Below, piece after piece: positions 1 through 64,000 of a stretch of 64,000 bases of DNA. Position 1 is the stretch's first letter. Every line of letters starts with the position of its first letter. The notes below the pieces were generated by a model. The model did not search any database and had not been told where the DNA came from. It worked only from the letters and a program-made list of their open reading frames with translations. Source of the DNA: Chiloscyllium plagiosum. Taxonomy: Eukaryota. The translations under genes were made by a program, and so were the position numbers. The DNA lies in the NCBI RefSeq assembly GCF_004010195.1, contig NC_057719.1, positions 23,006,618 to 23,070,617 on the forward strand. Direction: 5' to 3'.

Positions 1-559
1 ACAGAAAGAGTGGTTTGTTTACAGGGCTACTGGGGATGGACCAAGGGACTGCTGGTGGGAAGACTGGTCACATTTGCTTGTGATATAGGGGCAACCTCAA
101 TGAATCTTGAGTAAATAGAGGCATCATACATACCTCAAACAATGATGTGAGCAGCTGATGACCATTCTGCTAACCACAGCCTTCTCCTTGTGTTTCTCCA
201 GTGTCTCTTGCATCGATGAATTGTTAGAGGAGGATTTGAGCTCTTCAATGTGCTGGCCCTGCAGCTTTGCCACTGCTCGAAGTTGTAAATAATACAGGAT
301 TCTAGAAAGGAGACTGTAGTATAAGTTAATGGTTCTGAGGGGATTCATGTTCACATTGCATTGGATCCACCCATTCTATTGATATCACACATAGTCTCTG
401 ATGACCCTAGCTTTAGGAGGGAGCAGATGGATCTGTAAGAGCACTCCAAAACTCCCTGTAATTATGCTTGTCCAAATGTAACTTTGCTAATTGGTAAAAT
501 GCAGCAAACCTTCCTGTTCTCTCAGAACAGTCCCTCTCCTATAGATAGTCTATGGTGAT

Positions 560-1300
560 TTATCATTATTCACCACTTAAGCCTGAAACAATGTAAAGTC
601 AAAGGAAGTTTGGTGGCAATGAGCTATCTGAAACAACCTTTACTCTGCCCCATACACTGGTACAGGTGGAAAATAGTACAGTGTACCAGAAATAGTCACC
701 TAAGAATGCCACAGGGGCCCTGGCTGTAATGCACTGACTCAGTCTCAGTGAACATAAAGTCGTTAAACTGCCCTCAGTACATTGATGGATTGCATCATCG
801 CATATCTGGCATGAATATTGTGCTTCAATAGTTGGAGACTTGGATGACTCAGTTTGCAGTGGGGTCCCAGCGTGCAATGGATATCCCTTGTTTTTAAGCA
901 GCCACTGCTAATATACTGGAGTTGAAGCTGTCAAGCTGAAACAGCATGGCAGCTTCCCAGGAACCATATTAATGATGTGGAAGTACTCATCAGTGGCAAA
1001 TGCTCTTGATTGTGCTGAAGAAGCTCTGATTGCTAAATGGACATAGTCAATATTAGTGTGCAAGATAAAATCAAATTTACATTCCCTATGACTAGCATCA
1101 TTATTGACAATAAGTACCAGCCCTAGCAAACAAGACTTCTTTTTAATATATGTGGTCTCTGAGTGGGAAATTCTCAATGTGCCTGCAGCACAACCCTGGA
1201 AGGGTAAGGAGGCAAAAAGCGATGAAAGTGGTTGAAACTTTGGCAACCAATGGTAACACATGAACACTTGGTCCAATAGCCAGTAAATCTCCTTTGAAGA
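560..1300 (-). mobile_element. Decayed PIF/Harbinger (HARBI1-like) DDE transposase remnant
   Basis: Minus-strand translation gives IDYVHLAIRA (~1052-1022; family IDCTHxAIxAP), HIINMVPGK (family ARYPGSxHD region) and QWLLKNKGYPL (~907-875; family GWLLGDxGYPL), in the expected order with frameshifts. Confidence 0.7.
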
Positions 1301-2529
1301 GGCTTCAAATGTCAGTCACCTCCTCATGTGACATTCTGAAGAATTACTCTTCTGATATAAATCGCATCCTGGTAGTGCCTCCTGTGAGCTGTACCTCTCA
1401 ACTATTTCCCTCTCGGCTGGTCCCCTCCTGTGCAATTCTGGTGCTGCTGCTGTCAATGTTCATTTTACTCTTTACTTGATATCCCAATTAAGACAACCAG
1501 AGTGCCACCAATACTAAAATGAGAGAATAAATTTACAGCAAAGTTTCTATGAATATCCTTTCTCAAGTTGAAAAAGCAGCTGTGACTATGGAGTACATAT
1601 GTCCACATTTCCACTCGATGTATTGACCTCTCTCAATTTGCATTGTGCTTTCAGCATGCTTTCACTGGAATTCAGGAAACACGTGGGCTGACATTAAACT
1701 CAAAAATCTGTGTAAATACCACTCGAATTGACCAATTAACATATGGAAATTGACAACCTGCCTGAGCCAAGGGGGTTGCTCATTTGCAATGTGAGAATGA
1801 ATGTGGAAGTTGACAGTTTCAAGCTGGTTTCCTGACATGCTTCAATTTCCCTGGATTTAACCCTTCTTGTGAAAATTCCACAGTCTCACTATAAGTTCCT
1901 TTCCCTATGTTTTATGTGTCTTGTTCTGTGTTTATAACTTAGTTATCTCATCAGCATACAAAGCATGCTGGAATTTAATAGTATATTTTATAGCTTTTTA
2001 CTAAAGGTCTGCTATAATGCATGATGATATGGAAGGAAACAGCCATCAATTCATTACACAGGTACATAATTCTAAACACTGTTATACTTACGTCCACATC
2101 GTAGGAGGAACATATAATTGCAAGGGCAACATATGCACAAGATCTTTAATTATCCCATACATAATTATCCCAGATCAATTGAAGTGGTAATTAAGACATG
2201 CCTCTTCCTGTCATTAAGTGGCAGACAACCGACTTAGCACACTGACTAAACTGTCAATGTACTGGTTCAGTTTGCCTATGTGGCACTAATCTGTAATACT
2301 GTAATATATACGTCAAAATCCATGGAGGATTCCATTTATCCAATGGAGGGTTTATGCAGCTCAAATTAAACTCCATACTTGAAGAATACAACCACATAGT
2401 CTTCATTTTCTTGGCACAAAATAGCCTAAAAAGCTCACAATACAGTGAGTGAGCAGCAGATATATATTTCTGGAACTGCGTCGGTGGCTGCTTTGGCAGC
2501 AGATGCATGTATCGGGAACATTTTGTGGA

Positions 2530-2762
2530 ATCATAGAATCCCTGCAGTGTGGAAGCAGACCAATCGACCCACTGAGTCAACACTGACCCTCTGAAGAGCA
2601 TCACACCCAGACTGAACACCTACCCTTTCCCTGTAACCCTGCATTTCCCATGGCTCATCCACCTTGCCTGCACATCTTTGGACTTTTGGAGGAAACCAGA
2701 GCACCCAGAGAGAACCCATACAAGCGTGGGGAGAATGTGCAAATACTAACCACAGTGCTGCT
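2530..2762 (-). mobile_element. HE1-type SINE, partial
   Basis: Matches the reverse complement of the intact copy at 20103-20423 (cctgcacatctttggac, ggaggaaaccagagcaccc, ggagaatgtgcaaa). Confidence 0.85.
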
Positions 2763-2950
2763 CTGGCATTTCCTGGTCAGAAGAAATTTATTTAAATTTT
2801 GGGGTCCTCTTCATTTCTTCAGGATACAGTTTTGATTTTTCATATCCCAGTGCTTCATGCACCCTCTGATATTTTCACAGATTAGAGAGGGCACTGACCA
2901 AATGGAATGCCCCCATTTTATTTGAATGAGGAGACAACAGGAACAAAAGG

Positions 2951-3635
2951 ATCATAGAGTCATAGAGATGTACAGCACAGAAACAGACACTTTGTTCCAA
3001 CTCATCCATGCCAACCAGATATCCAAACCTAATCTAGTCCCATTTGCCAGCACTTGGCCCATATCCCTCTAAACCCTTCCTATTCATATACCCATCCAGA
3101 TGCCTTTTAAATGTTGCAATCGTACTAACCTCCACAATTTCCTCTGGCAACTCATTCCATACATGTACCACTCTCTGCATGGAAAAGTTGCTCCTTAGGT
3201 TTCTTTTATATCTTTCCCCTTTCACCCTAAACCTATGCTCTCTAGTTCTGGACTCCCCCATCCTAGGGAACAATTTTTGTCTATTTATCCTATCCATGCC
3301 CCTCATAGTTTTACAAACCTCTATAAGGTAACCCCTCAGCCTTCGACACTCCAGGGAAAACTGCCCCAGCCTATTCAGCCTCTCCCTATGGCACAAATCC
3401 TCCAACTCTGGCAACAGCCTTGTAAATCTTTTCTGAATCTTTTCAAGTTTCACAACATCATTCCAATAGGAAGGAGACCAGAATTCCAACAGTGTCCTGT
3501 ACAGCCACAACATGACCTCCCAACACCTATAATCAATGGTCTGAACAATGAAGGAAGGCATATCGAATGCCTTCTTCACTATCCTATCTACCTGCGACTC
3601 CACTTTCAAGGAGTTATGAACTTACACTCCAAGTC
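2951..3635 (-). mobile_element. CR1/HER1-type LINE 3' fragment
   Basis: ORF 3034-3609 is a CR1 ORF2 C-terminus (LEKIQKRFTRLLP, SLECRRLRG, WNELPEEIV), followed by a 3' UTR and (CTCTATGA)n tail. Confidence 0.92.
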
Positions 3636-5403
3636 TTTCCTGATATGACACTAAAAGACCACAGAGTGCTTACCTCCACATTGGCCAGTGTTACCTACCT
3701 TCATGCCAGAAATGCATTTTGACCCAAGCACTCATCCTTTCTCAGTCTGGGGATCTGAATCATTCTTCCTTCCTGCCCAAAGCCCATTTGCAATTATTTT
3801 CCAGGCTCAGACATGATTATTTACTTCTCTGAATGCAATGAAAATTGTTCACCTTCCCCAACCTGATACCCCACTGCCCATCCCTTACCAGTTTAAACCA
3901 CAATTTTTAACACTTATTGCCTCACATATGACAGATTGAGGCCTGCTCATCCCTAGCCCCAGTCCAAGGCTCTTTGTTTGATGGAATGCTCGGTTGATCT
4001 CCAATACATCCATATCTTCATTCAAATTTTTGATATGCTTTTGCAATTATTTGATGCAACAACCTTAATCCTTGTGGTACTCCATTTTTCACATCTTGCC
4101 AACCCAAATTGACCCCTTAATGTTGACACTGTTTCCTTTCAGTAAGCAATCCTTTAACCAGGGTGCTTGGTGTTTCAGAGACTAGGCTGGTGGCAGCCTA
4201 CATTAATATTGTTCAGTGTGCTGTAAAATGACAAAACCGTATCTGCCCTTTAATGGCTTCAACCTTCCCTTTAATGACCATTAGTTAGGTCTGGGTTAAC
4301 TCCTTCAAAATTGATGATGTGGCTAGTCCAACTAATTTTTGTGGACAACATAGAGCACAACTTAATTTTTTTGGTCCTAACAATCAGGCTGAAAAAATGG
4401 TCTTCCACTAAAATTTGACATAAAGTTAGAAGTGAGTCTACACACAATTCATGCAAAGACAATGGTCAACATTTTGGAAAGTTGAACTTCAAGCTGTAAA
4501 CTACACATGTCAAACCAATTGGACTAAAAATGGTTAGGTATATAAAATGGTCTATCAATTCACTGCCACCTGTTAAAGTCACAATCACCTAAAATCAAAA
4601 TCTTTGTATCTGATAATAAAATCTGAATTAGCCTTACTGTTATATCTTCCCAGTATTTAATTATAGCATGGCTGTTGACAATAAAATATGCTACTGTGTG
4701 ATTAAGAGAAAAGACAAACATCTATACACTTTTTTTTGGTTCTTTAATGTTTTGCCTTGTTTGTAAACACAATAAAAATAAACCGACTTCCAACAGAACA
4801 CAATTCAATGTAAATTTTGAATAAATATGATTTTAATTTATTTGACAATCCTAAATCAATATTCTCCAACAAACCCACAGAAGGCAAATGCTTACTTATT
4901 TGCTATAAAATCAACATTACTTCCTTTCTCTTCATTTCTCTGCCAGTCTCACTGAGAAAATAAGTGCACCAATTACCATTTACAGCCAGGAGGAGCACAA
5001 AGCCAGAGTACGCTTTGCATTAATTATCACCTTCATGCACGGATTGTAGATTATATTATTACTGCACAATATGCTGTATGCTTTAACTCTTCCTGACAGG
5101 CTACTAATCACGAGCAAAGTCATCTGTTATCTCTTTCTGCCTTGTCTCTGAGCTACTCAAGTCAACAGCCTACCATCAACATTTATTTTCTAGTGCACTA
5201 AATTAGAACTGCAACCAAAAGCATATAAATATGTTTAAAGACTGTCAATGATAACAATTTTTAATCTAATAAGACATTTTTCACTGTCTTAGTTCAAAAA
5301 TTCAGTTTTCTTTCATAATGAGGTGACACACCATTGAAATATTAGTGTTAGTTCATTGACTGAATAAACAAATCTCATTCCTGTTTCAAATGATTCCATT
5401 TGA

Positions 5404-5690
5404 GGTAACATGGTGGCTCAATGGTTAACAATATTGCCTCAAAATGCCAGGGACCTGAGTTTGATGCTAGCCTTGGGTGACTGTCTGTCTGGAGGTTGCA
5501 CATTCTCTGCATGGGTTTCTGGTGAGTGCTGTGCTCCTCAAACCAAAGGTGAACAGGTCAGGTGAATTGGCCAAGCTAAATTGTCTCTGGGTCTTCAGGT
5601 TTGTGTACGCCAAGTGAATTGGATATGGTAGGGTTCTGGGTGTGATGTTTTTTGGAGGGTCAGCGCAGACTTGATGGGCTGAATGGCAAG
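5404..5690 (+). mobile_element. HE1-type SINE, diverged
   Basis: tRNA-like head (catggtggctcaatggtt ... gggacctgagttt) and body ggtgaattggccaagctaaattg. Confidence 0.8.
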
Positions 5691-5714
5691 TGTTAGATGG
5701 TTTGTGTAATATGG

Positions 5715-6112
5715 AAAGGCTGGGATTTTTTCCCCCTGGAGCATCGGAGGCTAGGGGTGAACTTATCAAGGTTTATAACATCATGGGGGCATGGATAGGG
5801 AGAATGGCCAAGGTCTTTTCCCCAGGTAGGAGAGTCCAAAACTAGATGGTATAGCTTTAAAGTGAGAGGGAAATTTTTAAAAAAGGAAATGAGGGTTGTT
5901 TTTTCACACAGAGAGGTCCGTGTATGAAACGAGCTGCCAGAGGAAGTGGTGGAGGCAGAAACAATTACATTTAAGAGGATTCTGGATGAGTAAATGAATA
6001 GGAAGGGATATGGACCAAATGCTGGCAATGGGACTGGATCATTGGAATGTCTGCATAGCGCAAACGAGTTGGAACGAAGGGCCTGTTTCTGCGCTGCATG
6101 ATTCTCTGACTG
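5715..6112 (+). mobile_element. CR1/HER1-type LINE 3' fragment
   Basis: aggctgggatttt ... gagctgccagaggaagtggtggagg ... gaagggcctgtttc, as in the other CR1 copies. Confidence 0.9.
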
Positions 6113-7339
6113 TGCATTTTCTGAAAATAGTCTATAGTAGTGTGTCATCTATCACTAATCACTAGATAGACCCCAACAGCAAAGCACAGACAAAGGAGGA
6201 TTGTTTGCAGTGAACTACTTCAGACAACCTTCAACACCTTGTACTCTATACAGGGTGATTCACTGGTAGAGATGGCAACCGGTCCAGGGTACCAATGGTA
6301 TTCATTTAAGAAAATAGGCTGCAGTGGTGTAAATATGATCCCCACCATAAGCAGTGGAAATGCAGGATATTCAGACAAATAGAAAAGAAATCAAGCAAGT
6401 GAGGTTACCACTTTAAGATCATTGCCACTTTAAGAAGTCATGGATAATTATTCAGCAATTGAAATGTGATTGCCAATAGAGAGTGATAGCAACAGCTGTG
6501 GTAGCAGTAAAAATATAAAACTGAATTCAGACATTGGTTAGTAGTGTGAGGGCAAGAATATAGGCTAAGAAAAAAATAGAATAGCCAGTTACACTTAGAG
6601 CAAACATTAGAAATTAAACTGTACAAGGTTGCTCTAAGGCTTCAGGAGGTGAAGTTAAAGATTCCAGAAGGAAAAGGGAATAACTTCAAATAATTGTAAA
6701 AACCAGAAAGGGAAGACAAGGGATTGTAAGAGAGAGATCTTACATCTCATAGAAAACATCATTACCATCAATTTAGGCTCATGAGACTGCAAAAGACAAT
6801 GATTGGGCCAGAAAAGAGGTTACGAAATCAGGAAGGCTTCAGAATTTATTTTAGAGGTAAATGAGCAAATTTAAACATATCTAGGAAAGTAGACTGATAG
6901 AAGAAGAAAAATCAGTAAAATCTAAAGCCTTAGCAGTGCTGGGACTCAATATTAAGCTGCAAACTTTCAGGGAGTTTATAATGTCTTCAGAGAACTTTAT
7001 TTCAAATTTGTGAAAGGTATTAAAACATCTTTTTTGCATGCCAAGAAGTAGAATAATTCCAGGTTTGCAGCAGATGCTAGGAAAACATTATAAGAATTGG
7101 ATAGTTACAATATATATAGTTCAAAAAGGTGGGAAACCTAGGAACCTACAGTTCAAAGACACAGTATTACAAAGAAATAGACTTAAATAGCTCACAAGCA
7201 CTAATGAATAGCCAGTAGTACAATTTAAAGTTTGATTAAAGAACTCAATTTGGTAATACAGAAATACAAACTTTCAAGAAAACTTGGCCAATAGAGAAGA
7301 TAATGCAACATTGCTATTGTATATAATATAGCAAGCTCT

Positions 7340-7500
7340 TTTAGTTTATTCACTCATGGGATGTGGGTGTTGCTGACTGGCTGGTATTTATTGCTTGTCC
7401 TTAATTGCCCTTGTGAAGATGGTGGTGACCTGCCACCTTGAATTGCTGCTAGGTAGATCCACAATGCTATTCAGGAGGGAATTCTAGGTATTGACTGAGG
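7340..7500 (-). mobile_element. L2/CR1-like LINE 3' tail
   Basis: ttattcactcatgggatgtggg ... gaagatggtggtga is the reverse complement of the tail at ~13000-13085. Confidence 0.7.
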
Positions 7501-7624
7501 TTACAACTGCATTGGTCATAACAAGTTTGTAGAACAACTGAATAAAGAAAAAGATTGAAATGTTCCCTATTTAAAATACCTACATATTAATATGATTAAT
7601 CAGCATGTTAAAAATCCCTGAATC

Positions 7625-8235
7625 TCAGAATTGTTACATTACAGAAGGAAGCAATTTAGCCTGTCGTGTTTTCATTTGCTGTCTGAATATTTTAACAGTG
7701 TCAATCTTCTGCCTTTTCCATGTAACCTTACACATTGTTTCCACTTAAATAATCACCCAATTCCCTCTTGAATCCCTCAATTGGACCTGCCTTCAGGAAA
7801 CTTGCAGGCAGTGCATTTTATACCCTAACTACTAATTGTGTGAAAAGGTTTTTCTTTCACTTCGCACTTGCTTCTTTTTCAACATACTTTATAAAACTGT
7901 GCTTTCTGGTTCTCTTTCTATTTATGAGCGCAAACAGTTTCTCCCTGTGTGCTCTGTCCAGACCCCACACAATTTTAAAACCTTGTTCAAATCACCTCTT
8001 GTCCTACTGCCCCTGGAGTACAAGTTTAACTTCTGCAGTTTTGTCTATAATTAAAGTGTCTCACACACTAGAACAATTCTCAGAAATCTCTTCTGAATGG
8101 TCTCCAATGCACTCACAACATTTTCAGTATGTCACCAGGAACTGTATTTAATACTCCAGTCAAACCATAGTCTAATGTAAGTTCATTGTAGCCCCCTGGC
8201 TCTTGTGTTCTGTGCTTCCATTAACAAAATCTGGA
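7625..8235 (-). mobile_element. Older CR1-like LINE 3' fragment
   Basis: Reverse-strand CR1 3' signatures (tgtgtgaaaaggttttt, ctgtccagacccc, atcacctctt). Confidence 0.7.
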
Positions 8236-9134
8236 AGAAATGAGGAAAAAAAACAATATTTCTTAGCAGATTTAAGAATAAGGAAGGACCATATGGAATA
8301 CAGGGTTGGACGTCATAGAAGTGACAGTTCTTGAGACACAGCATCGCTTCAGAAAGACTAAGTTTAAAGCCAATCAAATCAACAAACTACTATATTCAAT
8401 GTGTTATTAATAGATGTCTCACTGTGAACAATAAAAACACTTGACAATGTCCTAAAAGCTTTTGATAATTACTTCAATTTAAATAGAAATTTTAAAAATA
8501 GAAAATGCAATAAACTGCAAATTAAGTCAAGAACCTATTTTAAATATGCTACAAAGTGTTTTTCCTTACCATAAAAGTTGCAGGCCTTATAAATCTCCAC
8601 CTGGAAAAAGATGTTGGCAACAATTCTACCACATAGTTAATAAGCAGTGGTAAAGGTTCAACTTACAACGTGATGGCAATTGGTGTGGATTTCATTTAAC
8701 ATGATTGATGAAATATAGTTCTAAAGATTTTATCAGACATAGCTTTAAGAAAACTACGCGTGCAGACAGTCAGCAGCTGGAAGCACTGAACATCTGAGAA
8801 CCCTACAGCTGGCAGCAAAATTCAACATGGCAGAATCTACAGTCAATAGCAAAAACCATTTAGACCCAGTGTGAGACACGCAGGAGCAAGAGTGATCTAG
8901 GAAATCCCTGAATCTAGAGCATTAGTCACACCATTTGGAGGTGGTAGCTTTATAGAATGCATTGAATGCATTCAAGATCAGTCTTGAATCAAAATTTAGG
9001 CAGACAGCAAATAGACATTATTGTTCCATATGTAAATTTCTGGTGTGCAAGGGAAAGTTTAAACTCTCCAGTTTAGCAGGTGAGAAAAGCAAAGTAAGAG
9101 AAGCACTAACTGTTTAGGTTGCTATGTTGGCGAT

Positions 9135-9552
9135 ACTCAATCAAGCACCTCAAGAGGGCCTTGAGGCTGTTCTTGTTAGAGAGAAGAAGGTTGAAAGGTG
9201 ACTTAATAGAGACATACAAGATAGTCAGAGGGTTAGATAGGCTCTCCCTGCCCACCCTTTTTCCAAGTATGGGGACGGCAAACATGAGGGGACACAACTT
9301 TAAAGTGAGGGGAGATAGGTATAAGACAGATGTCAAAGGTAGTTTCTTTACTCAGAGTAGTAAGGGTATGGGATGCTTTGCCTTCAACGGTAGTAGATTC
9401 GCCAAGTTTAAGTATATTTAAGTCGTCATTGGACAGGCATATGGACATACACGGAATAGTGCAGGTGGGATGGGCTTCAGATTAGTATGACAGGGCGGCG
9501 CAATATCGAAGGCCGAAGGGCCTGTACTGAGCTATAATGTTCTATGTTCTAA
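9135..9552 (+). mobile_element. CR1/HER1-type LINE 3' fragment
   Basis: ORF 9119-9421 (LERRRLKGDLIETYKIVRGLDR, RGHNFKV) and a ttctatgttcta tail. Confidence 0.9.
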
Positions 9553-12074
9553 GACACAACTCAGAAGCAATTTTAAATAAGATCGGAAACCAAGAAAAGT
9601 CATCAAGCCAGAATGAAAATGGTAAAGAGGCAATTTAGAAGTTTAAGTAGACAAAGTCTCTAACAAGGAAAAAAAAATGTTGCAAAATGATTAAGGATCC
9701 AGAAAAGGCAAAAGGTACGTGAATTAAACTACAGTAAAAGCAGGAAATTTTCATATAAACAGTTCATGAAGTGAATGCTCCATGAATTAAAAAAAGGAAA
9801 AGGAATCGGGATTTGTATTTAGAGCCACAGGCACTGAGAATCATGTAACAAAAATATGTTAGAGGAATGGGATTCACTTTATGGAATCATGAAAACCAGA
9901 ATTAACTTGAAAATAATATTAAGTAAATGGGAATCATTGCTAAACATGTAGAGAGCATGATTCATTCAGAAAAGCCATAAAGAGACCAACATCAATTGTT
10001 AAGGCTCTGAAAAGGATTCATCTAGAGAAGTCACAAAAGTGATGGAATCATTCATCATTCAGAACAGTGAGAAAAGTTTTGGGTGCAAAAGTATACAGTA
10101 CCAATATTGTAATGCTGCAGAAATTAAAATCCTCGAAATAGTGGAATAGTTATCATATTAGGAAGACAAGGCAGCAGAAATAATATTACCAGAAAAGCTT
10201 AATTTACTTTCAGAGATAAGCCAATTAACATTCAGAGTTGGACGTCTAAAAGAAAGTAATTCTTAAGATAAGGAATTGTTTCCAAACTCAATATTAATTC
10301 AGAAGTTGGAAAAGTCAAACTCGATATTAATTCAGAAGCTGGACAAGTAAATGTATTTTTGCATACAATTGAGCATTTATAAAAATACTTTATAGCTCAC
10401 TAAGGTATAAAATAATTAAAAGTTACTTCAGATAAAGTTTCAAAAGTTTTTAACAATTACTTTAACCTCAGTACTGGTCGAATTTTGAAAAAGGAAGATA
10501 CAACAAAAGAGTTGAACATCAAAGTGAATCCATAAATGCTTTCATTAATGTGACAATGGAGATTTAAGATCAGAGCGAAGAGAGAAAATTATTGTTGGAA
10601 TTGCTGAAGGGTCTTTGTCAGATTTACTCCTACCAAAATAGGTTTGCATTCAAGAGATAGGTATTTTCATGGGACTTGAGCAGACATTCAGAAGCAACAC
10701 AGATCAGCCCTAAGAAAATAGTACTAACCTTTTCACAGGGAAGAGCACAATGTATTTTTCTTCAGGTATAAAATCCCTTTGGACGTATGAGAAACAAGTA
10801 TGGTGATTATAACAGGAACCACATTACAACAGTGTTGTCAATCTGTACAGCATGACCTCACAGGAAAAAAAAATGTCCTGCTTTAGAAAGGGAGTCTTTG
10901 ATCTGTAAATCAACAGGTCTCTTTCAGAAAATGAGCTGATATAAGAATACAAGTTAAGCAACAGGTTGAACTAAAGAATCTTCTTGCATATGTAATAAAA
11001 ATGGAAAACTGATGTTCAACTTTCATCATCTGATTCTAATATCTGAGAACTTCATTAAGTTAAGATGATTTTAAAAAGGCAAATATTGACTTAAAATAGC
11101 AGTTTTCTTCATATGACCAGCTTGAGCCAAGCACACAAAACCATCAGTGACCAAAATCAGTCTGAGCCAAATTTAGTACTATTGGAAAAGGCACTAGAAC
11201 TCAAATCAATATCTCCCAATTGGTTCACACCTTTCTAGCAGTTAGTCATTAAGATGAAAGGTTGCCTGCAGAGTATTCAGGTTGGAACAACTCTAAACAG
11301 AATACCTCGATAGACATTGATCAACAGCGGCTTCAGGGCTAAAGGACCAGGATAATATGGATTTGTTAGCAAGAGCAAGACAGTCTCCCTGCCTGCCTTT
11401 CTCACTCATTAAGCTAAAATGCTATTGTCCAGTGAGATAAAGCAACCCTTCAAATGAAACCTCAAAATATCTACATATGTCACCACAGCTGAGGAACCAG
11501 GACAACTGCTAAATAGTTGGGACTCAGGTTTCATTTTCACAACTGAAGAATTCTGAGAAATTCAAACCTCAATTATCTTTACTTCCTATCTGTACTAGAT
11601 ACCCTTCACTGCATCTTTGCCAGCTTACTATCCATTTTTGTCAATGTATTTCTTATTTTTCTTGGGTTTAGTAGACAATAGAACTCCCTTTTCTTCCACC
11701 TGAGAAAATATTGGAATTGGTTCACCTTCATTTTTATCCAGTTACTAAGTTTATTTGAAATGTGATAGCTCAGGCTAAAAAAAAATCAAAACCTTTAATG
11801 GGACTGACCAACAGATACTTAAGATAACAGTTTACACACTTCAGCGCAGATTTACCATCCGATTGGGAATAATAATCTGCTGACATAGGGTGAAGGTGAA
11901 ATGCATACAATTCTCTGGAAGACATGACAGAAACAGATGACCAATGACCACAAAGTCAGGTTGCAATCAAGAAAACAAATACCTGCTTTGGAGATCCAGG
12001 ATACTGTCAAAAATAAAAAAAGAATTGCCAGGTCCAAATACTGCAAAAAGGAAAGTTCCTGTTTGACATGAGTT

Positions 12075-12295
12075 TTGTAAACTTTGATCAAATCTCCCAT
12101 CTTACACCTCTCTAATGAAAACAGAACTGACATCTTAAAGCTTTCCTCAAAACTGAAGGGTTTCATTCTTGGACGTGTTTTCAGAAATCTCTCTGGACTC
12201 TCTCCAATCCATTCACATTCTTCCTACAGTATAACATGCAGAACTGTACACAATATTTCAGCTGAGGTGTAGCCAAAGTCTTATGTATGTTTGTT
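12075..12295 (-). mobile_element. CR1-like LINE fragment
   Basis: ORF 11852-12166 begins with the CR1 motif FSLERCKMGDLIKVYK. Confidence 0.7.
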
Positions 12296-12339
12296 ACATT
12301 ATCATTGAGTAGAAACTCAACTGGATTTACCATATAAAC

Positions 12340-13085
12340 ACAATGGCTAAAAGAGCAGGTCAGAGGCTAGTCTGTTGGTGAGTCTCCAGAGCCTGTCTCT
12401 TATATACAAGGAGAAAGTGAGGACTGCAGATGCTACAGATAAGAGCTGATAATGTGTTGCAGGAGGGCTCATGCCCGAAACGTCGATTCTCCTGCTCCTT
12501 GGATGCTGCTTGACCTGCTGCGCTTTTCCAGCAACACATTATCAGCTCTTTATACAAGGCACAAGTCAGGAGTGTGATGGAATACTCCACTCTGCCTGGA
12601 CAAGTGCAGTCAAGAAACTTGACACCATCCAGAACAACAACAGTTAAGAAACTTGACACCATCCAGAACAAAGCAGCTCAATTGATTAGCATCATACCCA
12701 CAAATACCCTCTCCTTCCACCACTGACACCCAGTAGCAGCAGTGTGTAATATATATAGAATGCAAAGTAGAAATTCACCAAAGATCCTCAGGCAACACAT
12801 TCCAAACACATGATCCCTTCCATCTAGAAGGATAAGGGAAGCAGATACATGGGAGGATCACCACCTGCAAGTTCCCCTCCAAGCCACTCACCATCCTGAC
12901 TTGAACATAATTTCTTCAGTATCACTTGGTCAAAATCCTGGAATTCTGTCCTGAGTGGCATTATGGGTCAATCCACAACTATGGACTGCAGCGATTCAAG
13001 ATGGCAGCTCACCACCATCTTCTCAATGGCAACTGGGGACAACAATATATGCCCAGCAACAGCACCCACATCTCATGAGTGAATA
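12340..13085 (+). mobile_element. L2/CR1-like LINE 3' fragment, interrupted by a hairpin insertion
   Basis: tacaaggcacaagtcaggagtgtgatggaatac encodes YKAQVRSVMEY; 3' end gcagctcaccaccatcttctc ... cacatctcatgagtgaata. Confidence 0.8.
12412..12550. mobile_element. Penelope-like terminal fold-back insertion (family A, copy 1)
   Basis: Inverted arms agagctgataatgtgttgc / gcaacacattatcagctct. Partial hammerhead gggctcatgcccGAAACGTC. Flanking duplication tatacaagg at 12403-12411 and 12551-12559. Confidence 0.8.
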
Positions 13086-13241
13086 GATGAAATTACAATA
13101 TTTCCATGTGCAGGTGGACAAGGAATATGTCTGTAAAGTCTTGATGCTGGTACAGCATTAGTTTAGCACTATTTCAACTGAGGCATTTTGTAACCAAGCC
13201 TCATTATTTTAAACTGCCTTAACAATTTTACAGGAACTTAC

Positions 13242-13313
13242 AGGAAGAATTAATTTGTTTCCCGAGCTGAAGTGATTGCGTGTACTAAAGGCAGCATTCT
13301 TCCCATTCACCAT
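13242..13313 (-). CDS. Candidate first coding exon of an unidentified gene (MVNGKNAAFSTRNHFSSGNKLILP)
   Basis: aaaATGg Kozak context at 13313, 24 open codons ending at a phase-0 GTAAGT donor (13241-13236), non-repetitive context, ~75 bp downstream of X-boxes. No downstream exon identified. Confidence 0.35.
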
Positions 13314-13386
13314 TTTCCTATCCCACTGAGTATTTCAATTACACTGGGCTTTCTGAGCCGCTTGTAAAAATACTCAGATTTTTTTA

Positions 13387-13432
13387 GTTGCCATAGTAAC
13401 ACATCAAATTCGTCCTGCTGTTGCATAGAAAC
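13387..13432. promoter_or_regulatory. Pair of RFX X-box motifs
   Basis: GTTGCCATAGTAAC (13387-13400) fits the X-box consensus GTNRCC-N0-3-RGYAAC. GTTGCATAGAAAC (13420-13432) is a second, weaker match. Confidence 0.55.
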
Positions 13433-14699
13433 TGAGCAGAAAATAATACAGGAAGAGCAGAAAGGCAGGCCAAATTATCATCATAAAGCATTAACAAAAA
13501 CTGCAAGTAAAACTTCATCAAGAGACATTAAAAATATAAGAACACATCTGCCCTTTCAAAGAGTTCCTTTAAGCAGGTAACTATATAGTGGATTCTTATT
13601 ATAATTGGAAATCATTTATGTAAGGACCATATATATTTAAGCAAAATATAGTGAATGCTGGAAATCTGAAATTAAAAACTTGTTTCAACCTCATTAGTGA
13701 AGTACAGTGAAAGTGAATGTCATAATCAGACAAAATATCGACTATTGGTCAGGGAACAAGGTTGCCCTTGTTCCCTGAAGTATTGTGGATTGTTTGGGCT
13801 GAAATTAATCATTGTTTTTTCCACCTCAGAGCATTGAAACCAGTCAGCAGGTATAAAAAGACCCTCAACTCCTCTTTGAGTTGCAACATTATGAGAATCT
13901 TCACAGGTTGGAGATGAAATATTGCCCACGTTTACCAAACCAGAACAACATAAACTTCAGCAGACAGGAAATATCCAACCAGCTGCTGTTGAAAGGAGTT
14001 CCTTGTTGTCAGGGTAGAGGAGATGCAGTGAAGGATGCAGAACTGAATACAGGCCAAAACATTTATTTCTCCCTCTCTCAAAGTGGAAAAGCACCCAGTG
14101 ATAGCACAGATTGGGAACAGAAAACATGAGAGAACCAAGAATCAGCAATCTAACTATTATATTTGTTGCTGCTGCTGATGGTCCTAAAAGACAACTAAAC
14201 AACGGTGGTCTCAGGTTAAAGCCTTACTTCTGAATAACACCAAATTACTCAACTGTATTTTTTAAAAATCTTACTTTATACTGGACACAATTCCCTTGTA
14301 ATGTGTCTGCATGTCCTCAAGTGACTACACTGGAGGCCAAATGTTTGTTGCTTTGTCTTCATTAATTTGCTTTGACTAAGCATTAATAAAATTGCTCTTT
14401 TATAAGCACAATAAAACATATTTGTGCCCCCTTATCACTCACAGTAAAAATCAGAAAATTACATTTTAATTGAAAAAAGGTATAATCCACAGGAAAAAGA
14501 GCTTATGCCTTAAGGTGGCTGAAAACTTGGGAGCTGATTCACTCCTCATCTTGTTATAGCAACATGCTTGTGCAAATGCTAGTTTAATGATTTTCTTTGG
14601 TATTGAGACTAACTGGAAAAAGAACAGCTGTAAACTTCGAGTTGTGGATCACCAGGGTAATAGACCATTATGACCTCCTAAGCTTCGTCCTCCAGAATT

Positions 14700-16055
14700 G
14701 CAGCAAAATTGGATTTTAAAATCATATCAGATAGACTTTGGTCAGTGCTGTGGAGGTTTGTTATTTAAAAGGTCAGAAAGTCGTTTGGAACAACATGTGA
14801 CTTCAATCAAGTGCCTGGCAGGATGCCTGTGATGTTGCTGGGTGGACTAGTTATCCAGCTGAGTTTATAAACATACCACACGCCATTAATCTAACTTATA
14901 ACTTCAGTTCAGTTCAGCAGAATCAGGATTTAAGTTCAGAGGGAAGAATAGCTTCCTCCTAGCAAGAGAATCAAATTTTAGTTCAGAGGACTCAGCCATT
15001 CTAGCCAAAACGTTGATGGTTTATTCTGTTTCCAAGTGGCAAAGCTTATGCAGAGGTCTTCAAGGTGTTAGAACTGAGCAAGTTTAGGCCATCTGAATTA
15101 TAGAAGTTTCATATCAGTAGCCTTAGAAAGGAATTATGAAACTATTTCAGCAATCCAAGGAAAAAAAAACTGGGAAGAATCAGATAAAATGCAATGAGTT
15201 GAAGGAACAGTATCACTTCTATGGAATTGTGTATCTGTCAAAGGAATGGTGTTGGACAACAGGTTGAAACTTAGTTTAGCAGCTTGTGCTAAGATTTTCT
15301 AATTATCTTATCTCTGGTTAGGCCACTTTTGGAATATTGTATGGAGTTCTGGTCTCCCTCCTATCGGAAGGATGTTGTGAAACTTGAAATGGATCAGAAA
15401 AGATTTTCAAGGATGTTGCCGGGGTTGGACGGTTTGAGCTATAGGGAAGAGGCCTAATAGGCTGGCGCTGTTTTCCCTGGAGTGTCAGAGGCTGAGCGGT
15501 GATATTGGAGAGGTTTATAAAATCATGACTGGCATGGATAGGATAAATAGGCAAGGTCTTTTCCTGGGGGTAGGGGAGTCCAGAAGTAGAGGGCATAGGT
15601 TTAGGATAAGAGGGGGAAGATTTAAAAGGGACCAAAGGGGCAATCTTTTCATGCAAAGGGTGGTGCGTGTATGGAATGTGCTGCCAGAGGAAGTGGTGGA
15701 GACCAGTACAATTACAACCTTTAAAGACATCTGGATGGATATATAAATAGGAAGGTTTAGAGGGATGTTGGCCAAGTGCTGGCAAATGGGACTAAATTAA
15801 TCCAGGATATCCAGTTGGCATGAACGAGTTGGATTAAAGTATCTGTTTCCATGTTGTACATCTCTATGACTCTATGACACCTTTGTTTCTTGTGTAATTA
15901 ATTTTTGTCTGGTTGTTAAAGATCATCTGCCGCTCTGTGTGAAGGTGTTTCGGGGATGAAGCAACACAGTAACCAATTAGAAAACTTGATGTGAAACCAG
16001 GTTTTGATTCTGGGATCAGACTTGTCCAATATTCCCATCAGTCAGGATTCTGAAA
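14700..16055 (+). mobile_element. Possible solo LTR split by a CR1 insertion
   Basis: LTR-like composition and 3' part (tctgggatcagacttgtccaatattcccatcagtcaggat). Termini not defined. Confidence 0.3.
15317..15877 (+). mobile_element. CR1/HER1-type LINE 3' fragment
   Basis: ORF 15525-15746 (RGHRFRIRG, VWNVLPEEVVE) and a ctctatgactctatga tail. Confidence 0.92.
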
Positions 16056-16633
16056 ATATGTAAGTTGCCCTCTTGTTTGGGGAGCAATCTAATTAGAAAG
16101 AATCAGCAGGCGACAGCAAAACTTCAATCATAAAGAAGATAAAGGTAATTTTATTACAAAAATACTGTTGTCGCTATTCAAATACAAGGGTTAAAGTTAA
16201 GAGCTAAAAATGCACATACAAAGAATAGAAGTAGGTAAATATGAAAACACAAAGATGAAAGTAAAATCTGTCTCTAGCATCATTCAGACTTGTTGCTGCT
16301 TGAAGTTTTTCTTTTGTGAGTGAAGAGGTTGGTATTTGAAGTCAAATTCACTAGCTAGGTAAGTGCTAATGTTAATTTCAGGGAAACCATTGCAAATGAA
16401 TTTCTGTTTACTTTTGTGACTATTCTCACTAAATTGCAAATATCTTTTATGATGCTTCTTGCATTAAGGACAGTCAGGTAATTCCATGTGGCTGATCACA
16501 GTTAAATCCACAAGACAAGTCAAGTGTTTTTGACTCATTTACTTTAAGGCACCTTGTGTTCATTCAGGGAAATACTGTATTAGCTTTTTATATTTGCTGT
16601 ATTATCATGACTGCCTTCTTAATATCAAAAGTC

Positions 16634-16750
16634 AGGAAAGAATGGAAAGAAATAAGAAAGAAAAGAAGGAAAGAATTAAGAAGGAAAAGAAGAAAAAAGG
16701 AAAAGATAGGAAGGAAAGAAGGGATGATTGGAATGAGGAAAAAAGGGAGG
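16634..16750 (+). repeat. Polypurine (GAA/GGAA-rich) low-complexity tract
   Basis: Nearly pure A/G run. Confidence 0.9.
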
Positions 16751-17920
16751 TAGTAAAACTTTTAGTGTGAACGAAAGAAGACAATTAGACTTGACTCACC
16801 AAATAAAAGCACCAGAAGGTGTTGGAGAATTTTCACCAGCAGTGTTTACATAGGATACCCACAATCAAATAGGAAAGTGAACCAATTGCAGCATCCTCAC
16901 GAAACAGTTCCTCAATTAGTGCAATCCTGATAATGAAAAATCAGCTCCGCTAGACTGTAAGCTAATGCCAGAAAGTATTTCTCAAGCAATCTATTAATTT
17001 TTAAATGTGTTCAATGTTGTTTTTGAGGCAATATGCTCAATGTAAAGTTCCATAAATAGCAATGTAATCAAAATTAGTTGAGCAATTAATGCCCAATTAA
17101 GGACCTTTCCTTGCTGCTGCTGGTATTAATTGAATGTCAGGCAGGCCTGACATCATGTGAGGAGCATGACATGCAAAATTGTGCAGGGTTCTGGTCTCCT
17201 GGTGCTGTTCCATATCAATATTATTCAATGTCTGATTCAGGGTTTTAGCATGAGAAAAGTGGGGTGATGCCAAGAATCCAAATCCTTGCTAATAACCCCC
17301 ATTTATCCATTCCACAGACCCCCACCTTGCAAAATCTCTCCCATTATCAATAACCTCTGGTCTGCACCCCTCCGGATCTCAGAAAAGTGTATTTCTGACA
17401 GCAGCCACTAGGTAGTGCTGCTGAGCAAACTATCGGCTGGCAGTAATCAGTGAAAGGAATTCTTGACCCTAAAAAGTAGCACCAGTGAGAGGGCTGTGAC
17501 TACTACCACAAACTAACCAAGCTTTCAGGTTAGCTTCTTGATAGGTAAAGGGTTAAATGGATTTCTGAGACTAGCATTCTGCTGAGGATGACATGTCAGA
17601 AGCAAGTATAAGGAATTGGCTTCCGGTAGCCATAGTGCCTTTAGTGCAGATTGAGAGACAGAATCTATCCCTACTCCTAATATTTCTTCATACTGACAGT
17701 CTGTCAACATTGGCTTATGAGTTAGAAAGACCGACTCTCCCATACCTTCCCCGGAAATTGAGATAATTGCAGCCCATGCAAGGTGTGAATAATTTATTGA
17801 AGAGCCTCAAATGGCAGAAGGAAGGGAATTTGAAAATTTGGCCTTCCTGTCTGGAATTTAATTCAGTTTGTATCAGAAAGGTTCGGGTCTCCAACACCTC
17901 ACCTGATGAACAACAACACA

Positions 17921-18250
17921 GGTCTTTTCCCTGGGGTGGGGAGGCCAGAACTAAACGGCATAGGTTTAGGCTGAGACAGGAAAAATTTAAAAGAGATCCA
18001 AGGGGCAACCTTTTCACACAGTGGGTGGTACGTGTATGGAATGAGCTGCCCAAGGAAGTGGTGGAGGCTGGTACAATTTCAACATTTAAAAAGCGTCTGG
18101 ATGGGTATATGAATATGAAGGGTTTAGAGGGATATAGGCAAAGTGCTGGCAAATGGGGCTAGATTAAGTTAGGGTATTTGGTCGGCACGAACAAATTGGA
18201 CCAAAGGGTCTATTTCTATGCTGTACATCTCTCTGAATCTATGCCTCTAT
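17921..18250 (+). mobile_element. CR1/HER1-type LINE 3' fragment
   Basis: 3' half of ORF 17767-18162 (WNELPKEVVEAGTISTFKKRLD) plus tail. Confidence 0.9.
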
Positions 18251-18254
18251 AAAT

Positions 18255-18345
18255 TAAAATTGCTGGGAAAGCCCAACAGGTCTGGCAGCATCCATGGAGA
18301 GAAAACAGAGCTAACATTATGGATCCAGTGACTCTTCAGAATTCA
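18255..18345 (-). mobile_element. Penelope-like terminal fragment (family C)
   Basis: aaattgctgggaaagcccaacaggtctggcagcatcc ... ctaacatt ... tcttcagaa is homologous to 43365-43460. Confidence 0.7.
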
Positions 18346-19319
18346 TCTGATTAAGTTGCCTTCCTGTCTCCAGGTCTACCACTTCTGGGAACAGAAGATT
18401 CCAGCATTGAGCAACATTCATAATGTTAAGTCCCTTCAGAATCATATATATTTCATTAACATTACCTCCCACCCATCTACACTGTACCATTTATATGCCT
18501 AACCTGCTTATTATTTCCTCATAAAACAGACTCCTAATCTTTTCCCCACATCTCCACATCCCTCCCCTCAACTGATGAAAATAGTTCTTGCCCGAATGTC
18601 TCATGCTGTTACAATTTTAAACATCTCCATAAAATCCTAAAATCTCATCTCATAAAAGCAGTTTGTACTTTTATAAGTCTCAGACATATTTTTCAAGTAT
18701 GCTTAATTTCTCACACCAGGCAGCACATCAGTGAATCATTAGAATGCATAGGCTATTGCCTAATGATCTGAAATATCGTTCTAAATACAGAAGATAACAA
18801 TCCTGTCAACTCTTTTCTTTCAATAAAAATCTCTCTGGTATTTAGGTGATCTTAGTCTTATGTTTGAGCATTAAACAAGGAACAGTGCAGCAATGTGAAC
18901 AGCAATGTGCTTGTTGATCCTGGTCTGATCGCTCCTGGAAATACTAAGGAACATAATAGCAGGTCGTTGGAACATAGTAGCAGGCGGAGTGCATTCATTA
19001 AGACCAAGGCCAATCTGATCGTAGTCTTAACCCTACTTTCCTGCCTGACCTCTGTAAACTTTGACTTCCTTGTTGATTCTGTTGATACTGGTTGGTTAGA
19101 AATATTTACATTATTTGTACAACTTAATCTAACATTTCACTGCAGAGCCTTTCACTGATTAAGTAAAGGTCACAGGTCACATATTAGTGTATGGCATGTT
19201 ATGCAATGCATATCATTATATTTACACTCAGTTTGTCACCAACTTCCAGCGATGAATCCGCATTGCCAACAAAATTGAAAATGCCATAAACTGGGCATGC
19301 ACACATGCATATTCCTATC

Positions 19320-19420
19320 AGAACTGATGATGAAAGGTTCAACACTTGAAATGTGAACTCTGTTCCTCTCTCCATGAGAGCTGCCAGTCCTGCTGAGTGT
19401 TTCTGGCATTTTTTGTCTTA
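19320..19420 (+). mobile_element. Penelope-like terminal fragment (family C) with decayed hammerhead motif
   Basis: tgatgaaaggttcaacacttgaaatgtgaactctgttcctctctcc ... ctgctgagtgtttc. Confidence 0.65.
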
Positions 19421-19999
19421 ATACTAAAAGATGAATGCTTGTTGGTGTGGTCTGAGAGTCTGAGTTAATGTTTTGTGTGAGACTTTAATTATATCAACTG
19501 ACGTGGAATCACAAAGTTAATAGAGACTGACAAACAATACTGCACCTATTGGCTCATCTAGACTAACTCGTAATTGTGTTATCTCTGCATCACAGTATGT
19601 ATGCTCTCCACTGTATCTGATCCATGTGTTCTCTTGCGAGCGATGAGAAGCCATATGAGAATCCAGGATCATTTGGGAACAGAAATCTGTCTTCAAACCG
19701 ATCTAGATCTATAATGCTAGTTCTGGAGTTCACACTGACTAAATTATTCATCAAAAATGTTTGCCTTAGTGTAAGCAGTGTACATTTAAGAGATAAGTTC
19801 AGGATGTCACCACTGTATCATCGCATTTTGCCTGATTTCAGGCTCTCTCTTAACTGAAGTATGACGCATTGATGAAAATGATATTAGCCCAAACACTCCA
19901 AAACCATCATAACTTTTAAAAAGTATTTACTTCTGCACTTGTGAGGCAAAAGCATACAATGCTATGGGCCAAGTGTTGGAAAATGAGATTAGAATAGTT

Positions 20000-21880
20000 A
20001 TTTGATTTGATTTGATTTGATTTATTGTCACATGTACCTCAGTATAGTGAAAAGCTTTGTTTACGAGCAGTATAGGCAGATCATAGTAAGCAAGGACATG
20101 GTGGGCGGCACGGTGGCACAGTGGTTAGCACTGCTGCCTCACAGCGCCAGAGACCCGGGTTCAATTCCCGCTTCAGGAGACTGACTGACTGTGTGGAGTT
20201 TGCACATTCTCCCCGTGTCTGTGTGGGTTTTCTCCGGGTGCTCCGGTTTCCTCCCACAGTCCAAAGATGTGCAGGTCAGGTGAATTGGCCATGCTAAATT
20301 GCCAGTAGTGTTAGGTAAGGGGTAGATGTAGGGGTATGGGTGGGTTGCGCTTCGGCGGGTCGGTGTGGACTTGTTGGGCCGAAGGGCCTGTTTTCCACAC
20401 TGTAAGTAATCTAATCTAATCTACAGTTCAGAGGGTGAAAGTAAACTTGGACAGAGGTTTCCAGGTTATACTACACAGGGCGTGCACTAGGCAAGACAAC
20501 ATTAGCAAGATCAACATTATTTGAAGTTAAAGTGTCTATCCATCAGTCTAATAACAGCAGGGAAGAAACTGTTCTTGAACATGTGTGTGTGTGTGTGTTC
20601 AAGCGTCTATATCTTCTGCTTGATGGAAAAGGTTATAGAAGAGCATTACCAGGGCGGGATGGGTCTTTGATGATGTTGGCAGCCTTTCCGCAGCAACAAT
20701 AAGTGTAAATGGAGCCCATGGATGGGCAGTTGGCTTCTGTGATGGTCTGGGCTGTGCACACAACCTTCTGTAGTTTCTTATGGTCCTGAGCTGAGCAGTT
20801 GCTGTACCAGGCCAGTATGCACTTGATAGTATGCTATGGTGCATCTGTAAAAGTTGGTGGGGGTCCTTATGGCCAAACTTTCTGAGCCACCTGAGGAAGA
20901 AGAGGTATTATTGTCTTGAATCTACGTGCAAATTCCAGGACAGTTTGTTGGTTATCATCACTCCTAGGGACTAAATGCTCCTAAACCCTCTCCACCTCGG
21001 CTCCATTGACGAAGATGAGGCATGTTCTCCTCCTTTCTTTCTGAAGTCAATGATCAGTTCTTTCATTTTGCTGACATTGAGAGAGAGGTTGTTATCATTG
21101 CACCCCAATACTAAGCCCTCTATCTTCTTTCTGTATTCTGACACATCTTACCGTGGTGGTGTCATCAGCAAACATGTAGATGGTGTTCATTCAAAATTTA
21201 GCAACGCAGTCATGAGTGTACAGGGAGTACAGTAGAGGACTGAGGGTGCATCCTTGGGAGCTGCTCAGGGTTATTGTGGAGGAGGTGCAGTTATTTAATC
21301 TTCACTGATTGCGGTCTATAGGTCAGGAAGCTATGCATCCAGTTGCAGAGGGCGGAGCCGACACCTAGGTCTCGGTGTTTCGAGGTCAGTCTGGAGTGGT
21401 TATGGTGTTGAACGTGATGCTGTAGTCAATGAGCAGGAGTTTGACGTAGGTGTTCTTGTCCAGATGTTCCAGGGGTGAGTGCAGGTCTAGGGAAATGGTG
21501 TCCATTGTAGGCAAATTGTAGGGATTGAGGCAGGCTGGGAGACTAGAGTTGACATGGACCATTACCGGCCTCTTGAAGCACTTCATGATTATGGAGGTCA
21601 AACTCAGTGGGCGGTAGTCTTTATGGCACGTTGCATGTGTTTTCTTAGGTAATGGGATGATGGTAGTCTTCTTAAAGCAGGTGGGGTCTTTGACTTGTTG
21701 GAGGGAGGGATTGAAGATGTCAATGAATAGCTCCACCAGCGAATCTGCACTGGATCTAAGTGCTCAGTGAGGGACTCTGTCTGGACCCATTGCTTTCCTT
21801 GGCTTGATTCCCAGGAAGACCGATCTGACTTCTGCAGTGGTGACGGAGGGAACAGCTGTGTGAGGCTGTGGGGGCATGTG
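20000..21880 (-). mobile_element. Rex1/Babar-like non-LTR retrotransposon, 5'-truncated
   Basis: ORF 21386-21736 gives TCFKKTTIIPLPKK...DYRPLSLTSIIMKCF...LLIDYSITFNTI (RT domains). (ATTTG)n-ATTTATTGTCACA tail at ~20000-20030. Confidence 0.85.
20103..20423 (+). mobile_element. HE1-type SINE, full length and young
   Basis: Pol III A box TGGCACAGTGG (20114-20124), B box GGTTCAATTCC (20158-20168), LINE-like 3' end gaagggcctgtttt, (AATCT)n tail. CpGs retained. Confidence 0.95.
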
Positions 21881-21978
21881 ATACCACACCTCTGGCAGGT
21901 GGTTATTTTTGACCTACATGCACACGATTGGCAGAAAGGTCTTTTTCTGTGCTGTGGACATCCTATGACTCTGATACT

Positions 21979-22168
21979 GGATTAGTGGTGCTGGAAGAGC
22001 ACAGCAGTTCAGGCAGCATCCGAGGAGCAGTAAAATCGACATTTTGGGCAAAAGCCCTTCATCATACTGTATTTTACTGCTCCTCGGATGCTGCCTGAAC
22101 TGCGGTGCTCTTCCAGCACCACTAATCCAGAATCTGGTTTCCAGCATCTGCTGTCATTATTTTTACCT
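21979..22168. mobile_element. Penelope-like terminal fold-back insertion (family A, copy 2)
   Basis: ~60 bp inverted arms. 15-bp TSD tatgactctgatact at 21964-21978 and 22169-22183. Confidence 0.88.
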
Positions 22169-22904
22169 TATGACTCTGATACTCAAGTGCTGGTGACTAT
22201 AATATTTATATAAGTTAGGAGCCATAACAACAGTCTGTTGAATCTTTCAATACCATGTTACCGATATCTAGTTCTTATATTGTGGAAATTAACGTAAACA
22301 TTGCTGCATCAGGTATAAATGCCCTGCTAAAGGTAAATCACACATCACAGTTTTTAATGTCCATTCCCAGTATTATGTTCTTGTTTTATATAAAGGAGGT
22401 GAAATTTCTTTTGTTACTACCTCTTAGAAACACTACATAAGACATCGGAATGAATTTTCAGTGTTCCTTCTTTACAGTCACTATCTGGGAAGACTTAAAC
22501 TTGCTGTGATTATGTAAGGCCTTGGTGAGACCAGATCTGGGGTGTATTCCTGTGTTGGCAGAACTGATGTATGAAGAGAGAATAGATCAGTTGGAATTTT
22601 ATTCACTGGAGTTTAGAAGAGTGAGGGAAATCTCAGAGAAGCCCATAAAATTCTAACAGAACTAGACAGGGTAAAGACAGGAAGGATGTTCATGATGACT
22701 TGTGGGGTGCAGAACCGGACTGTCACAGTTTAAAGATATGGAGTAGGAATGAGATGAGGGGAAATTTCTTCACTCAGAAGTTGTTAACCCTGTGGAACTC
22801 ATTGCCACACAAAGTGGTTGAAGCCAAGACATTAAATGTTTTCAAGAAGATGATAGATATAGTTCTGAAGGTTAAGAGAATCAAAGTCTACAGGTAGAAA
22901 TGAT

Positions 22905-23030
22905 GTGGATGTGCTGGTGTTGGACTGGGGTGGACCAAGTTAAAAATCACACAACACCAGGTTACAGTCCAACAGGTTTGTTTGGAAGTACAAGCTTTTG
23001 GAACACTGCTCCTTCATCAGACAGCTAGCC
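22905..23030 (-). mobile_element. Penelope-like terminal fragment (family B), left arm
   Basis: Minus strand reads CTGATGA-A-GGAGC-AGT-GTTCC-AAAA-GCTT (23020-22992), a decayed hammerhead, then gtacttccaaacaaacctgttggactgtaacctggtgttgtgtgatttttaact. Confidence 0.78.
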
Positions 23031-23465
23031 TCCCTATCTCTATAACCTCTATCTATCCCTCAAAGCTCCACTATCACTGAAAGACCCACTGCACTCACAG
23101 CAAGGAAGATGGAATGAAGTGAACAGATATGACCAAGCTGTCATTATGGAGATGTGACTGCAGAATGACCACAAGTGGTGAGTGAATATTCAAGGGTTGT
23201 CGGGATTTAGGCAGGATAGGCAAAAGCTAAACAAGATCAAATTATATTGCGAAGGAAGGATGCAGTCAGTGCATTAGTGAGACAACCAATTAAATCTAGA
23301 CTTCAAAATTCAGATTCTATTTGGGTGGAGCTGAGGAACAGTAAGGGGCAGCAATCATTTGCAGAAATTCATTTCTCAGCACCAGTGATGGTAATGTAAA
23401 TGTGGTAACAGTCAGGAAATTGAATGTACTTGTATCAAGGGCAATACAGTAACTGTGTGTGATAG

Positions 23466-23555
23466 TAGCTACCTGACAAAGGAGCAGCTCTCCAAAACGT
23501 GTACTTCCAAATAAACCTGTTGGACTATAACCTGGTGTCGTGTGATTTTTAACTC
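23466..23555 (+). mobile_element. Penelope-like terminal fragment (family B), right arm
   Basis: cctgacaaaggagcagctctccaaaacgtgtacttccaaataaacctgttggactataacctggtgtcgtgtgatttttaact is an inverted copy of 22938-23028. Confidence 0.78.
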
Positions 23556-25939
23556 TCTTGGTAGTAAGTAGAAACAGGTTACGGAGTTGGATAATCAGCC
23601 ATGATCATATTAAATAGCAGGGTAGGCTCAAATGATTGAAAGGCCTGATCCTATATTCTATGTCTCTATACTTCTAAACTTGCTGATGTAGTTTCCGTTT
23701 TTTTTGAATGAATATTGCAATGTGCAATTTAAGCTTCCACTGTTGTCAAAGCAAAATGTGCCGATACGAAAATTATAAAATGTAATGAAAATGAAACAGC
23801 TGGGTTAATATTTCAACTTTATTCAATGTTATCTAATTTAATTTTAACCAAAGCTGTCTAATTTCACAAATTGATTTATATGGATAATCAGTGCACATTA
23901 AACTCAAAATGCTGTGGTCAGAATAAAAAGATGAAGTCACTCATTCAATGGTGTAATTCATCACAGTTGCCTCTCGGTCATTTTGCGGTCATGTCCAAAT
24001 TCCGAATCAACTTAAGCCTTCAATTATCTATAGGAAAGAGAATCATTTGAAAGCAGAATTGAACATATCATATTTCTAAGAGTAATATGCTCCTTTAAGG
24101 ACTGGAAAGCCATATTCTATTGTAATAAGTTGGCATGAACAGCAACAATCAAGGCACGTCAAATAAGCATTCTCGGGCAGATTCACTCGAGGGTCTGAAT
24201 CATGTAGGCTGTGGTGATATTTGTGGCAAAATCAGATGACTATTCTAGTGAGGTCTATCTCAATATCAGGAGTATTTTGCTACAACCTTTGCCTTTTTGA
24301 TAAGTGGTCTGATTACGTTCTCCCAATGTAACATGAGTTGCCAATTGTTGGCGAATAAAGCTTGTTTGAGCATCATTGTTGACCAAATTTGTCCTATTGA
24401 TATTCAAGTTATTACCTCACCAACTCACTGAACAAGTTAGACATCAAGAAAGCTCAATGTGGAAATCAGGGCAGGTAGTTGGCAGATTCAGCTCGCTACT
24501 TTCGCTGAACGACCTTCATGTTGGACATCAGGCATCAACATTTCAGGGCACACTTTGTGGACACCATACACACATACTCCACATCCACCAACATTGGCAT
24601 CTGACATGTGCCAGCCTCTATGGACCCCTCATGGCACATCTCCAATCCACATACAGGATGCTTCTGCCAATCAATGTGGCACCAGCAATTATCCTTGTAA
24701 TATAGCAGCTGGGACACTTGGCGAAATGCACCTAGTTTATGGGCAGGAGCAGGCTGTATCTCTGACCTGTGTTCAGATGCTGTCTTAGTGCATGTTCACA
24801 CTGAACCTCCCTGGATCATCACAGCATCTCTGCCTTGCAATGCCTTGCTTTGTCTTTTTGTATATTGCCCCCTCAGTTAGAGATATGAACCTCATTTCAC
24901 TTCTGAATTGCCTTACTGTTTAGCACAGACACAAATCCTGGAAGCTGGTTATGGTTGTCAGCAGGCCTCAGTAAAAGTAAATAGTCTTTGGTCAAGGACT
25001 TCCAGTTTAGCAAGTTTAGAGCAACCTCTGATACCAGTCCAGGGTCGTGGACACTGTCTTTTAGAGGCTCAGAGCGATCAGAGTCAGGACATTCTCCGCA
25101 GAAGAAGTGAGGAACTGAATGTCAGATTGCCCAGCACCCATGCTGAGCCTTTCTGCCCAATTGGAGGTTGTTTTCCTCCCGGAATAATAGAGGCTGGTTT
25201 TACAGGTGATGGTGGTCCTTGATTTAGTTCTTACCGCTGTGCAGATGGGGAGGAATCCTGAGTGAGTGATCAGGGAGACAAAAGGGTTGGTCATGTCCAA
25301 CTTGAAGTGACTAACAGTGAATTCTGTTATCAACACTAATGTGGTGTTGCTTCCAGTGAAAATCTAAATCTGACCAGCTCAAAACCACCATGCTCCAGTC
25401 GACACCAGTATATGTCAATCTGGTTACTTATAGGTTTCCTACTGGACCATTCAGGTTTCTCCCTTTGGAATAATCCCACTCAGTTTCAAGAATGTAAACT
25501 AACATCCCTCCCTTCCCCCTGCCCCAAGTCCCCTCAGTCCAATCATTCTAGGAGCTTCCTGAATTGAATTAATCCATTTTGAGCTGTTGATAGGTTATGT
25601 ACCTTGTCAGATAAATAAAATAAATACATCGATCCTAACCATTCTGGAGATAAACAACTTCCAATATAAAACTTCAGATGATAAGACTTCCAATGCCACC
25701 AGCTCCCAAAGCATATGACTTATGTAGCTGGCATTTAGTAAGAATGGCCCACTGGCTTACTTATTTTTCATTCAGTCTTTGTGGTTGCTAGATTTAATGA
25801 ATTCCAGCAGAACTTCTTTTGGATTGAGCCTGCAGCAGAAGACCCTTGGTTTGGGAGCTGCTGCTAGTATCGCACTCAAACAAAATTGAAGTGATGGTTA
25901 AGCACTGCTCACAGTTGCAAAAGGATTAGTGAACGAATG

Positions 25940-26505
25940 AATGGCTTATTTTCACATGTATTTTACAGTAAGAGTGCAATAAAATGCAGTAAAAAGTTTT
26001 AATTTGTCAACATGATTCGGCACCATTTCGGATAACTTACAAATAAGGAAAATGAAAGAAAGGTATAGCTTAAACAGTCCATCGGTCCTAAGTCAGCTAA
26101 TCGCTGTCAATAATGTCTGCACTGCTTTCGACCGTTTTCACCCCTGTCAACACCAAATCCAGCCAAGCACTACCATCACTACCTCAGGTGCTATCTTTCA
26201 CCACTGAGCTAATCATTCTCCGCCCCAGCCTTGCTGATACCTGTATTGGACCAACTAGTTCTGGAGTTGCATTTCTGGACTGGGCCCACCTTGTCAAAGT
26301 CACTGTAATGCCCTTCTGCTACTTCGCTGCTGCCAGTGCCAGACTTAATCAGTCACCGATCCTCCGACACTACTGGGATGTGTCTCACTACTGGGGCTAT
26401 CTCGCTGACATCACCTTCACCAATGTAGCAGCTGCCAACTCCGTAGGGCCCCGGTCTCCTCCACACTGGGCTTAATCAAGATCCAAGCTGAGCTCACTCT
26501 CCTCT
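25940..26505 (-). mobile_element. Non-autonomous LINE-tailed element (related to 40958-41695 and 53666-54390)
   Basis: Minus-strand aaatggtgccgaatcatgttgac...aaactttttactgc...acatgtgaaaataa tail and a GC-rich body. Confidence 0.5.
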
Positions 26506-26509
26506 ATGC

Positions 26510-26830
26510 TGGGCGTCATGATGGCTCAGTGGTTAGCACTGCTGCCTCACACTGCTAGGGACCCAGGTTCGATTCCAGCCTTGGGCGATTGTCTGTGTGG
26601 AGTTTGCACATTCTCCTTGTGTCTGCGTGGATTTCCTCCAGATACTTCGGTTTCCTCCCACAATCCAAAAATATGCAGGTCAGGTGAATTGGCCATGCTA
26701 AATTTCCCATAAGGTATTAGGTGCATTAGTCAGAGGGAAATGGGTCTGGATGGGTTATTCTTTGGAGGGTCGGTGTGGCCTTGTTGGGCCGAAGGGTCTG
26801 TTTCCGCATTTAAGAAATCTAATAAATCTA
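26510..26830 (+). mobile_element. HE1-type SINE
   Basis: tggctcagtggttagcac A box, ggttcgattcc B box, aatct tail. Confidence 0.92.
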
Positions 26831-27959
26831 CGCTAGACCCACTCAAGGTCTGCATTGAGCTCACTCAAAATCCGCACGCTGTCACTCCCTTTACATTGGC
26901 AAGCCTGCTGGATGGGAGCCAGTTTCTCAAAAGTTAAAAGCAAGCCAGTAAGAAAATATCTATTCACAGATATTGACTATAACCACACCTCCATCCTCAA
27001 CCGAGCACTCAGCACAAATAAATTCTATATTATGTCCATTTAATATAGAATTACTCCAGATTGTGAATTACTCCAGTCATCAATTTTAGTGATTTCAGTT
27101 GTCAACAAATTAAAGTAATAATTTTGAATTACTAAATGTAACGCTTCTGAAATAACCACATTACAGCGTCAATAGAATTAACTGATGATTTCCACTGAAC
27201 CATGTGACTTGTGATTTTTAAGGGTGTGGCTGGCATCTGCCATCTGACTAAAGTTAGTTGCAAAGAGTGCCTTTGCTATACTCCAACATAGACACATATA
27301 GTGAGTGTGGCATGCATGCAGGATCGAAGCAGATCAGTTTACACAACAGTGGTTATGTTGACACATACATCACAGTGACACAAGAGCTAGATGCTGACCA
27401 GGATAGAATTAACAAAAGGTGCCAGGGCATTAATCAGGATTACAGAGGCAGAAACATTTGAGCTGATATAGACTGTGTCGTCACTCACAAGGATAGAATG
27501 TTCAGCTAACATAATGATCAGCCTTAGCTCATGCAGAACTGCTTCAACTGAAGGGTATGTAAGACCCTTGCATCCAAATTGATTCATTTGCAAAATGATC
27601 CAAACAGCAATAATTTTGCATATGATACAGAAATTAAACTGGCAATATTAGGAGTAAAGTTTGTCACCAGGAATTACCAACAAAAAATTCCAATCTTGTG
27701 AGCATTAATAGTGAATTCTGTATAGTTCTATCTCTCACAGTTACTTTTATGAATTTAAATTCTGTTAGTGCTGAAGATACTTATTGCCATTCTGATGATG
27801 GGTTTGGTTTTGATATAGTTCTGCAGCCTGAAGTAGAATTTGTTTCCTGATTGTGCTTCAGTCCAATAGAATTATATGTTGCTTGATTAGCAATCCAGAG
27901 GCCCAGGCTAATGCTCTAGAGATGTGAGCTTAACTCTCTCCATTGGAGCTGATATGAGT

Positions 27960-28735
27960 TTCTTTTTTGTTCATGCCTGGATGTAGACATAACTGGCTGG
28001 GCCAGCATTTATCAAGGTAAGCTTCTTTCTTGAACAACTGCCATCTATGTGGTTTACACAGACCATACAATAGCATTAGGGAAGGAACTGCGGGATTTTG
28101 ACCCAATGATAGTGAAAGGAATATGCATTTATTTCAAGTCGGGATGGTGAATGGCTGATCAGGCAAACTTGAGATGGCTGCCCTTGTCCTTTTAGATGGA
28201 AGTGGTTGCACTCTTAGAAGGTGCGGTCTTGACAACTTTGGTGGATTTATGCAATGGATCTTGTGAATAGTACACACTGATGCTACTGAGTGCTGGTGGC
28301 GGAGGGAGTGGATGCCTGTGGATGTAGTGGACTGCTTTGTCCTGGATGGTCAAGATTAGAGTGGTGCTGGAAAAGCACAGCAGGTCAGGCAGCACACGAG
28401 GAGCAGGAAAATCGACATTTCAGGCAAAAGCTCTTCATCAGGAATGGCATTTGCCTGAAATGTCGATTTTCCTGCTCCTCGGATACTGCCTGACCTGCTG
28501 TGCTTTTCCAGCACCACTCTAATCTTGACTCTGATCTCCAGCATCTGCAGTCCTCACTTTCACCTTATCCTGGATGGTGACAAGCTTTTTTAATGTTGTT
28601 GGATTTGCACTCATCCAGGCAACTGGTCACACTCTTGACTTGTGCCTTGCAGATGATGGAGAGGCTCTGGGGAATCAGGAGGGGAATTGATTGTTGTAGC
28701 ATTCCTAGTCTCTAACCTGCTCTTGTAGCTACTAT
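27960..28735 (-). mobile_element. L2/CR1-like LINE 3' fragment, interrupted by a hairpin insertion
   Basis: Reverse complement of the 12340-13085 family (cttgacttgtgccttgcagatg). Confidence 0.78.
28351..28567. mobile_element. Penelope-like terminal fold-back insertion (family A, copy 3)
   Basis: ~80 bp inverted arms. 11-bp TSD tcctggatggt at 28340-28350 and 28568-28578. Minus-strand CTGATGA-A-GAGC-TTTT-GCCT-GAAA-TGTC at 28441-28414. Confidence 0.88.
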
Positions 28736-29087
28736 TGGGGAGTTGGAATAACAAACAGTGAGCTGGAATCACCATATAACTGTAGCAACGTTTATGTCTA
28801 CGATTACTACTGTCTACTCGGCAGGTGTTGGAGAATGGGAAACCTCATATCAATGAGCTTGAGTTTGCTTTTTAATGAGGCTGTTAATGCATGCTAATGC
28901 ATGCAAATAGGCCCCTCACTGCTCACTAGAGAGAACCTCATGTTGCCATTCAATACTTAATCAGAAAATGGAACTATTTGTTCTCCCAAATCTTACTCAC
29001 CATTGCCCATGTTGTTCAGGGGCTGGAGAGATTCTGCACATTGGATTGAACACTGTGAGGGAGATCTAGATGATGGGGCCATCTTGG

Positions 29088-29410
29088 GAGATGGCATGGT
29101 GGCTCAGTGATTAGCATTGCTGCCTCACAGCACTAGGGACCTGGGTTCAATTCCAATCTCGGGCAACTCTGGAGTTTGCACATTCTCCCTGTGTCTCCAT
29201 GGGTTTCCTCCCACTGTCCAAAGATGTGCACGTTAGGGCCATGCTAGATTGCCCATAGCGTTCAGAGATGTATACGTTAAGTGCATTAATCAGGAGTAAA
29301 ATGTAAACTAATAGGGGAGGGAAATAGATCTGGGTGGGTTACTCTTCGCAGAGTCAGTGTGGGCTTTTTGGGCCAAACAGCCTGTTTCCACACTGGAGAG
29401 ATTCTATGGT
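29088..29410 (+). mobile_element. HE1-type SINE
   Basis: ggcatggtggctcagtga A box, gggttcaattcc B box, 3' end cctgtttccacactg. Confidence 0.9.
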
Positions 29411-29683
29411 CTTGTTTGTAATCCGGAACTGTTCTCCACTCAAGTTCATTAGATTTCATCACATTTGGTGGTGCATAATTCATACTTCAGCATTGACTCT
29501 TTCAGAGCTAACACCTACCATGGGATAGGAGGAGGTTGGGGAATGTTCTTGTTCAGAAACTAAATTACTCATCTTGATATTTTTATTTCATCTTTAACAA
29601 ATTTGAATAGAAATGCTAATTATTTCAGTTTTCTCAACAAAATGAGTCTTATAACCTCATGTATAGACAGTGAGCCAGTTGTG

Positions 29684-29874
29684 GATTAGTGGTGCTGGAA
29701 GAGCACAGCAGTTCAGGCAGCATCCAAGGAGCTTCGAAATCGACGTTTCAGGCAAAAGCCCTTCCCGAAACGTCGATTTCGAAGCTCCTTGGATGCTGCC
29801 TGAACTGCTGTGCTCTTCCAGCACCACTAATCCAGAATCTGGTTTCCAGCATCTGCAGTCATTGTTTTTACCTT
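29684..29874. mobile_element. Penelope-like terminal fold-back insertion (family A, copy 4)
   Basis: ~68 bp inverted arms. TSD agtgagccagttgtg (29669-29683) / agtaagccagttgtg (29875-29889). Confidence 0.88.
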
Positions 29875-30937
29875 AGTAAGCCAGTTGTGACTAGTATTCA
29901 TTTACCACCCACCCCCCATAGTGGCCATGTAGCTACTTCCTTAGTTAGGCACTGGATCAGGAATCTATTTGTTTAATTGACTAAAACCCTCTGGCTTCTT
30001 TGTATTTCTAATGATTTAATTAAACTTTGAGATGCCTGATTTTTCTGTGCAACAGAAAGATATGTAAGTGTACGTGATGCTCTTATCAGTTTAATGCTCA
30101 TCAACTGACTGTGGACACAATGCTGATTAAAGTGCCCATCAGGTAGTGTATTGAAAGACTGAATCATTGCTGATAGGGTAGGAATCAGTCTCATGTGGAT
30201 TCTGAGCTTAGGCTAACACTGAGGCAGATGAACTCTCTGCCCAGAAGCTTTTTTCAAATGTGGGGCCTGGATAAAACTTATTGTAATTCAGAAAAGTTGC
30301 ATATAATGGCTTTAGTTTAATTTCAGTGAAATACATTTTGATATGATGGGTTTTATTATTCCTGCAGTATTGCAAAAAAAAACTGTGGGCAATTCACTTC
30401 ATAAAGTGTATAACATATTTTATGTTATAATGTGTATATGGTGGAGGGAAGGGTCTTCAGTATTGTTTGGAGGACATGGGGTTTCTCGGTTTTCCTAATG
30501 CCCAGAGTCTCAAGAAATCTCAATTATTCAGAAAGAAATATTGAGATAAAACTGGGGAGGGAAAAATGTTAGCCAGGATACCAGGTGAATTCTGTCACTC
30601 AGCTGATATTATAACATAGGGCAATTTTGCATCTGCTTGAAAATTTAGTGGCAAGTCTGGTTGGTTTAAACATTCATTCAAACAATTTGTATTTCCAACA
30701 ATGATCCCTCAGTTCTGAACTGGAGTGTCAATTTAGCTGATGCTCTCAAAAGTGGAAGCTGAATTCATGTGGATATGTTTCTGGAGGTGGCAAGGATCTC
30801 AATGCTGGATGGGAAGCTGGTGACAGTCTTGTACTGCTTCTATTCTGGGATACCCCACTCTATTATGGGTCAGTCCGGCTGTTGAGAGGTCACCAATGCT
30901 GGAACTACATGCATCTCATTACCTAAAACCTCCCCCA

Positions 30938-32890
30938 TAATAACATAAGGTAAAGGAACAGAATTAGGCATTAGCCCATCAAGTCTGCTCTGCCATTCAA
31001 TCATGGTCGATATCATTCTCAAACCCATTCTCCTGCCTTCTCCTCATAATCCTTGATCCTCTTATCCATCAGGAACCAGTCTATATCTGTCTTAAATACA
31101 GTCAATGATCCAGCTCCCACAGCCTTCTGCAGCAATGAATTCCATAGATTCATTATCCTCAAGCTGAAGAAACTTTTCCTTATCTCCCTTCTAAAAGATT
31201 GTCCCTTCACTCTGACACTGTGACCTTGGGTCCTATTCTCTCTACTAGTGCAAACATCCTCTGTATTTCCTCTCTTTCCAGGCCTCTCCGTATTCTGTGA
31301 ATCTCTCTCATTATTTCAAACTCCATCGAGTAGATCCCGGAGTCCTTAATCGCTGCTCATATGATAAGTTCTTCATTCCCAAAGAGTCATTCTTTGAGTC
31401 TCCTCCAAGGCCAGCACATCCTTCCTTAGATATGGAACCCGAAACTGCTCACAATGTTCCAAATGCTGTCTGACAATACAGCCTCAGCAGTACATTTCTG
31501 CCCTTGTATTGTAGACCTCTTGAAATGCATATGAACATTGCATTTGGCTTCTTAAGCACAAACTGAATGTCCATGTTAACTTTAAGAGAATCCTAAACTA
31601 GCCTTTCCCCATTTAGAAAATACTTTACATCTCTATTCCTCCTACCAAAATACATAACCTCACACTTTCCCACATTGCGTTTTATCTGTCATTTCTTTGC
31701 TCACTCTCCTAGCCTGTCGAAGTCATTCTGCAGCCTCCCCACCTCCTCAACACAACCTGTCCCTCCACCTATCTTTGTGTCATCTACAAATGTAGCAACA
31801 TTGCCCTCAGCTCCTTCATCCACATCATTAATGTATAATGTGAATAGTTCTGGTCCCAACAGCAACACCTGTAGAATTCCATTAGTGACCAGTAGCCAAC
31901 CTGAAAAAGATTCTTTTATCATCACTCTTAGGGGATTGGCTGACTGGCAGAAGACTATCAATGCCAATACCTTGCCCAAGTTCATTGGCTCTTATCTTAT
32001 TTATAGCTTCCTGTGTGGTAGCTTCTGAATGCCTTCTGGAAATCCCAATAGATCATGTCAACTTGCTTGTTACCTCCTCAAAGAATTCCCTTGTCAAAGT
32101 TGTGCTGACTCAATCCAATTTTACCAAGCCTTCCCTTGTCAAAGTTGTGCTGACTCGATCCAATTTTACCAAGTACTTTGCACTGTCATCCTTAACAATG
32201 GACTCTAATACCTTAGATTAGATTAGATTACATTACATTACATTACAGTGTGGAAACAGGCCCTTCGGCCCAACAAGTCCACACCGACCTGCCGAAGCGA
32301 AACCCACCCATACCCCTACATTTACCCCTTACCTAACACTACGGGCAATTTAGTATAGCCAATTCACCTGGCCCTGCACATCTTTGGACTGTGGGAGGAA
32401 ACCGGAGCACCCGGAGGAAACCCACGCAGACACGGGGAGAACGTGCAAACTCCACACAGTCAGTCAGTCTCCTGAGGCGGGAATTGAACCCGGGTCTCTG
32501 GCGCTGTGAGGCAGCAGTGCTAACCACTGTGCCACCGTGCTGCCCTTACTAACAACTGACATCAGGCTAACTGACCTATAGTTTCTCATGGTCTGTCTCC
32601 CTCCCTTCTTAAATAGGGGTGTTTCATTAGCCATTTTCCAGTCCTCTGGGATCCTTCCTGACTCCAGTGGTTCCTAAAAGATCACACCATTAATGCCACC
32701 ACAATCTCCTCAATTATCACTTCAGAACTCTGGGGTGTAGTCCATCTGGTGCGGCTGATTTATCCACCTTCTAACCTTCCAGAATTCCCAGCACCTTCTC
32801 CTTAGTGATGGCCATGGCACTCACCTCTGCCCCCTGAATCCCTTGAAGTTCTAGTATGCTGCTGGTTCTACCACCATGAAGACTGATTGA
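30938..32890 (-). mobile_element. CR1-like LINE ~2 kb 3' fragment including RT core
   Basis: ORF 31701-31985 gives GILQVLLLGPELFTLYINDVDEG...TFVDDTKIGG (GVPQGSxLGP and FADD motifs). ORF 31019-31210 is the C-terminus. Confidence 0.92.
32214..32545 (-). mobile_element. HE1-type SINE, full length and young, inserted in CR1
   Basis: Near-identical reverse complement of 20103-20423 with an (AATGT)n(AATCT)n tail. Confidence 0.95.
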
Positions 32891-35800
32891 TTATTTTTCT
32901 CTGATTTCAGAGAAAGGCTTGTTGCTGCCCTCCAAACTGCCTGATCCAAGAAGGAAACAATCAGGCTTGCTTTAAAAATAGTTTGGGTTTCTCACTCCCT
33001 TCTCAATAAGCCAGTGAAACATTAATCAAAAACAGAGGAGTCTTTCCATTGTTTCCCATCATGTAAAGTTCAGAATTATGGGGACACTTGTTAAAAATAA
33101 AGCAGGATTTTTGACACACTTTGGTCATAGTATCAGTGTCTGAAAAAGAGAGGTCCATAATATTTCCTGTCTTTCGCCAACTTTTAAAAATAGTACAACA
33201 AATGAGGACCATGAAACATTGAGTTTAGTACATATCTGTCACAACCGTGGCAATAATCAGCTGTAAAATTCTGTCAACTTCCATGTAAGCCCAAGCAGTT
33301 GTAGGAAATGTGATAAATTTGCACAACAACAATTCCTGAAAACAGGTTGCATGTGGAAATTGTCCCTCAAGCATTAAGAGTTCACAGTCCAATTTTTGAC
33401 TTCATTTTTTTGCCATGTGTAATCAAATTGATTATGTCTCTCTTGGTGGAACTTATTAGATCGTTTCTGAAAATCATCGAACAAAATACCATCAACACAC
33501 CCTCAATGAATTTCACAACATTGGATTTATTTCCGAAATATTATCAAGGATATGAACAGTTTTAACAAAGCCGATCAATTTATTTCTGTTTTATGTCTTT
33601 ACCATTTGTTGCTGTGTTTATCTCCTTCTCGAGTTCCCATATTTCCATGCAAAACTTTAGCAAAATTCTTCGAATGTTTCTCTCCTCTCATGGAACATTT
33701 ACTTCTGAGATTTTTGGATGATTTTATAGAGGTATTTAAAATGCACTCCAGTTCAGACTAAAATATTATTTGCATTAATTGAGCAGAGGGATATGGCATA
33801 ACAATGTGACTTTTCTCTCAATATTTTATTCATCTTCTGATTTCTTCCTCTTGTTCATGACAAATCAGACAATTCAAATATAGGGGCTACAATAACCTTC
33901 ATGTCATAATCTGAGTGGAGTCACATTACTGCTGCAAGTTATTGTAGGACATGTTATTGTATATGTGCCTCAGCCAGAGTTACTCTGACATGGATGGATG
34001 AGAAAGCACTGGAGAGGGCACCATTGACAAGAACAATGAGGGCATTGGACAAGGATCTGCCTGACTCATCCATGCCTTTCCAAGTAGCTGTGCCACAAGA
34101 GACTTGAAGTCAGCAGAGAAAGAATCACTGCATTTTGCCAGCTGACATGGAAATGCAGCCAACTATGAAAGGCTGCTTTAACATTGAGAATAAGACTGAC
34201 AAACATGTTGAACTTTTGCACTTCTGAATCCTTCCATCTTTTGGGGATATAGCAAATGTGACTTAGTACACGGGCCATTGCATCTTCTGGGAGATCACAA
34301 ATACAGGCTGCTAACATTGCGTTACCCTTCTTCAATTCTCTAACAATCAAATAACATGTTATGGTCACTGTGGTATTATAAGTAAAATGGATTCATCCAT
34401 CTGAGCTCCAGTGTGCTATGGACCACAGTTCCTCAACAAACAAAAATCCATCAACATTAATTGAAAACCACCACAAGTTAATACACATCGGTGCATAATT
34501 TTCAAGACCCATCATCATCTAAAGAATCTTGAGTTAGAAATTCAGTTGCCACACTTTATGGTCACAGAGTTTGTAATATGTTATTTCCCTCCATACTTTC
34601 AGATTGAGTTGAGGTATGCAGGTCTAGTGCACATTTTAAACTCTAATGTGTTCTTGGATGTTCATATGACCACACAGTTAGTGGAATTTGGTGTGTTCGG
34701 TGAAGGAAATGCTGGTGAATCAAGCCTTCCCAAAGCAAAGATAATTGAAGAACCAAATTCAGGAAGCATGTGAAAAGTTGTGTGAATCTCAGTCCCTGAT
34801 ATTCTGATCATCTTTCACCTTAGAAATGTTTTCCAATCCATCTTTCAGGGAAATAGCAAAACAATCATCGGTAGGTGTTAGCTTTTCTTTTAAACCAGCT
34901 TGTCACTCCTCATTTCTGGTAAAAAGAGAGGTTTTTTTAAAAATTATTGATGTATGGTGAGCATTACTGGCAATTTATTGCCCTGCAACATGTGGGGCAA
35001 AGGATTCCCCATAATGCTGTTATGTGGGGCATTAAAGATTTTGACTCAGCGATGCTGACTAAATGGAGATATACAGCATTTCCAAATCAAGGTAGCACAT
35101 GACTTGTGGGGGAGCTTAGAGATACTGAAGTAGGAACCAAATATTGCACAAGTTCTAACATGACAAGGGCCTTGTTCATGGCTTGTCAGGGATCTCCAAA
35201 CATCACTTCACATAACTGGAAACTGTTGAGATCTGCATCAATAAATTGCCTTATCACTGTAATGCACATACTCATGCCTCCAGCAGCATAAAAGATATTC
35301 AAATTAATATTCACTTTATCAATGCTACTGTCTTTGCTGTTAATGAATACTCCTGTTTTCTTTGCATTACAATAGATATAGCGGTTTTGGAACAATGGAT
35401 ATCAAGTGACAGGGTGAATTTCACAGATCCTTGCTTTGATGATTGGGAAGGCATTTATTAATTTAGCTCATTGGCACCAATTACATCCAATCACTTCAGG
35501 AATAAACCAAGTAATCTTTTCCTTTATTAGATAACCAAAATAAAAATGCCTAAAATAAAAGGCTGAAAATAACATGTTGACCTTGCATACTGCGATCTTG
35601 GAAGCCTTCTGTTGTGCCACATCTCTTCCCCATCTTCAAAAATATCCTTAAAATAAATCATCTTACCATTTAAGAAATACTTTGGCAGTTCCTGCTTTCC
35701 GAAATTAGCTCTAAATGTGCCAAAATTCTTTTTTTTTTGTTATTCCACAGATCATCCAATGAATAATTTACAGATGCACACATTCAGAAAACACGCATGC

Positions 35801-37149
35801 TGTTTTCTGGCTGTTGAAATTTACCAGAATTCTGTTTCTAAAATTAATTCAGAAGCATGTGGCTACAAATGAATAGTTATGCCCTTGTGTGCATTTTAAT
35901 AAACCTTACAGCCTTCACAAATTACCATACATTAGTAAATTAAATGAACAGTTTCTGTGGCTGCTGTTTAAGTGACACAAATTATCCGACGACCGCACTA
36001 TATTGTCACAGAGCTTCAATCTGAGAACATGAGTGCTACCACAGGATGTCAGGCTTCAAGACAGAAACATAACCCCCAGGGAAGGATGTTCAAGCTGGTG
36101 CTTTTTCTAAAGCAAATGTACCAATAAAGGCGATGTTGAAACTCTACATTGGACTAACTTATTTTGCAGCCAGTGTTGCTAAAAGTCACAATGACATTGA
36201 CTCCTAAAGGAAGAAAAGTTACCACTGCATTTTTGTGCCTTAGGTACTTTCCAGAGCCCTATGGGGACTTATCAAACATCCGTCAAACCATTGATGTTCT
36301 CCTGTGCATCCTGGACAACTGCTTTTCTTTTCAAATTACTGTCAGGATAGGCCAGCAGCATCATCATGTCAAAGATGATTTATTTTTAATGTCATTTGTT
36401 TTCCAAGGTGTTTCATATGGAGTAAGGTGGCTGACCATTTTTATCTGTGTATGGTGCAGTATACTTAACAACAATTCAAACAATTGTTCACTTGAATAAT
36501 TAAATGCATTGCAATTTAGAGTTCGGCAATATATGTTGAAACATTTACCTTTGAAGGCTGTTGAATATGCATGGTTCAGTTTGTTTGCTGAGAATAGATT
36601 CCTCAACATTTTAGAATTGTGTTTCGGCATCTTTAATTTAAGTTAATTCATGTTGAAATGTATCAAAAGGTTTCCAGAAGTAACAGTGCACAATAATACT
36701 TTGAAATAAAAACATTGAGCTACAATGATATGACAGTACTATCATCCTCCAACATATCTGAAAAAAACAGAACCTTTTGGTTTTTCCATTAAAGAACAAG
36801 AATAAAGAGACAATGCATGTCAATCACTCATTTATAATATTGAATGCTAATTTTAGAAATCTGATCAAAATTCTAATTATGTTGGTCTAATGTTATGAGT
36901 AAAGTAAATTATCTGCCACTAAACCTGTATTCATGGTTTTTTTCCCTCCAGATTTTGTTCTGCGAGTTACAATGCTAAATACTAACAGTTTGTGTTTGGG
37001 GCAATTTGAGTCTTAACAAGCGAAGGTTCTCATCTTAAACAAGTTATGGCTTACTGCATTGTAGCAATCGAATATAAGTTAGATTAAGAACACAGATGTT
37101 AGTGCTGGGACCATGAGGTAATCTGTTATGTAAGAACGTGGGCACATAG

Positions 37150-37305
37150 TGAAATAACTGCACAGAGGCTCGTAGCCCCCATCACCAGGTTAACCTTTAT
37201 TTACACTTGGGGTGTCCTCAACACTGATCCAGGTCCCTCAGAGCCAGCTCTCAGAGTGAACAGGATGTCTGATGCTCCCATTTATAACTGTCAACCAGGG
37301 CTGAT
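37150..37305 (-). mobile_element. LTR-like 3' end
   Basis: tgaaataactgcacagaggc is the reverse complement of the end at 42465-42484 (gcctctatgcagttatttca), with an AATAAA on the same strand. Confidence 0.6.
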
Positions 37306-38556
37306 CATCTATCTGAACCTCATATTCACGCACATATCCTTTGATGTCATTAGTAACTAGAAAAATATCAATCTCAATTGTGAATTTAATTAATGATGAA
37401 GTTTCCACTTCTCTCTGGGTATGCAATTCCAAAGATTCATTACTCTGAGTGAAGGCGTTTCTCCTCAAGTCAGTCATAAATCGCTCGCTTTTTATTCTGA
37501 GATTGTTTCCTCTGGTTCCAGACTCACAGCCAGGGAAACCATCCTTTCTCTACCATCCTGTCTATCCTTTTGTAAATTTTTAGGAGATAAGGCCTTCACT
37601 CATCAAGATCCTCTGATCTTCTACTTTTGCCACATGAATTTATGTGATACTGCCAGATTGGGTGGACCGTAATGCAATCTCCAGCATTAACCTTTTCAGA
37701 ACCGTTACTTCATATAACATCTCCACCAAGCTTCCTCTTTATTTGCCCCATAGTTAACATTTATATCAGCCAGTTACATTCACCAGTATCCCATCCTCAC
37801 TAAATGTCAGATTCAAGATTTCAGACTGTCTGGAAGTTTCACATTTCTTTCAGAAAGTGTTTCTATTCAAACTTAGAGATGTAGCTCTTTGGCTCATGGA
37901 CTGTCAACTTTGATTCCGTTCTTGCATGATCTATAAAGTTTCTCTAAAACAGAGGACCCTTTCTATTATTAATGCCCTTTGCAGGGGAAGTAGTTGCTGT
38001 TAAGAAAGATAGTCAGTCCATTACCTTAAAGAAAAGTGGTCAGTCCATTATCTTATCTGGAGGACAATTAACCTACTGACTTTCTTTTACAGAGGAACTG
38101 CTGAATGCGGTAGTCACTCAAAAACAAATTGAGGCATCTCGAATTTTTTAAATTACCTCAATGAAAGGCAGCTACTGCTTTTCTTTAACTTCAGATTTCT
38201 GGTATCTGAAAGATTTTGGTTTTATTTGAAAGATGCCTCAGTTCCAGCTTTGGCAGCTACAGATATGACCAGGCATGCACATTTGTCAGAACAACAATCA
38301 GCAGATTATGAAGCTGTTTTTAAAAAAAAAGCCATACTCAATGCTTATCAATCAAAATTTAGAACTACGAGAAAGAAACCAATCAGCTGTTTGTCGGAGT
38401 TGAGGAGGAAGTTCTTCTCTCAGAGAATAGTGAATCTTTGGAATTCTGTACCCAGAGAAGGTTGGAAACTTTATAATTAAGTTCAAGATTGAAGCCATGA
38501 TTACAGCCTATTGTCAAGAATGTCATAATGATTGGTGATAAAAGAACTCCCTTTGA

Positions 38557-39510
38557 TCATAAAACCCTAAGCTATAAGAGCAGGATTAAGCCATTGGACC
38601 CATCGGGTTTATCATGCCATTTGATTACAGCTGATACGTTTCTCAACCCCACTCTGTTGCCTTCTCACTATAACCTTTGATCCCCTTACTAAGCAAGAAC
38701 CTGTTTATCTCTTTCTTAAATGCACTCAATGAATTTACCTCCACAACCGTCTGTAGCAATGAGTTGCACAGATTTGCCACCCTCTGGCTGAAGAAATTCC
38801 TCCTCACCTCAGTGTTAAAGAGTCATCACTTCATTATGAAATAGTGCTCTTCAGGTCCTAGTCTCTCCTACTAGTGGAAACATCTTTTTCACATTCACTA
38901 TATCCAGGCTTCTCAGTATTCTATAACCTTCAATGAAATCCCCCTCCTCTTTCTAAACTCCATTGAGTACAGACCCAGAGTCCTCAACTGCTCCTCACAT
39001 GACAAGCCCGTCATCCCTGGGATCTTTCTTGCAAATTTTCCCTGGACCACATCTAAGGCCAGCACATTCTTTCTTTGATTCTGATGCAAAACTGCTTGCA
39101 ATACTCCAAATGCAATCTGATCAGAGCCTTATACAGCCTCAGCAGTACATCTCTGCTCTTTTTTTCTAGCCCTCTTGAAATGAATGCTAATATTGCATTT
39201 GCCTCTCCCAACTGCCCACTGAACCTGCATGTGAACCTTAAAAGAATGTTGAACTGGGACTCTTAAGTCTGTTGCACTTTAGATTTCCAAAGCCTTTGGA
39301 AAAAGTCTATTCTTCCTCTCAAAGTACATAGCCACACACGTTCTCACATTTATTCCATCTGCCACTTCTTTGCCCACTCTCCTGGCATGCTCATATCCTT
39401 CTGCAGCCTTTCTGCTTCCTCAACATTATCTGTCCAACTACCTACCTTTGTGTCACCTGTAAGCCTAGCAGCAATGTCCTCAGCTCCTTCTTGCAGATCA
39501 TTAATGTCTA
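38557..39510 (-). mobile_element. CR1-like LINE 3' fragment
   Basis: ORF 38913-39101 (LDVVQGKFARKIPGMTGLSCEEQLRTLGLYSME); same family as 30938-32890. Confidence 0.88.
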
Positions 39511-39901
39511 ACTTTGCTCCCACCAAACGAGTCCTAATGAGAAGAGGGTCTTGTATTAAACAAGATATAATGTATTGTTGATAGCAAGCGGATACACATT
39601 ATATTTTTAAGATAGACAATACAGAGACCCTATGGATATAGGTCTTCACTTTATAAGGTTCGAAAGTGTTCTGCCCTAATCCGTACGATATGACTGATTG
39701 GGTTGAGCTTAATGCAGATTCCAATATCAACCCTTTCAGAACCATTGCATTATACACCAGAAACAGAAATTGCTGGAGAAACTTAGCAGGTCCAGAAGCA
39801 TCTGTGGGAAGTTAACATTTCAATGCTGACTCTTCATCAGAACTGTTGGTAATTCTCCTGCAAGGCAGCTTTGCTATGTTAAAGGCTCTATGAAATAGCA
39901 A

Positions 39902-39927
39902 GTTGTTGTTGTTGTTGTTGTTGTTGT
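39902..39927 (+). repeat. (GTT)n microsatellite
   Basis: Eight perfect GTT units plus a partial one. Confidence 0.95.
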
Positions 39928-40957
39928 AGCTTTTAACCACTTATAAAGCAGCAATGTGGGAAATGCACAATACAGTCTCTTAAACATTTACCAGAAATGC
40001 ACAATAAGGCATTGTAATGTACACAAAATCACCAAAGCTGAAATAAACAGCATTACACTGTTTAAGGGAGGACATCAGATCCCATTCAATATGCTCTATT
40101 TATGCCATAAGACATCCAGGTGAAGCTAAACACTGGGAAATTCTACAAGCAATTTAAGAAACTGGAATGTCCATCAACTCCCTGGGCAGATTGTTTTTAC
40201 TGCATACTAGTAAATCCCAAAGCAAAAGATTATTGAGAAGAGCTGTAGTAAATCCAACGAGATTTCTTATCAACGCAGACGAATATTAAAGCATATGAAG
40301 GGAAAACATTAAAAAGGAGTCAAGTCAATCAGATATCTTTATTGAAAGCTTTCTCACAGTGATTTTCTTTAATGGTTAGATGACCTGTTGTAAAGATTGG
40401 ATTTATGTACATTTTCCTCATTATAATAACTAATTTTAGGTTTTTTTAAAACAAAGTGAACTGAATAAAGCAAACTTTTTTTGTTTTGTGGGATGAAGCA
40501 CGTTACATTTTCGACAGGGAAGAAAGGTGTAATTTGTGAATCTTGAGAGTTTGATAAAACCTCCTCCAGTTACAGACTGAAGGATAGCAATGCTCTGATA
40601 ATGTGAAGGATAAAGTATGGTTTACCAATATTAAATAAGCATAGTTATGGAAAAGACAATGGGATGTCAAATATAAATCCTCAGCAACTTCTTCCAAAAA
40701 GTTACATGCTAAGAGATTGAAAACCTTGACCTGGAGGGGTGGGCAGTACATATATTTCCACTTTAAAGTTGGTCTTGCATAGTGCAATCAAGATAGAGGG
40801 AAGGACAGATTATCTGAGTAAAATGGGGAAATTATCACACTATCTTATTTCTTCTACCTGAAAATTCGGTATTTTAATGATTTATTTAATTAATTGAATG
40901 TCTCCAATAAATTGAAAACAATATTCATCGTCTGTAGGGCATCTTCATGAAAGATTT

Positions 40958-41695
40958 GATTGGATTTGGTTTGATTTATTGTCACATTTATTCTGTTACT
41001 AAATACAGTGAGAAGTGTTGTATACTGTCACTGCTATCCAGCACCATCTTAAAACACAGAAAAATAAATGAAACACAGAATGAAAAGGCAGAAGAATAAA
41101 GAAAGAAAGGAAATGTGTTCAACAGTTCTTCTTTGTTAAATGCTGTACCATTGGCCAAGGACATGGTGGCCAGGCACAAGTCCCCTTTGCCATACAACTG
41201 CCACTGGAACGAAAGTGACCAAGCTTTGGTGCCATTCCACTCCCACCCGTGGCCTCACCACTATGAGCCCTCATTGGAACTTGCCAATGCAGGCGCCACT
41301 CATGCCATCGAGTACCAAGCCAGACAAAACTTGACACTGCCACCACCATGAGGCCCACCTCGCCGATGCAGCCGCTGCTGATGCTGCAGGGTCTCGTACT
41401 GGTCACAAATGGCCATGAGTTGGCACTAGGACTGCTTCGTTGATACAGGTGCCACCAGGATCCCAAACTCTCTCCAGCATCATCACCACAGCTTCACGTT
41501 GGGCCCACTCACCTCCGTCGATGCCGTCACCCCAACTGCACTCTTTAACGAGAGGCAAGTAAAATAAAAGAGAAAAAAACAAATGTAAAGAGAGAAAAAC
41601 AGAGAAGAAAATGAGAAAAGAGAGGACAAAAGTGACAAGAAATAAAAAGAAAAGCAGACGGAGAGTCATGCCCTGGGCTTCACTGCCATCTTACT
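40958..41695 (-). mobile_element. Non-autonomous LINE-tailed element
   Basis: Minus strand: AAGATGGCAGTG head (~41692), T/C-rich tract, GC-rich body, then tcactgtatt...gtgacaataaatcaaa tail like the Rex1/Babar-like LINE tail. Confidence 0.6.
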
Positions 41696-41699
41696 AGGA

Positions 41700-42484
41700 A
41701 TGAAAGTGTATTGATTGGAACCAGGGTGACATCGTTGCCTATAAGGTTCTTGATTGGGGTTGTTAACCTGGGCCAATCAGGACAGCCCTGGCTGACCAAT
41801 CTAACCACAAGATTAGGTCAGAGGACCTCCTCATGGATCTCCTCCTGGGCCTGGACAAACTGGCCACAAACAGTTCCAGACAGCAGGCCCTGAAGGAGGT
41901 TGTTATGGCCGATTGCCTGCCCCTCTTCCATGGCTACATTCGTGGCCAGGTGTCCCTGGAAAAGGACCATGTGGTTTCAAACAACACCCTCGAGCTATTC
42001 AGGGAAAGGTGGGCACCACAGGGAGTGGAGTGGTTTATTCCTCCCTCAACTATATTTTGATTTAATCCCTGCCCTCCCCTTCACTTTTTTTGATCATGCA
42101 ACATTGCCTTTTGATGTGAAGGGCACTGCTTGTCACTGGCCATTCGGGTGCTTCCTGGTGGTGGAATATAAATAAAGATTTACACACTTGTTGTTTTTCA
42201 CTGTATACAACACCTGCACACACACACGACATGGGTATTGGGGAACAATAAACACGACCACAGTTAGGCAGTAGTGCGGCGGTAAAGTTTAAAAGAAAAA
42301 TACTTATAACCAGGAGATTTAGAATCTCCTCAGTTTAGGGAACTAAAAAAATCTAACCACAAGATGAGCATCTCCTCAGTTCAGGGGTCTGGTGCTAAGC
42401 TGGCTGGCCACAGCCAGTTTGCTGTGCACAAGTAAATAAAGGGTATCTTAGTGATGGCATACCGGCCTCTATGCAGTTATTTCA
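41700..42484 (+). mobile_element. Solo-LTR-like element disrupted by a Tx1-like insertion
   Basis: CCAAT boxes (gattgg, ccaatc), AATAAA at ~42435 and terminus ...gcagttatttCA shared with 37150-37305. Confidence 0.55.
41829..42300 (+). mobile_element. Tx1/L1-clade LINE 3' end
   Basis: ORF 41833-42060 (LLLGLDKLA..SR...DCLPLFHGYIRGQVSLE...FRERWAPQG) resembles the Tx1 ORF2 C-terminus, followed by AATAAA and an A-rich end. Confidence 0.7.
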
Positions 42485-43237
42485 GAAAGGAATGGAATTG
42501 AAGCAGGATGTGTTTTTCACAATTTTAATTTCTCTGTATGTCTAATACTATGGAGCTAAACCTTTGATAGATATTGCTAACCTTACCATTAGGTATTTAA
42601 AGCTAGAAGAAACTTACACCAAGGATTGAATTATGCCATTGTGTGACAAGTCTTAAAAGTGGACAAAGATTCATTCAAAAATAGTAGACCATTATCCCTT
42701 CTTAATTTTAATTTTAATACACTATCACAGGTTTGGTGTGAGATCATGGGAAATATTCCTTGTGGTCAGAACATTTCAACAAAATGCGTATTTGTCAGTG
42801 AATCTTCATATAAATTTTCAATTGATCAGAAAAGAAAACAGCAAGAAAAATGTAATCGTGTACCCTTCAAGAAAAATCACACAGGCAATTTTATATGTGC
42901 CATGTGTAAATATCCTTTTATTAATTTCTTACTTTTCTTTGGGTATTGATCTAGGCTACAGATGTTTTATTTAAAGCAAACACATTTAAATTCCATTGCA
43001 TTACATAAAATATATCCTAAAAACAATTTTGAACCATAAATATTTTAGATACTTTTCATCACTTGAAAATGTGGACTTAATTATGATCTAGAGGGCATCA
43101 AAAATATTAAGCAGACTTTGGAGACATTAGCTCTTCTGCCATCACAGGAGATTCTCAAGAAGAGGTTGAATTAATCTAGAGGCTTAAAGGCCTGTACAGT
43201 GCAGACGAAACACTTTGAAGACAATTTTGTTCAAATT

Positions 43238-43582
43238 AGAAACAAAAACAGAAATTGTTTTGGGAACTCAGCTGTTCTGGCAATGTCTTTGGAGAGAAAA
43301 CAAAATTAACGTTTCAAGTCCAGTGACCTTTATTCAGTGCTCATGGAGTCATGGACTCCTAGACAAAAGCAGAAATTGCTAGAAAAGCTCAGCAGGTCTG
43401 GCACCCTCTGTGGAGCGAAATCAGAGTTAACATTTTGGATCGAGTGATCTTTCCTCAGAACAGTTCTCGACCTGAAACGTTAACTCTGATTTCTCTCCAC
43501 AGATGCTGTCAGACCTTTGAAGCTTTCCCAGAAATTTATGTTTTTCTTTCTGATTTACAACATCCACAGTGGTTTATTTTAG
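43238..43582. mobile_element. Penelope-like terminal repeats (family C): a minus-strand copy plus a fold-back copy
   Basis: Arms 43365-43460 and 43468-43545 are inverted. Minus ctgaggaaagatcactcgatccaaaatgttaac and plus gacctGAAACGTTaac are hammerhead remnants. Confidence 0.75.
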
Positions 43583-44919
43583 TTGAGATTAGTATTGAAC
43601 TGGATGTCATGGCCAGACGATTAACCTGGAACCCATGAAGTCCAAAAATCAGGCTAATTAAGTTTGGACTGCTCATTTATACCTAATTGCTTCCAAAGTT
43701 TGTGATTCATATTCCAGAGGGTTGGAAGTAACATTAGCTCAATTACTGAAAGCAATCTTCTTTAAGGTGTAAAAGATGTGATTACAATAGAGATGTTTTT
43801 GTAGTGTTTCTTCAATTGGCAGACATGTTGGGTCATACAATGTGTTATGACAAGAAGTAAGAAATTAAGATTCATTAGATCTAAGACTGCAATAAGTAAG
43901 TATTCATTTTCACTTCCTGTTTTAATGTGTTGCTAAGAGGTCAAAACTTTACTTCCACTTTGAGACACAAAATCCATAAAATTTTACTATATGTTGCAGC
44001 TAATGCATGATTTTGGAGTTGAGCTGAAGTTGTTAGTATCATGGTATTAGCTACTGCAGCACTTACTAAATTGTGAACCATTCAATTCATGGTATCAAAC
44101 CTGTATAATGGAGATGTCCCCAGTGGTTATCATTATGTCTCAGTCAGACAATAATGTCAGAAACTAAATTATTAGCAAATTTTTTTTAGCTTATGTTCAT
44201 AAGAATAACTATTTAGCTTTTATTTCTTATCAGTTAAATTGACATTAAGTTGGATGTAATAACTTGAGTTTGCTATCATGTGGCTTTTAATCACAACAAA
44301 GAATCCAAGCATTTACAAATGATAATATTGAGAATTATCATTTAAGTATTGACTAATGGAGTTGGAATAACAGTGTCTCAACAGCCATCAAACTTTCTGT
44401 CCAGAAAAAATGCCAGTCAAATACAACCCAGCAATTTACCATGCCATCAGTCTACTCTTGAACACCAGTGATGTAAGGTGCTGTGAGGGTGCACAAAGTG
44501 GCATTGACACAGCAGTAAGCTGCTGACCAACACACACTTTGGGTTCTGCGTGAGCCATTCAGCCCGGTATCACATTACAGCTTCTGCCCACTGCAAAAAC
44601 TCACCAAAACCCCTTTGACTACATCTTCCAAATCTGCAACTCCTACCGCCAAAAAGAAGAAGTGCTTGGGAACATCACCCATTGGCAAGTTCCACACCTT
44701 AGACTTGGAACTACTTTGGAAATTTACAAGGAATTTACAAACTGTAACCTAATTTCAATGTTATATTCGTAACATGTTCAGTTTCAAGATCTTCTTTGAG
44801 AGCATATATTAAGCATGCTGTTGAATGATAAGTTTTGAAAAAATGCTCTTTTCAAAAATATCATAGGTTTAAAAGGAAGTAGATTATGGAGTGTTTCTAC
44901 TTAAAGCTGTATCTCATTT

Positions 44920-45490
44920 TGCAGCATTCCTGACTCTGAGCCACAGGGTGCTGTATTCACTTCCATTTCAGGGTTTGAGCAAATAAAAATTGAGATTGAT
45001 ATTTCCAACCCAGTCCTGTGGATTCGCTGTGCTGTTTAGATTATCAATAGTGTGGAAACAAGCCCTTCGGCCCAACTGACCCTCCAAAGAGCAACCCATC
45101 CAGACATGTTCTCCCCTGACTCTTGCACCTAACACTATAGGCCATTTAGCAAGGTCAACTCACCTAACTTGCACATCTTTGGACTGTGGGAGGAAACCCA
45201 CATAGACACTGGCAGAATGTGCAAACTCCACACAAACAGTCACCTGAGGTGGGAATTGAACCCGGGTCCCTGGTGCTGTGAAGTAGCAGTGCTGTCCACT
45301 GAGCCACCATGCTGCTCCTGTGGGATGTGCTACTTTCCTGATGAGACATTAAAGGAGGCCCCCATCTACCTCAACAGTTGGACATGAAAATCCCGTGTTG
45401 GTATTTTGCAGAAGAACACTGGGGGCAATCACAAATGGCCTGGCCAATATCTAAGCTTTAATAAACATCACAAGATTTGTATCACATTGT
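44920..45490 (+). mobile_element. Deu-domain (SacSINE1/AmnSINE1-like) SINE split by an HE1 SINE
   Basis: tttcctgatgagacattaaaggaggccc ... tggcctggccaatat resumes after the HE1 insertion. Confidence 0.6.
45037..45314 (-). mobile_element. HE1-type SINE
   Basis: gggaattgaacccgggtccc (B box, reverse complement) and ccactgagccaccatg (A box, reverse complement). Confidence 0.9.
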
Positions 45491-45639
45491 TAAGCACATT
45501 CATAATTTAAAAGAAATGTTAGAAAAATATGCACGTGCATTCATGATGCTGACACAAGAAGAAACAGAAGATGGTAAACCCTGGTGTCACACTGTGTGAC
45601 GCTTAAGGGTGTGGTTTCTTCTGAACACTGTAGAGATTC

Positions 45640-46370
45640 CTGCGTTTTCTGGAGCTTCACTCATCCAAACAAATGGGCAATTTCATCACGTATGTGCCCT
45701 ATAGATTGAAAACAAAAAAACATATGGTTATGAGGCGAGTTACACACCGCAGAATTTCTATTCTTGTAGGAACTGCTTTTATGTGCTCAGCCCAGTTAAG
45801 TCTTGGATCAATAGTAACCTCTAGAATATTGATGGTAGAAGATTTTGCATTGTCGAAGAGCTATCAAAGAGATATAGTTGGAATAACCCTTGTTGAAGAT
45901 GGTCATTGTGTGGTGAAAATGTTACTTATCATTTATCAGAACAAACTCGAATGCTGCCTAGCTATACTGCAGACAAGATTTGCTTCATTATCTGAAAAGT
46001 TGCAAAGAAGGTAGAGAAATGTGCAAGCAGCAGTGAACACTACCACTTATGTTGAAGGTAAGGCTATTGATGAAACAATGAAAATGGTTGACCCAAGCTC
46101 ACTGTCCTGAGGAATTCCTGCAAGTGTTCTAGGCTGAGATGGTTGACCTCCAACAACCACAAACATCATCTTTTGTAACAGGTATGAGTCAGGCTAGTGG
46201 AGAGTTTGTCTCTTGTTTTCCACTCACATTAAATTTGCTAGGGCTCCTTGACCCAACACCCAGCCAAATGCTGCCTTGACATCAAGGATAGAGACTCTGA
46301 CTCTACCTCTTGAAACAAACTTTTTTTTTGTCTATTTGGACCACCGCTGTGTTAAGGTCTGGAGCTACTA
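45640..46370 (-). mobile_element. L2/CR1-like LINE RT fragment, old
   Basis: Minus strand cttgatgtcaaggcagcatttg encodes LDVKAAF; ggaattcctcaggacagtg encodes GIPQDS. Confidence 0.65.
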
Positions 46371-47677
46371 AACATTGCCATCTTATTCCTCTCAAATGTG
46401 CATAACATATAATGGGAATATCTTAAAAGGAACAGATCTATAAATGCTTGGAAATCTGAGATCTGCAGGAGAATCAGCAATGTGTGGAAAGAGAAAATTT
46501 TGGTTAGAGCTCAGTTATCAGTTCACAACACAGAGAATAAGTTTGGAGTTAATTCAACATGTCATCCAAAATTACATTTGACAGTCACAGCTAGAGCTTG
46601 TTTAGCAGATTCTGCTCTGGATACAGTTGGACAAAGATTAAATCTAATAATATAAAAGTTAAATATTACACTCCAACAACAATAATCTCATAGAAACCTT
46701 TATTAAGCAGTTACACATCGTTGCATCTTGTGGAAATATACAGGCGTTCAATGACACTAATGGCAATGGAATTGGAAAACAACAGTTTAGATTCAATAAC
46801 TGTAAAGAGGATCTTCTACTTAGCTATCAGTCAATTCTGTTTGTTGTGAAGCGGATTCTGCCAGGATATACATAAGCAACTTCTTGGATTCACACTGGTT
46901 TAGTCACAGACAATCTGGAACCATTGCTCTTTAATTGGTTTCTTAGCAGCTATAAATTTTTAATCACTACTTCATTCTGTCTCTCCTTTATAATATTTAA
47001 TATATTGATTCCCCTTGGAACACTGAAAATTCCTGAAATCTTCCATCCTGCTGGCACACTGCATTATTTTTTAGCAGTATAAACTTGGAGATGATTTTTA
47101 GCCTATGCCTTTTCAATCTTGTAAATTACCTTCTCTGCAGAATGTGGGAACATGACCTTTCAGAATATCGCAACACTGCAATATAATGTAAACATATTAG
47201 TTGTAGGCATTGAATTGAGCAACTTTACTGGGAAATTCTTTAACACTTGTTTCATAAGGTTTCTTTGTTGAATGGGTAAGTCTGATAAATATAGAAATTC
47301 TGTCAGATGTGAAAATGAGCATGAACTGTTGCCTTTTAGTTTAATCATGTAAAGAAAGAACTGTCATATAAAGTGCCTTTCATGGCGATCAGATGTCTCA
47401 GAAGGCTTTACAGCCAATGAGGCACTTTAGAAGTGTAGCCATTATTGTAATATAGGAGGCAGTTATTTAGCATATCAATCATTTTTACTTCCCTGTATTA
47501 TCCAGCTGAATATTACAGCTAATGGACAGAGGTAATAGTTTAAACTGATAATACTGCATCATCAACCCATTTTGCAAACTCCTTGATTTTCTTTCATTGT
47601 CTCTACCTGTTTTGTGTTCATTTCCAAGTGCAACCTCACCCACAAACTTTGAAGGTATATGTTACTTTTCTTTTACA

Positions 47678-48570
47678 TTTGATTTGATTTAATATTGTCA
47701 CATGTACTGAGATGCAGTGAAAAGTATTGTTTTATGTGCTAACCAGACAAATCATAACTGACATAAGTACGTCAGGGTAATAGAATACAATGAGAGAAAG
47801 ATCACCTCTAATATATGAGAGGTCCATTCATAAGTCTGATGACAGTGGGGAAGAAGCTGCTCTTAAATCTGTTGGCATATGTTTTCAGACGTTTGTATCT
47901 TCTGCCCATGGGCGAGAGTGGAAGAGAGTATAACCATGGTGGGTGGAGTCTTTGATTGTGTTAGCAGCTTTCCAAAGGCAGCGGGAAGTGCAGATGGAGT
48001 CAATGAAAGGAAAGCTGGTTTACATGATGGACTGGACTCTCTGCAATTTCTTGCAGTTTTGGGCAGAGCAGTTGCTGTAGCAAGCTGTGATGCACCCAGA
48101 TAGGATGCTTTAAAAATTGATAAGCATTAATGTGACATGCCATATTTCCTTAACGCTCTGAGGAAGTAGAGGCATTGGTGTCCTTTCTTGGCTCTAGAGT
48201 CAACATGGATTGCACAGGACAGATTGTCAGTGATATTTACCCCTCGGACCTTGAAGCTATTGACCATCACTACCTCAGCACCATGATACAGTCGGGGGGG
48301 GAGGTGTCCTCCACTCTGCTTCTTGAAGTGGAGGACCAGCTCCTTCATTTTGCTGACGTTGAGGGAGAGATTGTTGTCTTTACACCATGCCATTATGCTG
48401 TCTATCTCCTTCCTGTACTCTGTTCATTGTTTGAGATCCAAATGTGGTGTCATCAGTAAATTTGTAAATGGTGTTAGAGCTGAATTTGGCCACACAGTTG
48501 AGAGTATATAAGGAGTATAAAAACTAAGTACGCAGCCTTGCAGGGCACCAGTTGTTGGGAATTACTGTGA
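47678..48570 (-). mobile_element. Rex1/Babar-like LINE 3' fragment
   Basis: ORF 48127-48393 (WCKDNNLSLNVSKMKELVLHF...AKKGHQCLYFLRALRK) and an (ATTTG)n-aatattgtcacatg tail. Confidence 0.85.
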
Positions 48571-48939
48571 AGTGTTACTTTCATAAATTTTCAGAATTTC
48601 TTTGTTGGATCTTTAAGGGAAATAAAATCAGAAAGCAGCAGCATAATTTCTAAGGCGCCTGTTTGAGTATCAAGATATTGATTTCCTCGATGCCACCATG
48701 ACAATTTTCTCTTCTTAATCAGCAATGAGTGAGTCTTGTGCTGAATTTGGTGGGTAGATTTGATAAATGGTGCAGTTAAAAAAATCACAAGAACCATAAC
48801 AGTTCTCAAGTTATATTTGGTACTAAAACATTAGAAGAACAATCTGAAAGCATGAAATATTTGAGGTTATTAAATAAAATCCAATAAGATTATTAATAAA
48901 GCTAATAGCCCTTTTGAGAAGTAGTTGAAGGGAAAATTG

Positions 48940-49255
48940 CCTGTAGCTCAATTGATTGTGCTCTTGTCTATGAGTCTCAAAGTCCTAGGTTCAAGAACTA
49001 TCCCAGGCTTTAAGTGTATATAGTAAGGTTGATTCTCCAGTGCACTACTGAGGAAGTACTACATTGCTAAAGTCATTGCCTTTCAGGTGAGGTGTTAACT
49101 TAGGGTTCTATTTGCTTCAATAAGCAGATGGAAAAAGGTTTTGTGGTACTTCTATGGATAATAACAAAGAGTTATCGCTGCTGTCCCAGTCAGTGTCTAT
49201 CCTTCAATTAACATTAAAGAAAGAAACATTATTTGATCATTATTTCATTATGAAC
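48940..49255 (+). mobile_element. Deu-domain (SacSINE1/AmnSINE1-like) SINE
   Basis: tRNA-like head followed by ctccagtgcactactgaggaagtactacattg...tttcaggtgaggtgttaac. Confidence 0.65.
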
Positions 49256-49374
49256 ATTGCTAATGTGAAACAATGTAGAAAGAACATGAATGTTAGTCGA
49301 TTATGCTGATACAACCAAAGAAGTGATATTTATCAGATTAAATGTATTTAGCTATTCACTAGAGTATTTGCAAA

Positions 49375-49586
49375 GACTGAGCTCAGTTGACTGATTTGTA
49401 ATGCAGAATGACACCAACGGTAGGTTCAATACTTATACTATCCTTGGGGTTACTACGAAAGTTCACCTTTCTTAACCTGGCCCGTCACCGAAGGTGTAGG
49501 TGACCCTCAGGTTAAACTCACCACGTCATCTCTCTGTAATGAGAAAGCAGCCCGATAGTCCTCTGTGTCTATGGCAACTTTACCTT
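49375..49586 (+). mobile_element. tRNA-derived SINE, unclassified
   Basis: gctcagttg ... aggttcaatac head and body ggtgaccctcaggttaaactcacca. Confidence 0.55.
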
Positions 49587-49914
49587 TTAAAGTATTTGAA
49601 ATTAGAAGGGATATTTTATGTGGTTTTTCCTCTTCTGACAATGATGACACAACATTGTGACACAGTTCCCCTATTTATCAAACAATTCAGCAAGTGCAGC
49701 GTGCAAATGTTGGGATACTCATTGCTCATGTGATTGGTGTGTACTAAGGCTGATCATGCCATAATCTGGAAGATTTATTTTGTTCAAAATTTATTCTGAA
49801 GTCATAAACAATGATATAAATATTATAATTTTGCTACAAAAAGCTAAGATGGGATGTTCTCCCCAAAATTAACAGAAGTATTTTTCATGTACTGCTTATG
49901 ATTTTGAGTAATTA

Positions 49915-50670
49915 GGAGTGTTGCTGAACAAAGAGACTTTGCAGAGCAGTTTCATAGCTCCTTGAAAGTGGAGTCACAGGTAGATAGGATAGTGAAGAAG
50001 GTGTTTGTATGCTTTCCTTTATTGGCCAGAGTATTGAGTATAGGAGTTGGGAGGTCATGTTGTGGCTATACAGGACATTGGTTAGGCCACTTTTGGAGTA
50101 TAGTGTGGAATTCTGGCCTCCTTCCTACCAGAAGGATATTGTGAAACTTAAAAGGATTCAGAAAAGATTTATAATGATGCTGCCAGAATTGGAGAATTTG
50201 AGGGTGAATAGGCTGGGGCTGTTTTCCCTGGAGTGTCGGAAGCTGAGAAGTGACCTTATAAAGGTTTATAAAATCATGAGGGGCAGGGATGGGATAAATA
50301 AACAAGGTCTTTTCCCTGAGGTCGGGGAGTCCAGAACTAGAGGGTATAGGTTGGGGGTAAGTAGGGAAAGTTGTAAAATGGACATAAGGGGAAACCTTTT
50401 CACACAGAGGGTGGTATGGGTATGAGCAGGCAGGGGAAGTGAGGTGTGGACTTGTTGGGCCGAAGGGCCTGTTTCCACACTGTAAGTAATCTCATCTAAT
50501 CTAATTACAGCATTTAAAAGGCATCTGGATGGGAAAATGAATAGGAAGGGTTTAGAGGGCTATGGGCCAAGTGCTAACAAATGGGACTAGATTAGGTTAA
50601 GATATCTAGTGGCATGGACACATTGGGCCGAAGGGTCTGTTTCCATGCTGTACATATCTATAACTCTCTG
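49915..50670 (+). mobile_element. CR1/HER1-type LINE 3' fragment
   Basis: ORF 50009-50425 (LYRTLVRPLLEYSVEFW, FSLECRKLRSDLIKVYKI). Confidence 0.92.
50443..50503 (+). mobile_element. HE1 SINE 3' end embedded in CR1
   Basis: ggtgtggacttgttgggccgaagggcctgtttccacactgtaagtaatct, near-identical to 20362-20420. Confidence 0.88.
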
Positions 50671-53665
50671 ACCTTCCAATGACACTAGCTCATTGTTTGT
50701 ATTTACAAAGGGGCACAAACCAGTGACAACCTACAGCTGTCATAGCGTCATGTTAGGAATGAAGATCCAATATAGATTTTAAATTACAGGGAGAACAGAA
50801 ATACAATTGTTGTAGAAACTGCATTCTGAATATAACTGCAAAATGCAAGGTGCTAGTAGGTCTTTATTAGGCATTTGAAAGAAATCAGGGAAACTAGAAC
50901 CGGCCTGGCAGAAAATCTTTCTAAATACGAAGTGTGGCAAAGTGGACAGTAATTTACTATAATACTTGTAGTCAAGATAGGAGAAATGGATAAACTGGTT
51001 CATGATAGAACATGGGTTTTGTGACAATATAAAGCAGGAAGTATTAGATCATCTGTCCACTAAACATACAGACTGATATTTTGTACAATTTCCTGAAACT
51101 GCATTATGTTGGCTGAAGTACATGGTGAGTGGTCGGAGCATTATCACCTACTTTGATATTCCGTCATTGGCTAAATTTTACTCCCTCAAGTTTAATGTCA
51201 TTATTAGAATAATTTTTAGAATCAATAATAGATGTGATAATTCAGTTAATATTTAGAATCTAGAGTAAGCAACTTAGCTTTGATAGAGACATAATATTTG
51301 ATACGTTTGGTACATCTTTTTCTTCAAAGTTGAAATATTGGATTGATAAAGGGAATTCAGTACGCAAAAACAATGAACCTTCTTGAAGGTGTTCCATCAA
51401 TTTTCTCACACGAAGTTTGTTAGAAAAATGTAGATGAACGATATTAGAGAACATTAAGCGACTTTGTGAGAAAGTTGGTTAGTGTACAAATGAAAGTAGA
51501 TCATTTTAATTGTCAGATATCTGTAAAAGAAAAGCCATGGCCACAATTAGTCAAGTGTTTGCAGTTTTTATCTGTATAATAGGAACTAAATGACAATGAA
51601 AGTGAGCATAAGGCATCGAATCATCAGGACAAGGTCAAAGAAACTGTGGTAATGTTGGGAATCTTCCAGGGAGTTTTTTCCAGTATTTCAGAAAAGGCTG
51701 AGAAAAAACTCAACAGGGATTTATAAAATTATGAAGACTTATGATTAATGACATAAGAGAAGGCAATTTAATATTTACACGGTCATTCATGAAAGGTTAC
51801 CAATGAACATAAATGGAGTGAGAAGGCAGATTAGACATTTCTTTACACGGTGGGCTGCTGGAGAATGGACTACTTTGCCACAGGGAGTAATTGAATAGTT
51901 GTGACAAGTACATTTTAAGAAAAGAAATGGAGAAATATTTGAAGCAGAGCAAGAAGCACAGCAATGCAGAGAGAAGACAGTTGAATCGATCTAACACATG
52001 ATGAGATGTGTGGCCTCTTTCACGTTGTAATATTCCATGATTCTACTCAGCATAGATTAGTAAATGAACCAGGAACATTTCCGGTTCATTTGGCAATGCC
52101 TCATTTCCAAAGTTTCACTGGTTCACTGAACATTTAATGCAACATTATAATTTTGTTGTTAGCATGAATGTTTCTCCATAGATACTTTGGAACCATGTTA
52201 AAGGTGCCAAATAAATTAAAATTCTTGTTGAAAATCTTGGATAGAGTTGTTTATTCAATAAGGAGTTAGCATGATTGTCTCTGGATTCTTCCCTGTAAAT
52301 TCTCCGTGAACTTAAACAGATAAATAAATAAATGTTAATAGAAAAGAATACAATTCACAAATCAGAGAGAACAAAGGCTGTATGTCATAAACAGAGCCAT
52401 GTGCAGGCATTTGCTAGCATTTTAGCTTTGTTTTTTGCCAGAGGCATCATTGCATGAGAAGGCTGGCTGCAGTTGTATGACTGATGGTTAAGCAATATGT
52501 ATTTAAAAATTTAAACCTGTGCTTCTCGCTCTTCCAAAATAAAATGCCCTGTGGGTTAATAAAGTAGGCAGTGCCAAATATGAATTTAATAGGATTTCTG
52601 CACTGTTAGGATTCTACACCTCCATTCCATTGCAATTTCCATTAATGGAAATAAATGGATTTGTTTAGGGCTAAGTTGTGGATTGGAGGAAGGAGAGGTC
52701 AATGCTTATAAAAATAAAATATTTATAAAATAAGGAATGGACTTTACAGAATTACTAGTTAAACATAAGTGCAAAGTAGTTTACACTTTATATATATGTG
52801 TGTGTATGCAAGTAACATCATTCATAACTAATTCTTTTTAGTTAAAGAGGTGACTGGTAAGCATCTTTGATCATTTTCTTATAATAAGAAAAACTATTTA
52901 GCTAGTAATTTCTTCACATTCATATTAGAACATTATAAGCATACATGACAAGGCAAAATGATGTAGACTTTGAACCTAAGGCTGAATTTATCCTATTCAT
53001 ACTTTTAGAGCTTTTAAAATAACTTCATAAGTGGGGTAATTGAATTTGAATATCGATTATGTTTCAATGGATTGGAAATTTCAACATAATCAATCAGACA
53101 GGAAACATATAATACACACGTGAAAAATAAGGCCTAATGCATTAATTAAAATCTGGAAATTATTTAGGTATTGAAAGACTAATTTGTACATTAGAGATTG
53201 GGTGACTCAGCAATGGAAATACTATTGAACATTATGGGAGATGGTTCAGCTCCCCTTTTGTTGGAGTTAGGCATTGAATGAAGATGTCACTGGCTAGGAC
53301 AACACTAATTGCCAATCATTAATTGTCCTTGAGGAAGTGGTAAACTGCTTTCTTGAACTGTTGCAGGTATAGGTGAAGTGTAGGTGCACCTACAGGGCTG
53401 TTAGAGAGGTCATTTGAAGATCTGTTAGCAGAACCTATCTTTAATTCAGAGATCATAGGCAAAGAAGCCAAATTACGCAGGTTAGTCACGCAAAATGGAA
53501 TCATGATTTGAAAAAAATGCCTAAAGAGGTCAAGAAGAGAGTTTAGCCTCTCACTTGAAGGTAAACTCTGAGTTGTTTTTGGATGTACAATGAGGACAAG
53601 CATCTCAATTTTGTCTGCTCAATAATTTTGCCTCTGCATCCTAATGCTGATTAAAAGAAATGTGT

Positions 53666-54390
53666 CCAAGATGGTGGTGGAGTAGGGCTCATGAGCTGGT
53701 GTTCACTTACTCTGTCCATCTCCTTTCATTTTTCTCTCCTCTCTTTTCACGTTCTTATCTGTTTCTTTTTAACTTGGACAATATCGGCAATGTCCGAGGG
53801 GAAAGCAAACATGGAAACCCAGACTCAGCATGGACTCGATTCTAGGCCTCACTGTGGACTCAAACTCCTGGCTTCAGCATTGACTCAAACTCCTGGTCTC
53901 AGTGTGGAAGCAAACTCCCGGTCTCAGTGTGGACTCCATTCCCAACCTCAGTGTGGACTCGACTCTGAGCCTCAGTGTGAACTTGATTTCCGGCCTCAGT
54001 GTGGACTCAAACTCACGGCCTCAATGCAGCAGCAAACTCCCGGCCTCAATGTGGACTCAAATCTCAACCTCAGTGTGGAGTCAATTCCCATCCTCAGCTT
54101 GGACTCGATTCCCAGCCTCAGTGTGGACTCATCTCCCAGTATTCCCTGCCTCGAGGTGAAGCCCCACACAGTTTGAGATGGAAGGACTGTTAATCTGAAC
54201 TCTTATTTCCCTGTTTTTTCTATTTTATTGCTGGACTTTTAATTTTTTTATTTTTCTACATTTTTCTTTCAGAATTTGTACTTAAGTGTCTGTACCCAGA
54301 TACCTTGATAGGTAAGATTTCACTCTAAATGATGACTTGTAAACTTTTCACTGTACTCATGTGAGTATATGTGACAACAAAAACTAATTC
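53666..54390 (+). mobile_element. Non-autonomous LINE-tailed element with internal minisatellite
   Basis: CCAAGATGGTGG head, pyrimidine tract, tandem array, and tail aaacttttcactgtac...tgtgacaacaaa. Confidence 0.6.
53824..54139 (+). repeat. Minisatellite, 13 units of 24-25 bp (consensus CTCAGTGTGGACTCRAWYYCCCRGC)
   Basis: Units read directly from the sequence. Confidence 0.9.
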
Positions 54391-54556
54391 TTGTAGATCC
54401 CAATGTACTTATTTATGGTAGCCAATGCCTGTCATGTTCTTCTCTAGTTTACTTAAATGGATGAATAATATATAAAGATTGGTGAAACAACATATTTGGA
54501 TCAGTGGTGCTGGAAGAGCACAGCAATTCAGGCAGCATCCGAGGACAGGCAAAATC

Positions 54557-54584
54557 GACGTTTCGGGCAAAAGCCCTTCATCAG
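54557..54584 (-). ncRNA. Minimal type I hammerhead ribozyme motif
   Basis: Minus strand CTGATGA-A-GGGC-TTTT-GCCC-GAAA-CGTC. Confidence 0.7.
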
Positions 54585-54600
54585 GAATAAAGCTTTATTC

Positions 54601-54628
54601 CTGATGAAGGGCTTTTGCCCGAAACGTC
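54601..54628 (+). ncRNA. Minimal type I hammerhead ribozyme motif
   Basis: CTGATGA (54601-07), extra A, stem II GGGC-TTTT-GCCC, GAAA (54621-24), loopless palindromic helix III (ACGT), predicted cleavage after GTC at 54628. Confidence 0.7.
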
Positions 54629-54885
54629 GATTTTTGCCTGTCCTCGGATGCTGCCTGAATTGCTGTGGTCTTCCAGCACCACTGATCCAGAATCTGGTTT
54701 CCAGCATCTGCAGTCATTGTTTTTACCTCGTTGAAACAACATATTTGTCTATCTAAAGAACATAACTATATAAAGTCGTCAGTAGCAGCTAAGTAGCACA
54801 TCTGAGTTCTACCATTACTGCTCTTAGACAGGCTACCGGCAAAGGATGAGTATATCACATTGAGATGTTAATGAATAACAGTCTA

Positions 54886-55061
54886 CAGAGGAACTGAAGG
54901 ATTATTTGAAGGATACAGGTGGAGAGTATTTCACTCGGTTAATTGAATTCTGGATAATCGAATGCCGGATAACATAGTTTAGCCGAACGTCGGGACCTTG
55001 CGAGCTTGCCGGATAATCCGATATTTGGATAATCGAATGCCGGATAATTGAGGTTCCTCTG
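54886..55061. mobile_element. Tc1/mariner-pogo (Tigger-like) MITE
   Basis: TIRs CAGAGGAAC...GTTCCTCTG flanked by TA on both sides. A second copy lies at 62748-62920. Confidence 0.85.
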
Positions 55062-55196
55062 TAGTCGGTTCTGTTCTCATGCAGCCCCATGTTATAAGAA
55101 AATCACATAATAACACCATTTAAGCTCATGGGGCCAGAATCGCAATAATACCAATACATGATTTAAAAGCTTGCGCTTTAGAAACAGTTAGTCAAA

Positions 55197-55338
55197 CTAG
55201 ATTCCCTACCATGTGGAAACAGGCCCTTTGGCCCAACAAGTCCACACTGACCCTCCGAAGAGTAGCCCACCCAGACCCATTTTCCTCTGACTAATGCACC
55301 TAAAACTATGGGCAATTTAGCATGGGCAATTCACCTGA
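55197..55338 (-). mobile_element. HE1-type SINE 3' half
   Basis: gtggaaacaggccctttggcccaacaagtccacac ... caattcacctgac. Confidence 0.88.
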
Positions 55339-57824
55339 CGGAATTCATCAATTGCGTTACAGCGAATTCGCAATAATGAAGCGCACGTTATAGCAGAATG
55401 ACCTGAAGTTTAACATATGCATCCTATAGGATTTTATACATTGTAATGTAGTGATGCTAAACATCCTTTGATGGTTAGGATATTTCTGATTCATGGGAGT
55501 AGGTTGGATAGCAGGGATCCTGATATAATGTTTCATTTTTCCAACCCTAAGTTTCTGAAAAATGTAACAATTTCTCCACCACAAGGCTTTGCTTTACTTA
55601 AAAATAACAAAGGGAAAAAAAGGACCTTTAGCTGATGGAAAAGAAACCCCTTCTTATTTGATACAAAGGAAACTATATGGCTTCTTCTCTTATATATACA
55701 ATGGATAGCTTTATTTATCAAAACAGTAACCACAGCAACTTATATTTATAGAGTGAGATAAATGCCCCAAGCCATTCACAGCAGCGTTAACAAATAAAAA
55801 ATAAATTGATGCTGAATGAAAATAAACATATGAGGACGGGTTCAAAATCCTGGTCAAAGAGTTAGGTTTTGATGAACTTCTTCAGGAAGAGACAGAGAGA
55901 TAAAGAGGCAGAAGAGTTTGGAGAGGGATTTCCAGTGCTCACGACCTAGGCAGTTAATTGATGGAACAGCACAACAGAGATCTGTGAACACATTTAACTA
56001 TGTACTAAAAGCTGAATCGAGCAGGAACATTAAATTTATGCAGTGAAGAGGTATAGCAGCAAAACTTGTACAAATGTTGTAGAAAATGAAAGCGAGTTCT
56101 TTGGAATAAAATGCCACTGTAGTGGAAGCATGTTTGCACAAAGTTTTCTTTGTTATGGCAATTTATCTGATCTATGACTTACTTCTCTTCAATAGGTCAA
56201 TGTCTTTGTTCAATTTGTGACCAGTGACATGCTATCCAAATGAGTTGATGACTTTTTTTGTAATTACATCTTTATCCCAGAATGTTAAAATAAAATAACC
56301 AAATAATATATACTGGAAAGTATTAATCATCAGTTACGTGCATTTGAGCATCATTACAAGAAATGACGATAATTTACAAATTATGTTCCAATAGTTTCAT
56401 TACAGTTTTAATGGTTACCATTAAAAGCCTACCATTGTGAAATTGTAATTTTTCAAAATAATTGGCTACACACAGTAGCTAACTTTATTTTTAATAAAGT
56501 TGGTTTTAATGGATTGTCTTCCTTCCACTCATACATAACTGATTAAAATTCCAGCCAGCATGTATCTCCTCATAGGTAGGACATCAATCTATGATGACAA
56601 AATGTATTCTCGTCATCTGAAGTAATGTTTGGAGGGTCAAACACTGTCAAGAATAGGGAGCTAATGAATATGTCAGCATCGAATATGGAATGTTCTCAAA
56701 TTAGTACACCATAGTTAAATTTACAGTATATGTTGTACAAATGTTATAAATGATGGAAGATCTGAACATTTGTCATGCCCCAGTGTATAATTAATTTTCA
56801 GTCAATACTTTTAAGTACTGGATACAAAAAAATTATTAAAATGGTTGTTGCAAATCATGTGACCTTTAACTACTTATAGCACCACGTCTATAGTGAATAT
56901 GGGCGTTCAAAGCCATTCAGAGAATTCACATTTGTTAACTTAGAGATGGACCAACCCAAAAGGACTATTGTATTTCAATTTGTCTGCCTCAAATTTCAAT
57001 TTGTTGAAGAAGGAAGTGAGTCAACCCCATGAACCTTCCATTATATTGTAATCTCTGTTCCCCCCAAAATCAGACCGGATGAACCTCAGAGGCATTAAGA
57101 TATAACACAGTGTGTTGAAATCGATGTAAACACAATCCCTTATTTGGAAATGTACTTTGAACTAGTGGAATAAAAACATGGTAGGACAGTCATGCTGTTT
57201 GACATCAGGCAGCCAAAGTACATAACACATCAAAGTTTAAAATTAACTCAAAAACCAACCTCATAGAATTTTGACTATAAGAGACTTCACAATCTGCTGT
57301 GCATCTTCTACTTTACAAGGCCTTCCCTTCAACTTTAAGGACAGAGCTTAAATGAAGGAATCAGGCCTGCCATGTGGGAGACTGGAGATTGTAACTCAGA
57401 ACGTAAGATTATTACTTTCTGTGAAAGTGTATTATCTCTAACTCTAACTACCTCTCTAACTACTATATTATTGTGTGAGAATGAGTTATAAGATGTGTTT
57501 TGAATTTGGGCTAAGTGTGTGGAATAAATAACTTTATTTTAAACTCAGAAAAGCCTGCTGCTGAAAGATTTATTTGGGATCAACACTGGGATTAGGGGTG
57601 GGGTTAGTGCTATCCCAGAACCAAGGAAAAGAAAACACATACCTCTTTCCATGGTGAAGCATTCTGATCATGGGCAATAAGGGGAAGCACACATTCTGTC
57701 CATGATACACTGACATGAAAGCTTGTACATTGATTAGCAATGTGCGAACAATGCAGTCTAACAAAGTGATTTATGCCTTTCATATGAGAGGGCTATACAC
57801 TATCTTCTCAGCACTGAGGAATGG

Positions 57825-57942
57825 TCACAGGACCTGAAATATTACCTGATTTCTCTTCACAGATACTGCCAGACCTGTTGAGCTTTTCCAATAAATTGTT
57901 TCTGTTTCTGATTTAAAGCATCCGCAGTTCGTTCAGTTTTAG
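57825..57942 (+). mobile_element. Penelope-like terminal fragment (family C)
   Basis: ctgaggaatggtcacaggacctgaaatatta (decayed hammerhead) followed by the family C 3' end. Confidence 0.7.
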
Positions 57943-59769
57943 TCCCTTCTGTAGTCAGGAAAGCTAGTGAGTGAAGGTGAAAAATTTCACTGAAGATATT
58001 CCTAAACTACTAGACTATACTACAGATTGATTTTGCATGAAGGTCTTGAAATTTGGACATCCTGTTCTGGGTTAAAATCCAGTATAGAATTGCTGTTCAG
58101 GTATTAAACAATAGCACATAAAAAAACTTTCACAAGACCAAAAACTGGCAGCAAAACCTTTCTTTAGGAAAGAACGAAAGCACTTTTACTTATAAAGGAA
58201 GTCCCAGGTTGTTATAAAATGTTTTGTAGCCAAAGAAGTACTTTTGAGGTATAGTTACTGTTGTAATTCAAAACCCATGAAAACAAAACTTCCTACAGCA
58301 ATGGTTCGTAATAAGAATATGATAATGGATAACTGAACTATTTTAGCATTCAGTTGATGTAAAGGTACTGACAATCACATTGATAATGACAGCCTGAGTT
58401 CTTAAAAGTAATGACATTGCATATTTTTATCATCTTGAGAGTCCAGAAGGAGTTTTGGTTTTGGACCTCAGCTGAAAGGCAATATCACCAAAGTTAAAGT
58501 AAACTACCAATGTGTCAGCCTCAATTTCTGCCCTCAATCTCTAGAATGAGAGATGAGTACAGAGGCCAAACGTGCTGTTGGTTGAGTCACAGATTGTGCA
58601 TAATTGGTAAATTGACAATGAAGAAGTTGAAAGAAGTAATTACCTGAGAAAAGTGCATCATTTTGCAAGGAAAAGGCTTCCTCTGATAGGAAACCTACTC
58701 TTCTTATACCAGAAAGAAAGATTTTCTTTTTCTATTAGAATCAGAAGCATAAAGACCAGACTTTATTTTCAGCCAAATATTCCAAAACTGCAATAAGGGC
58801 AAAAAACAAGTATTTACAATAAACAGTGTCAACTATTGTCAGGTGAAAGATGCATTGCCACTTAAAGTGTCATTTGTCCATAAATATGCTAATATTCTCA
58901 TAAATAAAAGATGAATTAGAACTTCAGGTGTACTGTGCTGCTACTCACAACATCCTGAGAATGAGCCCTGTGACTTCAATGATGATGCAAATGCAAGAAC
59001 CTGTACAGTTTGTTTGCAATAAAGCAAAGATGGAGCCATTGAGATTAAAACGAGTCATGTTAGCAACCCCTAACAACAAGAATTACAGCATTGAGCTTTC
59101 ACTAGATCCAAGGGATGTGAACCATATCAAAGCACTTTCATAGTTCAGCATAGGCAACTGGTTACAGTGAGGAATGAGAATGTTACGATGACAGAAGGTA
59201 TATCAAAGTTTACAAAAGATAAATGGTGACCAAGTGCAAGAAGACCTTTAAAACAGAAGGCTTGTTAATCTTCACTGTAATCCCAATATCCTCCTAACAT
59301 ATCTTTTAGCAGGAGGCTGCCTACAGCTATAAAATAGTCTGTCAAGAGGCAGATTGCCAAACCTACTGATAGCAAAACAGCTTAGCTTCCAAGCTCCATA
59401 GCTCTATCAAGTTGTAATCGTAGACGTAATTCAAGAGAAATTCATTATTGATTTCAACTGAGTTAACATCTTTGTTAATTAAAAAGAAAGAGTAAACTTG
59501 CATTTTAGGAGAAACATCCATGTCCATGAACTGTCCAACAGCTTTCACAATTACAAAATTGTTTTCAAGGAGTAGATATTGCTTATTTTGTATGCAAAAA
59601 TGGCACCTGATTTGCATCAAGAAGGACCATGACAACAATTTAAATAAATGATCAAGTTATCTATTCCCATAGTATTGGATGAGGAATGAGTGTTGTCAAG
59701 GGCTGCATTTGATAGAACTGAATGGCGTGCGAGGCTGTTTGAGACAGTGTTTTGATGTTATCACTCCAC

Positions 59770-60030
59770 TGCTGGCCTGAAGTTACATACAGGTCAGACC
59801 CGTTAAGAATGGCAGCATTCCTTCCCTAATGGACATTAGTGAACCAGATGAATAATGACAAGAGTCTGAGTTTATGATGATCGTGCCTAAAACTAGCTTT
59901 TTATTTCAGATTTTAATAATCAACTGAATTCAAATTCCCAGATGACATGATGAAATTCGAAGTGATGTTAGTAAATCATTAGTCCAGGTTTCTGGGATTA
60001 CTTACCTAGTAATATAACTGTTATGCTACC
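59770..60030 (-). mobile_element. tRNA-derived SINE, old
   Basis: ggcagcattccttccctaatggacattagtgaaccagatg ... attagtccaggtttctgggattac ... gttatgctacc. Related pieces occur at ~27880-27950 and ~43600-43745. Confidence 0.55.
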
Positions 60031-62379
60031 AACTAGTTGTGTCATTTAATTCCATATGAATGAGCCAATAAGGCTTCTGTTTATTATCTTATCTGAAACT
60101 CAGTAACTCTGACAATGAAACACTTCTTTATGACTGTAGTGAATTGTCAGCCTGGATTGTTCGGTTAAAACAAAAAAAGACCAAAGGGAGGAACCTCAGT
60201 TATTCATTACAGAAATAGCACAGCAAAATTTCACACATTTCACTGCCTAAAAGCTTAATAATTACCATGCAATTCAGAATGTTATATATTTACAAGCCAC
60301 ATTCACTTGTTTATAGTGGGAGGACTCAGTACTGGTCTGTCCGTACATTGAAAGTGCCTTGCCCTGCACATCCAGCAGAAAACGAAGAGAAAAAGAATGG
60401 AGTAACTTCACATTTTTTGTCATTCCAAAAAACATTTCTAACTCATGTGATGCACCTGAACAAAGCTTTAAGAAGAAGTAACTTCCTAATTGCTAATAAT
60501 TAATTCCAAACTCCAGGTGAAGCCTGTGCTTTTAAAAGATTCTCTTTGAAGACTACAGCTTCTAATTTATTTTGCCTTATGGCTCTCTGTAGAACATTAA
60601 GTTCACACTAGTATTTCTATTAGCTTGCCTCAGAGGCATCACATCACCCCAAAAGTCATTTGTTGCTGCAGTGCAGCAATTTAAAGCTGCCTGACAGTGA
60701 TAATAATTCTATGGTGAAGTGCAAATTCTTCCATCAACAAATCTTTGAAAAAAGACTCATTCGCAGTCTTCCTTTTATGATTAAACATAAATTAAGCATA
60801 AATGACAATAGTAACTTTATCTATTCTGAGTCTGTGACTGCATGCTTGCACTCCTCTTTTGCTTGAAATTTATTTCAATATAACATTGAGGTATGATTTC
60901 AGTGGATTTATCTAAATAGATGAAATATTTTAATATCAGAGTTTTCCCATGTACTAAATGTGTTGATATAAAATATAAGCACTCTGGAATTTGAAAGGGT
61001 ATGGATTTTGAAAAGGGATTTTTTTTATACACAACAATAATGAAAAGTTAGCTCAGTGGATAGCAATATTTGCCTTTGAAGAATGCGAATTCAAGTTAAC
61101 AATGGAGCTTAACTGCACATTGCAGGGCAACACTTCATTGCAGCACTTTGGAAATGTGAGTAGTGTTCTTATTCAGATCAGCTATTGTACCAAAACTTTC
61201 GAATACTGACTTTGGTTGATAATAATAATTCATTTGGACTCATTTAAGAAAGGTTAAATGAGTTTATCCAAATTACTAGTTAACCTTTCCTCCTTTGTTA
61301 AAGCACAGGAAGAGAAAATATATCATCTTAGTGTTTATTAAAGATAATAAATGATTGTGATCTAATAAGATAGTTCAGAATGAAATACAAGAGCAACATG
61401 GCATAATATTGGGCAAACATATCTATCTGATGAATTATTAATATAAAGGCAGGCATATAGTCTAAGTATGGAATAGTTTATAGAATGCAATTAAGATTAT
61501 TTACTAAAGTAATTCTACCTATTCAAAGGAAGAATAGAGCATTGGTTACTTTTGTTCTAGAAGGCATTGATGCTAAATTTAGTGTCTTCACTCATTCTAC
61601 TGATATCATATAGTCTGAGTGTGTAAATAAAGATTCTAACTTTCAGAGAGTAAATACATCTGTACCAGGTAATTAAGGTCCTAATAAGTATGCCTGAACA
61701 AATGTAGTGGCACTTAATCTTATGCACTCAACCTTCATTATCCAAGAATAATGCGTTTTCGGCAGATACTTTAGTTTGCTGTATCCTCTACCACGAATCA
61801 CTAGAAAGGCAAAGACAGAGCAACAACACATGGAGGATTGGTGTCAGCAAACTATCCAAAAAAAACTTTCCCTATTATGACATTATGGAAAATCTGTCAA
61901 GTTACACAAAGTACCAGGGATGATCATTTGGGAAAGTACCACAGGCTTAAGTGTATAACCAAATCATTGTAGGCTGTAAAAACAGTACCATAATTGGAAA
62001 CTAGCAACCCCATCATTGTTAGGTTTAATGGAAGAGAACAAGACAATGAAGAGTCAAAGATAAATTTGCCAGACTAGACAAAGGCAATATTCAGTATAAT
62101 AAGGGAACTGGTTGAGGTTAGCTGGGGACAAAGTTAGATTAATGCAGACACAGATCAATAGAAGTGAATCTTCAACTATGAAATGGAAAGATAAAAAATA
62201 GCAAACTTTTGTGCCCAAGCATTTGAACAATGAATTACTTTTCCGCTTGAATACAGCTATCAATGTGAGATAATAAAGTTTTCAGAGAGATAAGGACAGA
62301 AGAGAAGCTGAATAACTGTTGATGAGAGCTAATAATAGGAGAAAATGGGTAAGTTGTGTAAATGTCCTTTGAGAAATGA

Positions 62380-62600
62380 AAGTGGGTGACCACTTTGCAG
62401 AATGCCTACATTCTGTCCACAAAGATGACCCTGTGTCTGTCACTTCAATACACCACCATGTTCCCTCAATAATATTTCTGTCACAGGCCTGCTGTAATCT
62501 TCCAGCGAGCTTCAGCGCAAGCTTGAAGCACAACATCTCATTTTCCATGTGGGGGACCCTGCAGCCTCAACAGACTCAACACTGAATTCATTGACTTGAG
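62380..62600 (+). mobile_element. Penelope-like GIY-YIG endonuclease C-terminal remnant
   Basis: Frameshifted translation GDHFAECLHSV...CHFNTPPCSLNNISVTGLL*SSSELQRKLEAQHLIFHVGTLQP..LNTEF matches the PLE pattern GDRFxEHLRSV...HFN...RKLEEQHLIFRLGTLxPxGLNxEF. Confidence 0.8.
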
Positions 62601-62747
62601 AACCTGGTCATGTCCTTCCATGTTTATTACCCATCCCCACTCCCTGTCCAATCATCAGGTGGGATACTTTCAGCACAGCTAACCCTTTCTCACCTACTCT
62701 TAGTCTGATCATCACATTATATGGGTTGCTTCCAGCAAAGCCTACTA

Positions 62748-62920
62748 CAGAGGAACCTCAATTATCTGGCATTTGATTATCCGAATGTCGGATTGACCGG
62801 CAAGATCGCAAGGTCCGGATGCTTTGCTAAACTATGTTACCTGGCATTCGATTATCCGGAATTCAATTAACTGAAAAAAATACTCCCCACCCATGTCCTT
62901 TGGATAATCGAGGTTCCTCT
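62748..62920. mobile_element. Tigger-like MITE, inverted relative to 54886-55061
   Basis: TA-CAGAGGAACCTC...GAGGTTCCTCT; internal sequence is the reverse complement of the other copy. Confidence 0.82.
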
Positions 62921-63074
62921 CTTTTTTCTCTTCTGCTGCTCGAGTAGAGCCCTGCCACCAATCTTACTTTATTAGCTGATCCTAAAGGCTTGTCTTATTT
63001 AGCAGTGGTAAGTGTTGAACAACTATAGAGTTTCAAAAAAAAGAGATATTTGCTTTAATATAGTTAATTGTATG

Positions 63075-63261
63075 TGTTGAGAGTGTGTTGCTGGAAAAGC
63101 ACAGCAAGTCAGGCAGAATCTGAGGAGCTGGAAAATCGACGTTTCGGGCCGGAGCCCTTCAGGGTGATTTTCCTGCTCCTCGATTCTGCCTGACTTGCTG
63201 TGCTTTTCCAGCAATACACTCTCAACTATGATCTCCAGTATCTGCAGACCTCACTGTTTCC
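63075..63261. mobile_element. Penelope-like terminal fold-back insertion (family A, copy 6)
   Basis: ~60 bp inverted arms. TSD tagttaattgtatg (63061-63074) / tagttaattgcatg (63262-63275). Confidence 0.88.
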
Positions 63262-64000
63262 TAGTTAATTGCATGACAGCAGTAAGTGTAGACTTAATTA
63301 CAAAGACTATCAGAGATGACACTAAAGTAAGTACAAGAAGAATTGGAGGAAGGTTGCAGAATGAGAGAGATTGAAAAGGTCACAGGTGTCACAGTAAAAC
63401 GTGTTCTGGACATGCCATATGTGCATTCAATGAACAGCTAAACCCAAACCAATCTAGAGTAAAGCTGAGCTGGGAAAATTGGCCATGCCTCTTTTATTGT
63501 ACAAGTGTTTTTTTTCAACTTTAAAGCCTTTTCAAGCAGATCAACCCCAGACATTTTGGAACTTGTGTCTTTATGACCTCCTGAAAATAAAACCAGGACA
63601 GCATAACTTTGTTAAAGGAGTAGCTTCATCATGCAAAGGGAGTGGTAATGTTATGTTTCTGTCCTCATGGATGCTGCCCAGACCTGCTGAGCTTCTCCAA
63701 TACTTTGTTTGTATCAGAGATTACACATTCGTTCCATCCGAACATCAGGCCAGATTGCTTCTTTCATATCCAAAGAGTGTGAGGCATCATCAGATTGAGT
63801 GGAGCTTTATGCAGCTTCTGCATTAACTCTTTTGGAACTATTACATTATGCAGCAGAAGATGATTGTTCAGGGAGCAGACAAACATTCATGTGACTAGAA
63901 ATAGCCAAGATGGCATATTGTTTTCCTGCTACCAGGTGGACAAGGTGAAAAGTCATTGGTATGGTCCATATCAGTATGAGATGAGGTCTTGCAGTGAGAA

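What the first reader, a model, noticed from the sequence alone, without database searches (positions are those of the whole stretch)
12403..63275. Family of short fold-back insertions with 9-16 bp target-site duplications (six in 64 kb)
Seen: six insertions of ~140-235 bp (12412-12550, 21979-22168, 28351-28567, 29684-29874, 54497-54731, 63075-63261). Each is an inverted pair of the same terminal sequence plus a ~30-45 nt unpaired end on one side, and each has a direct duplication (9, 15, 11, 14/15, 16, 13/14 bp). They look like MITEs but lack a fixed TSD length and have variable centres. Established: PLE insertions commonly have an inverted, 5'-truncated terminal repeat. Inference: either extreme truncations of an autonomous PLE or a dedicated non-autonomous, ribozyme-bearing hairpin retroelement. 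About one per 10 kb implies very high copy number and abundant intronic dsRNA or cruciform-forming DNA.
Basis: partly seen in the sequence, partly recalled or inferred. Interest (0 to 1): 0.7.

Follow-up and report, generated by a model that had tools for sequence, protein, structure and literature searches.

The report
Fold-back stumps of Penelope-like retroelement
The six small hairpin insertions are real, and they look like stumps of a very abundant Penelope-like jumping gene of sharks, each built at landing from two head-to-head copies of the element's ribozyme-bearing end, a pattern already described for this class.

Summary
All six insertions are confirmed. Each has inverted arms, a 29-43 nt one-sided tail and a 9-16 bp direct repeat. 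Two repeats are shown to be insertion-made: e1 and e3 sit in two copies of one repeat, and each copy has the other's site unduplicated. The arms carry a minimal type I hammerhead whose helix II covaries across three related families. With the tail and variable duplication, this is the published 'inverted pLTR + tail + TSD' signature of Penelope-like elements (PLEs). All six centres differ, and only 3 of 12 arms keep the ribozyme core, so the hairpin is not the unit that transposes. The tail is on the shorter arm in 5 of 5 asymmetric copies, which argues against snap-back. Best model: both cut target ends prime reverse transcription at two internal sites of the element's RNA. Untailed arms all start within 16 nt at helix I; two tailed arms start at the predicted ribozyme cut. 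A link to a PLE ORF was not shown for this family. The scan noted the same pattern on other pieces of this genome.

The parts
12403..12559 (.). e1: TSD 12403-12411 / 12551-12559; tail 12412-12440 and 24-nt tailed arm 12441-12464 (ribozyme sense on -); long untailed arm 12465-12550 (+). Inserted in repeat copy A.
21964..22183 (.). e2: TSD 21964-21978 / 22169-22183; untailed arm 21979-22065 (-); about 5-6 nt filler; tailed arm from about 22071, 1 nt after the predicted cut; tail 22129-22168 (+)
28340..28578 (.). e3: TSD 28340-28350 / 28568-28578; untailed arm 28351-28445 (-) with a full core but altered helix II; 4-nt filler; tailed arm 28450-28527; tail 28528-28567 (+). Inserted in repeat copy B.
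29669..29889 (.). e4: TSD 29669-29683 / 29875-29889 (14/15); untailed arm 29684-29763 (-); tailed arm 29764-29832; tail 29833-29874 (+)
54483..54747 (.). e5: TSD 54483-54498 / 54732-54747; arms 54498-54592 (-) and 54593-54688 (+) meeting in a perfect palindrome; tail 54689-54731
54597..54632 (+). Minimal type I hammerhead motif: helix I 5' strand from 54597, core from 54601, predicted cut after 54628. Mirror copy on - with core from 54584.
63061..63275 (.). e6: TSD 63061-63074 / 63262-63275 (13/14); untailed arm 63075-63162 (-); 3-nt filler; tailed arm 63166-63226 starting exactly after the predicted cut; tail 63227-63261 (+)
12320..12860 (+). Host repeat copy A (LINE-like by recalled resemblance). 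Holds e1 and supplies the empty paralogous site for e3 (single copy at 12658-12668).
28150..28760 (-). Host repeat copy B. Holds e3 and supplies the empty paralogous site for e1.
62375..62600 (+). Degraded remnant resembling the C-terminal part of a PLE GIY-YIG endonuclease; not shown to belong to this family
   Evidence: Pfam silent

Best explanation
The six are dead-on-arrival insertions of the terminal module (pseudo-LTR with minimal hammerhead, plus tail) of an endonuclease-positive Penelope-like retroelement of carpet sharks. The fold-back shape is made anew at each insertion. Step 1: a staggered double cut 9-16 nt apart (the duplication is shown; the enzyme is inferred). Step 2: each freed 3' end primes reverse transcription on element RNA, one at internal site 1 (no tail) and one at site 2, 29-43 nt further 3' (tail). 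This is inferred from the anatomy and from the in vitro behaviour of the anole PLE. Step 3: the site-1 cDNA runs to a boundary at the 5' edge of hammerhead helix I, most simply the 5' end of the RNA. The site-2 cDNA stops at the same place or earlier, sometimes at the ribozyme cut (positions shown, cause inferred). Step 4: the two cDNA ends are joined head to head by microhomology or short filler, and gap filling makes the TSD (junctions shown, pathway inferred). Confidence is about 0.85 for PLE-end origin with per-insertion assembly, and about 0.6 for the two-ended priming mechanism.
For: Empty paralogous sites for 2 of 6. TSD length varies 9-16. The motif has the min-HHR features of Cervera & de la Pena 2014. 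Helix II is 90% paired, all 4 pairs show double changes, and 0 of 500 shuffles reach the covariation score (13 arms, 3 families). The same architecture (inverted pLTR, one-sided 31-bp tail, 8-10 bp TSD) is in Arkhipova 2013 and Craig 2021. The anole PLE cuts and extends both strands and starts at two internal sites that bound the tail. The tail is on the shorter arm in 5 of 5 asymmetric copies. All six centres differ. Public contigs show further centres, including a long untailed arm joined to tail only (54582->54693). Untailed arms start at -8 to +7 of the core (P about 0.0015 under a uniform -8..+70 null). 266-317 contigs per DNA run leave the reference at 54588/54597 into unlike sequence.
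Against: No PLE ORF was linked to this family: no whole genome, no hits in five DNA scans, and element-frame protein searches gave only host gene models. The 5-of-5 tail bias has a two-sided P of 0.06 and also follows if cDNA length is simply capped near 90-120 nt. e5's perfect central palindrome fits self-priming equally well. Helix I is only 53% paired. One joint (54585->54682) has depth 621 against 7-8 for the flank, which could be an amplified fixed centre. The loose-end cluster partly reflects e5's own upstream bases differing from other subfamilies. Empty sites were not found for 4 of 6.
Confidence: 0.72

Rival explanations
1. Same PLE origin, but the inverted arm arises by self-priming or snap-back on one template (Arkhipova 2013 proposed self-priming on an antisense template), not by priming from both target ends.
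For: e5 has a perfect palindromic centre. Arms within an element differ at 12 of 387 columns (3.1%), against 8-14% between e2, e4 and e5. Both arms of e3 share two CpG-type changes. Published proposal.
Against: In a snap-back the first strand must hold both the tail and the central loop. In 5 of 5 asymmetric copies the loop is continuous with the untailed arm. 5 of 6 centres are not palindromes. Shared variants can be subfamily characters: e5's variants are common in other copies.
Confidence: 0.13
2. A non-autonomous short RNA of about 135-140 nt (helix I to tail; SINE- or retrozyme-like) is transcribed from solo copies and mobilised in trans by a PLE. The hairpins are its double insertions.
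For: All 12 arms are 96 nt or shorter and the long ones share one boundary. No shared upstream continuation appears among the 18 of 965 loose-end rows shown. Two related families in the window show a similar boundary.
Against: No tandem arrays of the unit in the window; non-LTR retrozymes are tandem with 150-300 bp units. The same boundary is expected if reverse transcription starts in the 5' pLTR of a full-length transcript. A PLE-endonuclease-like remnant lies in the window.
Confidence: 0.1
3. The hairpin is itself the mobile unit: a MITE or a dedicated hairpin retroelement.
For: Small size, long inverted arms, direct repeats. One high-depth joint.
Against: TSD length is not fixed. One end is a 29-43 nt unpaired tail, so the termini are not inverted repeats. 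All six centres differ. The ribozyme core is missing from 9 of 12 arms, and in e5 it would be locked in the long duplex.
Confidence: 0.05

Closest known systems
Insertion units of canonical EN+ Penelope-like elements with inverted pLTR and tail (Arkhipova et al. 2013, PMC3846280; Craig et al. 2021, PMC8557442)
   Same: Head-to-head inverted terminal repeat, 30-40 nt tail on one end only, variable-length TSD (8-10 bp in rotifer), sometimes a palindrome at the inverted junction.
   Different: Here both halves are under 100 nt and no ORF lies between them; TSDs reach 16 bp; about 1 per 10 kb; 5 of 6 junctions are not palindromic; no ORF-bearing parent was shown.
Poseidon_Ac (PAc) of the green anole (Frangieh et al. 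2024, PMC11167929)
   Same: Hammerhead in the pLTR, two end points separated by the tail, both strands cut and extended, AT-leaning targets (TSDs 64% A+T against 61% for the window, so no real bias here).
   Different: PAc's ORF starts at stem II; the corresponding frame here stops after 18 codons. The paper found no reads ending at the ribozyme cut, whereas 2 of 6 tailed arms here start at or 1 nt from it.
Minimal type I hammerheads of metazoan PLEs (Cervera & de la Pena 2014, PMC4209133)
   Same: Core boxes, extra base between 9 and 10.1, G10.1-C11.1 pair, palindromic 15.2-16.2 with no loop 3. The paper also notes pairs of motifs 100-700 bp apart on opposite strands.
   Different: Helix II is 4 bp and helix I imperfect; the opposite-strand pair is under 30 nt apart in e5; sharks were not named in the parts read.
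L1 twin-priming inversions (recalled; search listing only)
   Same: Both target ends prime on element RNA; junction by microhomology.
   Different: L1 inversions are non-overlapping segments; here both primers copy the same stretch, giving a palindrome.
MITEs / non-LTR retrozymes (Goubert 2022, PMC8969392; review PMC7761336)
   Same: Short, non-coding, high copy; retrozymes carry type I hammerheads and may use PLE enzymes.
   Different: No fixed TSD or matched terminal inverted repeats; no tandem monomers; ribozyme usually cut off.

Membership tests
EN+ Penelope-like element | Single ORF with telomerase-like RT and GIY-YIG endonuclease bounded by these repeats | tested here: inconclusive
   No ORF in the six. 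Scans and element-frame searches gave no link. An endonuclease-like remnant at 62375-62600 is not joined to this family.
EN+ Penelope-like element | Minimal hammerhead motif in the terminal repeat | tested here: met
   full core in 3 of 12 arms, partial in most others; Rfam found no hammerhead family at E<=5
EN+ Penelope-like element | Adjacent inverted 5'-truncated copy, head to head | tested here: met
   6 of 6
EN+ Penelope-like element | 30-40 nt tail at one end only | tested here: met
   29-43 nt, 6 of 6
EN+ Penelope-like element | Variable-length TSD created on insertion | tested here: met
   9-16 bp; empty paralogous sites for 2 of 6
EN+ Penelope-like element | Partial tandem (direct pLTRs) in full-length copies; clade placement by RT | not testable with these tools
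   no full-length copy available
Minimal hammerhead ribozyme | Self-cleavage as a dimer or with protein help | not testable with these tools
   Bench test. Plain cofolding of two e5 motifs did not give the dimeric ribozyme as its lowest-energy form.
MITE | Fixed-length TSD | tested here: not met
   9, 15, 11, 15, 16, 14
MITE | Inverted repeats at both termini and a shared internal sequence | tested here: not met
   one-sided tail; six different centres
Non-LTR retrozyme | Head-to-tail 150-300 bp units bounded by canonical hammerheads | tested here: not met
   no such array among 25 tandem-repeat rows; units are inverted
Non-LTR retrozyme | Abundant circular RNA | not testable with these tools
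   the one raw RNA run laid gave no reads and is no test

The most novel reading that the evidence does not exclude
These stumps are a fossil record of a PLE step not yet described. Reverse transcription starts in the pLTR copy at the 5' end of the RNA and runs off after 90-140 nt, like a strong-stop product, from both target ends at once. Uncut RNA gives arms ending at helix I and ribozyme-cut RNA gives arms ending at the cleavage site. If so, on the order of 10^5 shark copies would map the RNA's 5' end and give in vivo evidence that PLE minimal hammerheads cleave.
Probability: 0.3. Interest if true: 0.62.

Novelty: new member of a known kind. Interest (0 to 1): 0.3.

Why it matters
As a class this is known PLE anatomy. 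Its practical value is annotation: these hairpins would be mislabelled as MITEs or microRNA precursors (their best Rfam matches are sub-threshold miRNA models), and related copies are written into predicted shark proteins. Its scientific value is statistical. How PLEs build inverted ends, and whether their minimal hammerheads cut in vivo, are stated as open in the papers read. A family this abundant lets arm lengths, tail side and junction type be counted over very many events.

Tried and rejected
No whole genome is held. Arm and tail patterns found nothing in viral, metagenome (20, 21) or GTDB contigs (22). Endonuclease queries found no locus in viral (93) or GTDB contigs (95). Pfam on the 150 longest of 205 stop-to-stop frames of 62 aa or more showed no PLE domain; the other 55 were not scanned and a whole-window read-through scan was not obtained. 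Rfam gave 9 weak matches, none a hammerhead. Two searches with translated element frames returned only host gene models of Chiloscyllium and Hemiscyllium with element-derived stretches (3 hits each). A word-indexed search with the endonuclease remnant found nothing; the HMMER search found 9, one of them an unrelated bacterial PPR protein. No RNA holder was listed and raw RNA run X22 laid 0 reads: no test of expression. No empty orthologous site appeared among the 15 of 130 joints shown; organism B's coverage of the e5 flanks was too thin to decide. My first pair count had helix II one column off; one search is the corrected one. Joints from 54525 or 54545 were set aside because they are ambiguous on a palindromic reference and sit at e5's subfamily-variant stretch. 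Arm divergence was not used for dating because arm-to-arm conversion cannot be excluded. Literature: ten-term-set searches were limited; none listed a paper describing this shark family. The whale shark repeat library and the Poseidon_Ac file were unreadable, and Repbase/Dfam were not searchable, so it may well be catalogued.
Full report
OBSERVATION. Self-alignment gives stems of 24 bp (e1) to about 95 bp (e5). DNA-fold z-scores are -5 for e1 and -18 to -29 for the other five. The direct repeats are 9/9, 15/15, 11/11, 14/15, 16/16 and 13/14. Only 0.185% of 20,000 random intervals have a flanking repeat of 9 nt or more under the same rule. Each element has one unpaired end of 29-43 nt. A profile of the 12 arms finds no seventh member in the window, only weaker hits to a related family.

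THE DUPLICATIONS ARE INSERTION-MADE. e1 and e3 lie in two copies of one interspersed repeat (12.3-12.9 kb +, 28.15-28.76 kb -; LINE-like by recalled resemblance). Both flanks of e3 map onto copy A and share a single 11-mer at 12658-12668. In copy B, the spacing across e1's site is 18 nt, the same as in copy A with one 9-mer. So 2 of 6 have empty paralogous sites. No empty site was found for the other four. For e5, contigs of another sample of the same species run up to both ends of the element, so the site is filled there too.

THE ARM IS A PLE-TYPE END. On the strand that ends in the tail, e5 reads as a minimal type I hammerhead. It has the core boxes, an extra base before a 4-bp helix II with G10.1-C11.1, and a palindromic helix III with no loop, matching the features in Cervera & de la Pena 2014 (PMC4209133; abstract and parts 1-2 of 4 read). 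The window holds two further families with the same layout. Across 13 arms of the three families, helix II is 90% paired and all 4 pairs show double changes; 0 of 500 shuffles reach the covariation score, and slid controls are lower. The rows are related, so this is not a probability. Helix I is weak (53%). Only 3 of 12 arms keep the whole core. Arkhipova et al. 2013 (PMC3846280; passages and Discussion) describe an inverted pLTR with a one-sided 31-bp tail and 8-10 bp TSDs. Craig et al. 2021 (PMC8557442; passages) give this as general PLE anatomy.

WHAT IS NOT SHOWN. No ORF-bearing parent was tied to this family. Searches with translated element frames returned only Chiloscyllium and Hemiscyllium gene models that contain element-derived stretches, which places the family in carpet sharks. 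A degraded frame at 62375-62600 matched 9 proteins. Four are whale shark gene-model fragments, and P0011 shows two cysteines before a YIG motif, as Craig 2021 describes for PLE endonucleases. Pfam is silent on it. It lies 460 nt upstream of e6, but e6 has its own TSD, so it is not e6's body.

ABUNDANCE. Laying four runs on 54200-54900 placed 29,388, 19,744, 0 and 3,105 records. In X3 the summed depth on a tail bin is 1.9 million against 7-8 on unique flank, a ratio near 2 x 10^5. The tool warns that this is not a copy number; I take it only as agreeing in order of magnitude with 6 per 64 kb.

THE HAIRPIN IS NOT THE MOBILE UNIT. All six centres differ: filler of 3-6 nt (e2, e3, e6), direct or microhomology joins (e1, e4), and a perfect palindrome (e5). 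Even e2, e4 and e5, which are 8-14% apart, share no centre. Among the 15 of 130 joints shown are further centres, including a long untailed arm joined to tail alone (54582->54693). One joint (54585->54682, depth 621) could be an amplified fixed centre and is unexplained.

MECHANISM. Frangieh et al. 2024 (PMC11167929; parts 1-2 of 4 read; supplement 2 held no text) show that an anole PLE cuts and extends both strands and starts at two internal RNA sites that bound the tail. That gives the element directly: one target end primes at site 1, the other at site 2, and the two cDNAs meet head to head. The tail is on the shorter arm in 5 of 5 asymmetric copies (two-sided P 0.06). In those five the central loop is continuous with the untailed arm. 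A snap-back of one cDNA cannot make that, because its first strand would need both loop and tail. It fits one RNA with the site-2 polymerase trailing, or two RNAs with similar run lengths; I cannot separate these. Target bases next to the untailed end match the family's continuation for 0-2 nt in the five copies scored, as expected of target priming. Arms of one element differ at 12 of 387 columns, which fits one template, one subfamily, or later conversion.

THE ENDS ARE NOT RANDOM. Counting from the first core base, untailed arms start at +7, +1, -4, +5, -8 and +4, a 16-nt span (P about 0.0015 under a uniform null). In one search, 266-317 contigs per DNA run leave the reference at helix I (54588/54597) into unlike sequence (agreement 0.32-0.33, median 191-255 nt). 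Depth falls from 192,000 at 54596 to 48,000 at 54594. Part of this is e5's own upstream bases. Six of 8 hits of the second family also begin at profile positions 2-6, though that profile was trimmed there. The simplest cause is the RNA's 5' end, which is inferred. Tailed arms start at about +70, +29, +13, +17, -8 and +28, with the predicted cut after +27. Two of six within 1 nt has P about 0.02 under the same null, noticed after the fact. One contig in table 5c (54586->54641; 12 of 131 rows shown) reads the same way. Against this, Frangieh found no reads ending at the cut and no need for cleavage in vitro.

PLE origin, real TSDs and high copy number stand. A dedicated ribozyme-bearing hairpin element does not. 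Intronic position, dsRNA and cruciforms are untested: no exon was identified and the RNA run was no test.

EARLIER NOTES. Other pieces of this genome drew the same reading. They are unchecked AI notes and add no support. One of them (e1-7858714) drew my attention to the helix I boundary, which I then measured here; the loose-end data came before I read it.

VERDICT. A real and well-supported feature; a new member of a known kind; interest 0.3. The live residue is the non-random ends, which a genome-wide count would settle.

Noticed in passing
window 62375-62600 (+): Degraded remnant resembling the C-terminal part of a PLE GIY-YIG endonuclease, broken by frame changes and a stop, followed by a pyrimidine-rich stretch. 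A second-family arm remnant lies on the same strand at 63639-63719; no join was shown.
   Followed up: partly
window 43238-43551, 18244-18339, 19328-19419, 39753-39843, 57811-57910, 63639-63719: An older, related hammerhead-bearing family: one fold-back copy (43361-43551, candidate 8/9 duplication at 43348/43606) and six single arms.
   Followed up: partly
window 22902-23554: Fold-back copy of a third hammerhead-bearing family whose arms are separated by about 440 bp of unrelated sequence (LINE-like by recalled resemblance); candidate 8/9 duplication at 22892/23566.
   Followed up: partly
window 28351-28527: Both arms of e3 share two CpG-type changes that occur in only about 10-15% of family depth per site; suggests a decayed template or arm-to-arm conversion.
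   Followed up: no
joint 54585->54682: Two contigs with depth 621 against 7-8 for the flank; the letters between resemble the start of the ribozyme fused to the tail region. Possibly an internally deleted, amplified variant.
   Followed up: no
P0001-P0006: Element-derived peptides form the ends or internal parts of predicted Chiloscyllium and Hemiscyllium proteins (FUBP3-like, CEP57-like, PSD-like, H2A-like, LOXL3-like): exonisation or gene-model artefact.
   Followed up: partly
window 54900-55068 and 62741-62909: Two copies, 84% alike and in opposite orientation, of a 170-bp repeat with internal 15-mer repeats; unidentified.
   Followed up: no
window 53818-54139: 24-bp tandem array, about 13 copies, lying in a 173-codon open frame (53655-54173) with no Pfam match.
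   Followed up: no
window 20103-20393 and 32254-32545: Two SINE-like copies 94-97% alike in opposite orientation, among several older ones (5409, 26517, 29095, 45189).
   Followed up: no
window 12607-12671 and 32086-32173: Local tandem duplications of 34 bp and 45 bp inside repeat fragments.
   Followed up: no

What the first reader, a model, noticed from the sequence alone, without database searches (positions are those of the whole stretch)
54497..54731. Near-perfect ~190 bp palindrome carrying an intact minimal hammerhead ribozyme motif on each strand
Seen: a loopless palindrome (centre aataaag|ctttatt) whose arms each contain CTGATGA-A-GGGC-TTTT-GCCC-GAAA-CGTC (plus 54601-54628, minus 54584-54557), flanked by a 16-bp TSD. 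Established: CUGANGA...GAAA...NUH is the hammerhead core. Penelope-like retroelements carry minimal type I hammerheads whose loopless palindromic helix III forms as a dimer, and an extra nucleotide after A9 is tolerated in some natural hammerheads. Inference: this is a young PLE-derived insertion. A transcript in either direction makes the antisense copy first and the ribozyme second, giving a ~95-bp dsRNA hairpin that should lock the ribozyme off and could be an ADAR/Dicer substrate. Helix I is weak here (2 bp then a mismatch), so activity is not guaranteed.
Basis: partly seen in the sequence, partly recalled or inferred. Interest (0 to 1): 0.8.

Follow-up and report, generated by a model that had tools for sequence, protein, structure and literature searches.

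The report
Head-to-head Penelope retroelement stub with hammerheads
The palindrome is real, but it is likely an ordinary stub left by a Penelope-type jumping gene, one of seven such back-to-back insertions in this 64-kb window, and its two self-cutting-RNA motifs are predicted to stay locked inside the hairpin.

Summary
A 193-bp palindrome (54497-54689) has one mismatch, one extra T and no spacer. It carries an identical minimal hammerhead core on each strand, inside a 233-bp insert flanked by a perfect 16-bp duplication.

It is not unique. Six more head-to-head insertions of this kind lie in the window, each with a different centre. The element's sequence lays 31,000-43,000 contigs in each of three DNA runs. 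A second organism likely has the empty site, so this copy is young.

The parts are published for Penelope-like elements (PLEs): head-to-head inverted pLTR with palindromic junction, 30-40-bp tail, target duplication (PMC3846280, PMC8557442), and paired minimal hammerheads on opposite strands (PMC4209133). This copy stands out only because both arms stop at the same base and have not yet decayed.

The ribozyme is likely off here. Each strand has one core, so no cis dimer is possible, and the hairpin is favoured by about 56 kcal/mol. No RNA read reached the unique flank. No link to a reverse-transcriptase ORF could be shown. The scan has already reported this family many times in the same genome.

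The parts
54483..54498 (+). Left copy of the 16-bp target-site duplication; its last 2 nt also extend the palindrome (2-nt microhomology)
   Evidence: D4
54499..54592 (-). Inverted arm: end piece of the element on the minus strand, lacking the tail
54557..54584 (-). Minimal type I hammerhead motif, minus strand (predicted cut between 54557 and 54556)
   Evidence: exact match; cut site from established hammerhead numbering
54592..54593 (.). Head-to-head junction: both arms stop at the same base, 8 nt upstream of C3, with no filler
   Evidence: other family copies carry unrelated sequence upstream of 54593-54598 (loose ends)
54593..54731 (+). Main arm: 5'-truncated end piece (pLTR-like) of the element
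54601..54628 (+). Minimal type I hammerhead motif: core 54601-54607, extra A 54608, stem II 54609-54612/54617-54620, loop 54613-54616, GAAA 54621-54624, palindromic C15.2-G16.2, U16.1 54627, C17 54628
   Evidence: features as listed in PMC4209133
54690..54731 (+). About 42-nt 'tail' present on the main arm only
   Evidence: tail described in PMC3846280 and PMC8557442
54732..54747 (+). Right copy of the 16-bp target-site duplication
   Evidence: D4; a contig of organism B matches from exactly 54732 onward (record 24)

Best explanation
This 233-bp insert between two 16-bp target duplications is likely a recent, dead-end insertion of the hammerhead-bearing end of a very abundant Penelope-like retroelement, likely built when both nicked target strands primed reverse transcription, and its two hammerheads are predicted to be inactive at this site. 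Shown: two head-to-head arms, a 42-nt tail on one arm, the duplication, six sister insertions in the window, a very large family. Inferred steps: (1) the GIY-YIG endonuclease of an active element nicks both strands about 16 bp apart; (2) the bottom-strand end primes at the outer start site, about 100 nt past the hammerhead cut site, and makes the main arm; (3) the top-strand end primes about 40 nt further in and makes the inverted arm, which therefore lacks the tail; (4) both cDNAs copy uncleaved RNA of one source and stop in or just before the hammerhead; (5) their ends are joined, giving the palindrome. In this copy both stopped at the same base, so the centre is perfectly symmetric and both cores are whole. 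Confidence is about 0.9 for 'PLE stub, ribozyme off' and about 0.6 for the two-primer route.
For: Seven two-arm insertions in 64 kb, each with a different centre; the six separate short-spacer inverted repeats that one search lists are all of this kind. Main arms end 100-106 nt past the cut site in 6 of 6 and inverted arms 54-73 nt past it in 6 of 6, by local alignment that can run into the duplication. This fixed offset matches the PLE tail and the two RT start sites measured in vitro for an anole PLE that nicks and extends both strands (PMC11167929). The two arms of one insertion agree at 52-55 of 55-56 columns, arms of different insertions at 39-50, so both arms come from one source. 11 of 12 arms begin between 36 nt before and 4 nt after the cut site. 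Family size: 38,644, 31,106 and 42,832 contigs laid in three DNA runs. Depth over the 11 nt left of the centre is 0.2-0.3% of depth on the core, so this centre is not the family form. Young: arms differ at 2 places, duplication 16 of 16, and a 355-nt contig of organism B matches the right flank from exactly 54732 with 9 other letters and 1 gap in 144 nt. Ribozyme off: one core per strand and ddG 56.4 kcal/mol against a hammerhead-like fold; stem II pair probability about 1e-14 in the palindrome against 0.99 in one arm alone.
Against: No RT or GIY-YIG coding sequence was found joined to this family: none among 147 window frames scanned with Pfam (143 from 36-64 kb; the LINE-like control frames also scored nothing, so the scan was insensitive), and no protein hit for the frame through the arm. 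PLE membership therefore rests on anatomy. No Rfam hammerhead model matches. PMC3846280 explains such palindromes by self-priming on an antisense template, not two primers. Arm-to-arm gene conversion could also make arms alike. The empty site in organism B is inferred: the first 134 letters of that contig were not shown. One arm (12405-12445) starts 74 nt past the cut site, outside the cluster. The window sample is small (12 arms).
Confidence: 0.88

Rival explanations
1. Same PLE stub, but the inverted arm arose by fold-back: a cDNA or an antisense template primed on itself and was copied backwards, as proposed for rotifer Penelopes.
For: PMC3846280 reads head-to-head palindromic junctions as self-priming. 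It explains directly why the arms of one insertion share private variants and why this centre is perfectly symmetric.
Against: Fold-back gives no reason for the inverted arm to end at nearly the same place in 6 of 6 window copies. The other centres are asymmetric, and one pair of arms (12405-12555) does not overlap at all. An anole PLE extends both strands from two start sites in vitro.
Confidence: 0.3
2. The palindrome is a self-propagating non-autonomous unit that moves as a whole, with a ribozyme on each strand.
For: Clean 16-bp duplication around the whole unit and intact cores on both strands. Some depth lies left of the centre in all three DNA runs.
Against: All seven window copies have different centres. 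Depth left of the centre is at most 0.2-0.3% of core depth and can come from core contigs laid on the mirror position. The hairpin would block the ribozyme.
Confidence: 0.04
3. The locus is transcribed and its 95-bp hairpin works as a double-stranded RNA source for ADAR editing or Dicer silencing of the family.
For: The hairpin is very stable. Family RNA is present on both strands in organism A (1,542 reads). A>G is in 99 of 625 reads at 54658 and 38 of 442 at 54689, against 0.13% in DNA depth. Rotifer Penelopes give small RNAs.
Against: No RNA depth on the unique flank 54746-54875 in about 2% of one single-cell poly-A run (a weak test). A non-editing change, A>C at 54624, shows the same excess (89 of 905 reads against 0.1%), and the A>G reads lean to opposite strands at the two sites, so variants of a few expressed copies explain the signal equally well.
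Confidence: 0.08
4. Assembly artefact: the palindrome was made by fold-back reads during sequencing.
For: Perfect loopless palindromes can arise in library preparation (general knowledge).
Against: The arms differ at two places, the insert has a 16-bp duplication, six sister insertions show the same geometry at different ages, and an independent run holds the right junction with 0 differences over 166 nt.
Confidence: 0.01

Closest known systems
Insertion units of endonuclease-positive Penelope-like elements with an adjacent inverted pLTR and tail (Arkhipova et al. 2013, PMC3846280; Craig et al. 2021, PMC8557442)
   Same: Head-to-head inverted copy at the 5' end, palindrome at the junction, inverted arm about 40 nt shorter (37 bp in rotifer Pen2a), tail on one end only, target duplication around the whole unit.
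   Different: Here both copies are cut down to about 95 and 140 bp with no ORF; the duplication is 16 bp against 8-10 bp in the rotifer examples; the palindrome is the whole element.
Minimal hammerheads (min-HHR) of metazoan PLEs (Cervera and de la Pena 2014, PMC4209133)
   Same: [quoted passage not shown] Dual min-HHRs on opposite strands 100-700 bp apart were reported in Schistosoma mansoni.
   Different: Stem II is 4 bp (7-8 bp in S. mansoni) and helix I only 2 bp (as in Drosophila virilis). The two cores start only 16 nt apart. Activity was not tested here.
Poseidon element of Anolis carolinensis, PAc (Frangieh et al. 2024, PMC11167929)
   Same: Hammerhead a short way upstream of two RT start sites whose spacing gives the tail; both target strands cut and extended; uncleaved RNA is the main template.
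   Different: PAc was studied as a full protein-coding element in vitro; the passages read do not model palindromic insertions. The clade of the present family was not determined.
Animal non-LTR retrozymes (PMC7229834; bioRxiv 10.64898/2026.07.22.740005)
   Same: Short, non-coding, type I hammerhead, related to PLE pLTRs. A few family contigs show head-to-tail joints of about 130 bp.
   Different: Retrozymes are head-to-tail tandem repeats with two cores on one strand; this insert is head-to-head with one core per strand.

Membership tests
Endonuclease-positive Penelope-like element insertion | Full-length members encode a PLE-type RT and a GIY-YIG endonuclease | tested here: inconclusive
Endonuclease-positive Penelope-like element insertion | Inverted 5'-truncated copy adjacent at the 5' end, head to head | tested here: met
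   seven window insertions
Endonuclease-positive Penelope-like element insertion | 30-40-bp tail on one end only | tested here: met
   42 nt here (54690-54731), slightly above the published range; similar offset in the sister copies
Endonuclease-positive Penelope-like element insertion | Target-site duplication around the unit | tested here: met
   16 of 16 here; exact seeds of 9-15 bp at five sister sites; none of 9 bp or more at the old 43365 copy
Endonuclease-positive Penelope-like element insertion | Dispersed multicopy family with 5' truncation | tested here: met
PLE minimal hammerhead (min-HHR) | Type I core boxes, extra base after A9, G10.1-C11.1, palindromic 15.2-16.2 | tested here: met
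   against the feature list
PLE minimal hammerhead (min-HHR) | Core and stem II conserved across copies, variation in N7 and loop II | tested here: met
   Among the rows shown, variants in DNA fall on N7 (17%), loop II (2-22%) and CpG sites (8-14%); 10 rows were hidden and only copies at least 85% alike were laid
PLE minimal hammerhead (min-HHR) | Compensatory changes in stem II | tested here: inconclusive
   None among the rows shown; the window copies are too few and decayed
PLE minimal hammerhead (min-HHR) | Self-cleavage as a dimer or with protein help | not testable with these tools
   No pile-up of read ends in one poly-A single-cell run (table 6), which is a poor test of RNA ends
Rfam hammerhead families | Match to a hammerhead covariance model | tested here: not met
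   No hammerhead family among 13 and 2 matches at E up to 10
Non-LTR retrozyme | Head-to-tail repeats with at least two cores on one strand | tested here: not met
   One core per strand in the insert
microRNA precursor | Match to a family at its gathering score | tested here: not met
   Best 49.8 bits against 72 (MIR6024); generic hairpin matches

The most novel reading that the evidence does not exclude
These mini-palindromes are a fossil record of two-strand priming: one PLE protein dimer primes both target strands from two fixed sites on a short RNA that starts about 8 nt before the hammerhead core, and this copy, where both cDNAs ran to the same base, marks that RNA start. That would replace the self-priming explanation of head-to-head PLE structures and be countable on tens of thousands of insertions in one genome.
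Probability: 0.45. Interest if true: 0.4.

Novelty: new member of a known kind. Interest (0 to 1): 0.15.

Why it matters
As a single locus it matters little: it is one young copy of a very common repeat, and its form is published. The family is useful as material. How PLEs make their tandem and inverted insertions is still called undefined in the literature (PMC8557442), and a genome this rich in short two-arm insertions allows the two-primer and fold-back models to be told apart by counting arm ends. It also warns that such palindromes give false microRNA-like hits and are missed by Rfam hammerhead models.

Tried and rejected
Rfam: no hammerhead match in two searches; only sub-threshold microRNA hairpin hits.

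Collections: the hammerhead pattern found 0 matches in metagenome and viral contigs. A second pattern gave 3 metagenome loci that share only 22 nt with the arm and are treated as chance.

Protein search with the 43-codon frame through the arm, among longer proteins: 3 candidates, none significant.

Host gene context: 143 of 360 stop-free frames outside repeats (those from 36 kb on) plus 4 others were scanned with Pfam, with no hit. Whether the site lies in an intron is unknown.

Run search: no RNA holder listed. Run X6 had no depth on the right flank and says nothing on presence.

Editing: considered and left open, because a non-editing change shows the same excess.

Rejected: retrozyme, microRNA precursor, self-propagating palindrome and assembly artefact, for the reasons given under rivals and membership.

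Paper searches for a twin-priming or template-switch model of PLE palindromes returned one unrelated review listing and nothing. The library lacks most subscription papers, so this does not show that the model is unpublished.

Full report
Observation. The arms are 54497-54592 and 54593-54689, with one mismatch and one extra T. The insert between the duplications is 54499-54731 (233 bp). The last 42 nt have no partner in the left arm. None of this is chance: 0.00 motif matches were expected in 100 shuffles, and the fold has z -24.2.

It is one of many. BLAST of the right arm against the window found two-arm insertions of the same family at about 12403-12560, 21964-22183, 28340-28580, 29673-29890 and 63061-63275. 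A more distant relative lies at 43365-43545. The six separate short-spacer inverted repeats listed by the self-comparison of the window are all of this kind (a seventh row overlaps the 43365 copy). Five sisters have exact flanking repeats of 9-15 bp. Each has a different centre. Only this copy keeps a perfect core on both arms: of 4 motif matches with up to 3 mismatches, 2 are here.

Family size and age. The stretch 54570-54875 laid 38,644 and 31,106 contigs in two DNA runs of organism A and 42,832 in organism B. These are contig counts, not copy numbers. The unique right flank had one contig in X1, which crosses the junction with 0 differences over 166 nt, and none in X6. In organism B a 355-nt contig matches from exactly 54732, the first base of the right duplication, with 9 other letters and 1 gap. 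That is what an empty site predicts, but its first 134 letters were not shown. Depth just left of the centre is 0.2-0.3% of depth on the core, and loose ends at 54593-54598 carry other sequence, so the symmetric centre is not the family form. The host is likely a cartilaginous fish; this rests on my recalled impression of the LINE-like repeats and on earlier scan notes, and was not tested.

The hammerhead. It has the features listed for PLE minimal hammerheads: extra base after A9, G10.1-C11.1 and palindromic 15.2-16.2 (PMC4209133). In the rows shown, DNA variants fall on N7 (17%), loop II (2-22%) and CpG sites (8-14%), which fits selection on the motif in the source elements. Ten rows were hidden, and no compensatory stem II change was seen. 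Rfam's hammerhead models do not match. At this locus the motif is predicted to be off. Each strand has one core, so the cis dimer is impossible, and forcing a hammerhead-like fold costs 56.4 kcal/mol on either strand. Published minimal hammerheads cleave weakly even as dimers, and the anole PLE hammerhead needs the element's protein.

How it was likely made. In the window, main arms end 100-106 nt past the predicted cut site (6 of 6) and inverted arms 54-73 nt past it (6 of 6), by local alignment that can run a few bases into the duplication. The anole PLE cuts and extends both target strands and starts reverse transcription at two sites whose spacing is the tail (PMC11167929). I infer that each target strand primed one arm. 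Arms of one insertion agree at 52-55 of 55-56 columns and arms of different insertions at 39-50, so both come from one source, though later gene conversion could contribute. Eleven of 12 arms begin between 36 nt before and 4 nt after the cut site. Arms that keep the core must have been copied from uncleaved RNA. Two arms begin at or within 4 nt of the cut site, too few to claim cleavage. The published alternative is self-priming on an antisense template (PMC3846280). It explains the shared variants but not the fixed outer end.

Expression. In about 2% of one single-cell poly-A run of organism A, 1,542 reads lay on the family, on both strands. None gave depth on 54746-54875 and no pile-up of ends was listed. 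A>G was seen in 99 of 625 reads at 54658 and 38 of 442 at 54689, against 0.13% in DNA. A>C at 54624 was as enriched (89 of 905 against 0.1%), so editing is not shown.

What is known. Head-to-head inverted pLTRs with palindromic junctions, an inverted arm 37 bp shorter, a 31-bp tail and duplications of 8-10 bp are described for rotifer Penelopes. The adjacent inverted 5'-truncated copy and the 30-40-bp tail are called typical of PLEs (PMC8557442). Pairs of minimal hammerheads on opposite strands 100-700 bp apart were reported in Schistosoma mansoni. The one defining feature I could not show is a link to an RT plus GIY-YIG frame.

What I read. PMC4209133 and PMC11167929: parts 1-2 of 4 (main text and start of methods). 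bioRxiv 10.64898/2026.07.22.740005: parts 1-3 of 5. PMC8557442, PMC3846280 and PMC6155905: 12 passages each. PMC7229834: 7 passages. Other papers: search listings only. No figures or supplements were seen; the supplementary alignments of PMC4209133 and the tables of the preprint, which sampled one cartilaginous fish, may already list this family. Searches returned no title on this family in a shark, which is weak evidence.

Earlier scan notes. Looked up after my reading was formed, they report the same family and palindromes on other pieces of this genome (147 of 266 notes fit 'hammerhead'). They are unchecked AI notes and are not counted as support. One of them says that most copies stop 8-12 nt upstream of the core; this copy stops 8 nt upstream on both arms, and I took the RNA-start wording of the novel case partly from it.

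Verdict. Real, young and neat, but an ordinary member of a known kind. Interest 0.15.

Noticed in passing
window 12403-12560, 21964-22183, 28340-28580, 29673-29890, 43365-43545, 63061-63275: Six more head-to-head insertions of hammerhead-bearing end pieces, from at least three subfamilies, each with its own centre; single-arm relatives also at about 18261-18301 and 63660-63700.
   Followed up: yes
window 54497-54498, 21977-21978, 29682-29683, 28349-28354: The target sequence at the outer end of the inverted arm continues the element's own sequence for 2, 2, 2 and 6 nt, which suggests short primer-template pairing at the inner start site; no such match at the 63061 copy.
   Followed up: partly
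joints at 54727-54730 back to 54596-54602 and at 54632-54635 back to 54593-54603: A few contigs show head-to-tail repeats of the roughly 130-bp unit, and others two hammerheads about 45 nt apart on one strand. These could form the active dimer and resemble retrozymes.
   Followed up: no
window 54636-54640 and the loose-end consensus before 54593 (agreement 0.49): Copies that extend upstream carry a 5-nt motif complementary to 54636-54640, which could be a distal part of helix I in the parent element; truncation removed it here.
   Followed up: no
window 54658 and 54689: A>G excess in family RNA reads (16% and 9% against 0.13% in DNA), matched by an A>C excess at 54624; editing not shown.
   Followed up: partly
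window 28349-28529: Both arms of this older copy carry the same two CpG-to-TpG changes in the hammerhead, which points to an already mutated template or to gene conversion between arms.
   Followed up: no
window 53821-54145: A 24-bp tandem repeat lying in a 173-codon stop-free frame (53655-54176, +), 340 bp upstream of the insert.
   Followed up: no
window 54877-55070 and 62736-62909: A roughly 190-bp element with 18-bp inverted ends and a second copy in the window, MITE-like.
   Followed up: no
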